Positions 1-64,000 of a stretch of 64,000 nucleotides of DNA are shown one piece after another. Source of the DNA: Mytilus edulis (taxonomy: Eukaryota); NCBI RefSeq assembly GCF_963676685.1, contig NC_092346.1, positions 47,554,001-47,618,000 of the forward strand, written 5' to 3'. A program made the translations under genes and the position numbers. Positions within the stretch are counted from its first letter, which is position 1; each line of letters opens with the position of its first letter. Below the pieces are notes generated by a model. It saw nothing but the letters and a program-made list of their open reading frames with translations, made no database searches and was not told the DNA's origin.

Positions 1-643
1 GTACAACTTTGTACTTTTTTCACTTTCGATCTTTTATATCTGGGCGTCACTTGTAAGTCTTGTGTGGACAAGGCGCGTTTTTGGCGTATTGAATTTTAAA
101 CCTGATGCTTTTTGTTATCTATTAATCATGTTTTTCTTTGTCTAATGTGTTCTATTAATTTGTATTGTAGTCCTGTAATATTATGTTGTCATTTCAATGT
201 TATATTTAACTTTGCCATTAAAGTGCGAGGTTTGGCATGCCACAAAACCAGGTTCAACCCACCACTTTTATTCCAATTTAAAAGTGTCCTGTACCAAGTC
301 AGGAAGATGGCCATTGTTATATTATTGTTCGTTTCTGTGTGTGTTGCATTTTAACGTTGAGTCGTTTGTGTTTTCTCTTATTTTTGAGAAATTGAGATAA
401 GACGTGGCACGGTACTTGTCTATCCCAAATTCATGTATTTGGTTTTCATGTTATATTTGTTATTCTCGTGGTGTTTTGTCTGATGCTTGGTCCGTTTCTG
501 TGTGTTACGTTTCGGTGTTATGTCGTTGTTCTCCTCTTATATTTAATGCGTTTCCCTCGGTTTTAGTTTGTTACCCCGATTTTGTTTTTTGTCCATGGAT
601 TTATGAGTTTTGAACAGCGGTATACTACTGTTGCCTTTATTTG
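1..643 (+). repeat. Interspersed repeat with a decayed hammerhead-like head (retrozyme-related family)
   Basis: Reverse-complement copies at 21197-21678 and 60970-61345; fragments near 14090-14170 and 22567-22640. Positions 44-88 resemble the hammerhead at 38194-38237 with a mutated core. Confidence 0.7.
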
Positions 644-1654
644 TATAAAAAAAAACATTTTTTTAGTAAAAATAAGCATGTACGAAATACCAAACGATCA
701 GGCTGAAGTATAGCTTTTTAAGTGGTAATTGTATTGACTAACAGAAATTTTACTTACAGCTTAAAAAACGTAAAAGCTTAGCAAATTTCGATCATAGCTA
801 TAGACATGGAATATCAAGCTTTCAACTACATTTGAAGCATGCATACTTTAATTAAACTTTAAAATTATGTCGCATCAAGCATCACAGAAAATGGATTAAA
901 TGTCTAAATAAATGTCGGTTGCAGTTAAGTTGAAACCTTTTTAGTTCATTATTTGAATAAGAAGATGTGACACCTCTCCACAGAGAATAAATGACAAAGA
1001 AGTTAACAACTAAATGTCACCGTAAGCTTCATATTTGAATAAGACGATGTTATATGATTGTGAATAGGATTACTATCTGATATGCATAGACCTTATGAGG
1101 TAGACGGAAGCAACAATAGGTCAAAGGGTTTCATTATTACCAAATACCACAGACAGAAAATAACCTTGTTATAGCAGACCGACTACCCGATTTATGCAAA
1201 CACAAATAACATAAAACAAATAGGGCATACATCAATCATTGCCAACCATTACTTTCAGACTCCGGACTTGAACCTTTCATTTAATGAGACGTGGATTAAC
1301 ATGTATGCGTGCGCTTAACTATCTTTTAACCTTTTTAATAATATAACAGTTCAACAGATCAATTTGAAAATACTTGACAAATTAAAACACTTACCTTTAA
1401 AAAAACATTCACAAACAAAGAAAACATAAAGTACCAGTCTAAGATCATACATTTACGGAAGTAATTATCCTTTGTTAGAAATGTAGATTGTAGAATTATC
1501 AAATAATTTTAAATGATTTCCGTCAGTACCTTTTACACCGAAACATATCGAGTAACTGAAATATATCATAGTAATAATAACAATTATTTTTTTCTCCCAA
1601 ATCATAACAAATATATTCATGCATCATATTTGAATATTTTGTTTTCTATTAAAG

Positions 1655-4600
1655 GTATCTCTTGTGCAAATGTGACAGTCGTTCAGCAGGTAATATGTAA
1701 ATTAAAACAGAATAAACTTATTATAGCTGACTATGCGGTATGGGCTTTGCTCATTGTTGAAGGCCGTACGGTGACCTATAGTTTTTAATGTCTGTGTCAT
1801 TTTGGTCTTTTGTGGATAGTTGTCTCATTGGCAATCATACCACATCTTCTTTTTTATATTATAGCTAGAGAAATTACCATATGTCAAATGTACCGATAGC
1901 ATATAGTGTGTAGCACCTATCAAATTAAAGCATGTGATATAAGAACATATTTAGTAAACTCAATTGCTTTACAGTATATCTTTATGGAACACCTGAAATT
2001 ACCTAGATGGTTTTTTTTTGGGGAGGGGGCGGGGGGTTCGCGTAGCTCAGTATTTTTTTGATGTTGTGTTCTGTGTACTGTTTTTTTCGTTATTGTCTTT
2101 TCTTTGTGTTTGCCATGACGTTTTAAGTTTTATTTCGACTTATGAATTTGAATGTCATTTTGGTATCTCTCGACTCTCTTTTAAAAACATATAGATCCAT
2201 TACGAACAAAAATATAGATGTTAAGTTTATGTTTGTTATTGTTTCCTATATTTGATAGTGTCTTAACGTTTCTTCAAGAAACGCTTAACTAGTAACTGTA
2301 GTTAATATAAATGCAGAACCCGGCTTTGATACATTAACCACAGTTTTTGATATATTATAGTAGGGAAACCTACAAATGTTTATAAAAGCAACAGATTGTA
2401 TTGATGTTTTTATCTCTTAAATCAATTAGGAATAGAAAAAAAATCAAGTTTACAAACGGAATATTGGGTAATCGATCGCACGAACTCATAAAATGGGTAA
2501 CAATGGTTGCATCGACAGGATAGGTTTCTTCTGCTGTACATGAAGCACCCACTGTACGAATTCAAATTTAGTGAAAGTATCACAATCGGTAAAATAACAG
2601 ACCAAACGACTTTATCAAAACTACAGATAAACAATTTTTACTAGAATCCTTTACATCAATGTTTATCAGTGCTCCATTTGAACTTGGTGTTGTGGAAGGC
2701 ATTTGGATACAAAATTGCAAACTTTACATGTTTTAACAAAATTTGCATTGAAAGAATATCGGTAATCCATTTGACAAAATACCTAGCTGTACTTCAAAAC
2801 AAATTTCAAATCGGTTAAAGGTGTTTTTCTTTTTTACTTTGGGATAATTTGTAATTTTGTAATTATTCAGGCTTTATCAATTTATGACCAATTTGGAAGT
2901 AAAGGAAATTATTTTGTTAGAACCTTTAAGTACACACATTTCGCTACATGACAGATCAAAAGAGCATTTGAAAATACCGTATAGCGGGCTATTTTCGCGG
3001 ATAGAACAAAATCGTCAAAATAAATTCCGCCAATTTAAAACGGCACATTCAAAGGTATTTATAAGGTTTTGAATCCGCCAAAATAAAAACCGGCAAAATA
3101 TTTCGTATTCCTTGTTCAATGAAAATCGCGAAATTTTACACCCGCGAAAATAACCCGCTACACGGTAGTTCTGGTGGGAAATAAGATAGAGGAGAGACCA
3201 ATTGCCCCTTATCTTTTGCTTTTTTTGTAATCATAGTCTATCATTATTTGTGTGTAAAGTAATGCCAGTACTTATAACAAAGGAAGGGAATGTCAACAGA
3301 ATGTGTTAAACATTTTTTTAAAGTCCTCGCAAATCAATTCATTAATTACTTTTACAGCAGAACAAAGTCAATATGACATTACACTCTGATCAAATTGTTG
3401 GTCTAACTTCCCCAAGAACTTCACACCTCCATACTTGCACCGGTGTTATTGGCAACCTAACGGGAGACATTAAGGTTGAAATACAGTTGGCAGGAAATGC
3501 TAACTATCAATCAATAAGTCCTAGTTATTCAACTATCACAGATACAACAGTCAACTGTGAAATTATGAGAATCCTCAAGTTTTGGATTGGATTCACTACG
3601 GCTATGTACAATGCAACTATCAGATGTCAAGTAACAAATGGTATTTTTCCTGATGCTTCGCCTAAATACTATAGCAGTGAAACTCTTCAACTTGTTTCAA
3701 GTAAGTGGGAACTCGTGTAGAATAAGAAGTATTTTTTATTAAATGAAAATAAAACAAGCAAAGAAGACCACTTCTGTGAAACCGTGAACACCTTTCACAA
3801 ACATATGGATAAATATCAGAAAAAAAAGGCTAATTCATTAATCAAAACAACTTAATTCTTTTACGACTTTGATAATTTAATAGACCCCTTAATGTCATTT
3901 GTTGTTAGACTTTTTTTTACATTTTTAAATAGGTCATATTCACCCGACTTCCCGCATATTTAAACTTGATATCAAATTACACACATACAACTTGGAATCA
4001 TTATCAAGAGTCAAAGAAGTTATACATTAAATTGACAATTTTTTTTTTTATTTAAACCAAGTTTACACATGTATCAATTCCATTGCACTTATTTTATTTT
4101 GTATTTCCATTTATCTACAACGACTACAAAAAAACACTGCAAAAATGAATATTTGGATAAATAAACGACAATACTTTTTATTTTTAACAATCCTTCCCTT
4201 TGTAAGATCATAAGTTTACAAAAGCATGTAATTCTTAAACTTAAATATGATAACCGAGGACAAAATTTCAAGGAAAAATCCTTAAAAAGTGTATTTAGAA
4301 CTACATATTGGTGTTTTAACATCCTTTTTAGATGATGTATTATAATATTCAAATGAACGATATTTTCGGGAGTTTGTAAACATATGACTTTGGAAACTAA
4401 TGTCCTGACCTTGCACGATGTGAACAGTAAAATAATTTTTTAAAAACTCCGAGGAAATTCAATACCGAACGGCCTTAATCAAAGATCAAAATCAAAAACA
4501 CATGAACTTTTTGCGTAGTGGTTTGTAATTTGCTTATTGTGTTGTTCCTCTTTCACTTTTGACATTATATTGGTAATCTCCGAATAAAAGTATTTCATTG

Positions 4601-4944
4601 AAATTTTGGATTTTTTATTGCAACTGCATGTATACCTGTGTATATCGAGCATTTTACTAGAAATACTTTCAATTTGTATATATTGCACGGAGTGTCTGCC
4701 AAGGTTTCAATTGATATTAGACTCCTGATGATCTTGTGATAACAAAACTATCATTTCAGATGACTTTTGTGAACAGAATTTAAATGGAACCATAACCAAC
4801 AAATATCATCATCCAACAACCTGTCATAGATATGTTACTTGTGAAGATAGAGCACCCTCTGTTCAAGCATGTCCAGGCAATATTTGCTTTAGTTTAGAAA
4901 AAGATTATTGTGATTATTGCTCTCATGTAAAAACTTGTCCGTAG
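1655..4944 (+). CDS. Paralog A (3' part only): Ig-like + CBM14 chitin-binding protein; exons 1655-1689, 3361-3700 (or 3358-3700), 4760-4944
   Basis: Three GT-AG exons with compatible phases (1>0, 0>1, 1>stop). Lengths 35/340/185 nt match exons 7-9 of paralog C (35/340/185) and B (35/340/179). The last exon reads NDFCEQNLNGTITNKYHHPTTCHRYVTCEDRAPSVQACPGNICFSLEKDYCDYCSHVKTCP*. Upstream exons lie before the window. Confidence 0.85.
1729..1857 (+). mobile_element. 5'-truncated SINE-like/Penelope-tail insertion with 9-bp flanking duplication
   Basis: ATTATAGCT at 1720-1728 and 1858-1866. Ends in AGTTGTCTCATTGGCA..ACCACATCTT like 38279-38421. Absent from the homologous intron of paralog C (about 49350). 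Confidence 0.7.
2975..3167. mobile_element. MITE, TA-flanked (Tc1/mariner-type non-autonomous)
   Basis: TIRs TACCGTATAGCGGGCTATTTTCGCGG / CCGCGAAAATAACCCGCTACACGGTA. Confidence 0.75.
3361..3700 (+). CDS. Paralog A exon: Ig-like domain 2
   Basis: LHTCTGVIGN...NCEIMR...MYNATIRC. Acceptor TTTACAGCAG, donor GTAAGT. Homologous to 29570-29909 and 50654-50993. Confidence 0.85.
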
Positions 4945-5076
4945 TTAAACCGACTACCTTGAAACTTGTTTGATTTTTCACATCTGTATTTATATGAACA
5001 AATTTCAATTGATGATCTTGGTTATTGTTGATCGCCTTCGAAAAATTGCAGGAGAACAAAACTATCACACTACGTA

Positions 5077-5521
5077 TAGAATCATATTCAAAACAGTGTA
5101 ACTGTGGCCATTGATTGACAACCTTAAATTATCCCATTGACTGGGGCAGATTAGGTGAACGTGTGTCTGTAACGACAACTGCTCACTACTTACTTATTAT
5201 AGAATTTAAACTGTGGGGTCACCAAAGGTTCTTAAAGCCTTTAATATTAAAATAGTTCGAAAAATTAATCAGGAATAACTTTATGTTTTGATTTATATTA
5301 TTGATATAAATCAAAACATCGTGTTTTTCCTGATTAGTTTTTCTAATTTCTTTATTTAGGTGTTGATAACCTTTTGTGACCCCACAGTTTAAGTGCCTTT
5401 AACAAGTACATAGTGAGCAGCGGTTGTTACAGCGAACGTTCACATAATCTGCCCCAGTCAATGGGATAATTTAAGGTTGTCAATCAATGGCCACAGCTAC
5501 ACTGTTTTGAATATGATTCTA
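5077..5521. mobile_element. Foldback MITE (about 445-bp near-perfect palindrome, TA ends)
   Basis: TAGAATCATATTCAAAACAGTGTA...TACACTGTTTTGAATATGATTCTA. The arms pair essentially to the centre near 5300. Confidence 0.85.
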
Positions 5522-6713
5522 AATACCTTAAAATGCAATTTTGATCCAGTAAGAGAAAGACCATATATGTATCCAAAAACATATTGGCATGCATTTTTGA
5601 TTTAAATGGCATACCTTGTCATACAGACTTTTGTTAATAGGGAGCCAACAAACCAATATTTTTGGTTAATTTGATTACAAATAGAGATACAAAAGTTTGG
5701 ACTCAAAATATAAGTAAAAAGGCATTGCATGTTTGTAAGGTTATATTCCATTTTGGGACTATAAATAGCTATAAGACTTTATAATACACGGTCATATATT
5801 TCGGATTTACATAATTATACTTTCAGATAGTACAACTTTGATGTATATGCATAAATACTTCTATATATATTATTTCGGATAAAATACTGTATGTTCATAT
5901 AAAGAAGTGGGCACTCTTCTTACCTTATTCATACACATGCTGTATATGGTACTCGGTAACTTCAGCTTTCGACAATTACTTTTTTCATTTTTTTTCTACT
6001 TTGTATCATTTTATTACAAAACTAAAAGAACTGTTTATACATTCTTTCGAGAAAATATTGCTTTCTACTGTCCATTTCGAACTAAAAATTATTTTATTAT
6101 AAGACATTGAATGTATAAGTGCTAGTTTCAATCTGGACAAAAAACACTGACATGAGAGATGTGCATGCACAGTTAAGATGAGGTCAGCAGTATTGAGATA
6201 CAGATGGATGGTCTTGTATCAGTATTCGGGGTGCATGTGTGTATATATATATATTTGTATGGGTTTTGTTTACATTTGTATGAATACATGCATGTGTGTT
6301 GGTAAATATGATGTGTTGGTAAATATGATGTGTTGATGTTCTAAAGTGTTTTGTTTTCTTTTTCATTACTTTTTGTTTTCTTCTATTTAGGATTTTGATT
6401 ATAATTAGTATTTCCTCTTATTTTGTATGTCTTTTCTTTTATACAATTGATACACACATTTTAAAATTAAAACGTGCAAATTGATGGACAAACAATTTTC
6501 ATATGTATTTAAATTTTACTTGAGCACAAACATTTTTTACACATTTTACTTATGATGCTCTCGACAAAAGTTGTTGGGTGAAAAAATTATTCATTGTGAA
6601 ATAACTTTTACATATAGATGTGTATGTTTTGTTAATGCTGCTTGGATATATATAATTGACCTATATATATCTATATTATTTATGCTATTCTTGTTTAATC
6701 ACTTTATTATATT

Positions 6714-8550
6714 ATGTCGACTTTACGATTGGTAGTGTAAATTGAAGGGTTTTATCAGATATAGTTACAATAATTGATATTTTTACAAAATATGAGGATT
6801 TATATGAGATAAGTATATTATTAGCACATCTTAAAAAGACAAACAATGGCTTTTTGAATGAAGATATGTGGGGAAATTTATTTCTTATTCTATTAAAAGT
6901 AGAGGGGTAGCTTTTCTTTTGAAAAATACTTTTGAATTTGACATTCATGAGGAAACTATAGAGTTGTTTAGTTGTTTGGTTATTTCATTATATCAGATAT
7001 AATCATGCAGGACTTCCGTATAACTTTGGCAGCTATATATTGACCGAATAATGACGATCCAGTCTTTTTTGAGAACTTAAAAAACAAAATATTCCACTAC
7101 GGCATTTCTTCATTTGTAGTGTTGCGAGATTAGGCTGTTGTTCAAGATTATGACATGGACACATTGTACATTAGAATTGAAAATAACCCCCAATCAAAAC
7201 CACGACACATGAGGTTATGTTTGACCTTGATTTGTTAGAAGGTACTCATGGCGTGGTTCAAATCACAAACAAAGTCGTTTGGACTACTTCAAGTACTGAT
7301 ATAGAAGCCGATACTCATGTGCTTTTACTTTTAGTTGATATTGAAAAAAACCTTATAATGGTCTTTTATTTTAGAGGTTTTGCAGTTTTATGGCTTTGAT
7401 CATTCATTTATTAGTAAGATAAGAGCAGTCTTTTGGAAAGGTTGTAGTTATTAAAACTTTAGCACTTCCCATTTATTTTCAAGTTCTTACTGTTCTTCCA
7501 ACCCTCCACCCCTTCTCAGAAGGGGTTTTAAAACAGATTCAGAATATATTCCTCATTTTTTTTATGGAAAGGAAAACCTTATGAAGTTGACACAACAATG
7601 ATATTGTGCGAACACTGTAATGGCGTCTCCAGATGTCTAATATTTCTATGTTTGTTATATTGTAAAAATGTCTTTGCTGTATTAATTATTAGACACCACA
7701 AATAACTCTCCTTGAAAAGTTCTGATGCTTAGTTATATACAAAATTAGGGGGACAAAATCTTACACTTTAGGAGGGACGGATTACTTAATTTAGCAGAAA
7801 CAGTTAATCATTATAGAATGGATTAAAATGTATAGCGTTTTCTTGCCTTTCAGTGCAAAAGAAGTCATTTCAGGTATGTCACAGGATTTTGTCAATAGTA
7901 AAACAGTTAATAATAGGTTTTTGTGACTTAAATACCATATATACAAACTTAGGTGTGAGAACATATCCAACACACAAAAAGGTGGGATAGAATTTTTAAA
8001 ATATTGGATTACTGTTTCTTAACCCCTGTACAAAAGAAAAAAATGGATCAGATGTGGCATAATTTTGTAGAAACAGCTTTTAATTAACAAAATCAAGTGT
8101 GATATTTGTACCATGTATTTAATTATATTTTTTTTGACTTGATCAATCTAACAAGTGTTACGTATTTTGTTCATATTTTGCGTCTAAAACTGTAGTATAT
8201 AATTTCACATGTTTCATCATGAAAGAAAACAAAATACAAAAAAAAGTATAAATTCATTAATTTATGTTACAACAATATTCGATAAACATAAAAACTCTGC
8301 AATTGAAGTGCTAGTTAATGCAGATCAAATGTAGTTAATTAAAGATGTTTTACTAAAGTAAGTTACAAAATACATTTTGAATATATTTTTTTAATAATGT
8401 AATGCTCACACTTGTGTCTGCACTTATGCAATAGATTTTTTTTTTAATTTTACATCTATATAAGCCAATGTTAATACATGCTAGAAAACTTGGCTTTAAT
8501 TGTGATTTTAACAATGACAAATAATTACATGTTTATCGGAGGACATGAAA
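6714..8550 (+). mobile_element. Heavily decayed L1/Tx1-like LINE ORF2 fossil
   Basis: APE endonuclease-like remnants TIGSVN*RG (about 6725) and ITLAAIY*PNNDDPVFFEN (7020-7078); post-RT remnant KVVVIKTLALP...LWKGKP (7438-7580). The right boundary is approximate. Confidence 0.55.
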
Positions 8551-8660
8551 CGACAATGTCTCAACAAAAATATATGTTGCTTTTTATTGTTTGTCAAAAT
8601 ATACTGTCAGACCGCAAGATATAGAAACCTTAAAAATAAAAGGCGATTACTAGTATATAT

Positions 8661-9770
8661 TTTACCGACGAGGATATCATTGCCATGCTGAACTTTTTAA
8701 TTGACAACATATTTGTTGAATTTGGAGGTTTGTTCTTTTAACAGACTATTGGAACCCCAATGGGTACCAATTGCGCTCCTCTACTTGCAAATTTGTTTCT
8801 TATATTTCTATGAAGCAGAATTTATCCAAGGGCTTGTACACAAAGGAGAAAAGAAATTAGCCCAGTCTTTTAATTTCACCTTTTGGTATATTGATGATGT
8901 ACTGTCTTTTAATGATAATAGATTCAGTGATCACTTACGTTTAATATATCCAAGTGAACTTGAAATTAAAGATACTACCGACACAGATAAATCTGCTTCA
9001 TATTTAGACCTTTTTCTCGAAATGACTACTGATGGTAGGTTGAATACCAAAATTTATGACAAACGCGATGATTTTAATTTCCCTATAGTCAACTTTCCAT
9101 TTCTATGTAGCAACATCCTAGCGGCACCAGCATATTGAGTATATGTGTCTCAATTGATACGTTACTCTAGAGCTAGCTAAAAGTACGTTGATTTTGTTGA
9201 ACAAGGAACACTACTTTCTCAAAAGTTGCTAAGACAGGGCTATGAATCAATCAAATTAAGGTCATCACTCGAGAAATTTTACGGTCGCCATCACGAGCTC
9301 ATTGGCCTTTATGACAAAAGTGTGTCAGAAATCATATCTGATATTCTTCCTCAGTCAAAATAACCTTCCATCATTACCGAACTGAACAGAAATAACACGA
9401 CGGGTGCCGTATACTGTGCAGGAAATGCTTACTATTCCGGAGCACATGATTTCACGCCCGAGTTTTAGTGGAGTTCGTGTTGATTCTTAATTATTATTTA
9501 TAGCTGATGATGTAAATGTCCTTAATGTGTGAGTCTTTGTTTACTCCTTGGTTTTGATTGTTATTGTCTTACATAGAGATGATTTGCCCATTGGTTTCCT
9601 GAAATTTTTTGTATACTTATCAGTGTTGTTTATTCTTTGGTTTTCTATGTTGTGTCATGTGTACTATTGTTTTTCTGTTTGTTTTTTTCATTTTTGGCCA
9701 TGGCGTTGTCGGTTTGTTTTGGATTTGTGTGATTGACTGTCCCTTTGGTGTCTTTCGTCCCTCTTTTATC
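8661..9770 (+). mobile_element. 5'-truncated Penelope-like retroelement RT fragment plus 3' tail (pseudogenised)
   Basis: LIDNIFVEFGG..PMGTNCAPLLA..YIDDVLS..KIYDKRDDFNFPIVNFPFL. It has a frameshift and stops (9136, 9178). The tail is shared with 44960-45435 and 51689-52061. Confidence 0.85.
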
Positions 9771-9832
9771 ATACGTCCTAGTGAAATATGCTTTAAATGT
9801 ACTATATAAATTGTTAACATCTAGTTATTAAC

Positions 9833-10096
9833 AACTGCCATTTATAGTAAACCTATTCTATGAAGATTTATTCATGTGAGTTAATCGTCAAATGAACCAA
9901 GAGTTAACCTGACGAAATTGCATTATCTACACTATTAAACGAAATGACCTCATTTTGTGTCGATTCTCTTCTTTTCGCAATAAATTAATCATCATGCCTC
10001 TGTGTCCTATAGAATTTGATGAATTTGTTGTTATCCTAGGTGTCACATAGAAATAAGAAGATATGGAATGACTGCCGATGAGATGACTCTACACCC
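9833..10096 (+). repeat. About 265-bp direct repeat, copy 1 (copy 2 at 12431-12697)
   Basis: Shared ACTGCCAT...AATCGTCAAATGAACCAAGAGTT...GAAATAAGAAGATATGGAATGACTGCCGATGAGAT. Confidence 0.85.
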
Positions 10097-12420
10097 AGGT
10101 CACAATGTGTAAATATTAAACAATATTTTGTCATATTTGTCATAATATGATCTTCAACAGGGAGCCTTGGCTAGAGCAAGCTATAAAGGGCACAACAATT
10201 ACAAATGTAAAGCAATTCAAACAGGTAAACCGACGGACTTATCTATATTAAAAAAAACGAGAAACACTCATGAACCTCATCAAAAGCTGAAAAATACTGA
10301 ATAGGCTCAATACTTAGGTGCATACAAATGCAGAGGATGAAAATATTGAACAGACACCAATCTTCACCCTTATCTGAAAAATATTGTTACATTTAAACAT
10401 AAAAAAAGACACACCATAAAATATCAATTCAAATGTCTGAACTCGATCAAATTAAAATATAGAGAAAACAAGTTAACATATACTGAATGAATAAATTTGA
10501 TATACATTTATGATACAAAGAAAATACAATATTAATTTTTAGTTCAAAGGGCCAAGTGAGCTTTTTCATCACTTTGTGTCCGTCGTCCGTCGTCGTCGTC
10601 GTCGGCGTCCGTCGTCGTCTGTTAACTTTTACAAAAATCTTCTCCTCTGAAACTACTGGGCAAAATTAAACCAAACTTGGCTACAATCATCATTGAGGTA
10701 TCTAATTTGAAAATTGTGTCCTGTGACCCTTCCGACCAACCAAAATTGCCGCCATGGCTAAAAATAGAACAAAGGGGTAAAATGCAGTTTTGGGCTTACA
10801 TCTCAAATAACAAAGCATTAAGAGCAAATCTGACATGGGGTAAAATTGTTTTTTAGATCAAGATCTATCTGCCCTGAAACTTGCAGATGAATCGGACAAC
10901 CCGTTGTAAGGTTGCTGCACTTGAATTGCTAATTTTAAGGAAATTTTGCCGTTTTTTGGTTATTATCTTGAATATTATTATAGATAGAGATAAACTGTAA
11001 ACAGCGATAATGTTCAGCAAATTAAGATTTACAAATCAGTCAACATGAACAAAATGGTCAGTTGACCCCTTAAGGAGTAATTGCCCTTTATGGTCCATTT
11101 TTAACCATTTTTCGTTTATCTTAGTAATCTTTTACAAAAATGTTCTCCTCTGACACTTATTGGCCAAAATACACCAAACTTGGCTACAATCATCATTGGG
11201 GTATCTAGTTTTAAAAATGTGTCCGGTGACCCGGCCAACTAACCAAGATGGCCGCCATGGCTAAAAATAGAACATAGGGGTGAAATGTAGATTTTTGCTT
11301 AAATCTCAAAAACCAAAGCATTTAGTGCAAATCTGACATGAATAAAATTGTTTATCAGGTCAACATCTATCTGCCCTGAAATTTTCAGATGAATCTGACA
11401 TCCTGTTGTTAGGTTGCTGCCCCTGAATTGGTAGTTTAAGGAAATTTTGCCGTTTTTTGGTTATTATCTTGAATATTTTATAGATAGAGATAAACTGTTA
11501 AAAGCAATAATGTACAGTAAAGTAAGACCTAAAAATAAGTCAACATGACCAAAATAGTCAATTGACCCCTAAGGAGTTATTGCCCTTTATAGTCAATTTT
11601 TAACAATTTTCATAAAATTTGTAAACTTTTACTAACTTTTTCCATTGTAACTTCTTGGCCAAGTTTATTATAGAAAGAGATAATTGTAAGCAGCAAGAAG
11701 TTTCAGTAAAGTAAGATCTACAAACACATCACCATCACCAAAACACAATTTTGTCATGAATCCATCTGTGTCCTTTGTTTAATATTCACATAGACCAAGG
11801 TGAGAGACACAAGCTCTTTAGAGCCTCTAGTTTTTTTAAATGTCAAAAAGACCTTGGACAAAATGGCGTTTAATAAGGTAACGTACACAGGAAAATTTGA
11901 ATATAATGACTTGTTTGTTACATGTAGGAGTACGAACATTTTTTTATTATATTTTACAAAATAAATAAGTTTGTTGTTCACGGTACGAGTACAGAGGTAA
12001 AAACTTCTCGTCGTACTAAATACTTATCAAAAGTGGTTCAGATAAAAAAAGAGTAAGACGAGATATAACACAAAATAAGTAAATATTGAATAACTGAAAT
12101 ATTACAAATTTTGTCAATATGTCATATAAACAGGAAAGTACGATATGAAAATTCAATCAAAACACATCTCAGGGATTTATTTTTTAACGCCATGGACATC
12201 TATAGAAAACATGACCTGTGCAATACCATAATAAAAATATCGACAGGCAGTAAGATTGTTGAAATCTAACCTTATAATGAATATGTATCATATTTTATAT
12301 ATATGAAGTAACCTATATATAGAAAATAAACGTGGATGTGTATTTTGATATCCCACAATTCAAATTAAGTTCTGTTTTAATTTGTTGATGACAAAATCGA
12401 TATGTGTGCTAATGTTTAAC
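10045..12420 (-). mobile_element. Decayed 3' end of the Penelope-like family seen at 54728-56620, interrupted by a Helentron-type element
   Basis: 10050-10530 matches 54728-55215, 12150-12255 matches 55678-55785, and 12364-12420 matches 55864-55920 (ORF C-terminus). Confidence 0.65.
10538..11832 (+). mobile_element. Non-autonomous Helentron/HINE (DINE-1-like) element with internal tandem repeats
   Basis: T-rich ends, 5' AAGGGCCAAGTGAGC, a (GTC/GTCC)n microsatellite at 10578-10620, about 503-bp units starting at 10628 and 11131 (partial at 11628), and a 3' AGGTGAG subterminal motif plus hairpin GCTCT-TT-AGAGC then CTCTAGTTT. Confidence 0.75.
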
Positions 12421-12430
12421 AACATAAAGA

Positions 12431-12697
12431 AACTGCCATATAAAGTACACCTATTCTTTAAAGATTTTTTCATGTATTTTAATCGTCAAATGAACCAAGA
12501 GTTTAACCTAACGAAATTTAATTATCTATACTATTAAACGAGGAGACCTTATCTTGTGCGTCATTTCTCTTCTTTTCGCAATCAATTAATCATCATGCCT
12601 ATGTGTCTTATAGAATTTGATGAATTTATTGTTATCCTAGGTGTCACATCGAAATAAGAAGATATGGAATGACTGCCGATGAGATAACTCTTCACCC
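12431..12697 (+). repeat. About 265-bp direct repeat, copy 2
   Basis: See 9833-10096. Confidence 0.85.
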
Positions 12698-12889
12698 TTC
12701 TTCTTTTGTATACCTTCTCTAAATCATATAACTGCGTTTACTTTCTCTTTCAAAGAAGAACTGACTGAACCATGTATTCCCAATACGACTCATTATCTTG
12801 GTAATAATATGTACCCAGACTTAAATTTGAACTAGATTAAATAAATAAAAGATTGTGAGATGGTTGAATATTCCATTTTTAAAGTTATT

Positions 12890-13110
12890 TTAATGTGTAA
12901 TCAGGGATTTTCCCGACCGATCTGCAAAATGTTTCTAAAGTATGTCGATAAAATGGCCATGTGATTTCAAATGGTTTAATGTGTAAGTACAAAGAAAGCT
13001 GTGACGTTTATTACATGTGAGATTGATATACTCTATATGACAACGACCTTTTGTGGACTATAAATATTCTTAACACACTTAAGGGATAAGGAAGTGCACA
13101 TTCAAATGTT
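12890..13110 (+). promoter_or_regulatory. Putative promoter of paralog B: kB-like site, CRE-like motif, TATA
   Basis: GGGATTTTCC 12904-12913, TGACGTTTA 13002, TATAAAT 13059, AAGGAAGT 13088. The block aligns with 34211-34431 upstream of paralog C. Confidence 0.6.
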
Positions 13111-15266
13111 AAATCTTCACGTGCAGAATGTTTATGACAAAATTGCTCACACGAAGGTAAAATCCTAAAATTAATCGATTTGCTTCGATCTTTTCATCGT
13201 AGTTTGATTCCCTTTTAAAGAAATCGATCATTTTTCCCATATACATCAGAAAATCTAGATCAAAGCTCATCAGTAATTATAAACATACGAGCAACATTAT
13301 CTTTCTTGTCCTGTGCTCAGCCAGAAGCGAGGTCAAATTTTTTATATTTACTAGCATCGATTATTTTAATTCTTAATACCTAACTAAGCATATATTGCAA
13401 TCTACGTATTTTAAAAGTATGGTCCTGCACATTATTGATACTCATATGTTTGCGTATATAAACTGAATCCGTTTATAATTATATTATATAATTATATATT
13501 ATAATTATAATTACAAAAAATACCGAAGTAAACTCTATAGAAAATTCAAAACAGAGAGTCACTAATTCAAATAACTTTTCAGTCGTTTGGAAATAATGAC
13601 CTATTAATTCTATGTGTTGATCTACGACTTTGAACTAGGGCTTTCATCAATGCAAATACAATGTGATCGCTAATTGATCATTTCGATTAATTAGTCGGTG
13701 GTTAAAATGCCTCTTTCAGCATTATTGGTTAAATTGATAGTCAATTTAAATTTTACACGGGAAAATAGAGTGCCTGAAGAGAACCAACGACCTTCGGTAG
13801 GAAAACTCACAATTATAGTCAATGAAGATTATAGTGGGGCTTACCTAGACGCTGAGTTAAAAGACTTGGAACATTTGGCCACCAATACCCTTAGTTATTT
13901 TCAGAACCCTCCATAATCCCTTTTTTATATATGGCAAGTTCTTCACAACTGAAAGGTCCTTGTGAGGTGATGATTTGATACCCTGCCTCATTCGGATATG
14001 CGTGTCTCAAACCTAACGTTCAGTGGCTGTCGTTTGCAGTTGCCTGTCATGACTTGATTGATTTACTTAAATACTACTAGTTTAGTCTCAGTTTTAGTTT
14101 GTAACCTGGATTTGTTTTCCCGAAATACATTTATGACTTTTGAACAGTAGTATACTACTGTTGCCTTTTTTCAAGAGTCATAACACGTTTAAAATAGTGA
14201 ATAAAGTTTAAACCTGGTTCCAATTCGTGCAACTATGCAATATCTCATTACTTAATATGATAGTTCCGAGATCGTGTTTGTTTCAGTTTGGAAGTTGAAG
14301 AGTCCTATTAATATATATTGATGTATGCACCTGTCCAGTATTTAACATAGTTCAATTTAGCATCGCAATATAACGGACGCCATAATGAGTTGGTTGACCG
14401 TCATGGAATATCTGTTTCATAGATGACAGTAGATATCCAAATATCGTTACTACTATAACGATCCCTTTTCCCGAATGTTTCCTGAAATGAAAAATAACTT
14501 TTATCAACAGCAAGCCCCGCATGAAATTATTTTTTTCCACACGTACGAGAAAATATGAAGATATAATATGAACACTTAATCTAAGCATCTTATTCTATAG
14601 ATGATAATGTCAAACATACATGGGGATCTTTCCATGTCTTGATTTGGACAATTCGCTTGAAACATATTACCTGGTTTGTAACATCTCTATTCTAGTATGG
14701 ATAGACTTTCAACTATGCTCGTATCAATTTGTTTTAATTTCATTTTTAAATAGGAATGCGATATGATTGCGTATGAGACAACTATTCACCAGGATTAAAA
14801 TAAAGTTGTGCTCTGCACTAATAAGAAAAAACATTGGTTTCTCACTAAACAAAATTACAATTGTGCTTAACTCAAAGTTTTTTATTAAACAATTTCAAGT
14901 TTAACTATAATACGTTCCTTTTCTTTTTCACATAACATACGATAAAAAATCAATACGTCAAAGTTGATAATTGATTTTTATCTGGATTTGAAATGATCAA
15001 ATAGTATATATAAGCATGATTTGCACTATGATGATTTACAGCCGTTCAAAGAAAAAATCTACCTTAGCAAATATTTAGTCAGACCTCTTAACACAGTCAT
15101 AGTACTCATTCTTCTTTATTTCAATCTTAATTTTGTAGTATCTACTTATTACATAATATCACTGGTTCTTGTTCCTTCTATCATACAACCGACTTCAGTG
15201 TCATGTGAATAAACTAAAATGCATACTGCATAAATACCACAATAGGTTATTAGATATAGACTTCAA

Positions 15267-15659
15267 ATGGAGCTCCCGAAAGAGAAGATAAGTTTTGAAA
15301 AACGTAATGTTGGTGCATTCGGAAACAGTTCATACAATCAAGAGTATCATTCTCCTCCAGAATGTTGTGGGAAACAGTCAGATTTAAATGGATACTTACA
15401 ACCGATTAACGGAAACGATAATAGAATATCATCTAACCATGATTACTTGATAGTTCAGGGATCCGTAAAAAGTAATGTGCCACCTGATAAAGAGCCAGAT
15501 GAACCTCACAGCTGGCTACACCCCATGAAAAAAGAGAAAAGGGGAGATCACTGTGGAAACGAAAAGGAGTTTAGTGATCTTGATAAATGTCCATATTCAG
15601 TTATAGCAGATTCCAATATAAAGCAGCAAGACGTCAAAGCTTTTCCTCTAATAAAATAT
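15267..15659 (+). CDS. Paralog B coding exon 1: cytoplasmic Tyr-motif tail
   Basis: Homology to 36558-36899 stops at the shared Y|GTAAGT donor. The rest of track ORF 15267..15971 is intron. Confidence 0.85.
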
Positions 15660-18600
15660 GTAAGTGATATAGTAACCCATAGAATGGCGATAGGTTTGTT
15701 TTTACTAAATTATAAAAGGATTTTAAAAAAAGTCATATATCGAAAATTCTTTATGTCTTGGTTTTTTAAATTCCTATCATACTTCATATTAGACCTTTTC
15801 AACATCTCTCGACACCGACTAATGACACCTACAGTGTACAGGTTATATGGATGGGTCGTCTCAAAGACAAAAACCTTCATGATTACAAAATGTATCAATA
15901 CGTTACATATTGGATTGGCGATTATATACTGTCTTGACTATATAGCTTCAGAATATATATCAACCAAATAGATAAATAAATATATGTATCTGTCATATAT
16001 TTGTCTTATTTTGTATGTATTTACACGACATTTCATGTTAAATTGATTAAAATAAATAAAGCAACCATTCTGCATCCTGGTACGCTTCTCTTAAATTTTA
16101 TGATTATGTGAGTCTTTCACCAAATATTTGCCGCAAGTAAATAACGATTAATTTATTGGTGTAAAAGCTTTGATGAAATTTTTCAAAATTTATAAAAAAA
16201 AAAAAAGTAAATACTGGACTGTCCGTATATCCGTATCACACTTGTGAACACGACCAAATTGGTATTTTTCAACCGGTCTTCACCTTAGTTGGTGTACATA
16301 TTCAATTTCTGGATGGATAATCACATATAGATTTTGAAAGTCTAAGGAAAATACCACATCTATTTCGGTTTTTTTTTATCAACGGCGGACTTCTCCGCTT
16401 CAAGATATTTTATTAGAGTTGATGTTTTCATGATGAATTTTGAAGAAAAAAAATATAATTGACTTCTCGTTTTAATGTTACAACATCTAAACAGTACATA
16501 TTTTTTTTTACATACATGTGTAAGGAATCTATATTTCAAGTTGTTAGTTAACACTATAGGTTGCATTTCTGTAAATATTGACAATGCAATTTCCCATAGG
16601 AACTCCCTAAACGGCTAAAACTGTACCACTTTTACTATGAAGTTTTGAATAAAATCTTATCCTAGAATTGAAAGTTCATATGCACTACAATTTTTTCAAA
16701 GGTCAAAATATAGGACTATGCGGCATAATTTCAACGTTTATATGCCCTTAACTTCTCACAGTTTAAACTAACACTAATGTTCTTAACTACCCCTACCTTG
16801 AATATAAGGTTACCACAGATTTCAATATAAACAAATTACACATGTATATTTACTGGTAACATTCCCAAGTTATGTCTCTATGAGATGGAACACAGAGATC
16901 ATAACTTATGGTACCAGTATGTAAACAAAATTAATTTTCTATGAAACATCTGTATTTACAAAGTGCAACCTATAGAGCTCGTTGACATTGCAAAATCAAT
17001 ATGCTCAGTGCTAAGCAGGGGCTTGGAGACCAACGGCTGGTGTCCCGAAAACAACATACCTTTATCCCTTTGTCATAGTGTTCTTCCCCTGTTCCTAAAA
17101 TGACCTTTTGGTTTCTTACAAAAAGTTGATCAAATTTCGTTGATTTTATTTATACACCGTCATTGCTGTATTTTGTTTTGTTTTCAACGGGTCAGAATTT
17201 GTTTCTCTATATCCAATTTGCGGAACAAAGTTTTGTACCTTTTTCAGTTCTTTTTTTTTTTTCGTACTTTAAATTTTTTTATCTCATCTATGACCATACA
17301 TAAGGGATGTTTTGGATCAAAATAAGGAGAAATGGTCTGCTACATTTCCCGGAGGACTGTATTCTCCTTAGAGACAAAGTTTATCCAAATCATCATCCTT
17401 TAGTTACACCATTTACAACACCTCAAATCAATCGTAAGCCATAACATTTGAAAGAAAGAGCAGAAAATTTAATCGCGTGATTGGCGAATACAGAATTCAA
17501 GTGGAACACCAAATTGGTGAATTGAAAATAAATAAAGTATTTAGTACATTATGGAGACACACAAGGCCAAAACTAACAGACATTGTGGAAACATTGGCCG
17601 TCCTTGTCAACAGACATAAAACATTGTTTAATTAGATATCAACTACAATAAAACATGCTTTGTTCTTTTCATTTTCCAAATACCACCAGGACAGCTAGAA
17701 GCTCAACGTCTAAAAAGATCATTTTCTTTATTATTAATTAAAAAAAATCCATGTTATTTGGACTCTGTAGGAAAGTTCTATCATGGTCAATGAAAGCACT
17801 AAAATCAATACTGATTTCAATTTTTTTATTTTTTGAGACGACCCCTCTCATTTTACCTGTTGTAGTCGTTCTCAACTGTAGGTGTCAGGAGATGCCTATT
17901 ATAACAATTCATATTTATACACTTGAATAGTTATGTTTTACTATGAAACAAGTATATATATATATATATATAGATTACTAAAAAATCCAACATTTCCGGT
18001 ATGAATAGTTTTAATTCACTAGTACTTTCATGTTTAAATAACAATCTTCAGGTGAAACTATACATGATTAACGTAACTATGTAACGGTAGGTATGTAACG
18101 TCATAGTTGTCGTTGAGTATATAAAGGGAGATAAATCGTATTACACTTAGTCTATATATAGAAGTATGGAGCGTCATTATTACACAATAGAAAATGCATA
18201 GTTTGCACATTATTACACAATAGAAAATGCATAGTTTGCACATTATTACACAATAGAAAATGCATAGTTTGCACATTATTACACAATAGAAAATGCATAG
18301 TTTGCATTATTACACAATAGAAAGTGCATAGTTTGCAATTATATATATAATATATATATTCCGAAAAAGGTTTCTTTTTAGTAATGTATGCTTGTGATTT
18401 GATGCAGCTAGAAATGAAATCCTCAAACTATAAAATACTTCTTTTTGCAGTATATAGAGCATCAAATAAAGTTTTTCTATTCATTGTCGTAATGTATGCT
18501 CTTCGTGTTTTGGTATGTTATACGCTGTATTTGAAATTTATAGACATACTGTTTACTTATAGGTAGAAGGCCCACTTAACAGTCAAGAGATTGAAACACA

Positions 18601-21600
18601 AAAGGCATTGAAGAGTTCATCTTGTTCACGTTGCAAAATTGTTGCAATTGTTATGATTATAGTCATACTCATGACTGCCGTTGGCCTTGGAGTGTATTTC
18701 CCAATTCTGAGAAATAACAGTAAAGGTCTGTTTATTTTAAGTTGTACATGTATGTTCGTATTCCGAAATAAGAACTTTACTGCTAAGATTGTTTCTAATT
18801 AACACATTTATTGTTTTATTTTTAAAGTACTGATTCGATGTACCTTATTTTTAATTCAGTTCAATTTAAAACGACAATTTTTTTTTTCTTTTTGTGGGGT
18901 TCGTGTTGCTCCATTTTCAGTTTAATAGTCTAGATAAACATTCATGTTTGTTATTTTTTCTTTGACCGTTTAAAAGAGACCTCATAAGAAGATAATTTTC
19001 TAAAAACAAAAAATGATAAATCCTTTTAATACACAAGGCCAAATGATTCATTTTAGATTGATACTAATTTTTATCGATGTAGAATTCTTTAAAAAAAAAA
19101 AAAAAAAAATACCCAACTCCAACGCTGTTTTCTTACCAGCATAAGTTTGCTTTATTACTCATCATCAGCCCAATTACAGATCAGCAATATCCGAAAAGTA
19201 ACACAAATGGATGGTTTCCTTATTTTCCATCTTCCCCTTGTTTTCCTTCTACACTTCCCTCATTTACTTTCAGACGAAAATCTGTCAACGAAATTTTTCA
19301 ACCATATGCATAATTTTTATTCGAACTTTCCCTAGTTCCAACCCCCTCTTTATCAGTTACCGCTCAGTGGCTCCCGATTCCCGCCTACTCAAACCCAATT
19401 TTCCGTATCCAAGCCTATCCCTATTAAATATCAAACACGTAAAATCTTCAAGAAGGACACTAGTCGTGAAATCTAAACTAGATATATATTTAATGGAGAT
19501 TCGTTAGTTGAATTGAAATCAATATTTTTCAAAGGCTGGTCTTCATTGTAATACAACAACTAAATGTTACGAAAATGAATGGGTAGTTCATATGTTTTAT
19601 ATTTCAGAGAAAAACACTTCTTCGTCATTGCCATCAATATCAAACAAAACCATGAATACGTCAACGACTGATCAATATGTTACTTTTGGAACAACAATAC
19701 TCAGTACGGATGCATCAACATATACCACTACAAATTCGGCTGATTTGCTCACAACACCAACACATGATCAGGATATATCATCAGGTACAAGTAAAAATGT
19801 TAACCTACAATATCGATTCATCTTTTCATCTCTTTATTATATGATTTGATTTAAACTTTGTTTGATGACCTTCTTTAGATTTGTGTGTAAAAGTTCAATT
19901 ATCCACAGTTCAACCACGTATAGATTACACTACTGTAAATATATACAATGCAATTTCAAATAGAAGCTCCCTTAACGGCTGAAACGGTTCCACTTTAATT
20001 ATGAAATTTCGTAAAATATTATATCCTAGAATGGAATGATTTGCACTACTATTTTATTCAAAGGTCAAAACATATGGCTGTGCGGTATATTTTCAAAATG
20101 TATATGACCCTAACTTTTAAGAGTTTAAACTGATACTAAAACTCGGCAATACCCCTCCCTTCACTTTGGGTCTTATTCAGAATTCAATTTTCCCCGCCTC
20201 CATGTGTATTCATACTGGTAACATTTCCAAGATATGTCTCTATGTGATGAAACATAGAGATCATATCTGGGAAGTCTTGCATGATTAAAACATTTATATC
20301 TATGAATAGTATATACCACCCAAAAACAGGCGTGGTTTGTGAATCAGCTGTAAGTGCAATATATATATATATATATTTATTCACGGTCGGTTATTGCATG
20401 TAAACCAGTTTTCGTTTGATGAGGTATATCATGTATAACACTAAACGAAGTGTTATATTAATAAATGTTACAAAAATTAATGTGCTTTAAATTGGTTAAT
20501 GTGTCTTGAAATGTAAAACATTTCCATTAGCTATATATGAGGTAATGACGACAATAAAAGGTCATTATGGGCTATTTTTCCTCTGTAGCAAATGATATAT
20601 GGTATATCTTCAAAGACTCGTTGATCATCATATTGTAATTAAACACTTGAGGTGGTAATACTCGTTGTGAAACCTATAAATGTTTTTCATATATAAAGGC
20701 TGTATTTTTTTAGGTATAAACAGCAGTACAAACCATCAATACCGATATTATAATAACATGCAAAAGCCAAGATAAGTTCCTGTCTCTGGTTTGGTACATT
20801 TTTTTCATCATTGCTGTGTGTCAAATGATAGTTCAAATTATAGAATACATTAAAATCATTCTAATTGAAATTAAAATGGATATGGGGAATGTGTCAAAGA
20901 GTCAACAACAAAAGAGCAGACCAAAGAGCAGAAAACAGCCGAAGGCTACCAATAGGTCTATAACAAAGTGAGAAAAATCCCGCACCCGGTGTTGGAAAAT
21001 CTTTGCATGGAATTTACAGGTGTTTGTCTAAACAAAAACAAAGAAAAAAAAACTCTCGTCTGGTGTTTGGGAACTCAAAGCTGAATTTGAACCCATACAA
21101 ACTGCAATGAAGATACATACACTGCATAAAACTATATGAACACACTATTAGGTTACATGTATCATCTTTATATCCTATATCTGCCATTTCAATATAAATA
21201 AAGGCAATAGTAGTATACCGCTGTTCGAAATTCATAAATCGATAGAGAAAAACAAATCCGAGTTACAAACTAAAACTGAGGAAAACGCATCAAATAAAAG
21301 AAAAGAACACAACAGAAACACAACATTAAAATGTAACACACACAGAAACGAACTATAATATAACAATGGCCATTTCCCTGACTTGGTACAAGTCATTTTA
21401 AGATAAAAAAAAAATGGTGGGTTGAACCTGGTTTTGTGTCATGCTAAACCCCCCGCTTTAATGGCAATGTTAATTATAACATTAAAATGACAACATTACA
21501 TGACAGGACGACAATACAAATAAATGGGAGAACATATAGGACAGAGAAACAAACGATTAATAGCCAACAAAAGGTACTTTGTTAAAAAGTTGATACGCCA

Positions 21601-24600
21601 GACGTGCGCCACGTCCACACAAGACTGACCAGAGACGCCCAGATGAACAAAGTTTGAAAGCCAAAACAAGTACAAAGTAAGATATGCTTAGTTTCATATG
21701 GGATGAATTACGGAAAGATCAGTTACAGCGTTATATGTTGTTTTGGAGTACTTATACGAATCTGTCACTCATTCATTCAATCTTGTAAGTTTAAAACAAG
21801 TAAGCATTTTAAATTACAAGTTTGGTCATTTTAATTGCGTGTTTATGTTTCAGTGGAGTGTAAGTGAGCTTTTAATCTTCCGAGGAATAGTATTGTTAGT
21901 CATGCAAATAACGTATCTATTTCTTTTCAGAGAGCAGCTCATCTCAAGCACCAAGTACCACTATACAACCGCACTGTAAGTACATTACTGTATAAAAAGG
22001 ACGGCATATAAAATACGTTAGAGAATATAAGACGATCGTGGCGATTCGACATACATGTAGCTGCATGAAAATTGTGTCTATGCTATCATCTTATCCTTTC
22101 TGATTCCCACTTCACTTTGGATTTCTTTTATATAAGATTTTTATGTCACATATAGATATAAGAAGATGTGGTATGAGTACCAATGAAACAACTCTCCATC
22201 AAAGTCACAATTTGTAAAAAAAAAACATTATAGGTCAAAGCACGGTCTTCAACGCCGAGCCTTGGCTTACAGCGAACAGAAAGCTATAAAGGGCCCCAAA
22301 AATGATTAGTGTAAAACCATTCAAACAGGGAAACCAACTATATAATTATGCAAGACTGGGGTTGATAAGTAATGTGGTCAATTTGAATGACAGTTTAGGA
22401 GGTGGGGCATTGTAATTGAAGGTCCATCTTGTCTCTGATTGTTTGGTGATAATGACATTTGTCAATCATATAAGTATTGTATCAATTACCTAATCAAAAT
22501 GATTTTAAAAAAAGCTTGCACATTAACACACTTTAATGACATACATTCTTGAATGAACTGTTCCAACTAAAGGCAACAATTGTATACCGCTGTTCGAAAT
22601 TCATTAATCGATTGAGAAAAAAAAATCCGGATTACAATTCCAGTCTTTCCAAAAACGAGAAACGAGAAAGACATATCTGTGTTAAAGATTCCCTTTTAGA
22701 TGCTGTCGCTTATAAAGAAGCAACAGTCCAGAAATATAACAGTCGCATATTTGAAATTCGGTTTTGTTTGGCAATATCTTGTCTTTCCTTCAAATTGAGG
22801 TTTTTATTTCAGCCTTTGTATCGCCGTGCTCCTTGCATGAGGATAATCATTACAGCTTTATATTGGTCCAATTGCGTACACTATTTATATAGAATTAAAA
22901 CGAAGGAGACAGTTTTATTTAAAGATGCCTATATTTGTTAAAATTGAATGTTGATATAGTATATGTTGCAATTTGATTAACGTGATTGGTACACCTTATT
23001 CAATTCATTTGGATGAATACATGGATATACAATGTGTATTTTCTGCTTACATTGCATTTTTTATACTTGTCAAATAATGTTTAAAGAAGTGACTAAATAC
23101 TCTGAGGGGACAACTAGAGACTCATATTTCAAGGAGACACTGACAAAGCAATGGCGAAAATATAACAAACATTAAACGTCAAATAACAAAACAGAGCAAC
23201 AAACAATTCCCTATTAACAATATTTCTTTATCCTCTTTGCATAGTCAAAACATGTAGCTTCGTCTTTCTTATCTCAGTTAATTTTCTGTTCTGATCAGGT
23301 CAGAAAAGTGACACTATAAACCTGTCATTTAATTACTTCTGTATAATATCTGTTTATAGTCTGGAAGGACAATGAATTAATGTGCATCACGATGAAGTTC
23401 GAAGTTTAATTCTATTTTTTGTTACTTAATGCCTAAATTGTTTTTAAATTTGCAGACAATGGTAAATAAAATGCATCTTATAATTTCATTTAGGTTCGCC
23501 TACTGGAAATTTGATTTTGCGATTAAATCCTGACCAAATAGCTGATCTAGCAATTTACAGAAATTGGTTGTTGCATACTTGTGAAGCCGACATTGGTTAT
23601 CCAGCAGGCGATATAAGCATTGAAATTATGAAGTCAGGAGACTTAGAATTCAGAAAATTAGATGTAACAATTGAAAGATCAGAGGACAACATTACTTCAT
23701 GCGAAATTCATAGAAAAATAGAGTTTGGAATAGTATTTACATCTGATATGGAGAAAGCTATTATTAGATGCAAAGTAATCAATACATACTTCCCAGACAC
23801 TACGGCCTTCTATTCAAATAATGATACTGTTTCACTTATACCAGGTAAATATGGCTTTTGTATGCAGTTAAATTTTACAAAAAAATAATCCTGGCCAACT
23901 ACATTAAACTATTTTCTGTACGAAAATTTGCAAATGTTTGCAGTTTTATAGAATGGTGTTTTAATCTGATCAAAATATTGACTGTTTACACGATCTGGTG
24001 CGATAATTTCTATGAATTACTATGTATACGGGATGGCAACGAGTACTCGGATACAAGCTCGGAAGACAGAGTACTCAGTCTTCTCATTTGCCTTTTACAA
24101 ATCTTGTGATATTTCTCTTCATATTTCCCTTCACTTAAGTTCCGTTGAAATATCCCCTTCGTAAATCGTAATCAAAATATTATTACAACGTAATTTCATT
24201 ATCCTGAAACTACATTGGTGTTAAGGAAGTGTCATCAATGTCTGTTCCTTCCGATGGCATGTTTTCATGTACAGGACTTGTAGCAAAAATTAGAAAGTCA
24301 AACAGTATATCTTCTGAAGTTGTGGACGAAATCATATCTCTAAACAAGAACAAAATCAAAGTGCCCTGCAGTTAACCCTTCGCAACTGATTAGAGACATT
24401 TGTAACTGTGTTTGTACACGGATCAACACTTTTATATTAATAACTCATCACAAGCCCATACCTTTGTATGTTAATCAAGACTTCTATGCAAACGTTATTT
24501 GTATGAGATAGAATTGAGAAAGGAAATGGGGAATGTGTCAAAGCGACAACAACCCGACCATAGAGCAGACAACAGCCGAAGGCCACCAATGGGTCTTCAA

Positions 24601-27600
24601 TACAGCGAAAAACTCCCGCACCCGTAGGTGTCCTTCACCTTGTCCAAAAAATATGTATACTAGTACAGTGATAATGGACGTCATACTTGTACATTTAAAT
24701 TAATGTGATTAGTAATACTTTGTATTCGAAACTTAATTTTAATTGTTTCATTTACAATTTAAAGAGAAGCGGAGTAAACTGACAACGCCATGGCTAAAAG
24801 GACAAAGACAAACAGACAAACAATAGTACATGAAATTGGGATGTTTCTTGTTAAGTTCATGAACACGGACAGAAACAGAAACTGTAATTATGAGAGGTTA
24901 TTTGTAGAAACGGCGGTCCGTAATTCATTGTTTAATTGTCACAAAAAAGAAGACATAGGGTCAGGTTATGTTTGTAGTCATGCAGTTTTAGTTCTGCAAT
25001 AATATCTTTGTCTTTTGTTAAGACGTCAAGAAATGTCATGATAATATCACGAGGTTTATGAAAGGTAATAACAAAAAAACGCATCCCACCAAAAATCTAA
25101 ACTTTACAATAAACGTTTAAGATTCATCCGAGTACTCGATCACTCGCGAGTATCATGACCGAGTATTCGAGTATTAAATTTCAGATCTTTTTACAAACCT
25201 ATTATATATCTAGGTTTCAATTAAGAGTAGAGAAAATGACGAATATATTCCATTGACGCCTATAACATTGAGTTACGGACATTGAACCAGTTGTCCACAT
25301 TTTCAACGTTTTTGATCTCAATTAAAGTTGTCTCATTTTGGGATTCAAACTACATCTCCTAACTTTAATATCGTAAAACTAGTTTATTTATTGTGTTAAC
25401 TTCTTCAATGTTTTATCTTCATAAGATTGTATATGCATCCAACAGGATGGTTTCATGGTTTTAAGTTTGATTTTATTGCTAAAGCCAAACTCAACATTTG
25501 AATTTGCAGAGTTTCCTATATTTTCAAATACCAATGTCGACGTTAGTATTGATTAATCGGTGTTCCAACACTATTTTTCCATTTTGTGGTGGTCAGTTTT
25601 TATTGGTCGAGGATGCCGGAGTGCCCGGAAAGAACAACAGACGTCGGTAGCACAACTGACATTTCTAGACAATATTCGAGTGCATCTGCCCCGTACGGGA
25701 TTCGAACTCACAAACTCAGTGTTTACGGGCTAGTGACACAGCAGTTCGATTTCTTAGACCAATCGACCATGACCCTTCGACGTTAGTAGCAAATACTAAA
25801 TGTGTTTTAACTCGTTTAAATCGAGATCTAAAAATACAGTGGTCTAGTTTGTAATTATAGCATACGCTCTTCCTTTGTTGTCCACTATTTGGATAATCAA
25901 TTTGATAACACATATTTGTTATATTATATATGTTACTGTGTATTTTTAAGGATAGCTTCGTGGTTTTTTTCTTATTTTTCATTCCAGAGTACTTATTTGT
26001 AACGTCATTTATTCGTTCTAGCAAATGAAAAGTGAAGAGGAAAAATAATTCTAATACGACGTGCTTCTTTCGCTTTGTGAATAAACCCATGCTCTAAAGC
26101 TAATAACATTTGTTTGTACATGCGTATATTGACTACTGCAGAATAATGAATTTTATCAAATTGTCATGCATTTAATATATTTCATTAATTTTAAAACACT
26201 TCTAAACTCTTAAATGATGCACATGTTGTTACTTATTCATTTGTTATGACTGTATTGTGACCTAGATACGACAACCGTTCATGTTGGCTGTTCAAACTCC
26301 TCCCTCTGAAAAATCATATTGCCAGTCGTTTGCTAGTTTAAAACGAGAAAGGGAGGTTCATGGAAGAACCTATACAAACGGGCTACACCTATACACATCG
26401 GACATAGAAATTACCTTAATTGTCCTAATCAGAATCGAAATAATTGATGCAAGGTACTACTTTATTGTAGTTTTAACTATCGCTCGGGCAAAAATAATCA
26501 CGAATATAATGCCTACCCATGTTAAAACTACAATAACGTATAGCTTGCATCAATTATTTCTTAAATCAAATCTTAAACCAATCTAATTTTGAAAATACTC
26601 ATAATTGCCACTGCTTGTTCACGTAATTAAACAACTCATGATAAAACACTCAATCACAAATTAATAAGCATGGTAGGAAATCGTAGCGAAGGCATGATAT
26701 ATTCAAATTTAGGCACATCGTAAACCAGGCGCAAAATGTAGCGTCTGATTCTGTACAGAACCGCTCAAATTGAACTATTTGAATCGCCACTAATTTGAGA
26801 ATACGTTGTACTATTGTCATCAGTGTTACAATGGTAGCTGTTAAAATATTTAGAAAATTATTTTGAAAGAATATTCTATTTGCGAACATAATGATTAATT
26901 GATACTAGTGATCTAATTAAAAACATGAATCTTAAACTATTTGAATTGTCTTCCTTGGAGCACACCAAATTAAGTCGTTCCGTAAAATTGTTTCATTGGA
27001 TTGTTCAATATTTTCCAGCTGATCATATTGTTTAATAATTATTTATTAGTTATGTATATTAAAGATGATACATATCTTTCAGGGGATGCATGTAAAGACA
27101 ACACTGTCTACAAAAGCATTCGTGTACATCCAACAAACTGTCATTATTATATAGAATGCCAACTAAAAGAACCATATGGGCATGCCTGTCATCAAAATCT
27201 TTGTTTTGGAATATATTCTGTTGATACCTGCAACTATTGTAATCTAGTAACATGTCCAAAAACAAGTAAGAAAGACTCTGTTTTATATACAAAACAAAAC
27301 CTTCAAAAAGTTGTGGATGTACAGAAAAACAACGCATTATTTTAATACATACCTTTATTTATAGAAGTATGTAGAATTATTATACTGACTTTTTTCACTG
27401 CAAACAAAATATTTTCGAGAAAAAAAAGTGCATCACTAACGAGTTTTATTTTCAATGAGGAACGCAGAATGTCAAGTTAGCATGTAGAAAGTATCGACCC
27501 ATAAGGTTAACAAGAACTATCTTTAAAAAAGATATCCGACGTATTTAAATTTGAGTATATGTTTAAAACTATAATTTCGATAACCTCCAGAAGCACAATG

Positions 27601-30600
27601 ATTTAATAATGCAGGACTTCTTTAATTAAATCTCCATCTGAATGTAACTACAAGAAATTCTTTACTAAGTCTCGTTCACTACCTTCATCTTGTGAACAAC
27701 AATGCTCTAACTATCTAAAAATCAATGAATTACCAAAAAAAGAACGTTACAAATTGTTTTGTGAATATTCCGATTACATTTAAATAAGTGATTTACCATT
27801 TACATAACATTTTCTCTGTTTGTGTTCAGTATTCTCGGTCCTCATATCTTTCTGTTTACATTCACCAAAACCCCGCGGAAATCGCACATGCGTAGGTGCG
27901 TTCTAAAAGTCATGAACGTTCGTACAACAAAGTTTACATTAAAAATTATATAATTGTCGCGAATAAACAGCTGTCATGGATGCAGAGAGCTATTGGAGAA
28001 ACAATTATTTTAATAAAATATAAATCTTTGTAAGATCTAGTTCCAATATTTATAGCTTTTCACTTGCTTTCCATCACGATATAATTAACGAGACGTTTTT
28101 TCAAACACAATCAAATCACCCACCATAACAGCATTTAGTCCAATCACAGAAAGGATTTTCGAGCATGCGTATTCTGTTGCCATAGTTAAGCGTCCTTTAG
28201 TTCAAAGGGCACAAACCGAAACTATACTAACTACGTCGGAAAAAAAATTAAAATTAGACATCAACATTATGCTTACTTATAATGTATGATAGACAAAAAA
28301 GGATATGATGAATTCATTCATGGTTCACAATAAGTACATGCACAGAATAAAATACAAAACAAGAAAAGGGCACTTTTTATGCTGTTCTTTGTCTCGAAAA
28401 CACTCTGATATCAATGTAGGTTGAAGATTTGAGTGGAAATCGTTGCAACATGACGATCGCGCCATAATTGTTATTCACAGAATTAATACATTGAATAATA
28501 TGAACAAATAAATATGGAAAAAAATCAAACATTTATATATACGCCATACCTTAAAAAAACACGCACGTGAGAGCATGCATCTCACACACGGGGCGACTGT
28601 ATATTTTCACGCTTAGTGCAATGTACGTACATGTATTCATCAATGATAAATTTTCTTTTTTCGTTTTAATCTATCATAAAAGAAAACATTATTGTGCATA
28701 CCTTTATATAATTTCCCTTTTTCTTTTAAGATGCATCCTGTTCTACACTGACAACAAATCAGAAGGTAATATTTAAACAATAGTATGCACTTTATTTGTT
28801 AGACACAAAAAACATGTGTTAAATTACGCAACATTTAAACTGATATCCTGAGTAGATGGTCTCTATCTCACATCTAATTAAAGCATTTAGTCATATTCCT
28901 TTTACTAAGCCGAGTTTTAATAGCAAAATGCATAAAGACCTATTACAAAAAAAAACAATCACTAACGAATTTATTAAACATACTAGTATTGAAAAGATAG
29001 GCAAAAGACACTAGAGAGACATTCAAACTCATCGAAAATAAACTGACAACGCCATGGCGAAAAAAGAAAAGGCCAACAGATAACAAATAGAACACACACA
29101 GAACAAACCATAGTAAGACTAAGCAACACGAACCCAACCAAAACTTGGGTTCATCTCAAGTGCCCTAGAGGGTATCCACATCTTTCTAAAGTATCTGTCA
29201 TATTCACATTTACTAAATCAAAAAGTAAAATCTCAAAAATACTGAACTCCAAGGAAAATTCAAAACAGAAAGTCCCTAATCAAATGACAAAATCAAAGGA
29301 TAAAACACATCAAACCAATCAACATACAGTGTTTGTTCTGCCCGTCAGTACATTTCTTCATAAAATTGCAAAAAATGGTTCATCATTATCATTTGAATGA
29401 TGGAAATGTAAAATTTTCTTGTTAAAAGCAATGATGTTCAGTACCTTTTTAAAAGTTTTGCTCACATTTATATGAAACAATAAAGTTGGAATCTGGTGTA
29501 AATGAATAATCATCGAATATCATAGTTCTGAAGAAGATTATATTTTGATTCATATTTCTCTTATTAAAGAAAACAGTGAAAATGACAGTGCATGCTGATC
29601 AAATTGTTGGTCTTACTTCTCCAAGAACTTCAAACCTCCATACTTGCACTGGTTATATTGGCAATCGAACGGGCGACATCGCAGTTGAAATACAGTTAGC
29701 AGGAAGTGATAATTATCAAACGATCAGTCCAAGTTATATAACCGAAACAGATACAACAGAAAACTGTGAAATTATAAGAGTCCTCAAATTTTGGATCGGA
29801 TTCACTGTGGCTATGTACAATGCAACTATTAGATGTAAAGCAACAAATGGCCTTAAACCTGATGATTCACCAACGTATTCTAACCATGACATGCTTTCTC
29901 TGGTGTCTAGTAAGTAGAAATGTACAGGGAATAAGTTATAAATTGCAACAAATGAAATAGCTAGCTATAAAACAAGGTTTAGTCCACTATTTAAGAAAAC
30001 GCTTGTAACAAGATGTTTTTCGTTCGTTTGATGTGTTTTAGCGTTATATTTTGCTATTTGATCAAGGACTTTTCGTTCTGAATTTTCCTCCGAGTTCAGT
30101 GTTTTTGTGATTTACTCTTTATAAATGCAAGTTAAAAACAAAAAGACAATTTGATTCGTAAAAACAAAGGTCTTATCAAAACCTTTAGATAACACACAGC
30201 AAAAATAGAGCTCTTCCTTGGTTTAGTTTTTCGTAATTTGAATTTCAGTTTAATGAGGTTTCAAAAAAGTTATAATTACAAAAATACCTAACTCCAAGTA
30301 AATTAAAACGGGATGTCTTTATCAGATAGCAACATCATACGCTCAAACACATTAAACAACTGTCATATTCCTGACTTGGTACTTTTATTTTCTTATGTAG
30401 AAAATGGTGGATTAAACTTGCTTTTATAAATTGAAGGTAACTAAACCTTTCACTTTTAAAAGACTGTGCTCCAGACTACAGACATTAACGAACAAGATTG
30501 GTGCTTGAATTACCGTTACATCAAACGAAAATTTAAGCATTCTTAACAATTGAAGATTGTCTTAAAAACGAACATTGTGAGTTCGTTGATCGAGTTTATA

Positions 30601-31042
30601 AACTATTTTGGAACTCAAACAAAATCTGTAGTTTCTGTTTATAGTCGTGATCTTTTGTGTGTTTGTTCGTCTTGTTTTTCATTTTTTTTTACTTGATTTG
30701 TCTAGTTTTCTCTGATAAACTGGTGTAATTGCCCTCTTGTATTTTAACCGTGTTATTACCAAATCTCTCACTAGAAATACTTTGTATTAATATTATACAG
30801 AATATACATTACAATCTATATTTAACTTTCATTATCTTATGTAATGTAAAACTGTAATTGCAGGTGACTTTTGTGACCAAAATTTCAACGGAACTAACAG
30901 ATATATTCACCCAACCAATTGTAGAAGATTTGTAACTTGTGAGGAGAAAGTAACCTACGTGCACGCATGCCCAAGTGATCTTTGTTTTAGTGTTAAAATA
31001 GATAAGTGTGACTGGTGCTTTAATGTTCAGTCATGTACATAA
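15267..31042 (+). CDS. Paralog B: type II transmembrane protein, (Ig-like + CBM14)x2, about 621 aa
   Basis: Exons 15267-15659, 18563-18725 (TM), 19608-19784 (alternative donor 19790; S/T stalk), 21931-21975, 23494-23844 (Ig1), 27083-27265 (CBM1), 28731-28765, 29570-29909 (Ig2), 30864-31042 (CBM2, TAA). All are GT-AG, phases are consistent, and the 1866-nt total is an open frame. Every exon has a homolog in paralog C. AATAAA at 31281. Confidence 0.85.
16587..16960 (+). repeat. Unclassified interspersed repeat (second copy about 19948-20310)
   Basis: Shared CTCCCT.AACGGCT.AAAC...ATCCTAGAAT...TCAAAGGTCAAAA...ACTGGTAACATT.CCAAG.TATGTCTCTATG. Confidence 0.7.
18175..18337. repeat. 33-bp minisatellite, about 5 copies
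   Basis: Unit CATTATTACACAATAGAAAATGCATAGTTTGCA, head-to-tail with no spacers. Confidence 0.95.
18563..18725 (+). CDS. Paralog B exon 2: transmembrane/signal-anchor
   Basis: SSCSRCK-IVAIVMIIVILMTAVGLGVYFPIL-RNNSK. Homologous to 39305-39479. Confidence 0.8.
21197..21678 (-). repeat. Copy of the 1-643 family (decayed hammerhead-like head at about 21594-21640)
   Basis: Reverse complement of most of 1-643. Confidence 0.8.
22153..22337 (-). mobile_element. SINE-like/Penelope-tail fragment
   Basis: Matches 54728-54910 and the reverse complement of 38279-38421. Confidence 0.75.
23494..23844 (+). CDS. Paralog B exon 5: Ig-like domain 1
   Basis: HTCEADIGYPAGDISIEI...DMEKAIIRC. 351 nt, same length as 45954-46304. 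Confidence 0.85.
24028..25201. mobile_element. Probable decayed hAT-like non-autonomous DNA element with nested repeats
   Basis: Starts GGGATGGCAACGAGTACTCGG; reiterated CGAGTACTCG motifs at both ends (24038-24077, 25128-25174). Nested repeat 24510-24640 is also found at 20862-20990. TIR and TSD are not clean. Confidence 0.4.
25550..25775 (-). mobile_element. tRNA-derived SINE (V-domain-like core), degenerate
   Basis: Minus strand: A-box-like TGGTCGATTGGT, B-box GAGTTCGAATCC (25698-25709), core CCGGGCACTCCGGCATCCTCGACCAATAAAAACTGACC. An older copy lies at about 13690-13885. Confidence 0.6.
27083..27265 (+). CDS. Paralog B exon 6: CBM14-like domain 1
   Basis: C...HPTNCHYYIEC...HAC...CF...C..C....C, a peritrophin-A-like pattern. 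Confidence 0.85.
29570..29909 (+). CDS. Paralog B exon 8: Ig-like domain 2
   Basis: Homologous to the A and C exons, 340 nt. Confidence 0.85.
30864..31042 (+). CDS. Paralog B exon 9: CBM14-like domain 2 and stop
   Basis: DFCDQNFNGTNRYIHPTNCRRFVTCEEKVTYVHACPSDLCFSVKIDKCDWCFNVQSCT*. Confidence 0.85.
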
Positions 31043-31455
31043 TGAAACGGTATAATTTTTATTCGTTTCATACAAATTAAAGTTAATTGAATACCATTTG
31101 CAAAAACGTGTACCAGAAAAACGGTATATGTTTAAATATATAATACAGAATTTCGTTAATATAGATATTCAAAACAAGAATGAACAAAATTCTTAGTCGG
31201 TTCTATTTATACATATTAAACGTAAATGATTTAGATACTTGCACATAGTTTGTTTTAACGCTATAAATCATGTTTATTTAAATAAAAATATATAAATTTT
31301 ATTTATAATTATTATTTTTATTTATGAATAACATAAATGATATAAGGCATAATTAGTATCAAAGGTACCAGGATATTTATAATGCCAAATAAGTACAAAG
31401 TTGAAGAGCAATGAAGACCAAAAATTGATTATACTTTAAAACTACTTTAAACTTA

Positions 31456-31623
31456 AGAGATAACTGTATTGTATTTGAAGCTTTAAGGACGTCCATCGGT
31501 AGTTTTACTGTCGCAAATTTAGTTTACCTGGCGACGCGGAGCGGAGACAGGTAAACGGGTATTTGCGACAGTAAAACTACCGATGGACGTCCGCAAAGCT
31601 TCAAATACAATACAGTTATCTCT
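31456..31623. repeat. 168-bp hairpin, probably the end of a non-autonomous element extending to about 32000
   Basis: AGAGATAACTGTATTGTATTTGAAGCTTT...AAAGCTTCAAATACAATACAGTTATCTCT with a GC-rich loop. It is followed by the inverted pair ATTCTAAT (31624)...ATTAGAAT (32000). Confidence 0.8.
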
Positions 31624-32723
31624 ATTCTAATGCAAAACAAGTTCATAATTAAATTTCAATCATAATTTCAGTGTAAAATCTTCATTAAAAAAAATTCCGC
31701 GAAAAAATATTATCTTCTTTGGTCCCTACACTACGCGACGTCATAGGTATGCTTCCGGCGTAAACATAAACAACGGGCGTTTTCTGGCTTCTGTGCCGTT
31801 TCAGAATGTAATAAAATTTGATAAAAAGAAGATTTTTAGGCGCAAGAAGTGAGTTTATTGTTTATTATTGTAGACATAACATGTCAACACATTCCGAAAT
31901 TCAAAATGTCGGCTTCCTTAGTTACAGACAAGGAGATAGAGAATTTTATGCTTGCTGTCATCCAATCAGAACAATTGTTACAAAATAATTGTATTAGAAT
32001 TACATGTTTCCTTTACAGCTATATTTGCTTAAAATGTACCTATAACAATAACAAACGATTGCAAATAATAAGACACGTTTGCACCAAATTTTTCTCATGT
32101 TTCTGTTTATGCTTAATCCTTCAAATGCTAATTTCTTTTAATTTAAATCCAATGGATATTCATCCAGATTCTGTGTCATCCTTGTTCATGTTTACAATAA
32201 TATAAAATAGCAAATTCAGTGTAAAAAGTTCCTTGTTCATAAAACTAACTTGAAAATACCGTTTAAATATTGTAATGTATTACCACTATGTATGGAAATA
32301 TGGTTATCTTTGAAATGCCGTGTCTGTATGTGAACTCCATTATAAAGTAGGACATATGATTATGTTTTCGTGATGTTTGAATACGCTGACACTTGAAATA
32401 CATAGGGACGTTTTATCAGACACCTCTCGTCAGTAATTACCCTGCTTTCAACAAAAATCCGTGCAACAAATCTCTTGGGAAACTGTAGAGAGACAGTTGT
32501 ATGGCTAAATATCTATCAAATATATCCACATGTCTAAGTGGTAATTTAATCTAATTCGACAGAACCTTCCTTATAGCATTTTCGAACCCAATATTACTGG
32601 ACCAGATGCTCATTTACTCTAATGACTTTTCAGTGGTGCGCAAGGCCATTTTTTCAAAGTTCAAAACTAAGTCTCAACATGTCAAATAAACTCATACAAA
32701 TCAGCATTGAAATTATGCATTCG

Positions 32724-32765
32724 TACCAGACCAGCGTTTCGTCTTAAAAAGACTCATCAGTGACA
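32724..32765 (-). ncRNA. Type I minimal hammerhead ribozyme motif (core intact, weak helix I)
   Basis: Minus strand UGUCA-CUGAUGA-GUC-UUUUUAA-GAC-GAAA-C-GCUG-GUC-UGGUA. Confidence 0.6.
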
Positions 32766-34210
32766 ATGGAATCAAATTATATTAAAAAGGCGAAATAAAT
32801 TTCCGTTACCTTCTTGAAATATTCTACTGTACTTTTTTTTAAACTAAAACACAGGCTTTTCGTTGAAAATGGTAATATTTTGGTAATATTTCATATAGAC
32901 GTTGCCCATGAAATATAGAGAATGTGCAAGTATCAACCTCATGGTAAATTGTATGACACAACATGGCTGTAGATGTTTATCTGGTGTTTTATTAGCTCGA
33001 TATTTCTAATCACACTATGTGTCTAAAGTTTCATATTTTGTATTTTTTGTTATGAAATGTATGACATCTTTCTACCAATTCTTAAACTTAATTTGAGTTA
33101 AATACGTTTTTCAAAAGACCTACCTGTCATAATTTCCATATGTTTTATTGCAGTTTCCCCAAATATGAAATACTCTAAGATTAAGGTCAAATGTAAATAA
33201 AATAAGTTACACAGGGAAACATCATTAAGACAATTATGACAGTAGCATTTGTGTTCAAATAAATAGAAAATAAGCATTGATTTTTTGTTCATCATAATGA
33301 AGGAATTTGATTTCAAAAATAAATGATTGGAGAATTGGTTCTCTTTAATTTGTCAAACTATTATTTTCTAATATACAAATTAAATCATTTTAGTCCTACC
33401 GACTTGGGAAATGGCTGTCGATTTTTTATTTAAATTTTATTGAGAGGTTTTTTAACTGTTTAATTTTGTTCTTTGATAAAATAAAATAAACAATCATACA
33501 TCTTTAAAATGTTATTGTTACAATTCAAAATTTTGATATGTGATTCATATTTTAGGTAACGGTTACGAATTATTCGCACAATCAACTAAGTAAACATTAC
33601 GTATAAAACTATGGGATGAGGTAAGATTGCCAATATTACAACTCTTCACTAAAGACCAAAGAACGTAGAAGTTAAAATTCTATGTCACCGTATGGCTTTC
33701 AAAAAAAATAACACATACAGCATTCAAGACAAAAAAAGCCTCGAAAAGACAAACGTTTAATGATTCAAATGAATGACAAATCTAATGGCTTGAATTGTGC
33801 ATAAAACAATCAACAAACGCAAATATGATATATTGCAACAAGCGATACCATTGAATTACAGCCTCCTGACTTATGAACACCACATAACTAAACTTGTGAC
33901 ATTTTCACATCAGCAAAAAACAATAAGACAAATTTACAAAACAGTAAACATAGTACTTATTGGTCATAACATAATAAAGGAAGAATGTCATTGAATGTCA
34001 TAAGTGCAAACATTTAAAAACTTTAGTGTAAGCTCATTGAAAATTAAGGTTTGCATTTATTGGAACAATAAATGAAAAATCGATTAGCATTATCCTTCTA
34101 GTACCGTTTTTTATTTGTATGTATTTAGACATACATTTAATATTAAATGAATTTCTAAACGTTTATGCTTTTGTGCCGGTAAATCCGGTTTATCCCGTTT
34201 TCTACGCAGT

Positions 34211-34431
34211 TTAAGTGGTAAATCGGGACTTTCCCAGGTCAGTTTAGTACGTAGTTTGTACAATTAGTCGAATATCTTTTTTAACATTTCCAATTGTTAA
34301 ATAAGTTGATATTATTAACGATATTGACGTTTAAAACATGATATTGATATAACCTACCATGACAACCTCCTTTTATGGTTTAAAAATATTGTAAATATAC
34401 AAACATTTGAACAAGGAAGTTGACATTTAAA
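34211..34431 (+). promoter_or_regulatory. Putative promoter of paralog C: canonical kB site, CRE-like motif, TATA-like
   Basis: GGGACTTTCC 34225-34234, TGACGTTTA 34325, TTTAAAAAT 34379, AAGGAAGT 34413. Same order and spacing as upstream of B. Confidence 0.6.
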
Positions 34432-36557
34432 TGACAGAATCAAACTTATGCATGATACAATCTACATTGACTCATCGATCCTTTGATTAAACGTATTCTT
34501 AAAGAATAGCAATGTAGTACCCCTGTAAGATCTTTAAATGTTTTTCATCGGCACTTGAATAGATTTTCGTTTTTGTAAAATTAAATACAATATATGTAAT
34601 ACAGTTATGAACTAATAATGTCCTATATCTCGTCAATATTTTGCATTTTATTTTGTTTTGCTCAAACCGTAAATGGAGTCTTTACTTTTCATCCAGGGAA
34701 TGTGTAGTGATTGATTCCATATTTTGAAGGATCATGATTTTTAGAATTTGTTGTTTTTAGATTTGTACAAGCTTTAAGTGGTGAAAAGTAAGAGGGAAAA
34801 AAGAACTCCAAGGAAAGTTCTGAACGGAAAGTCCCTTTTAAAATAGCAAAATCCAAAGCTTTAACACAAAAACCGAATGGAAAACATCTGTAATAATATT
34901 GACTTAGTACAGACATTTGTTTATGATGAAAATGATGGATTAAACAATGTTTTAAGTGACAGTGAGTTCTCTTACGTCGACACTTTGTGTCTTTTGCCAA
35001 TATATTGTTTGTGCTAAATGTCGATATGATCAGTGAAACTTTTCGAACTGATTTATACTTGGTTGTTTTTTCTTTTATTGTGCTGTTATACTACTGTCCG
35101 AGGGGAGAGGAGTGTTGATCGCCAGAAAACAGATTTAAACCCGCCACATTTCATATGTGCCTGTCCAAAGTCAGCAGCCTGTAGTTCGGGAATTTAACAG
35201 ACTTGTTATTAATCTAATATGAACAGCAATTGTGTCTATTGTTTAATTTTGATAAACTATTCTAAAGACATTTTAAAAGCTCTTTCACATATACACGGAT
35301 TTGGTTTTGGTTCTAAATTGTACCTGTAGAATCTCTATTAAAAAGGAATACTGCAAAAAATTCAATTGAAATGTTGTTTACATAATACTCGTTTTCGTAT
35401 TGGTCCTCACATTTGGTCGACACATTTTTTTCGAGCCATACACCATCATGGTATTTTTATGTTGTCAAAAAAAATAATGACGTCTTTATGTTTCAATCAG
35501 AAAATCAGTGTTTATTTATCAGTTGAAATTATACTTTAAATGTGTAACAACAAATACTCTTCAATCAGCATTTATTAATTTTTAAAGAATTTATACTGAC
35601 GATTCAAGACCTTTTATCTTTTTTATTATTTTGGTTCAACATAAACTTCTCACCTTTCTCTGTTTAGTTGAAATATTTGTGTCACCAATACACATTTACC
35701 AACTAGAACTGCTTATAAATCATTCCGATAGACCTTTTGTAATTTTTTTATGTTATAGCATTTGTCATACATTTAATAAGTTAGTTTCAGATGTTGAATT
35801 GCCCATTTCTGCATGTAAAATTTCTTAAAGGTCAGAACAATCCTGAAGAAGTCACAAACTTTGAGGTTGATAAAGGTTGAAAGAAAGGCATATTTTTTTC
35901 ATCTCCGTTTTAAAAGTTATAGAGTTAGTCAGTTTTGGGTATTTCAACTCACAGGTATTAAAAAAACATCGGCTTATGATTGATTTATCTTATCATCATA
36001 ATTTAGATTAAGCTTACAGTGTAAAGGAGTTGAAAAAACTTTGTTCCGCGACTTACATTAAAATGATGATATTTTATGTCATTGCTCATGCCGCGGCACA
36101 GATCCTGAAAACCCAATGACAGCGACTAAGAAACTTATAATTATGATATAACGTTTTACAGAATTGAAACAATCATTTGTATTGCATTTTTCTGCATTTG
36201 TTTTTTTTTTTAAAGTTTTTTGAAAGATAGGTTAGTTGAGAATCTTCCTTTCAATACAACACAATAAACAAAATATACATGTTGTAGATTTAAACATTAA
36301 TTATTACTCGAATTTCAATAGGTATTACAGAAAATAAAACCCACTATGATGGTGTCTCTATATATATGCATTCAAATAATGCATATACCATGAACTATAC
36401 TTATGCAAATCTTTTAACAGTCTTTACTATTATTCTATTTCATATCAAACCGGTAGCATCTTGTTTATTTAATCAAACAAAAGACTTTAAATTGAAATAG
36501 ATATGTTAAAAAAATATTTCAAATCTCGCATAACAGTTAATCAGTTATAGAATTTAT

Positions 36558-36899
36558 ATGGAGCTCCAAGACGAAAAGATGAGTTTCGATGACAGAAATT
36601 TTAGCGCATACCTTAACAGATCATACAGTGACGGGTTTTCTCCGCCTCCTGATATTTGTGGAAAACAGAGGCATTCTAATGGATATTTACACCCTTGTAA
36701 TCGTTATGAAAAGGGTATATCTTCCAACCATGATTATCTCAGTGTACAGGGATCTATCAGAGAAGAATCGCAAGTTGATAAAGTATCAAACAAACCTCCC
36801 GTCACTGATGATGATCGAATATACAATGAAATAGCAGATTCAACAAAACTTAGAACGTCTGGGCAGTCAGACGTCAATTGTTTTGACCAAAAAGAATAT
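36558..36899 (+). CDS. Paralog C coding exon 1: cytoplasmic Tyr-motif tail
   Basis: MELQDEK...NGYLHP...HDYLSVQGS...IYNEIADS...EY|GTAAGT. Confidence 0.85.
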
Positions 36900-39800
36900 G
36901 TAAGTGTTTTGCAATCATTAATGTGTGTATACATGTAACCCAAATCTTAAAAACTAAACTGTAATATCAAAAATAGGGAATACATTTCACAACGGCCTGC
37001 CATATCGAAACTTTTGATAGCTTTTTATTTTGTCTTAGTTATGCTTATTGGTGAAGGTCGTATGATAATCTAAATATACTTCATTTTCGTTTTTATGTTT
37101 CCGTTGTGTAAACTAAACAAGTTTAAGAATGATTTTCACTTAAAGAGGAAGCTTACGATATCAGAATTACCGAACGTATCATTGGAATGATGTAAAAACT
37201 GAACTGACAACTGGTTATATGGTAAGACTCGAGAGGATTAGCACCAAACATGTTTTACACGTTGCTAGAAGTCATGCGGTTGTCTTATTGATCAAATTAT
37301 GTATTTATGGTTATTCATGTGTTGTTGTTCTAAGGATAATAATCGAATGAGTTAAATATTGTTTGTTCTGATTTTTTTAAATGACTAAGATGGATTTTCC
37401 CCCTTTGTTCTCTATAAGTATCTGATCCTTGGGGAGGTCCGGGTGCAGAACTCCACTTTTTGCTAATCAACGCTTTTGATTAGGGACATATGGTTGGAAC
37501 CCCCTTTATCCATGGTTGGACCTCTTACAAAATAGCTGGATCCACCACTGTCCTCTAAAAGATCCCTTTGTAAAATAAAATCTGTTCTTAATGTATTTGA
37601 ATGGGGATGTATGGATGGAACTACCCTACCTTTATCTACGGTGAAAACCCTCCGCATTTTAATTGGTTTGAAACCCCCATTTATTTAACCGTTGTTGGAC
37701 TCCCTTTTAAAAATGACTGGGTCCGATAAAGCATTTTGTTTTATTTGCTATTTAGCGAAAATGATACTACCGCAAGACAGCTGACTGTCTTTAATTTAGA
37801 ATATCTTCTTTTTCTCGCAGCTTGAGTTATTTCAGGCTATGCTGCATTACCACAAGTTATCTGTAGATGAAATTTTTTCTATTAAGCTTTATTTTTGGCA
37901 TTTACGAATCATATAGTCGGGGTTCTAATTGTCTAGTGCCTATCCCTGGCGTATGACATAAAAAAGATAAGTTAGTAACTCCTCAAGTATGCATTATTTT
38001 TGTTGAAATATTTTGGTAAGATTTTCAATAGTTATTAGGTTTTTTTAGCATACTTTACTGCAGCTGTCACTCGTTATCCGTTTTGTTTTTTTCTATGGTT
38101 TCAATATCATCATTAACAACCATTGGTTACAGACTATTTTGGAACTTAGATTGTGTCCAATAGTTATCAAAGGTACCAGGATTATAATTTAGTACGCCAG
38201 ACACGCGTTTCGTCTACATAAGACTCATCAGTGACGCTCTTATCAAAATATTTATAAAGCCAAAACAAGTACAAAGTTTGGGGCCCTTTATAGCTTGTTG
38301 TTCGGTGTGAGCCAAGGCTCCGTGTTGAAGGCCGCACTTTAACCTATAATGGTTTACTTTTTAAATTGTTATTTGGATGGAGAGTTGTCTCATTGGCACT
38401 CACACCACATCTTCCTATATCTACAAAGTTGAAGAGCATTGAGGACCCAAAGTTCCAAAAAATTGTGCCAAATACATCTAAGGTAATCTATGCCAGGGAT
38501 AAGAAAATACTTAGTTTTTCGAACATTTCTAAAGTTTTGTAAACAGGAAATTTTAAAAAAAAAATGACCACAGTATTGATACTCATGTCAACACCGAAGT
38601 GTTGACTGCTGGGCTGGCGAACCAAATGTCCCCTTAAGCTTTAATTTAGACGAAACGCGCATCTGGCGTACTAAATTATAATTCTGGTACCTTTGATAGC
38701 TACATGTATTAACACCACTGGGTCGAAGCCACTGATGTGTGGACGTTTCGTCCTCGAGGGTATTACCAGCCCAGTAATCAGCACTTCGGAGTTGACATGA
38801 ATATCAATTATATGGTCTTTTTTATAAATTTTCGAAAAAACTAAGGATTTTCTTATCCCAGGAATAGATTACTTTAGCCATATTTGACACAACGTTTTGG
38901 AATTGTGGGTCATCAATGATCTCCAACTTTGTACTTGTTTGGCCCTATAACTATTTTTATATGAGCGTCACTGGTAAGTCTTATGTAGACGAAGCGCGCG
39001 TCTGGCGTACTTCATTACAAATCTGGTACCTTTGATAACTTTTTAATATCCATAAACTGGCAGAAAAACTTCATATTTTGCTGGTTTTGAATCCTATATT
39101 TTTTATTTTTTTTTAAATATTTGTTTAAATTAGTATAACGGCATTTAAAATAGATCCATATAAAAACCAAATTAAGGCCTTTTTGAAATTTAATGACAAT
39201 ATAACTTTTTGGCTCTCATTTTGGATTTTTTTTTCTTTTTCAAGCTATATATTGTCTCTTTCCATTCTTGAATGCTGTTTGCCATTTTAGATATTTAATT
39301 GTAGGTACTTGGACCAGCAGATGACTACTGCTTGCCGCAAGACAAAGAAGCAAATAAACCATCTGCAAATTCTCCTTGTTCTCCCTGTAGAATGATTATT
39401 CTTGCTGCAATAATAATAATACTCCTGATTGGCCTTGGCTGTGCAGCTTATTTCTTATGGCTTAGAAATACCAATGAAAGTTTGTTTAATTTAAATTGTT
39501 AGCTCGTATCCAAAGCTGAAACGTGTACTGATAACATTTTTACCTACAGTATAACGTTTCCTAATACTTAGTAAATTTAATTCAGGTTCAGTTAATTTTT
39601 AATGAACAAAAAACTTTTTTATTGATATGCTATTCCAACAAACTTTAAATCAGTAGAATTTTTGTAGGGTTTTTCAATTGTTACTGGTGAATTTTTAATG
39701 AGTTTGTATAAAATTCCTGAATAATATATATCCGTGTACGTATAAAGACAAATAATTGACGATAATGTACTTAAATATTTATATATTGTTTATAAATTGA

Positions 39801-42800
39801 AGGAAAAAAACAAAACAGATCATGCGTCTTAAATTTCCCTTCTAGATCCATCTTCATTTAGAACGTTTAAACTTAAAAAAATTAAAAGCAAGGTAATAAA
39901 TTCAAATATGAAAACGTACGTGTGCGTGTACCATGTTTCAACTGGTTAAAATAGGCATGGATAATTTTCAGTTTAAACAAATCTATGTGTAATATTAGTA
40001 TACTGTTTTATTATTTAGTATACGTCACAAATTGGACATTTTAAAGCTTTTGAATATCTAATGTAACTATTCGGTTACAGTTTACTGAATGACAAACTAT
40101 ATTTTTAAAGGTTGATTGAAATGAAATATCCGAATATTCAGACAAATAAATAAACGCATACATTATTTTGATATATAAACCAATGACATGCTTCTGTACT
40201 ATTCTTATTCGAGACTCACCTTTAGTTTCCTCTTTATCATTCGTCTTTGAACGTTAAAAAGGGACGTCAGAAGTAATTAATTCTACAGAAAAGGAGAGGA
40301 CATTTTAATGACATACTGGCGAATAAAAAAAAGCTTTTTGTACACTCCAGTTCTAACAAATATTTCTTAAAATATAAATGATAGGTGATTTGGTATATAA
40401 GTAAATATTACAGCATGTCGCCAATACGGAAACCTTAAAGTCAAAGGTTGTCAATGAACGGCTTTCAACGATATGCAGAAGATCCATATATCTAGATTAT
40501 CACACATTTTCCACTAACACAAATTTTGATAAAATAACAAATTAAGATGAAACACAAACATAAACGAAGTAACAGGTTAGGGGGTCGAAGGACACATTAC
40601 CTAATACTGGGTTGCACTACTTTTGTTTAGACCTCAACCCGTTTCGTGTTTAAATTGGACCAGTGAAATTATACAAAATACATTGTATCTATTTTGAAGA
40701 GTGTTCAGTCAGTAATTACACTTTATCAATTTGTAATGTCTATTGCTATCATACATTTGTAATAGATACATTTACTGCAATTCCTTTCAATATTTGACAA
40801 ATGTAAAACATTTCAATTGAAAAAACGATACATTGCAACAAATGACATTAACTTAATTTAAAGAATGTGGCTGCGTTAAACATTTATACGGGTATCTAAT
40901 CTCGCCCTAATCTAGGGAAAGTGATGTAAAAGCACAAAATAAGAACAAGTTATATAACTAAGTTTAAAAATCTTCGCCAGTTTTGTAACATGGAACGTAT
41001 AAATTATGAATCGTGTTGGTCTTCATTTTTATGATTTAATTTTCATTTAACTAAATTTTGAACACGTAGTTACTTTAGGAAGGGCACTAAAAATGAATAC
41101 TAGATTGAAACGAAGGAGTGTCATGAACATCACTTTTAACCAAAATAAACGTAATAGTGTGTGCTATCTGGTATGTTATATTTCAGATGAGAAAACTGAT
41201 ACATTAAACAACACCCAGCATAGTATTACGTCAACGATTGTATCAAGTACATTTAGAACACTAATATTTAGTACAGAAGCGCAAACGGATACCCTTACAA
41301 ATCCAGCTTCTACGCTTACGACATCAACCGATCAGGTTTTATCAACTACAAAAGGTACGTTTTTCATGTAGAGCCAAAACTGTTGACATGCAAAAGAAAA
41401 GTGATCGGCTTCTCTTCTTCTTTCGTTGCTGTCTTATACTTATTAAAAACATGCGACGTTGCCTTACTTTGATGTAAGTACAAAATATAAATCATATTCA
41501 CATTTCGCATGTATAACCACATTTTCCTTTAGCTCTCACCCCATATGGAATTTACTGACCAAATTTAATCCGTATTAGGTCACTAGCACACTATGTAACT
41601 AATAAAGTATCGCTAATCTATCATGGAATATACATGGCCTCCACACGGTTGCTTTTAACCATTCATATTCCTAGAAATGTATAGGAATTAAGATAATATA
41701 TTTTGTTAATCCTCAGATGTGTTTTATTTTCCATTCAGAGAGTAGCCCGTCAGAAGCACCAAGTTCAACTACGGAAATCTACTGTAAGTACTTTATTGCA
41801 TAAAAAAAATAGTGAACGAAACTGTATACATAATTACAGAAGGACGTTGGAAAATAGTTTGTAAAGAAAATTCAATGTAAAGTATTGGGTATATTGTCAT
41901 TTTCCCTTTCTGTTGTTTTTTTTCTATTTTAAAAGGTAAGGTTATCAAATATTATCTCACGTCTGTTAATGATTCTCTTGGTAGATGATTGTCGCTGATG
42001 AGGAAATATTGACCCAAATATTCTCAATGTACATTTGAAGACATCTTTTTGGGAAATATTAAGGCCAATATTATGATTAGTTAACTGTTTTGAGTTGTAT
42101 ATGTCACATATGACCACTAAATTGTAACACTTGTACAGTCTGTCTGATATATTGTAATGACTTGGCCAAGCGAAATTCCTTGGCAAACATGTGTATTTTC
42201 ATGTCGAGCACCTGTTATCGCCTATGATTCGATGTTTGGCTATTTTAAAGTTTGACACCGGTTCTCACCTTTTTAATTCAATTCATTATGTTTTCAGTGT
42301 TCTATGTAATCCGTTTTCCAAGTGTAAAACCATTTTTATTGTTGTATAAACGAGATAACTTTTGTAGTAAACTTTCACTTTCACTTCAGTCGCCATTTCC
42401 GGCACAATGATTTTAGTGTATTGATTATGCAAATGAGGTGACCTGTGAGTAACCTCAGTGAACTTTATGTACCACTAGCGTAAAACAGTGTATGAATACT
42501 ACAGCGCCGTAGATTGATTATTCCAGGATTATTGTATTAAAACGATATTGTTGGTGATTGTAAATGATACTAAGATGATTTTTATGTTCCGTAAACATGT
42601 TGTTTACGTTTTTATGTACTTAATTCTAGCAATCGGGGATTATTTTCGTTCTTGTCAGGCCCGTTCACAGTTCCCCGTTCGTTTTCCCGTTAAGAACCGT
42701 TCGTTGCCCCGATAGCTTCATCGGGGTATAAAAGGCTTGCACCCGTTCATCAGGGGCTCTTCCTACTTTGTCAGACCTACGGAGATGTTGCCAGATTTTC

Positions 42801-45800
42801 GGTCAGTTGATACTGTCAATAGCTGAAGTTTATCATATTTTTATCATGTATTTCATGAGATTTTAAGCAGTTTTACTGCAGTTTAGCCGGACGTTTTGGA
42901 CTTGTTCTGTTCATTATAAGTCTTTGTATTCTAAGACTTAGATCAGAATCAAAAATGGATTTAATATAATTGTACATGTACATATAAATAGCTGGTCTCT
43001 TGTTTCTTTTAGTTAATCGGAATAAAGTTACATGCCTTCCCCATTCCCCTTTCCCCTCCCATTTTGTTAAGGACATTTTGTTAAGTATCCTGTTTGCTGA
43101 GATTTTCCAGCATTCAGAGAGAATATTTGTTAATTCTGAATATTTGTTAGGTTAGGAATTGTAAGAAGCTAGAATAGTTAAACTGCTTTGTAAATAATCT
43201 CAATCTCAGCGATTGAAGTTGTCTTCCTGTGCTTACTCCAGGAGGCTGAAGTCATAGTATTAAATATAACAAGTTAAGGTTATTTTTAATGTATAATTTA
43301 TTAGAAGATGGCATAGATATAATATATGTATGTTAATGTTATAGCATATTTGATAGTTGATTGAACACTGAAGCAAATAATTTAGATAAAAACTGTGTAA
43401 TATTGTTAACTGAACAGTTCATGAATTTACTGATAAAACATCTTTATGCTCACATTTATCTTACTTTTCCTTGCTGAAAACACATATAATACGCCATTGT
43501 TGTCCAACTGGTTTCTGGTTGTTGTCCTTAGACTGTCTCATGAGAGAATAGATCTTCTTGTTAGACTGAGACAAGAGACTATTCGATTGTCAGATAGATA
43601 ATATTCATTTGTGGAATAGTCTGATGGTACTGTCCTGGAAGTTTCCACTTCTTGAGTGTTAGTTTATATGCGATTCCAGTTTATAGAGGTGCAGCCTCTA
43701 TTTTACAGTGTAATGCTGTTCTATAAACTACACGATAGAAAGTGCGTTTAGATACACAGACTATTACGTATTTGAATATTCGTTACCCATATTGTTCTCG
43801 CAATTTGAGTTTCTCGTTAAATATAAAGTAAAGTTAATGTGTCAGAAGTGTTTTAACCCTGTTGTTAAACCATTCTCTGTTTTAGACTAGTTATTCTAGT
43901 CTATTGAGGTTCCCTGTGTACCTGTAAACACAGGTGGTGGCAGCAAAGTAAAAGACACCCGTTTGGCCAGTTATTACAATATCTCCCATTTGATACCATA
44001 TTTCCGCGCTTGTATATCCTATCATGATTTCCTTGGTAAAAGGTTGCTGCTTAAAAGGAAGCCATTAAACCAAGAGTTTTAAATGATGAAGTTGAAATCA
44101 TCCCTTCGTCAATTTTACGGACGCAATCACGAAATGGTTGACCGTTATGGAATAACCGTATCACAGATAATATTGGATATAATTCCCTTCCCTTTTCACG
44201 AATGTGACCTACTGAACTAGATATATATCGCATTTGTACTCATATGAGCAACACGATGGGTGCCTTTATGATCACTCCCATTTTTGGTGATGTTCGTGTT
44301 GCTCAGTCTTAAGTTTTCTATCTTGTGTCTCGTGTACTACTATTTACTGTTTGTCTTTTTCGTGTTTAGCCATAGCGTTGTTAGTTTTTTTTTCTATCTA
44401 TGAGTTCGACTATTCTTCTGGTATCTTTCGCCCCTCTTTAATCAACAGATAATATTGGACCCTAGTATTCAGAGATAGTGTTCATCTATTTCATGTTATA
44501 AAGAATAAAAACTTGACATTGCGTCAGCCGGATTATTTACAACAAATTATAAAGTAATACATAACCTAAAAAACATTTCTCAAAAAAATGTGTGAGTGAT
44601 AAAATAAAATAAGATATCCTGAAAGACTGCAAGTTTAACTTCGGTGTTTATTCGTCATTAGCCTTTATGACAGGTGTCACCAGACTTTTACTAAAACGGA
44701 TACTTGAGTCAAATTTTTTTTCATGGAAGTGATAATTCATTCAACGTTTTTAAACTTTTTACCAAACTTTGATTTTACAAATACTAAAGATGTTTTACAC
44801 AATCAGAATACCTTATTCGTCAAAACCTTTTGGAATTTTCGTTTGTTAATGCTTTTCAAATCCGGAGTTCATTTGGACGTTTTGACTCATTTGATTCGAT
44901 TGTCACTGAAGAGTCTTTTGTAGACGAAACAAGCGTCTATGGATCACAATTATATGCCTAGTATCTCTTATGATAGAGGGTTACTGCTCACAAGGAAGCT
45001 ATTAAACCAAGAGTTCCAAATGGTGAAGTTGAAATTATCACTTCGTAAATTGTTCGGACGCCATCACGAGTCGGTTGACCGTTATGGAATAACCGTTTCA
45101 CAAATGATATCGGATATGTTCCTTACGTCGTAACTACAATCCCCTTCCTTTTCATGAATTTGAACTACCGAATTAGACTTTTTACCGGATTTGTAATCAC
45201 ATAAGCAACACGACGGGTGCCGCATGTGGAGAAGGATCTGCTTACCCTTCCGGAGCACCTGAGATCAGCCCTAGTTTTTGGTGGGGTTCGTGTTGTTTAT
45301 TCTTTAGTTTTCTATGTTGTGTCATGTGTACTATTGTTTTTCTGTTTGTCTTTTTCATTTTTAGCCATGGCGTTGTCAGTTTGTTTTAGATTTACGAGTT
45401 TGACTGTCCCTTTGGTATCTTTGGTCCCTCTTTTATTAGTTTACCTAAACCTAATGTGTCGATTACACTGCTTGTAGAGGTTTAATCTCGGGATTATCCA
45501 ATGCTCAGTTTTCAGCACTAATGTGTTGATCTATTTATGAGTTTTGAACATCAGTAAACTACTGTATCCTGAATTTGACATAACATATCCTTGATATTAT
45601 CATAAAGATTAAAAAAATGTTAAATTATTTGAAATTCTAAGAATATTCTACCCGAAGAGTAGAAATTTTGAGTCTTCGAAGCTCCAAAATTTCATACTCT
45701 TTTGTGTTTTTTATTCTTTTATCTCGAGGTTTTGTAGACGAAACTCGCGCCTGGTTTACACAATTGTGACCCTAATAAATCTATGATGAGACTATTTCTA

Positions 45801-48800
45801 GTTGTTGGTCTTTTTAAAGAAGGTTGTAAATAAGTCAATTTCAATTTGTGTTTTCTTGGGGTTTTTTTTTTTTTTTTTTTTTGTGTTTTTCTTTTACTAA
45901 TTATGAAGAGTACTTAAATCCAAAACATGATTTCTTTCGTTTACACCATAAAGGTTCACCTACTGATAGAATCATTTTTCAACTCAATCCTGATCAAATA
46001 GCTGACCCGGAAGTTAGCAGAAATTTGTTGCCGCACACTTGCGAAGCCTACGTTGGTTACCCTGCAGGAGACATAAGCATTGAGATTTTGAAGTCAGGAG
46101 AGCAAGAGTTCAGAAAACTAGATGTTATCATTGAGAGCACAGTGGACAACAGGACGTCATGCGAAATACATAGAAAAATAGTATTTAGAATAGTATTTAC
46201 ATCTGATATGGAGAAGGCTATCATCAGATGTTCAGTAATTAATAAACACTTCCCAGATTCTCCAGCCTTTTATTCAAAAAATGAAACAGTTCGTCTAATA
46301 CCAGGTAAATATCACTTGTTTATTGTTGTGAATATGGACTTCAGTTGAACCTAATAAATCTTTATCCTTATTCTTACTAATAACTATTTTTATTTTACCG
46401 TTTATCAAAATAATATTGCGTTTTATGTAAATAAACTTATTGTTAAAGAGGCGGTAGCTGTCAAATTATGTTCACCGTTTTGACTCAAATTCCCAACTTT
46501 TGGTTTATAGCATACTAAATATTATATACAAATTATGAAAAATCTAAAATAAGCAATTTACAATGCATTGGATTGAATATATTTATTAGCATTTAGTGTG
46601 AATTCTAGTCTAGATGAATTTTCGGCTTTCCCTTAAAACCATTTGCGAGTAAGGTCTTAAGAAAGATTGATATTCCGTCGGAGGGGGACGATAAATGGCT
46701 GACCCGTGCAAGTGAAACCATATCTCTTGCACGTAAACGACACTCTTGTTGATTTCGAAAAAGTGAAGGCTTATGTCCCTACAATGCTGCATTTGAATCC
46801 ACAAAGTGGAATGGGATTAATATAAGTTGAAATAACTTGTTTCCAAATCCACTTTTTATAGATATGTTAAAACTAAAAATAATCTAATGACATGAAAAGC
46901 TGCATAAAAACATATGAAAATTAAAATAAAAAAAATAATGCATATTGGTTTTTTTATAACTAAATGGCTAGTTTTAATTATAGAACTCGTAAACTAATTA
47001 TTTTATTATTTTCTGAAGACAACTCTTTAACTTTTCAAAATTTAGAAGAAGTGTACATTTTTGAGATTGGTAGATGTAGGCCAATAATTCGCCGGCATAT
47101 TTGCCGTATGTATTTACTAGTGAATTTTCACGTTAAACTCCGAAAATAACAATAAGCAAGTTTGGAGGGGTAAACCAGATTAGTAGAGATATTCAACAAG
47201 CGTAAACATCGCTCCGTCATTCAAAAAATGTATATATCTCATTATCGCTATTTTACGAAATTTTTCTTTCATCTTACTGAGTGATAATTTCTTTTCTCAG
47301 CGGACTCTAGTGATATGGGAAAAAAATCGCTAGAAACTAAGGGGGCACATGGCGTTGTGAATGAGATTTCATAGAAATTGACAACGTCGTCATAGGTACA
47401 ATTTGCGATTATCATTGGTCATCTTAACTCGATTGCTTTTCTTACTTTTGCCGTACCGACTAAAGCGAGAGAATCAATCTCGTTGTGATGATCAACGATA
47501 ATCTATAATTATACATGTTGAAAAGATGATTAAGTTTATGATATATGCATGCATTGGTTCAAGAATTATCCGTATTTTTCACAATGCAAACACGCCAAAA
47601 TAAAATATCATCAGATTAACGCCATCGGTATTTGGTATGCTATTTGTTTAATCTTATTATGAAGCGATACAAACTACTGTGAATGCATATAAATAAAAGA
47701 AACAGAACAATACCGAATACGTTTTTGCAGGTGTGATTAAATGCCCGACTCTTAAACAGTTTGAATTGTCGTTCTTTGAATAGATTACGTCCAATAATTC
47801 ATCACGCAATGTAAGTGAAGAATTCACTATTTGATCAACTCATATCAAAAAGCTGTGTATGTATATTTACAGCAGTAAAATCATTTCAGGTGATTCGTGT
47901 AAAGATAACACTGTATCCCAAAGCAACCGTGTACATCCTACAAACTGTAAATATTATATTGAATGCCAGAACAAAGAACCCTATGGTCGTGCATGTCAGT
48001 ACGGCTATTGTTTTGGAATATACACAGTAGAAACATGCACTCCTTGCAATGATGTTACATGTCCAGCAACAAGTAAGAAAGTGTTCGCATAAGGAAAACA
48101 TATTTAAAATGTGGTAATGAATAAAAACACTATGCATTATTTTAGAAAATTTCAACTGAGTTTTAATTATCATTTGAAAGCGCAGATATATGTTGGACGT
48201 TCTTTTCAATGTTATATCAATTATTTCCGAAATGCAAAAAAAAATCCAATGAAGAACAAATTACATTCAAATATCCAGAAGTTAAAAGACAATAGACATA
48301 GCAATATTTTTTAAGATTCAGACTTAAAATGTGGAAGGTTTTCAAATTTCAATTAAAGATAGATGTAAAAACAAATATCTAAATTAAATGTGTACAATGT
48401 CAATTTCAACTTTTTCCTTTTTTAATATACTTTATATTTATTTCGTTTTGAGCATCACTGAAGAGACAAAAATTGTAGAAGTTCGCATTAACTGCAGTAT
48501 CAAAAATACCTTTCATTGTATTAGCTATATAAAATAGTAGAAGTCGTATAATAAGATACTTATCCCATATGCAGAGACGACATGATGTTGATAAGATAGA
48601 CTATAGGTCATTGTTTGTCCTTGAACAATTGACAAAACATTGCCACATAAGATACCGATAAAAAGGCCACACAAAATTAAATTTAAATGAAAACGCGAAC
48701 GAGTTATTTTAAGCCAGATTACATTAAACAAATATGGCATATATTAACCAATGAAATAAAGTCCCCTGACTTGAAACCGGCCCAAATAATTTTATGCTGT

Positions 48801-51800
48801 AAAACGTGTTAGCAAGTGCTAAACCTTTGAAAGTTATTAAACAGCACAACATATGTACAAAGTTTATAAAAATCAGTTTAAAATGGCTTGAAAAATTTAA
48901 TCGGCTCTTAAAACACGAAAAACAACAAAAGACACAAAATACCAACAAAAGATTCAGCAGTTACTGAAAGCTAGTTTTGTGTTTTGTAAATTGATATTTT
49001 AATCTTTAGCTTGTTAATAACAAATCTTGTTGATATCATGCATTTTCTAATTTTCATTGGTGATATATGGAAATGGAAAGAAATAGTGAATTTACTCCAA
49101 TTCATAGATTTTATTTTATGCCCTTCAGAACCAGTAAGACGCAAAAATATCAAGTAACTGCTGTATGCCACAGAATAGGACATAAATGTATTTGAATAAA
49201 CGATGTTTAATTTGTGATCTTCACCATATCATGACAAAAAAATATTAATGTATTATTATAGAAAATTTTATTTCCCTTCAAAGGTAGCTCCTGCACAAAT
49301 ACGACTGTTGTTCAGAAGGTAATATAATAAAATTTAAAAGATATAGAACTTATTTGAAAGAAAGATGACCATATATCAAAAGAAAACACTTTTTAAACTT
49401 GTATCAATAGCAAATAGTTTTAAATCAAACCAAACAAAAGCATCTAAGCAGATGTTAACGAAACATAGGTTTGATATACTGAAGCAAATTGACCAGTTTC
49501 GAAACAATTAATATGTAAATTCTATATAAAGTATACTACATTAACAAAAAAACATCTTTCAATTCCTTAACACATATTTAATTCTTTTATCAGAGATAAT
49601 CAATAAGCATCTCATTCTGTAATTTTAAAAAGAAAGGCAGACAGTAGTTTCGATACATGCTACAGTTGTTCACATGCAGAAACAAGCTCACAATAAGCAA
49701 TTTTAATTCACTATGTTAAGGAGTATGGACGACTTCCCTTGACTTGATTTTATAACACTCACAATATCAAAATCATTGTCAATTCTTACTTGAAAATGAG
49801 TATAAGAACGTGTTTACTAAGGCAACAGTTATCAAATCTCAGAAGACGATTAAAAAAATCATGATAAACACTGAAGAAACGGCATGAACTCAAAAAGGAG
49901 AAAACCCGGGTGCGCATACAAGGTCAGCGTCCGCAGCTATATATACTACATCATCCGCAGCTATATATACTACATCATCCGCAATTCGAATCTACACTAA
50001 GTCAAAATGTCAAAAACGGTAAAATTATAGAACAGACGACTTTACTGTTGTATATATAAAAACATCAATGTATAGCTTAGGTTGAACAATGTTGAACTCC
50101 AATGTTATGTATAAACAATATTAAGATAAATACTACTTGTATCTATGATGAGATTATTTGAAACCTGTTCATACATTAATTAACAAAAACTGATCTGTTG
50201 ATTATTTTCATTTATTCAATATGTGGTTCATTTGATATCAGTTTGCCATTGGTTAAAATTCGATATGACCTCAAATTGTCTAGCTTTTTTTCTGAAATTT
50301 TTATTCAGAAGTTATGAAAAAGACGATCCTGCCTGATGACGTCACAATGATGAGATCATTCGAAAAGAATGATTTCGTCTCAAATCCATTAGAGAAACAG
50401 ATTTCACCAAAAAATCTGGTGCAATACGTTCAATATCCAGTATCAACACATAAATTTAAATATGTAAAATGCTTGGCCAACCTCGCGGTTTAAATGTGAA
50501 AATTTAAATCTCCAGTAGATAAATGTCGCATCACACTTGGTACAGTGGTATAACCTTTATGTAACAGTAATGGAGAAAGACTATTTTGAAAACTGTTTAG
50601 TTCAAAGTAATATTGTAATGTTCTTGAAATTATTTTTATTCCTTTTACAGCAGAACAAAGTCAATATGACAATACATTCTGATCAGGTTGCTGGGCTGAC
50701 TTCCACAAGAGCTTCAAATCTACATAGTTGCTCTGGTTTAATTGGCAATCTAACGGGTGACATACAAGTTCAAATACAGTTGGCAGGGAATAATAATTAC
50801 CAAACAATCATTCCTAGCTATACAACCAAAGTAGATACAACAGAAAACTGCGAATTAAAAAGAGTTCTCAAGTTTTGGATTGGATTCACTGTGGATATGT
50901 ACAATGCAACCATTAGATGTAGAGTAAAAAACGGCTTTCATCCGGATGTTTCGCCGATCTACTCTAACAGTGTAACTCTTTACCTGGTTTCCAGTAAGTA
51001 GATGTTCATAAATAATAATTTGTATATTGCATCAAAATTAAAATAAAACAAGCAAAGACGGCCGTTTCGTTTAAACCGATAAGGCCTTTCCGAAACTTTT
51101 GAATGAATAAAAGCAAAACAAGCGTTGCTACTTTTACGGGGGGCATTGTGGTCGATGGATTTTTTTTATCAACATTCTTGCCCTGACTAACGAAAAACAC
51201 CATGCCTAAGACAAAATGAAAATAAATAATCTGCCCCAATTACTGGAGAACATATTCCCATACCATCCCGTCTCATTGATATGCTCCCAACAAAGTAGAA
51301 CAGAAACTACAGAATTATATTCTTTCAATATACCCGAGAGAACACGTTTGTCTGCGTAGCGGTTTGTTATATGCGGGTTTTAGAATTTAGAATAAATAAT
51401 GATAATAATAAAATATCTCATTAAGCGAAAGAAAATCGTTTAACAAGAACATGTTTATCTTTTCTGCCATCAAAACTAATTATACTAAATAGAAATGTAC
51501 AAACAAATAAAACACGTAAATTACAGTTAACAAAATAAAGCAGCTTCAATTGAATAAGCACACATGCATTAAATGAAAGAAATACATATAAATAATACTT
51601 AGGATTCAGTTATCGTCATTCTGTAAAGTTAAACAATCATTGAACTATGTGAGATTGATTTTACTTTTCAGATTTGTTTCATCATTAATAAAAGAGGGAC
51701 GAAAGATACCAGAGGGACAGTCAAACTCATAAATATAAAATAAAATGACAACGCCATGGCTAAAAATTAAAAAGACAAACAGACAAACAATAATACACAT

Positions 51801-52361
51801 GACACAATATAGAAATCTAAAGAATAAACAACACGAACCCTACCAAAAACTAGGGGTGATCTCGGGTGCTCCGGAAGGGTAAGCAGATCCTGATCCACTT
51901 GTGGCACTCGTCGTGTTGCTTATGTGATAACAAATCCGGTAAATGGTCTTATTCGGTAGGTCACATTTATGAAAGGGAAGGGGATTGCAGTTACGACGTA
52001 AGGAACATATCCGATATCATTTGTGAAACGGTTATGTCATAACGGTCAACCAACTCGTGATAAATGTACATATGTATCTTGTACTAGTTATTCTTGCAAG
52101 TTGTAGAACTTTGTCTACTTACAGTTAATATATATTTTCCTCATGTTCTTATGATATTGTTAAACTTTCATTTCAGGTGACTTTTGTAACCAGAATTTTA
52201 ACAGCACCATAACCAACAAATATCATCATCCAACAACCTGTCATAGATTTATTTCTTGTGTAGGGAATGCACCTTACGTCCATACATGCTCGAGTGGTCT
52301 TTGCTTTAGTTTAAAAGAGGATCGTTGTGAATATTGCAATCTGGTAAAAACATGTCCGTAA
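36558..52361 (+). CDS. Paralog C: type II transmembrane protein, (Ig-like + CBM14)x2, about 607 aa
   Basis: Exons 36558-36899, 39305-39479 (TM), 41187-41354, 41739-41783, 45954-46304 (Ig1), 47890-48072 (CBM1), 49284-49318, 50654-50993 (or 50651-50993; Ig2), 52177-52361 (CBM2, TAA). Total 1824 nt, open. Exon lengths 45/351/183/35/340 are identical to B. AATAAA at 52520. Confidence 0.85.
38194..38237 (-). ncRNA. Type I minimal hammerhead ribozyme (intact core)
   Basis: Minus strand GCGUCA-CUGAUGA-GUC-UUAUGUA-GAC-GAAA-C-GCGU-GUC^UGGCGU. Helix I is 6 bp, helix II 3 bp, and the short helix III has a self-complementary loop. Confidence 0.85.
38279..38421 (+). mobile_element. 143-bp SINE-like/Penelope-tail insertion inside the retrozyme, 9-bp TSD
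   Basis: TACAAAGTT at 38270-38278 and 38422-38430. The sequence is the reverse complement of 54730-54872. Confidence 0.85.
39305..39479 (+). CDS. Paralog C exon 2: transmembrane/signal-anchor (not in ORF track)
   Basis: VLGPADDYCLPQDKEANKPSANSPCSPCR-MIILAAIIIILLIGLGCAAYFLWL-RNTNE. Confidence 0.8.
42153..43978 (+). mobile_element. Probable solo LTR (Gypsy-type), 1826 bp
   Basis: TG...CA ends; imperfect terminal inverted repeat TGTAATGACTTGGCCAAGCG / CGTTTGGCCAGTTATTACA; 4-bp TSD ATAT (42149-42152, 43979-43982); TATAAAA at 42727; no long ORF. Confidence 0.65.
43979..44440 (+). mobile_element. Penelope-like 3' fragment
   Basis: Decayed RT C-terminus (..FYGRNHEMVDRYGITVSQI) plus the common tail. 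Confidence 0.75.
44960..45435 (+). mobile_element. Penelope-like 3' fragment
   Basis: DRGLLLTRKLLNQEFQMVKLK..GRHHESVDRYGITVSQMISDMFLTS* plus tail. It is preceded by a retrozyme remnant (about 44790-44938). Confidence 0.8.
45954..46304 (+). CDS. Paralog C exon 5: Ig-like domain 1
   Basis: HTCEAYVGYPAGDISIEI...DMEKAIIRC. Confidence 0.85.
47407..47503. repeat. Imperfect hairpin, probably part of a non-autonomous element
   Basis: GATTATCATTGGTCATC...GATGATCAACGATAATC. Confidence 0.55.
47890..48072 (+). CDS. Paralog C exon 6: CBM14-like domain 1
   Basis: DSCKDNTVSQSNRVHPTNCKYYIECQNKEPYGRACQYGYCFGIYTVETCTPCNDVTCP. Confidence 0.85.
49930..49983. repeat. 24-bp tandem duplication
   Basis: TCCGCAGCTATATATACTACATCA x2 plus TCCGCA. 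Confidence 0.9.
50654..50993 (+). CDS. Paralog C exon 8: Ig-like domain 2
   Basis: Homologous to the A and B exons; CAGCAG acceptor. Confidence 0.85.
51689..52061 (-). mobile_element. Penelope-like 3' fragment
   Basis: Reverse complement of 45063-45435. Confidence 0.85.
52177..52361 (+). CDS. Paralog C exon 9: CBM14-like domain 2 and stop
   Basis: DFCNQNFNSTITNKYHHPTTCHRFISCVGNAPYVHTCSSGLCFSLKEDRCEYCNLVKTCP*. Confidence 0.85.
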
Positions 52362-53641
52362 TACAACCGAAAGCTGAATCTTATTTGATTATTCACGGAT
52401 ATGTTTACATAGACAAGCTTCAAAATATAATCGTGTTTCTTGTAGTTAATCCCACATTGTTTTCAAAAATTATATTGCACTAGAAATTTGAATATATCTA
52501 TTTGTGTTACAATACATTCAATAAAAAGATGAACGATGGTGTTTTAGTGTTAATATACGAGTTTTATATACGAGTTTTAATGTATATAATTGATGATAAT
52601 ATATATTAATTAAACCATACTTATGCTTAAAAATTACAAAAGGCTGATGTTCTGTCTTTATTTGTGAAAATGCCGGCTATTCATTTTAATTTAATTTTAC
52701 TTTCAAAACTGAGGATTTTATTTACACATTTTTTTAAGCCAATGTGTACAAATAGTAGAAATTTTCCTTAAATAACATGTCTTTAACAATACCAAATATT
52801 AACATATGTTTTGGAGAGCCTGCAATGATACGGTTCCACACATAAAAATTTAAAAACATCTGTTCATGCTTTTATAGTTAACTGCTTATTTTATCGAGTC
52901 AAAATTAAATCGACTTGATCAAATCAATGTATCACAAAATATCATTTGTTTTAATATTATGTCCCTGTCAATCATATACATTTTTATTTTAAAGAAAACT
53001 GGAAATGTCCAAATAGACTTAGAATAATTCAGCCATTGTATGCATGCCATATAAAAAAGGAAGATTTAGTATAATTTCGATACAAATGTCCAAAAAGGTT
53101 TTTTTTTAAATCAATTTAATGGTTGTAGCATAAAATGTAATAGTAAGAAGATTATACTTTTTCTTTTTATTGTGTAGGCTGTAAAAGCGTTGATCATGAA
53201 CTTTATTCACACACAATGGTAAACGTTTTCACATCCTCATATTAAAACAAATTAGCATCCAACTCTTGAATTAAAGAAGCCCATTGCTCATTGACATATT
53301 TTATAATTACGAGCACATTTGTGACATTATCAGGAGACAATTTTGTTTTGCGAATTTGCACGACTTTTTCAATAAACTGAAAACGTTGCAGTACACCACG
53401 CAAGGAACGTACATCTTGTAAAAAAATGTAAACAACACATTGTAAATTTCATGCACACAAAGCTCTTTTCTGGATTTTTCTTCATCAGGAATGCTGAAGC
53501 CGAATCTATAAAACAAAGAATGTATAATTACCTTAAAGTACAATGTTAGAAAGTTTTGTTATAAATCATGTCAGCACAATATTATTTACTACTGAGCTGA
53601 TGATACCGTCTGGGACCGATATCCACCAGCAGAGGTATCGG

Positions 53642-54435
53642 TAGAGGTCGGTCATTTACAGACGTATCAACCGTATTGTATACGTTGACGTATCCGCATC
53701 TGCAGATATATCAAAAAATATTATGTGATCCCGAGCTTATTAATAAGACCGTACTTCATTAAAAAAAAAAAAAAAACTAATTGGAATCTCTTCGAAACAA
53801 TCAATAAAATTGAGAATGAAATATTTGTGATAGTGGTGTTTTGTAAAAAAAAAATAAGGGGTTCTATCAACTACTTTTACATGCCCTTAGAAAGGAGCCA
53901 ATGTTAGGCAAGTACACGAATATCGTACACAATCCTTTAATAATCTATTTAAAAAAAAATCAAGATCTTATATAAATAAACACCCCAAAAAAATCAAATG
54001 TACTACTTAAATACATGTAAGATACTTTGAATATTGTTCATTTGCGATTTTATCATAAAAGGTAATAGAAAGTACAGAGTATCACTCTATTTGTCAATGA
54101 ACAATTAACAATTTCAATTTTGTCAATGCTACGTGAGCACAAGTTCATACACAAACAAACGATTTTACCGTATTCACTCCTATCATGCCTGTAAACTGTT
54201 CCAACTATATATCCGGAATTCCTTTAAAAGTAGGGTTACATATTCCACAAAAACTCGATATTTCCTTTTTGTTTTGTAAATTTCTGCATTAGAAATTAAC
54301 CAGTCGCCCATTTGCATTATTGAAAGTACAGAAAATTAAAGCTCGGGATTATATACTGTTTTTTGGTATATCTGCAGATGCGGATACGTCAACGTATATG
54401 ATACGGTTGATACGTCTTTAAATGACCGACCTCTG
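53642..54435. mobile_element. MITE with about 75-bp TIRs
   Basis: AGAGGTCGGTCATTTA.AGACGTATCAACCGTAT..TATACGTTGACGTATCCGCATCTGCAGATATA and its reverse complement at 54361-54434. No clear TSD. Confidence 0.8.
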
Positions 54436-54727
54436 GTAAAAGTATTTGGAGAAAAGTTAACGACAAATTTATTTAATTTTTATGCCAAATCAAAGTCCTT
54501 TCTCATACACTTATTTATACATATTTTAGTTGCTAAGTTAAATCAAAATGGATGCTGGATGTGTTCTAATTGATTATTTAGTCTTAAATTGAGGTTTTAT
54601 TTTATTAGTTGTTTATGACTTTTAACTAGCTGTGAGTAACTGCGAGTACTCTTAGATCTGTACTTAGTGTCTCTTTGTTTGTTGTGATTTACAAGTACCT
54701 GTCCACGTTCACTATATGTTTTGTACA

Positions 54728-56620
54728 TAGATATAGGAAGATGTGGTGTGAGTGCCAATGAGACAACTCTCCATCCAAATAACAATTTTAAAAAAGTAAA
54801 CCATTATAGGTCAGTGTACGGCCTTCAACACGGAACCTTGGCTCACACCGAACAACAAGCTATAAAGGGCCCCAAAAAAACTAGTGTAAAACAATTCAAA
54901 CAGGAAAACCAACGGTCTAATCTATATAAAAAAACGAGAAACGAGAAACACATATATATTACATAAACAAACTAAAGTACATCAGATTCCTGATTTAGGA
55001 CAGGTGCAAACATTTGTAGCGGGATTAAACGTTTTAATGGCCCCAAACCTTCTCCCTTTTTCTGAAACAATAGCATAACATCACAACATAGAAAAACACA
55101 CGATAAAATATCAATTGGCAGACTTAACTCAATCAAAAAACGTAAATAAAACAAAATGATCGAATAAATTTGATCTGCGATAACTGAATCCAAATGCACA
55201 GTTAATAAAATATTAGAGACAAACATTCAAGGCCAAAAAGCAAATAAACAAGTCCACACAAAGCCATGGCAAGCACAGGCACTTGTTTCTATCCATTATC
55301 AACGTATATTTACGAGTGGGTCTTCCAATGGATAGAAACAAGTGCCTGTGATGGCAAGACACCACTGAGAAATATTTAACCCTTCGAAAATATTGAACAA
55401 TATTCACTTTAGAAAAAAAAACGGTTGTAAAAAAAATAATTTTAATCTTGAAGTTTATACAAATTTAGTAAGAATAAGTGAAAAATTGAAGAGATTCCAA
55501 CTAAGCAAAGCTGGTATATAGACAAGATCCATATAAATATAAAATTACAAAAAAGCATTATAAACAGTATCAACAGGTCGAATTAACAAGAAAATACGAT
55601 TTGAGAGTACTCGCAGTTACTGACAGCTAGTTAAAAGCCAAAACCAATTAATAATAAAAAATCATGCATCAGAGACTAAAATCAACTAAAACACATCCCA
55701 GGGATTTAGTATTTTAACGTCATTAACAGTCAGAGAAGACATGACTTGTGCAATTCCAAAAATAAATGTATCGACAGGTAGTAGGATAGTGAGGAGCGAC
55801 TTCTAAAGAGATAAAAATTAACGTGTCTGTGTCTCTATACATCTCGCCTCAAAATATAATAAAATTTAGTTATGTTTTAATTTGCTAATGACAAAATCGA
55901 TATTAGTGCCAATGTAAACTATATTCAGAGATCTAATTACAATATTGGTACGATAACCCTTACTTATAAGTTTGTTTAAAGGTTCGATGAGTTTACAAGG
56001 ATCACATAGTGATTTCCTCGCTTTAAGTACAATATTACCATAAAATTTAGGATGTGAAATACCATTTTTAATACGTTTTCTACAGGTATAGCCAAATTTA
56101 CTAATCAAATCTTTGTATCTATGAAAGAATTTAGTAAAAGTTTTAAGTAATTTATGGTATCGAAATCCCTTGACACAACAATTTCCCGATGATGCATTGA
56201 TTACGTTCGTTAAAATCTATCACATCAGAACACACACGGGCTAACCGAACGAGTTGGGATATATAAACACCGTATGATGTAGCCAAAGGCACATCGCCGT
56301 CTAAAAAAGGAAAATTAACAATAGGAAATGAAAAATCGTCTCTTTTGTCGTAAACTTTAGTGTGAAGTTTCCCGTTTGAAATTGAAATGTCTAAATCTAG
56401 AAAAGGACAACTGCTTGGGTAAATTTCTAAAGTATATTTAGAGAACTCTGGATTATTCAACGAAAAAATATCTTCAAGATAACGGTAGGTATTTTTGAAT
56501 GTATCAACCAAATATAACAATGATGGGTCTTCACTGAGTTTGGTCACAAACTGAGATTCATAGCAATATGGAAATAAATCTGCTATTAAAGAGGCACAGA
56601 AGGTGCCCATATGAATACCT
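54728..56620 (-). mobile_element. 5'-truncated Penelope-like retroelement (second family): RT C-terminal half plus long 3' tail
   Basis: MGT.CASLIADLF..RYLEDIF..KVYDKRDDFSFPIVNFPFLDGDVP..YGVYISQLVR; frameshift near 56155; the ORF ends at 55866. Confidence 0.85.
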
Positions 56621-57859
56621 TCTACTATACTATGTATGCATCAGAAGATTAAATACGTTTTTAACTGATTTTTATATTTTTTCTGATGTACTCTTACACC
56701 AGTGTCCCAAGAAAGGGGTTGAAGCCTGAAAACTATTTCAACCCCGCCAACATATGTATGGGGTTGTCGTTTGTTGCTGTGTTACATATTTTGTTTTCGT
56801 TCATTCTTTTCGTTATATTGATAAGGCCGTTGTTTTTCTCGTTTGAATCGTTTTACATTAGTTATTTCGGAGCTTTTTATAACTGACGTTGAGGTATAGG
56901 ACAAAATTACCCGCCTTTGTTTTATCCAATTATACTACGAGGTACGCATAATTGTAGCAACTTTACTGTACACCGCGTATGCGCTGTACAAATAATGCAG
57001 TGTGTGCAAGAAACAATTTGTAAACATAATACTGTAGTTTTATTCCAAGGGTTTTCCATATTATTTCTTTTATGATAATATCCTGTTATTTATTCTTGCA
57101 TGGATTTTTCTGGTATCACTTCGCGTACATGAAGCGTAATACGAAAGAAAGATGATTCGAAAACTGCATTAGTTTGATTGGCTTATCCAACATCACGAGA
57201 CGATATCACGACATTTATATGTCTACTTGTCAGATCATTGGTGACTTTCAAAGGGTATGAAGATTTACATTTCGTCAATGGCTACGGGTATAAGTGATTT
57301 CTTCTAAAGTTACAAAATACTCACAATTTTGTCAAATGTTATTACATTCTGAATCGTACAAAAAGTTTAGAAATCACTGATGTTAAAGTATGACCCCGGC
57401 ACATATAACGTCATACTGGTATGTGCAAATGACTAGATCAGTTTAAGCTTGACTATATCAAATTATAGCCATAGATTAATTATTATAAGTATCGTCAGTT
57501 TTTACTAATAACAAATTCAGGGAGGATTGAAAATTAAATATGAATAAGGGAAGACATAAAAAAACAAATGCAAATATTCAAAGCTTGTCCAATATGACAG
57601 TAGCGGTGCAATATCGTATATTTAAAGGTTTTAACTAAACCGACACCGATCGATTGTACAGTGTGAACGCTTTTGCTATATAATTGCTTTATATAAATAC
57701 ATGGTCTTGCTTTTTATGGAATAAAACAACTACTGTCTTTTGTTTCGGTATATATGAGTTTTAATAGATTTCTAAAATAAAAACTGCTTTTCACTAAGAT
57801 CGTTAATAGAGACATATATACCTCGGTGAATATTTTTTTTTTCAAAAGTCAATAATATC

Positions 57860-58000
57860 AGATTTTTACATGACATTTTTCATATCGCATGTTTTATCAG
57901 CCCTAGGTTCAATATCAGCCCAAGAGCCGCATGGCTCGAGGGCTAATATTGACCGAGGGTTGATAATACATGCGATATGAAAAATGACATGTTATGATCT
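57860..58000. repeat. 140-bp hairpin, probably part of a non-autonomous element
   Basis: ACATGACATTTTTCATATCGCATG...CATGCGATATGAAAAATGACATGT with central GAGCC-GCAT-GGCTC. Confidence 0.75.
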
Positions 58001-59123
58001 TTTTATCAAAGCTTCAACGATGGAGAAAAATCACAGATTCATATATTGACCCTTTTATGTGGTTCCCGAATAGAAGTTCAAAGAGTGAAAAGTTCACGGA
58101 CGCCGGACTCCAAATTTAGTACATTCGATATGAAATCTTATTATCATATGCCTCAAGAGAGAAGACAAACATTTAAATTTTAACGAAACGACAAAAAAAA
58201 TAATTCAAATATATACATAATGAACACTGTTTGGAAAAGTCAACTTTTTTGTAAAGTAACTTTCTAAATTATGTTTCAAAAACTTTTAAAAAATGCATTT
58301 ATTTAATACTTTGATTGTGTTTTTTTTTTGTTTTTGTTTTTTTAATTATTTTACAAAATATACTTTCCAGTATCTAAATAATTGTTTTGTATACACTACT
58401 TTGTAATGTTTTCAGTGAAAACGTAGCATTGAGGTGTATTTTCCGGAATTTGCCGAGTTTCACCGGAATGCCATTCGATAACGTTACGGAAAGGCATGTG
58501 ATAACACTCGAAACATGTGATAAACTTTTCATATCAGCCCGCTAAGCACCAATTTGAAAATATGGAATTTACGTTAATTTAATGCTGTTATCAAACAGTA
58601 AAAATCATATGTTATTTAGTCTTAGTACATGATAAAACCAAATATTAACTTCATCAAAAGATATGTGTATAATATTTTAATTAATGCACTTAAAACTGTT
58701 TTACTGTTATTATATCGGTATAATAACAGTATACGAGAACAAAGATTCACGAGATATTTTGTTTCAATTTGAATTTTATATTTAGAAATATGTAACATAT
58801 ATTATAAATGTCGGTCAAACTACTGTCAAAGATTGCACTAAGAAAAAAACATATCAATTTACAACAATGAATAGAAAAAGTGTTTTAAATTTCATGCCCG
58901 GTCAGATATTTATTGTTTTTAATAATTTGTAAAAATCGTGTCAACATAGTGTTTCGCCATTGTTTTGAGTCGTTCAATTATAAACAATTTCTATTCAAAA
59001 ACCGTATAGTATTTCTTCTTCTATTTGGTTTATGATATTTATAAATAATTATGCTTTAAAAATGAAGGCTAAAATAAAAAGAAAAAAAGAAATGAAAGTT
59101 TTTAATTTTTGAAAACAAGGATA

Positions 59124-62100
59124 ATGTCAAAAGTTAAAGAATTTGGGAGAGAAACAGAATTTGATGACCTTACAATAATTGGAGAAAAAAACGCAGACGA
59201 TCTTCCAAATGGCGAATTATGGAACGAAGGATCGAATGGGCACCAAAGTGAAATATCAATCAACATTATCGATGAGACCGGAAATAATCTTCATCACGAA
59301 GAAATACAATTATGCATATCTGGTGCGGAGAGAAATGGTAAAAGCCTTAGAATAGATCAAACGAAATTTAAAAACGAACGAGATGATTATGAAATTGTGG
59401 CACCAAGCAGCGTTAATAGAAAAGCTGAGGGAAAAGACTTTTATAGGCAAAGTAATGAAAATTTAAAGTCGCATGAAACAAAATGTAACTATACCATAGA
59501 CAGTGGAACAACATTGGCAACAGATAGCGAGGATATAGAGGTAGAAGAAACTGAATTTCGAAAGGAAGTCATTACACATAAGAAAAGGGTTGTTAATTCA
59601 CGTGCTGGCAATCATGACGAAATCCATTTCATAGAATCTATTCCAATAAAAGAAAACGAATTAGAGGTTTCAACTAGTCGGCATAAAAATGGTTTTGTTG
59701 GTGAATCAGATTTAAATAAAACTGATATTAGTAACACTGACAATGAAACCATGTGGTACAAATTCATGCAGAAAGTAAGTATATAATTTTCCTTGATTTC
59801 GGTTTATATAAAAAATGTAGATGTGGTATTATTAAATAAACTGCAGTGGATTTAGGAAATAATAGGGCCATACGCCTCCAAAAATGATATCAACTCGTAT
59901 CGTATAATCGGCTTAAAAAGGTCCCCATGTGAAAAATGTGAGACAATTCAAACGAGAAAACTACCGACTTTATTTAAAACAAAACAGCATACTAAAATCA
60001 AATATGACAGACATAAACTAACGACAAGTTCTTAATGCACAAGTCCATAGTTATGGGAGCTCCTTTGTAAATTATTATTATTTGTATCTTATTAAAATGC
60101 TCTAACCCTTTAGCCTTGTTTGACTGAATTCTATATAACTTTTGATTTGAGTTCTAGGTTTTATATCTTATTTGGTTTGATACATATTACCTCGTGATTT
60201 ACTAAGGAGAAATGATAGGGGGAAAGATACTTTATCATGTTGTGAACAAAATGGTTTCAGTATTAATCACATATTTGGTTTCAAAAATTATTACATGTAT
60301 GTTAGCTTATTCGAATAAGAAATCATTCTTTTGAACTTGGTTATCACTAATAAGAAGAAAGCAGGTCTGTAAATTTATTTTGATGTGCATGTTAAGCGAG
60401 TCAAAGTTGTGTTTATCATCTCGAACGTGCCATATTGACAATTACGTTAGTATGAATTTTAATGAACTTGTATCCAATTAAAAATTTACTTGAATCGAAA
60501 ACTACATTTGTTTTTTTTTTCTGTTTTCCTTCAGTTTAAGTCTGACAGCCCAGAAACAAAGTATAAGATAGATGAGAATATTGCCTCACAACCTGAAGAA
60601 ACAAAAACACCTTTAACATGGAAGAAGAAATTATTATATGGATTATTGTTTGTAGGCGTTGCCATTTTGGCTGTCATTCTAATCGTCATTGCTGTGTCAA
60701 CTTCAAGTAACAATGATCACACTGAACAAGGTTGGTATATCATTGAAATTTGAAAATTATTATACTTTTCAAGCTACTGTGGTTTCAATTGTGTCGTTGG
60801 TACTAATTTCCATTGATTACCATGATTATTGAAAACTTGTATTTTCCTGGATTTATAATTTCTTGGTTTTGTCAAAGTCTGTATACAACCTGATACCAAC
60901 TTTGTAATTCATTCAGGATTTAAATTTGTGGTTTACCTGTACCCACGAAAACCATGAAAATTCGTATATAAATAAAGGCAACAGTAGTATACCGCTGTTC
61001 AAATTCATAAATCGATAGAGAAAAATTAAATCCTGGTTATAAACTAAAACTGAGGGAAACGTATCAAATGTAAGCGAACCACGACACAACAATGACACAA
61101 CACCGAAATGTAACACACACATAAACGAACTACAATGTAACAATGGCCATTTTCCTGACTTGGTACAGGGCATTTTATGAAAAAATGATTGGTTGACCCT
61201 GGCTTTGTGGCATGCCAAACCTCTCGCTTTAATAGCAGTGTTAATTAAAACATTAAAATGATAACATTACAGCACAGGGTTTCAATAAATAAACAGATAA
61301 ATGGGAGAAAATAAAGGACAAAGAAACAAACAAATAATAACCATCAATAGGTAACAGATTTCAACATATATAAAAATTAATAATGAATCCACAATATGTT
61401 TAGATAAATTAAACATCTAAAGACGTTTTAGGAAGTGCATGTGTTAAAAGATCTATAGAGACGCAGGACCGAGTCAAACAACGAAAAATATACGTCCGAA
61501 AGACATGTCGCTTTTTTTCAGATTTTTAAAGTGAAGCCTTCTTTTCTTTGTATTAAAGTTTCGTTTTGCATTACTGAAACACATGAATTACGAGTATCTT
61601 GTCTTTAACCTTCCTACCTTTATCCACTGAAATATCATCTTGTCTTACCACAGGCCACTTCTGGATCATGCCGAGAGTCTCCGAAATGGCTCTTACATGA
61701 CTTTTGTGCACATTGTGATGCACTGTACCTAAACAAGGCCTCATATCAAACGGCAGCCTTCATATTGGACATGGTAACGTATTCATTCTTTACAGACAAA
61801 TGGAAGAACCTTGCAAGAATGTGTTTCCCTCAGATAGAGAAACTAGAATAAACTATGACCCAAACTATCGGAGAAATCGTAATGGGATGATATCACTATA
61901 GTTTGCTTTTTTGTTTGTTTGTTGTTGTTTTTTGTTCATGATTGTTTTCCACTAATCTGTAAAACATATTATAAAATGAATAGACTCCAAATATTACAAT
62001 TTGTATTTTTCTTTTCAGACTTGAAAACACAAACGACTGCATACGGTGAGTTAATAGGTTTTTTTTCTTAATGGTTTACTACCGAGGGTTAAAACTGCTG

Positions 62101-62421
62101 AGTGTTCTTTCAAATACTTTTCCATAATAATCTCTTTAAATAAATAAAATAAAATAAAATAATAATGTACTTTGAAAAGAAAGTGCGACATGAAGACATT
62201 TATATTAAAAAATACAAAATGAAATAATTTTACATATTTTACGATCTTTAATTTTAACGTTATTTATTTTTTGATATTATTTTTCTTTCTCTTCATATAC
62301 CTACTTATTTTCTACAGTTCATGCTTTACTTGACTTGACGGTTAACGATACGTATACAACGGATATGGGTAACAGTTTATCATACAAATATAAACGTTTT
62401 GCCTCGGACTTTTGTGCTGAG
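59124..62421 (+). CDS. Gene D (5' part): type II membrane protein with a long acidic cytoplasmic tail, TM helix and probable SEA domain start
   Basis: Exons 59124-59774 (phase 0 donor GTAAGT), 60535-60730 (KKK then LLYGLLFVGVAILAVILIVIAV), 62019-62045, 62318-62421 (VHALLDLTVNDTYTTDMGNSLSYKYKRFASDFCAE, resembling a SEA N-terminus). Phases are consistent; the gene continues beyond the window. Confidence 0.7.
60970..61345 (-). repeat. Copy of the 1-643 family (no ribozyme head)
   Basis: Colinear with 21197-21570. Confidence 0.8.
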
Positions 62422-62988
62422 GTATGTATATATAAACATATGCCTTAAAATGAATAATATAAAATTAAAGTATTTTAACAAAACTGTGTTGTAAATCAAA
62501 TATCAATTGTTCATTTGAGCGTCATTGATGAACCTTATGTGACGAAACGCGCGTCTGGCGTATCAAATTATAAGCCTGGTACTATTCAAATCACGCATAA
62601 CCAACAAAACTGTTAAAACTTATTTAACCAGAATTCCTTGATTATTATTTTTTTTTATTTCTAACCACCGGAAATCGACAGTCACTTCCCCGATTCTACA
62701 AAGGCAAGTCTACACAGTTTTACAGAATTTGATCTTTATGATTATCGATAATGTTAATAATATCCAACCACCAATAACAAAAAAGCAAAAAAGAAAGTAC
62801 TTATAATTTCCAACGGTTCGATAGTATAGTGGGAAATTATTGTAATAACGGTACTAGTGAATACTATTGATACGGGTACTTATGTACACGTATATACATA
62901 CATGTATCACGTGATACTGATATTTAGCGGGAATATTTTCCCTTGTTGGTCACTTCTAGCCAAGCATCAGACTGGACAACAGTGAAAT

Positions 62989-64000
62989 ATGACGGACCCC
63001 GGTTTAGATAATTCAGTAAAGCAAGTTATTGTACAAGAAGTACAAAATGCAGTATCTGCCTCACAACAAGATACCCTTAACCAAATCACCGCTTTGATAG
63101 ATAACAGGCTATCCACATTCCAGGGAAATATCTAACAGTCTCAGCGAGATATCAGTCAATCCCAGATGTCCAAGATTGAGGAGACTTTGTCGGAGAATTA
63201 TACTTTCCAAAGGAAGGGGAACGAAAACCAGTACAAGCACGAGGTTAAATTCCTGACGAAGTTAATGGAGACAAAAGCACAGTTAGACGGACCAGATTTA
63301 TCCGTAGAATCCATTCATCAAGCTAGAGACAAGATTTTTGAAGGTATGGCAATTGTAAGAGACAGACAGAAACTCATTAAACTCGCTGATTCATCCGAAT
63401 TGGGTTGGAGAGTCGTGGAGGAGTACACAACTAATCCAATTGCCGACGACTCCGAAGATGAAAAGAAAATGATAAGAGCGCAAAACAGAGCTGAAGGTAG
63501 GAGCAAGTCAGACAAGCTGAAAAAGTCAACGAAGACGGTCAGGAAAGTGCCCTATTCCACCAAAGAGAGAGAGATCCAACCCCAACTTGGAGAACAGGGA
63601 GATGTTTCAATTGTGGCAACAAGGGCCATTGGGCGAATGATTGTCCGGAGAAGAAAGATAAGATAAGTATATTTAAAAAATTTGAAAGTACTAATTTGTA
63701 TTATAATATGAAAAAATGTTATATTGGTCAAGCTGAAAATTCATTCAGTGAAAATGTAAACAAAGTAGAAGATAAACATACGATAGAAATTACTCAATCG
63801 AAACCAAGTGTCATTGGTGATAACTTTTTACTAGAAGTTGATATACCTGTAGGTAAATTGAGGTCAAAATTACATGAATGGAAAGCTATTACTACTAGTA
63901 CACATATTATTGATGTTATTGAAAACGGGTATAAGTTACCGTTAAAAACGGAACCAGAGGTTAAGCATTTGAAAAATAACAGATCATCTTTAAACAATGC
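62989..64000 (+). mobile_element. DIRS-like (tyrosine-recombinase) retrotransposon: gag-like ORF, CCHC knuckle and start of RT region; disrupted
   Basis: ATG 62989, premature TAA 63133; LIKLADSSELGWRVVEEY..PIADDSEDEKKM. A second frame carries CFNCGNKGHWANDC (63603-63644) and stays open through VGKLRSKLHEWKAI..IIDVIENGYKLP to the window end. Confidence 0.7.

What the first reader, a model, noticed from the sequence alone, without database searches (positions are those of the whole stretch)
1655..52361. Tandem family of type II membrane receptors with (Ig-like + chitin-binding CBM14)x2 ectodomains: a membrane-anchored VCBP-like system
Seen: three paralogs with matching exon sizes and phases. 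The complete ones (B, C) have no signal peptide, a Tyr-rich N-terminus, basic residues before a single TM helix, an S/T stalk and N-glycosylation sequons after the TM, then Ig-CBM-Ig-CBM. Known: Ig plus chitin-binding domain defines the secreted VCBPs of amphioxus and Ciona (V-V-CBD), and type II topology with a Tyr-motif tail is the design of Dectin-1-type glycan receptors. Inference: this array combines the two and may be an independently assembled chitin/GlcNAc-polymer sensing receptor family (immunity, gut matrix or shell surveillance). I do not recognise this architecture as a named family. The ORF track hides it because it is split over 9 exons.
Basis: partly seen in the sequence, partly recalled or inferred. 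Interest (0 to 1): 0.9.

Follow-up and report, generated by a model that had tools for sequence, protein, structure and literature searches.

The report
Mussel membrane-anchored Ig plus chitin-binding receptors
The window holds three neighbouring mussel genes for single-pass membrane proteins that display two antibody-like (Ig) domains, each followed by a chitin-binding domain; they belong to a Mytilus-only gene cluster that public databases list only as 'uncharacterized', and their function is still untested.

Summary
Genes B (15267-31042) and C (36558-52361) each have nine coding exons with canonical AG/GT sites and identical phases. Gene A's last three exons start at 1655; its other exons lie upstream of the window.

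Gene B's exons tile a public Mytilus edulis protein (621 aa) with one mismatch. Gene C is collinear with a M. galloprovincialis RefSeq model.

The proteins have no signal peptide, one TM helix at about residues 150-180, a Ser/Thr-rich stalk and then (Ig-like + CBM14) x2. The C-terminal CBM14 passes Pfam's threshold. The Ig-like domain has no Pfam hit, but it folds confidently (pLDDT 96) into an Ig sandwich closest to the C-type second domains of Lutheran/BCAM, RAGE and CD166 (Z about 11). It is not V-type.

The family is larger than three. About seven genes with this cytoplasmic tail, one of them a pseudogene, sit in a roughly 540-kb cluster of 33 such Ig-like domains. The Ig-like-to-CBM14 pair recurs across bivalves, including in the neighbouring giant gene D.

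'VCBP-like' and 'Dectin-1-like' are analogies, not memberships; vertebrate FIBCD1 is the nearest design.

The parts
1655..1689 (+). Gene A exon 7 (35-nt mini-exon, linker with a Cys, phase 1->0)
   Evidence: AG/GT sites and frame. It matches the linker segment in RefSeq models P0002/P0076.
3358..3700 (+). Gene A exon 8: Ig-like domain 2, with a tandem CAG|CAG acceptor
   Evidence: It is 95% identical to M. edulis RefSeq XP_071162985.1 (P0082).
4760..4944 (+). Gene A exon 9: CBM14 domain 2 and stop codon
   Evidence: Pfam CBM_14 at 24.1 bits against a cut-off of 22.1; boundaries.
15267..15659 (+). Gene B exon 1: start codon and cytoplasmic tail carrying the conserved Tyr motifs
   Evidence: Tiles P0087 residues 1-131 with 1 mismatch; motifs.
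18563..18725 (+). Gene B exon 2: juxtamembrane C-S-R-C-K and TM helix (about 18638-18706)
   Evidence: Kyte-Doolittle 19-residue window peaks at 3.0.
19608..19784 (+). Gene B exon 3: Ser/Thr-rich stalk with N-glycosylation sequons
21931..21975 (+). Gene B exon 4: 45-nt mini-exon (Ser/Thr/Pro linker, phase 1-1)
23494..23844 (+). Gene B exon 5: Ig-like domain 1 (phase 1-1)
27083..27265 (+). Gene B exon 6: CBM14 domain 1
   Evidence: Pfam CBM_14 at 15.4 bits, sub-threshold. Homologous to the CBM2 copies at E 1e-11 to 1e-13. Boundaries.
28731..28765 (+). Gene B exon 7: 35-nt mini-exon (linker with a Cys)
29570..29909 (+). Gene B exon 8: Ig-like domain 2 (the domain that was folded)
   Evidence: AF2 pLDDT 96.1. 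VIA Z 11.1 to Lutheran d2, 10.9 to RAGE C1 and 10.8 to CD166 d2. Boundaries.
30864..31042 (+). Gene B exon 9: CBM14 domain 2 and stop codon
   Evidence: Pfam CBM_14 at 31.6 bits; boundaries.
36558..36899 (+). Gene C exon 1: start codon and cytoplasmic tail
39305..39479 (+). Gene C exon 2: C-S-P-C-R and TM helix (about 39392-39463)
41187..41354 (+). Gene C exon 3: Ser/Thr-rich stalk
41739..41783 (+). Gene C exon 4: 45-nt mini-exon
45954..46304 (+). Gene C exon 5: Ig-like domain 1
47890..48072 (+). Gene C exon 6: CBM14 domain 1
   Evidence: Pfam CBM_14 at 17.9 bits, sub-threshold; boundaries.
49284..49318 (+). Gene C exon 7: 35-nt mini-exon
50651..50993 (+). Gene C exon 8: Ig-like domain 2, with a tandem CAG|CAG acceptor
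   Evidence: RefSeq isoforms X1/X2 of the M. galloprovincialis counterpart differ by one Gln exactly here.
52177..52361 (+). Gene C exon 9: CBM14 domain 2 and stop codon
   Evidence: Pfam CBM_14 at 32.3 bits; boundaries.
59124..59774 (+). Gene D exon 1 (context): acidic cytoplasmic N-terminus of a large neighbouring type II protein that carries the same Ig-like+CBM14 modules beyond the window
   Evidence: 73% identical to M. coruscus CAC5391878.1 (P0080) residues 1-217.
60517..60750 (+). Gene D exon 2 (context): TM helix
   Evidence: P0080 has a hydropathy peak at residues 248-259.

Best explanation
The window is part of a roughly 540-kb cluster on a Mytilus edulis chromosome. It holds three tandem members (A in part, B and C complete) of a Mytilus-restricted family of single-pass type II membrane glycoproteins.

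Shown:
- nine-exon genes under purifying selection
- an N-terminal cytoplasmic tail of about 150 aa, with no signal peptide and five conserved Tyr-containing motifs
- a juxtamembrane Cys pair and one TM helix
- a Ser/Thr-rich, sequon-rich stalk
- two units of a C-type Ig-like domain fused directly to a CBM14 (peritrophin-A) domain.

Inferred:
- The C-terminal part is extracellular and held away from the membrane on an O-glycosylated stalk.
- The CBM14 domains keep the family's Cys framework and aromatic positions, so they bind chitin or related GlcNAc polymers. The Ig-like domains act as spacers or as a second binding surface.
- Clustering by a polymeric ligand is read out through the tail's YxxPhi motifs (D-Y-L-x-V, and an acidic cluster followed by R-I-Y-x-E-I). 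The read-out would be either AP-2-type endocytosis or phagocytosis, or tyrosine phosphorylation with SH2 docking.
- The most likely role is a cell-surface receptor for chitin-bearing particles such as fungi, parasites and microalgal food. In design it is closest to vertebrate FIBCD1.

My odds: about 0.9 for the architecture and topology, about 0.6 for chitin as the ligand, and about 0.35 for endocytic or signalling coupling through the tail.
For: Gene models. Gene B equals public protein P0087 in 620 of 621 residues. Gene C is collinear with RefSeq XP_076098972.1.

Topology. Every full-length member has one hydrophobic segment at about residues 150-180 and none at the N-terminus. In gene B, sequons and 24 Cys lie C-terminal of the TM.

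CBM14. Pfam hits above threshold. A profile of the six copies hits squid chitin-binding beak protein 3, a chitinase CBM and Avr4 in the PDB.

Ig fold. AF2 gives pLDDT 96.1 and pTM 0.85. All Foldseek hits are IgSF. VIA Z is 11.1, 10.9 and 10.8 over about 100 of 110 residues.

Constraint. dN/dS is 0.18-0.32 for most Ig and CBM exon pairs, with CBM2 A-C at 0.59.

Tail. Its motifs are conserved across ten Mytilus proteins, and one paralogue has the Y-S-V-I motif in three tandem copies. The tail exon occurs only in front of Ig/CBM exons, at 7-8 loci, all in this cluster.

Precedent. The type II chitin-receptor design exists in FIBCD1 (PMC6888979).
Against: The internal CBM14 copies are below Pfam's threshold.

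The positive-inside bias around the TM is weak. Topology therefore rests mainly on the missing signal peptide and the extracellular-type C-terminal domains.

The Tyr motifs fit no canonical ITAM, ITIM or hemITAM exactly.

I saw no hypervariability of the kind expected for diversified immune receptors.

The multidomain ectodomain model was poor (pLDDT 50), so the domain arrangement is unknown.
Confidence: 0.5

Rival explanations
1. Structural anchor. The proteins tie epithelial cells to the animal's own chitinous matrices (shell or periostracum framework, gastric shield or similar) and act as adhesion molecules rather than sensors.
For: CBM14 proteins are common matrix components in molluscs; the PDB profile search hits squid chitin-binding beak protein 3. 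The Ig-like domain is closest to adhesion-molecule domains of BCAM, CD166 and nectins, and one weak sequence hit is auto-named ALCAM. Evolution is purifying rather than diversifying. The neighbouring relative D combines the module with SEA, mucin and TSP1 matrix-type domains.
Against: A long cytoplasmic tail with motifs this well conserved, triplicated in one paralogue, is more than a passive anchor needs. A tandem birth-and-death family with a recent pseudogene is more typical of environment-facing receptors. There are no expression data either way.
Confidence: 0.25
2. Shed or mucus-associated chitin binder. The TM segment acts mainly as a signal-anchor, and the ectodomain is released to work like VCBPs or peritrophins in mucus or the gut lumen.
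For: It has a mucin-like stalk and tandem CBM14 domains, as peritrophins do. The relative D carries a SEA domain, which is typically an autoproteolytic shedding module.
Against: A, B and C have no SEA domain and no recognisable cleavage module. The conserved 150-aa tail would be pointless for a protein that is simply shed.
Confidence: 0.1
3. The CBM14-like domains no longer bind chitin. They serve as disulfide-rich protein-interaction modules, and the family is a lineage-specific cell-cell recognition system.
For: The internal CBM copies score below Pfam's threshold. All copies carry an extra Cys pair relative to the six-Cys consensus.
Against: The C-terminal copies pass the threshold. The conserved H-P-T-x-C ... 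aromatic ... C and C-F motifs of chitin-binding type-2 domains are kept in all six copies.
Confidence: 0.1
4. Annotation artefact. The tail and TM exons belong to a different transcript from the Ig/CBM exons, so the models are chimeric.
Against: The same exon order, strand and compatible phases recur at seven loci. The tail exon is never found elsewhere in the genome. Independent annotations in M. edulis, M. galloprovincialis, M. californianus and M. coruscus join the same exons. Without the TM exon the Cys-rich ectodomain would have no route into the secretory pathway.
Confidence: 0.03

Closest known systems
[quoted passage not shown]
   Same: Ig-superfamily domains are combined with a peritrophin-type chitin-binding domain, and the genes form a multigene family (PMC2632668, PMC4008424, listed).
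   Different: VCBPs are secreted, with two N-terminal V-type domains and one C-terminal CBD. Here the proteins are type II membrane proteins with C-type Ig-like domains alternating one-to-one with CBM14. They have a conserved cytoplasmic tail and are confined to bivalves. The resemblance is convergent, not homologous.
FIBCD1 (vertebrate chitin-binding receptor)
   Same: It is a type II transmembrane protein with a C-terminal domain that binds acetylated polymers such as chitin, and it sits on epithelial cells facing microbes (PMC6888979). This is the nearest design-level analogue.
   Different: The binding domain is fibrinogen-related, not CBM14. There are no Ig domains. It is a single gene rather than a tandem family, and the tail is unrelated.
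Dectin-1 / CLEC-2 type hemITAM receptors
   Same: Type II topology, a stalk, a glycan-binding ectodomain, and a single YxxPhi motif downstream of acidic residues in the tail.
   Different: There is no C-type lectin domain. The motif is acidic cluster-x-R-I-Y-x-E-I, or C-P-Y-S-V-I in B, rather than DEDGYxxL. Syk coupling is untested.
Second (C-type) Ig domains of BCAM/Lutheran, RAGE and ALCAM/CD166
   Same: These are the best structural matches to the Ig-like domain: Z 10.8-11.1, rmsd 2.3-2.5 A over 99-101 of 110 residues. The Cys positions fall in strands B and F.
   Different: Sequence identity is only 10-18% and there is no Pfam Ig hit. A third conserved Cys and a linker Cys are present. The rest of the architecture is unrelated.
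Peritrophins and molluscan CBM14 matrix proteins (e.g. squid chitin-binding beak protein 3, Pif/BMSP)
   Same: CBM14 domains with the conserved Cys and aromatic framework and an associated mucin-like region.
   Different: Those proteins are secreted matrix components with a signal peptide. They have no TM helix, no cytoplasmic tail and no Ig partner domain.
Large bivalve V-set Ig / Ig-like / CBM14 proteins (gene D here; M. coruscus CAC5391878.1; Pecten, Argopecten, Potamilus, Mercenaria and Sinanodonta models)
   Same: They carry the same Ig-like domain fused directly to CBM14. Gene D is also type II and lies next door.
   Different: They are much longer and add SEA, mucin, TSP1 and V-set domains. 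Their cytoplasmic tail is different, and they are also uncharacterised.

Membership tests
VCBP | Two N-terminal V-type immunoglobulin domains | tested here: not met
   There is no V-set Pfam hit. The best fold matches are C-type second domains of BCAM, RAGE and CD166. Each CBM has one Ig-like domain.
VCBP | Single C-terminal chitin-binding domain of peritrophin type | tested here: inconclusive
   CBM14 is present and C-terminal (31.6 and 32.3 bits). However, there are two copies, three in one paralogue, interleaved with the Ig domains.
VCBP | Secreted protein with a signal peptide | tested here: not met
   No N-terminal hydrophobic segment, and a single internal TM at about residues 150-180.
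CBM14 / chitin-binding type-2 (peritrophin-A) | Pfam PF01607 match above the gathering score, with the conserved Cys framework | tested here: met
   The C-terminal copies score 24.1-32.3 bits against a cut-off of 22.1. The internal copies score 15.4-17.9 bits but are homologous to them at E 1e-8 to 1e-13. PDB profile hits go to CBM14 proteins.
CBM14 / chitin-binding type-2 (peritrophin-A) | Actual binding to chitin | not testable with these tools
   This needs a recombinant-domain pull-down.
Immunoglobulin superfamily | Two-sheet beta sandwich with Cys in strands B and F | tested here: met
   AF2 pLDDT 96.1. All top Foldseek and VIA matches are Ig domains, with Z up to 11.1. Cys23 lies in strand 21-28 and Cys86 in strand 83-89. 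The disulfide itself is inferred.
Type II (signal-anchor) membrane protein | No cleavable signal peptide, one TM helix, C-terminus outside | tested here: met
   Hydropathy, sequon and Cys distribution support this. Orientation is inferred from extracellular-type domains, because no dedicated topology predictor was available.
hemITAM receptors (Dectin-1, CLEC-2) | C-type lectin-like ectodomain | tested here: not met
   No exon gives a lectin_C hit.
hemITAM receptors (Dectin-1, CLEC-2) | Cytoplasmic DEDGYxxL-type motif that recruits Syk | tested here: inconclusive
   The conserved motif is D-D-x-R-I-Y-x-E-I, or C-P-Y-S-V-I in B. It is acidic upstream, but the spacing and the +3 residue differ. 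Syk binding was not testable.
FIBCD1-type chitin receptor | Fibrinogen-related acetyl-binding domain | tested here: not met
   No fibrinogen_C hit. The resemblance is one of design only.

The most novel reading that the evidence does not exclude
Mytilus evolved its own membrane-bound chitin-sensing receptors. Tandem C-type-Ig/CBM14 ectodomains on a mucin stalk would couple, through an acidic-cluster YxxI (hemITAM-like) tail, to Syk-type signalling or phagocytosis. That would be a third, independent solution beside Dectin-1 and FIBCD1. It would be built from a bivalve-wide V-set/C-type Ig/CBM14 module that is itself convergent with the VCBPs of protochordates.
Probability: 0.15. Interest if true: 0.8.

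Novelty: new variant of a known kind. Interest (0 to 1): 0.55.

Why it matters
Chitin is a major non-self and food-particle signature for filter feeders, yet no membrane receptor for it is known in molluscs.

This family gives a concrete, testable candidate. It has a defined ectodomain to express, conserved tyrosines to mutate, and a compact gene cluster with an in-cluster pseudogene and copy variation to follow in populations.

It also shows that pairing an Ig domain with a peritrophin-type chitin-binding domain, so far known from protochordate VCBPs, arose separately in bivalves and is widespread there. That bears on how innate recognition modules are assembled again and again by exon shuffling; the Ig and CBM14 domain exons here are all phase 1-1 except Ig2 (0-1).

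If the proteins prove to be plain matrix anchors, the finding is an ordinary lineage-specific expansion.

Tried and rejected
Splice joins therefore rest on canonical sites, phases, conservation and public gene models only.

2. Whole-ectodomain structure. I folded P0001 (380 aa) with an 8-row alignment. Mean pLDDT was 50.3 and pTM 0.34, which is unusable for domain packing.

3. Pfam on the Ig-like exons and the cytoplasmic tail gave nothing meaningful, even at E up to 1. The ESM Atlas had no usable look-alike for the tail.

4. Diversifying selection. Nei-Gojobori dN/dS between paralogues is 0.18-0.32 for most Ig and CBM exon pairs, with one CBM2 pair at 0.59. Per-site entropy is about equal in strands and loops: 0.77 against 0.75 for Ig2, and 0.53 against 0.68 for Ig1. 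I found no V-like hypervariable loops. Both are crude tests.

5. Literature. Searches for VCBP plus bivalve, 'VCBP-like', chitin-binding type-2 plus Ig-like plus mussel, ChtBD2 plus IgSF, and Mytilus plus haemocyte terms found no description of this architecture. The search for type II chitin-binding receptors turned up FIBCD1.

6. Joined model. Exons were searched one at a time by reference. Full-length analyses used public proteins returned by the tools (P0087, P0002, P0076). Inside scripts, exon translations, carrying the split codons across junctions, were only compared with those proteins.

7. I rejected the idea that gene A is a truncated paralogue. Its upstream exons exist outside the window.

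Full report
WHAT IS THERE

The window has 31-33% G+C and no N runs. It is G000:C3:47554001-47618000 of a 1.37-Gb genome. The contig length of 107,021,180 bp equals that of the Mytilus edulis RefSeq records that carry family members, so the organism is M. edulis.

A self-comparison of all open frames on the + strand shows three sets of paralogous exons. I read the splice sites directly and fitted the exons to public proteins.

- Gene B: 15267-15659, 18563-18725, 19608-19784, 21931-21975, 23494-23844, 27083-27265, 28731-28765, 29570-29909, 30864-31042. All have AG/GT sites. Together they tile P0087, an M. edulis 'unnamed protein product' of 621 aa, with a single mismatch.
- Gene C: 36558-36899, 39305-39479, 41187-41354, 41739-41783, 45954-46304, 47890-48072, 49284-49318, 50651-50993, 52177-52361. 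It has the same phases and encodes 608 aa. It is collinear with M. galloprovincialis XP_076098972.1 (P0002) at 79-93% identity per exon.
- Gene A contributes only exons 7-9 to the window (1655-1689, 3358-3700, 4760-4944). Its tail, TM, stalk, Ig1 and CBM1 exons lie 16.3 to 0.8 kb upstream. Together they correspond to M. edulis XP_071162985.1.

THE PROTEIN

I analysed the full-length protein on P0087, the public product of gene B, and on its relatives.

- There is no hydrophobic N-terminus.
- One TM segment lies at residues 157-179, preceded by C-S-R-C-K.
- The following 80 residues are 43% Ser+Thr.
- Ten sequons lie after the TM and one before it.
- The C-terminal part holds 24 Cys.

This supports a type II (N-in, C-out) layout. 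The orientation is inferred from the missing signal peptide and the extracellular-type domains, because the charge bias at the helix is weak.

The C-terminal chitin-binding exons pass Pfam CBM_14 (31.6, 24.1 and 32.3 bits against a cut-off of 22.1). The internal copies score 15.4 and 17.9 bits but are homologous to the C-terminal ones. A profile of the six copies finds squid chitin-binding beak protein 3, a chitinase CBM and Avr4 among solved structures.

The two domains of about 110 aa have no Pfam hit. With a 39-sequence alignment, AlphaFold2 gives pLDDT 96.1 and pTM 0.85. Every Foldseek match is an Ig domain, although E is only about 1e-3. An exhaustive structural alignment puts the second, C-type domains of Lutheran/BCAM (Z 11.1), RAGE (Z 10.9) and CD166 (Z 10.8) on top, at rmsd 2.3-2.5 A over about 100 residues. 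It is an Ig domain, but not a V domain.

THE TAIL

Ten Mytilus family members share five features in the cytoplasmic tail:

- N-x-S-Y
- G-Y-L-Q-P
- D-Y-L-x-V-Q-G-S
- an acidic cluster followed by R-I-Y-x-E-I (C-P-Y-S-V-I in B)
- a terminal Y-V at the exon 1 boundary.

One paralogue repeats the Y-S-V-I block three times. The tail exon occurs only at 7-8 loci, all inside this cluster and all upstream of Ig/CBM exons. The ESM Atlas has no look-alike for it. The motifs are YxxPhi-type. They could be endocytic signals or SH2 docking sites, but they fit no canonical ITAM, ITIM or hemITAM.

THE FAMILY AND ITS ORIGIN

The own-genome search finds 33 copies of the Ig-like domain, all between 47.10 and 47.64 Mb of this chromosome.

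Among 1.84 billion representative proteins, only 73 match the domain profile at E <= 0.001. All named ones are bivalve: Mytilus spp., Pecten, Argopecten, Mizuhopecten, Ylistrum, Pinctada, Tegillarca, Potamilus, Sinanodonta and Mercenaria.

A search with a full-length Mytilus member (P0076), limited to proteins of similar length, returned 16 protein clusters, all from Mytilus. Some of them are partial models; I did not check the tail and TM in every one. One paralogue has three Ig-CBM units.

Local HMM mapping shows that the Ig-like domain is followed immediately by a CBM14 in proteins of many bivalves. In some models where Pfam V-set was run, a V-set domain lies just upstream.

The next gene downstream (D) starts at 59124 and continues about 26 kb past the window. 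It is one of these: acidic tail, TM, a region that matches SEA in a related M. galloprovincialis model (not detected by Pfam on this exon), mucin, TSP1 repeats (about seven by homology to P0080; Pfam run on one), then three units, each a V-like exon (only the third has even a weak Pfam V-set hit) followed by the Ig-like domain; the second and third units also have a CBM14. The short genes thus look like derivatives of an older bivalve module rather than a fresh assembly.

Paralogues A, B and C differ by dS of mostly 0.4-1.2 (TM-exon comparisons excluded), with dN/dS of 0.18-0.32 in most Ig and CBM exon pairs (CBM2 A-C 0.59). Variation is not concentrated in loops.

One cluster member, at 47.5106-47.5315 Mb, carries four in-frame stops in this assembly. 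Its close counterparts are intact in M. galloprovincialis and in another M. edulis assembly. This is birth-and-death evolution.

HOW IT MOST LIKELY WORKS

Shown: the gene models, the domain identities and the single TM.

Inferred: a stalked surface protein whose CBM14 domains bind chitin-type polymers, and whose tail couples clustering to uptake or tyrosine-based signalling.

The main rival is a passive anchor to the animal's own chitinous matrices. Shedding, loss of chitin binding, and a chimeric gene model are less likely.

COMPARISON WITH WHAT IS KNOWN

It is not a VCBP: those are secreted V-V-CBD proteins. It is not a Dectin-1-type receptor: it has no C-type lectin domain. The nearest design is FIBCD1, a type II chitin-binding receptor with a fibrinogen-related domain (PMC6888979).

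I found no paper that describes this architecture. Databases list the proteins as uncharacterized. I rate it a new variant of a known kind.

LIMITS

The only indirect hint is that RefSeq isoforms X1 and X2 of the C counterpart differ by one Gln exactly at the tandem CAG|CAG acceptor of exon 8.
- The multidomain fold failed.
- I did not submit my own joined spliced model to any search tool. Exons were searched by reference, and full-length work used public proteins returned by the tools.

Noticed in passing
window 59124-64000, continuing to about window +89880 (loci L003-L005): Gene D is a large type II protein: acidic tail, TM, a region that matches SEA in a related M. galloprovincialis model (not detected by Pfam on this exon), mucin, TSP1 repeats (about seven by homology to P0080; Pfam run on one), then three units, each a V-like exon (only the third has even a weak Pfam V-set hit) followed by the Ig-like domain; the second and third units also have a CBM14. 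It is orthologous to M. coruscus CAC5391878.1 and M. californianus XP_052103565.1. It is probably the ancestral-type relative of genes A-C.
   Followed up: partly
window 63136-64000, continuing to about +68850 (L003): A DIRS-like retrotransposon lies inside an intron of gene D. It has a zinc-knuckle gag-like ORF, RVT_1, RT_RNaseH, a Dam-like methyltransferase region and a DUF3435 (recombinase-like) ORF. I only observed it.
   Followed up: partly
G000:C3:47510560-47531460 (loci L006-L008), about 22-43 kb upstream of the window: This family member carries four in-frame stops: one in the tail exon, two in Ig1 and one in Ig2. It has also lost the Tyr of the Y-S-V-I motif. It is otherwise about 82-95% identical per exon to the intact M. 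galloprovincialis LOC143066523. It looks like a recent pseudogene, possibly polymorphic between haplotypes.
   Followed up: partly
TM exons: gene A (window -13995..-13840) against gene C (39314-39469): The TM exons of A and C are 87% identical (dS 0.09), while all other exon pairs have dS 0.4-1.2. This suggests gene conversion or a mosaic origin for the 5' part.
   Followed up: no
window 3877-3951 (+), inside gene A intron 8: A short relic resembling the start of the cytoplasmic-tail exon: 56% identity over 25 aa to gene C exon 1, including N-R-S-Y-S. It is probably left over from a partial duplication.
   Followed up: no
window 8701-9138 (+) and 56152-56610 (-): Two related ORFs with reverse-transcriptase-like motifs (Y-I-D-D-type) sit in the A-B and C-D intergenic regions. 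Pfam gives no hit at E <= 0.01. They are probably decayed retroelement fragments.
   Followed up: partly
G000:C3:47411243-47411803: In this paralogue the tail exon carries the acidic C-P-Y-S-V-I-A-D block in three tandem copies. It corresponds to M. edulis RefSeq protein P0098.
   Followed up: partly
window 3355-3360 and 50648-50653: The exon 8 acceptor is a tandem CAG|CAG (NAGNAG) site in genes A and C. This matches the one-Gln difference between RefSeq isoforms X1 and X2 in M. galloprovincialis.
   Followed up: partly

Follow-up and report, generated by a model that had tools for sequence, protein, structure and literature searches.

Relish acts together with Kay/Jra in Drosophila, a combination of Rel/NF-kB and bZIP factors at immune enhancers and promoters (PMC13445714, in the part of the article available). 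The mussel block described here resembles these elements in that a kB-type and a bZIP-type site stand about 100 bp apart, and in its position, no more than a few kb from a gene whose product is a predicted recognition protein. It differs in having a single kB site and not a cluster, in being known from sequence, and in additionally possessing a TATA box and a splice donor. In bivalves, Rel regulates the shell gene Nacrein in the pearl oyster Pinctada fucata. The Nacrein promoter and the mussel block both have kB sites; according to the accessible portion of PMC4497715, molluscan Rel binds those of Nacrein, as demonstrated by EMSA, reporter and RNAi experiments, and the target is a shell matrix gene, whereas the mussel element is read from sequence.

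The proteins encoded downstream of the block recall the VCBPs of Ciona and amphioxus, secreted proteins in which a leader is combined with two V-type Ig domains and a single CBD at the C-terminus (PMC7947342, partial text). Like VCBPs, they join an Ig fold to CBM14 (PF01607) and form a small multigene family. Unlike them, they lack a leader and have a Tyr-motif tail, one helix, an S/T stalk and alternating Ig-CBM14 domains, and the best structural matches of the modelled Ig part appear to be constant domains rather than two tandem V-type Ig domains. The resemblance is likely convergent.

Tandem paralogs may conserve promoters with alternative upstream first exons. The mussel block is similar in being copied with its gene, in eroding copy by copy and in its variable first-intron length, and differs in its predicted first exon, which is apparently coding in one of the two subfamilies and holds just uORFs in the other.

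The locus and its proteins

The window is the whole stretch analysed, 64,000 nt of Mytilus edulis (GCF_963676685.1, NC_092346.1:47,554,001-47,618,000, forward strand), and all positions are relative to it. The initial annotation considered both paralogs complete, and each has nine coding exons.

15267..31042, + strand: gene A, 9 coding exons, 621 aa (P0020 / XP_071162986.1)
15267-15659, 18563-18725, 19608-19784, 21931-21975, 23494-23844, 27083-27265, 28731-28765, 29570-29909, 30864-31042, + strand: coding exons of gene A
36558..52361, + strand: gene B, 9 coding exons, 608 aa (P0022 / XP_071162988.1)
36558-36899, 39305-39479, 41187-41354, 41739-41783, 45954-46304, 47890-48072, 49284-49318, 50651-50993, 52177-52361, + strand: coding exons of gene B

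The encoded Mytilus membrane proteins have a tail of 115-140 residues that bears Tyr motifs, then a single helix, an S/T stalk and two to three predicted Ig-like plus CBM14 units, in the order Ig-CBD-Ig-CBD. The CBM14 domain at the C-terminus scores above cutoff in P0002 (PF01607, E 5.9e-7). Pfam and PDB sequence searches of these proteins detected no Ig domains; the best Foldseek matches for the Ig-like part are IgG/IgM Fc (E 5.7e-7, from a model with a mean pLDDT of 47), and the Atlas assignment to the C2/C1-set at 0.87 is a lead only. On these models the Ig fold looks C-type. An N-terminal leader was not found, the lone hydrophobic helix lying at 154-183 behind a long polar N-terminus. No membrane-anchored Ig plus chitin-binding family with Tyr-motif tails was found in the literature searched. 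Shell-repair transcripts include Ig and chitin-binding domains, without this architecture in the available part of PMC8382897, and the downstream family may itself have a shell-matrix role.

A low-copy block upstream of seven tandem genes

12868..13156, + strand: block A, regulatory block upstream of gene A that includes the predicted first exon (homologous to copy A2 from ~12868)
34200..34524, + strand: block B, regulatory block upstream of gene B that includes the predicted first exon

The alignment of 12890-13110 with 34211-34431 proposed in the initial annotation has the right coordinates and scores above shuffles. Between the 4-kb upstream regions the best local alignment is 13002-13108 / 34325-34433, with a score of 68 against 33.7 +/- 3.2 (maximum 41) in 30 dinucleotide shuffles, and the A-B core is 72% identical (E 5e-9). 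Only the 3' ~110 bp of the block align between A and B under strict scoring; the kB half aligns under soft scoring only (12737-13115 / 34044-34441, 381 vs 168 +/- 19). The surrounding DNA had been described as lacking similarity, which does not hold for the 100-250 bp preceding the ATG, as these also align between paralog types. Within 6 kb, the block is the sole distal stretch alignable between A and B types.

Seven tandemly duplicated genes carry the block: A, A2 and A3 (A-type), B, B2 and B3 (B-type), and D. The core pattern has six matches in the 1.37-Gb genome (control, 0), all inside one tandem array within 180 kb, and BLAST of the block against the genome returned 3 + 3 matches, all in the array. 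The seventh, diverged copy in D was recovered by profile (E 2e-5) and is still recognisable though the first coding exon of D barely is (E 1e-5). Orientation is the same in all seven copies, and the block is absent from paralog C within the 25 kb searched. Judged by its sequence, the block is a single-locus, presumably regulatory, module copied along with each gene duplication.

Motifs in the block

Every motif named in the initial annotation was found where it had been placed.

12904..12913, + strand: kB-type decamer GGGATTTTCC, copy A, 2363 bp before ATG 15267; predicted Rel site
34225..34234, + strand: kB decamer GGGACTTTCC, copy B, 2333 bp before ATG 36558; predicted Rel site
13002..13010, + strand: TGACGTTTA, copy A, +98 from kB
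34325..34333, + strand: TGACGTTTA, copy B, +100 from kB
13022..13044, + strand: conserved motifs ATTGATATA (13022) and ATGACAAC (13037), copy A
34343 and 34359, + strand: counterparts of ATTGATATA and ATGACAAC, copy B
13059..13066, + strand: TATA box TATAAATA, copy A
34380, + strand: TATA-like run TTAAAAATA, copy B
34381..34388, + strand: degenerate TATA-like TAAAAATA, copy B, 32 bp before predicted start
13088, + strand: AAGGAAGT at predicted start, copy A (counterpart in B at 34413)

We take TGACGTTTA to be CRE/ATF-like and AAGGAAGT to be ETS-like; TGACGTT is retained in six of the seven copies and absent in D. A TATA box is expected about 28-33 bp ahead of a pyrimidine-purine start, and TATAAATA lies 29 bp ahead of the predicted start, a pyrimidine-A step, in all three A-type copies (A, A2, A3). 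B2 has the weaker word TATACATA at 32 bp, D a weaker word at 35 bp, and B3 none. An 8-codon ATG frame in the core (13037) was dropped, being too short and lost in B3.

The distance from the block to the gene is not fixed. The spacing of ~2.3 kb noted in the initial annotation is correct for A and B and is coincidental: in the six copies with a kB or near-kB site the kB-to-ATG distances are 2333, 2363, 3062, 3233, ~3650 and 7120 bp.

Predicted first exons and splice sites

13088..13156, + strand: predicted first exon A, 69 nt; donor AAG/GTAAAA at 13156/13157
34413..34524, + strand: predicted first exon B, 112 nt, short uORFs only; donor CCT/GTAAGA at 34524/34525
15244..15245, + strand: AG 21 nt before the ATG of A, a weak acceptor (scores -1.3 to 1.6) that shares its frame with ATG 13106
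36419..36420, + strand: candidate acceptor AG, at -137 in B (-170 in A)

In all three A-type copies a conserved AAATG (ATG 13106 in A) opens a 17-codon frame that ends in phase 0 at the donor, so the predicted first exon would be coding in A types, and the B-type predicted first exons carry uORFs. The proposal of a non-coding first exon is thus not supported in the form given. By chance, 10% of donor-like sites have a phase-0 frame of 10-23 codons in front of them, and each 5-kb upstream region holds 8-13 other ATG..GT exons. The donors 69 or 112 nt past the predicted start score 8.2-12.1 in five of the six A/B copies and are the best within 300 bp; A3 has GTGAAA at this position, and D is without a strong donor. 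The donor score of A is reached by 7%, and that of B by 3%, of random 120-bp windows, with splice-site matrices built from only 16-35 paralogous sites.

AG acceptor candidates are present just upstream of both ATGs, as had been noted, but the two nearest score -7.5 and 1.6 in A and -8.8 and 1.7 in B, below 15 of the 16 verified acceptors of these genes, and acceptors near the ATGs are all weak to moderate. The AG at the 36419-36420 position is present in six A/B-type genes and absent in paralog C. An acceptor 34 nt ahead of the ATG of D was not counted (scores -1.6 and 3.1).

One gene model from another assembly, CAG2226460.1 (P0054), begins at the block ATG and resumes at the AG homologous to 15244-5. 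In A the two parts join in frame without a stop codon, and A2 and A3 have an equivalent AG. P0054 is a single case out of about 30 N-termini inspected; compared with the window it carries two frameshifts, and it may be an ab initio prediction. No annotated protein joins the block exon straight to the membrane exon, in a weak test of N-termini (one cluster among 18 candidates).

RNA evidence and a likely second start

36445..36902, + strand: gap-free cover by an RNA contig (run X1, 677 nt, depth 34), then splice to the exon at 39305
36440..36446, + strand: initiator-like TCATATC, candidate proximal start of B (TCATTTC in A2, B2, B3)
15116..15122, + strand: candidate proximal start of A, TTATTTC, by homology to the initiator-like motif of B

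The X1 contig is the only informative RNA contig for gene B. It is colinear with the genome up to -113 from the ATG and reads through the AGs at -101, -21, -13 and -7; past its end the bin holds nothing else (9.21 = 34.1 x 30/111). We presume that TCATATC and TCATTTC are initiator-like. A proximal start is likely, and is placed by this single contig end, which adjoins the initiator-like motif of B. Predicted first exon B has zero depth in all four RNA runs, though three of the four also missed the coding exon of B; runs X5, X12 and X21 cover repeats only within 33700-37000 and are uninformative on gene B. In other RNA runs word shares were 0.07-0.13, values that are not evidence for tissue or UTR length.

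The best explanation, with a probability of about 0.55, is that the block likely serves as an upstream TATA promoter and brings a short first exon of its own, and that a likely second start lies ~115-150 nt before the ATG. The initial annotation regarded the blocks as true promoters. Low copy number, constraint in the B lineage (see below), TATA spacing, donors and P0054 speak for this part; the X1 contig, colinear to -113, and the uncovered block B speak against it. Homology, copy number, motifs, donors, the open frame, the extent of one RNA contig and one gene model are observed; the start sites, factor binding, inducibility and the splice itself are what we infer.

A competing possibility, which we consider doubtful, is that the block is the sole promoter, that all mRNA starts there, and that the X1 contig stems from a molecule that lost its 5' end or was incompletely spliced. 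Promoter anatomy, donors and P0054 also agree with this, as does the AG at -137 (B) / -170 (A), which is found in six block-bearing genes and not in C; the contig ends 24 nt short of this candidate acceptor, next to a site that differs between B and B2/B3. Pre-mRNA from the block could account for the low-depth X1 contigs at 34880-35231, and contigs cannot reveal a start. However, a contig of depth 34 would have to miss ~135 nt, including the entire 112-nt exon, with nothing else in the bin past its end, and it passes four AGs unspliced. Paralog C, which has no block, also shares the proximal region with the block-bearing genes.

Alternatively, the block could be only a distal enhancer with kB, bZIP and ETS sites that acts on the proximal start, its TATA, donors and short frame being incidental. 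The spacing, variable from 2.3 to 7.1 kb, and the absence of RNA on block B would fit, and TATA-like words are expected at 0.3 per 220 bp here by chance. Drosophila immune enhancers are likewise rich in Relish and bZIP motifs and lie mostly <10 kb from the start, in the available text of PMC13445714. We think this reading quite unlikely; strong donors at two different positions in two lineages, the fixed TATA spacing in A types, the uniform orientation and P0054 argue against it.

Constraint on the block

Core identity between B and B2 is 102/110, against 1035/1364 in the intervening DNA (p 1.5e-5), and between B and B3 it is 91/103 against 865/1082 (p 0.037). In B types conservation peaks a second time at -300..-1 (p 1e-4, 0.003). 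The A lineage gave no constraint signal (core 87-90% vs 85-88% background, p 0.76 and 0.20). Between A and B the core identity of 72% compares with 59/101 four-fold sites, a count that leaves out one mis-framed exon pair (0/3).

It is improbable that the block is a neutral or vestigial duplication remnant spared from insertions. The A copies without excess conservation, the motifs lost in A3, B3 and D, four-fold identity of up to 22/29 in one A-B exon, and the tendency of local alignment to select the best window are all compatible with such a remnant; the significant excess identity in B-B2 and B-B3, the uniqueness of this distal A-B alignable stretch in 6 kb and its persistence in D argue against it.

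The kB site, a neighbouring repeat and immunity

The kB consensus is GGGRNWYYCC. It is matched in five of the seven copies, A, A2, B, B2 and D (GGGGGTTTCC in D); the site in A3 is degenerate (9/10 match) and ~820 bp away from the core, and that of B3 is lost. In a neutral simulation the probability that D keeps the site, given A and B, was 0.052 at block branch lengths and 0.017 at 1.5x, and that at least three of the other five copies keep it, 0.32 and 0.10, respectively.

34743..34947, + strand: copy of a high-copy dispersed repeat, outside the block; carries a third kB decamer at 34826-34835, minus strand

There are 10,866 occurrences of GGGACTTTCC in this genome, about half within one repeat; the decamer is very common because the repeat carries it. 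A copy of this repeat lies 500-600 bp downstream of most blocks. Derivation of the block kB site from the repeat is unsupported: the repeat profile fitted the kB flanks of six blocks no better than shuffles (no match in four, 0.3 bits in A, -2.5 bits in D). Rfam gave no match at gathering score in four loci, and its two sub-threshold matches are both outside the blocks. JGI metagenome contigs contained no block matches, which is uninformative for an animal locus. The initial annotation had proposed BLAST to exclude a repeat, and by that search the block is low-copy and confined to one array; despite the abundant decamer and the nearby repeat copies, its identity as a transposon, dispersed repeat or structured RNA gene is largely refuted by this confinement (six pattern matches in 1.37 Gb, all in the array), the shuffle-like flank scores and the Rfam result, and is extremely improbable.

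The block had also been offered as independent support for an immune role. It is not, because its copies are paralogs descended from one ancestor, the decamer abounds in this genome, and Nacrein too is driven by molluscan Rel; as this is a shell matrix gene with kB sites, a kB site by itself does not mean immunity. The block is likely a second promoter, and possibly an infection-responsive one.

A proposed mechanism

After a stimulus, the upstream start would be activated by Rel/NF-kB on the kB site, a bZIP protein on TGACGT and an ETS protein on AGGAAG, and transcription would begin ~30 bp beyond the TATA box. Splicing would join the resulting exon, of 69 nt in A types and 112 nt in B types, to the ATG exon. 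The predicted cytoplasmic tail of A would thereby gain 24 residues, a Tyr motif among them; B would gain uORFs only. At rest, mRNA would be supplied by the proximal start.

In a bolder version, which we regard as rather unlikely, the block is an alternative promoter under an NF-kB switch, and its use rewires the signalling end of a VCBP-like chitin receptor that is mussel-specific and membrane-anchored. The block exon end, the Tyr-motif exon and the membrane exon start (18563) have phase 0 in common, so that the block exon could either lengthen the tail by 24 residues or splice past the Tyr exon of 131 codons. If this were true, skipping would give a short-tailed form in A types; the hydrophobic stretch of B types opens with a Met, and there the outcome would be a decoy, tail-less or secreted. 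Infection would in that case convert a signalling receptor into a different product of the same gene.

Implications

The block is ordinary duplicated-gene regulation, plus the question of switchable isoforms. Few bivalve regulatory elements have been mapped, and these seven copies form a natural mutation series in which the kB site is lost in one and displaced in one, and the CRE and TATA are lost in one each, together with one paralog without the block (C). Paralog-resolved RNA-seq after challenge could therefore directly test Rel control of the family. The gene models are also corrected, as a first coding exon may be missing from the annotation of A-type genes. The block by itself is no proof of an immune role, and the protein family downstream is probably of more interest than the block.

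Block copies in the gene array

The window is part of a 107-Mb contig in a genome of 1.37 Gb. Its two complete paralogs, A (ATG at 15267) and B (ATG at 36558), belong to an array ordered C, A2, D, B2, A3, B3, A, B over 298 kb, in which more distant relatives are interleaved. Each carries an upstream block, at these window positions:

12868-13156, block A, upstream of gene A
34200-34524, block B, upstream of gene B

All motifs listed in the initial annotation were found at the positions it gave, and its distances are exact: the kB decamers of A and B lie 98 and 100 bp before the next motif and 2363 and 2333 bp before the ATGs. Alignment of the two 4-kb regions preceding the ATGs gave a single strict local match, 13002-13108 with 34325-34433 (72% identity; score 68 against 33.7 +/- 3.2 in 30 shuffles); softer scoring is needed for the kB half of the block to align (381 against 168 +/- 19 shuffled). 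The surrounding DNA had been described as dissimilar. The block does align, but so does the proximal region (the last 100-250 bp before the ATG), and these are the alignable non-repeat upstream stretches across types. The number of kB-consensus matches in the 64-kb window, three, is by itself unremarkable (1.41 expected; at least three in 19 of 100 shuffles); the observation has weight because two of the sites hold the same position within an aligned block.

The check proposed earlier, a comparison of the block with the genome for a high-copy repeat, found it to be low-copy and confined to one tandem array. Block A retrieved two more copies and block B another two, all on the same strand within the array, and a degenerate pattern of the core (the 3' ~110 bp of the block) has six matches genome-wide and none for the control, which refutes the block as a repeat. 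A profile search added one more, a diverged seventh copy that lies 7.1 kb upstream of gene D (E 2e-5), and no copy was found in 25 kb at paralog C (best score 49, against 92-130 between types). Promoters conserved among tandem paralogs are ordinary. As judged from the sequences, the likeness among block copies is plain paralogy, and the copies are therefore not independent witnesses. The 3' end of B3 (second Ig exon and last chitin-binding exon) occupies window 3346-4950, and the B3 block lies 19.7 kb before the window.

Promoter-like anatomy and constraint

The A-type copies (A, A2 and A3) have TATAAATA 29 bp ahead of the pyrimidine-A step that starts AAGGAAGT. TATA-like words are weaker in B and B2 (32 bp) and in D (35 bp), and B3 has none. 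The donors of the predicted first exon, AAG/GTAAAA at +69 in A and A2 and CC(T/G)/GTAAGA at +111/112 in all three B types, are the best within 300 bp; random 120-bp windows reach their scores in 7% and 3% of cases. This exon had been called non-coding, which would not hold for the A types, where a conserved AAATG starts 17 stop-free codons that end in phase 0 at the donor (chance 10%), with substitutions that read by eye as mostly non-synonymous. In the B types the A-type donor is deleted, and the open frames of the exon are limited to uORFs of 1-19 codons.

In two B-type comparisons, conservation of the core exceeds that of the block-to-ATG DNA (102/110 vs 1035/1364, p 1.5e-5; 91/103 vs 865/1082, p 0.037), as does conservation of the 300 bp immediately upstream of the ATG (p 1e-4 and 0.003). 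In the A types, core and intervening DNA gave no contrast (p 0.76 and 0.20). Between A and B, 59 of 101 four-fold sites are identical, a count that leaves out one mis-framed exon pair with 0/3, compared with 72% in the core, a modest margin given that the core was chosen as the best match.

Transcripts, gene models and proposed sites of initiation

Four runs were compared with 33700-37000 (gene B upstream region and first coding exon), of which X1 alone, taken as RNA by guess and with a spliced contig, covers gene B. This 677-nt contig (depth 34) is gapless over 36445-36902, running through the AGs at -101 to -7, and continues in an exon at 39305. Depth was zero in all four runs over 33700-34698, which holds block B and its predicted exon, and no joint was listed over 33700-37000. 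The contig's end lies 3 nt past the A in TCATATC, an initiator-like word (A2, B2 and B3 have TCATTTC), beside a position at which B departs from B2 and B3, and 24 nt short of an AG common to six genes; such words occur about 2-14 times per kb, and contig ends cannot show a transcription start. Gene B is itself a copy with weak TATA. Two further X1 contigs at 34880-35231 (3-4x depth, 0-1 mismatch) might represent nascent transcripts from upstream, or DNA.

A profile search found the protein model P0054 (CAG2226460.1) in another Mytilus edulis assembly. Residues 1-17 of the model correspond, in two frames, to the block exon of A2 and A, and residues 17-27 to window 15244-15276; the remainder is the A-type first coding exon (Tyr exon), so the model joins the block donor to an AG 21 nt before the ATG. 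In gene A of the window the same join is in frame and stop-free and adds 17 + 7 codons; A2 (-45) and A3 (-54) have one such AG each. P0054 is a single model out of about 30 N-termini inspected and has two frameshifts relative to the window, and each 5-kb upstream region offers 8-13 alternative initial exons. Its accession series is presumably that of the Nanopore assembly. According to the accessible text of PMC9063065, that assembly was annotated with Braker plus RNA-seq. The first intron of P0054 may therefore be hint-based or ab initio.

The block is real, and partly what it was first thought to be. The proposal of true promoters with a first exon is favoured by TATA spacing, donors and P0054, and opposed by the X1 contig, colinear past the proximal AGs, and by the zero depth over block B. 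Two starts, an upstream TATA promoter and a proximal start, reconcile the contig extent, the block anatomy and the block-less C, and we give this a probability of about 0.55. A proximal TATA-less start, common to C, would give the resting mRNA, and the upstream TATA promoter would be used upon stimulation or in another tissue, under sites that we label, by assumption, kB, bZIP and ETS-type. The block as sole promoter, which shares the anatomical evidence and faces the same contig, is unlikely. A role as enhancer only, set beside the TATA spacing and donors, is less likely still, and a neutral remnant, in keeping with the lack of contrast in the A types but not with the B-type core, ranks below it. 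A repeat or RNA gene can practically be discarded, given the genome-wide core counts for the former.

Downstream genes and their relatives

Genes A and B splice exactly to the public models P0020 (XP_071162986.1) and P0022 (XP_071162988.1), with nine coding exons each. The N-terminus, read from sequence, is polar (115-140 residues) with YxxI/V-type motifs; one hydrophobic helix at 154-183 and an S/T-rich stalk follow, and the topology is putatively type II. In the ectodomain, a beta domain of ~117 residues and a cysteine-rich domain form a unit that occurs twice, with CBM14 (E 5.9e-7) as the last domain. Pfam gives no Ig match for the beta domain; a model of it, of low confidence (pLDDT 47), finds matches among Fc constant domains (E 5.7e-7), and Atlas clusters give C1/C2-set at 0.87, as a lead only. 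The proteins match records labelled Mytilus, and for the first Ig exon 19/19 matches are Mytilus. VCBPs have similar domain content but, in the accessible part of PMC7947342, are defined by secretion and V-V-CBD order, both absent from the mussel genes.

Several paralogs are irregular (G000:C3 denotes whole-contig positions). A3 has an in-frame TAG at codon 26 of its first coding exon (G000:C3:47510582) and a kB site displaced by an insertion, and may be a pseudogene. A2 (G000:C3:47411243-47414332) has tail, membrane and stalk exons with no close Ig exons after them, and public models of its type stop after the stalk (P0191-P0193); it is possibly a truncated or ectodomain-less paralog. D (G000:C3:47472430, 47479362-47484422) has a strongly diverged first coding exon and B-like Ig exons; a membrane exon was not found there, nor does public model P0019 have one. 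The public isoform P0025 (XP_071162981.1) joins C 5' exons to B2 3' exons ~100 kb off (G000:C3:47385426-47502740) and is either mis-assembled or read-through splicing between paralogs. Among the Ig1 exons of C, B2, D, B and A, four-fold identity departs from the A/B grouping (C-B2 23/28, B-B2 17/26, A-B 22/29), which hints at possible exon shuffling or gene conversion of ectodomains. Distant relatives of P0001/P0003 type, interleaved with and flanking the array (G000:C3:47428847-47457365 and 47626489-47643864), have a membrane helix, SEA domain, long S/T mucin stalk and repeated Ig and chitin-binding units, and suggest a mucosal or gut-surface family.

Elsewhere in the window, public model P0023 extends gene B by exons at 60535 and 61708 (region 60535-61848), and a 220-codon acidic ORF at 59106-59786 has no Pfam match and no counterpart elsewhere in 258 kb. 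Fragments at 8701-9138, 56152-56640 (minus strand) and 63136-63666 are taken to resemble retroelement reverse-transcriptase or related ORFs; the two scanned had no Pfam match. Long imperfect palindromes (self-matching inverted repeats) at 5077-5521, 26437-26560, 31456-31623 and 57860-58000 are probably MITE-like elements.

The kB site and a kB-bearing repeat

GGGRNWYYCC is matched in A, A2, B, B2 and D, with substitutions at degenerate positions only; the A3 site matches 9/10 and lies ~820 bp from the core, and B3 has lost it. In a neutral simulation, conditioned on A and B since the site was first noticed there, the chance that D keeps it is 0.052 at block branch lengths and 0.017 at 1.5x, which is suggestive, not strong, for retention beyond neutral. 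Genuine Rel-dependence of the block has slightly better than even odds. In its predicted motifs the block would work like the Rel + bZIP immune regulatory elements in the accessible part of PMC13445714.

In pearl oyster, the shell gene Nacrein has a promoter that Rel binds and drives (PMC4497715, as far as accessible), and GGGACTTTCC has 10,866 copies genome-wide, against 637 for the reversed control. The kB site was thus too generously credited with independent support for an immune role, the copies being also paralogous; it is compatible with immune induction without being independent proof, and domain architecture is the better argument. The literature searched, including PMC5877582, PMC8382897 and bioRxiv 10.64898/2026.05.15.723513, gives no account of block, family or kB-bearing repeat; subscription journals or supplements may list the genes.

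A perfect GGGACTTTCC is part of a dispersed repeat of ~200 bp; 5,036 of the 10,866 copies sit in the repeat's 14-mer AAACGGAAAGTCCC, which has 5,036 exact copies genome-wide (control 6), and the repeat has 31 profile matches in 298 kb:

window 34743-34947, dispersed-repeat copy, kB decamer at 34826-34835, minus strand
G000:C3:47409581, 47488351, 47508294, 47534623, and corresponding places after blocks A and B, repeat remnants

Comparison with the repeat gave no support for it as the source of the block's own kB site. Each of the six A/B blocks is followed by a remnant, some 300-600 bp from the core (some 1.3 kb in A2, where an insertion is present), which suggests that the repeat may have inserted before the A/B split. 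The decamer within the remnant is kept in B and B3. The repeat may be a source of NF-kB sites throughout the mussel genome, or may simply confound motif scans.
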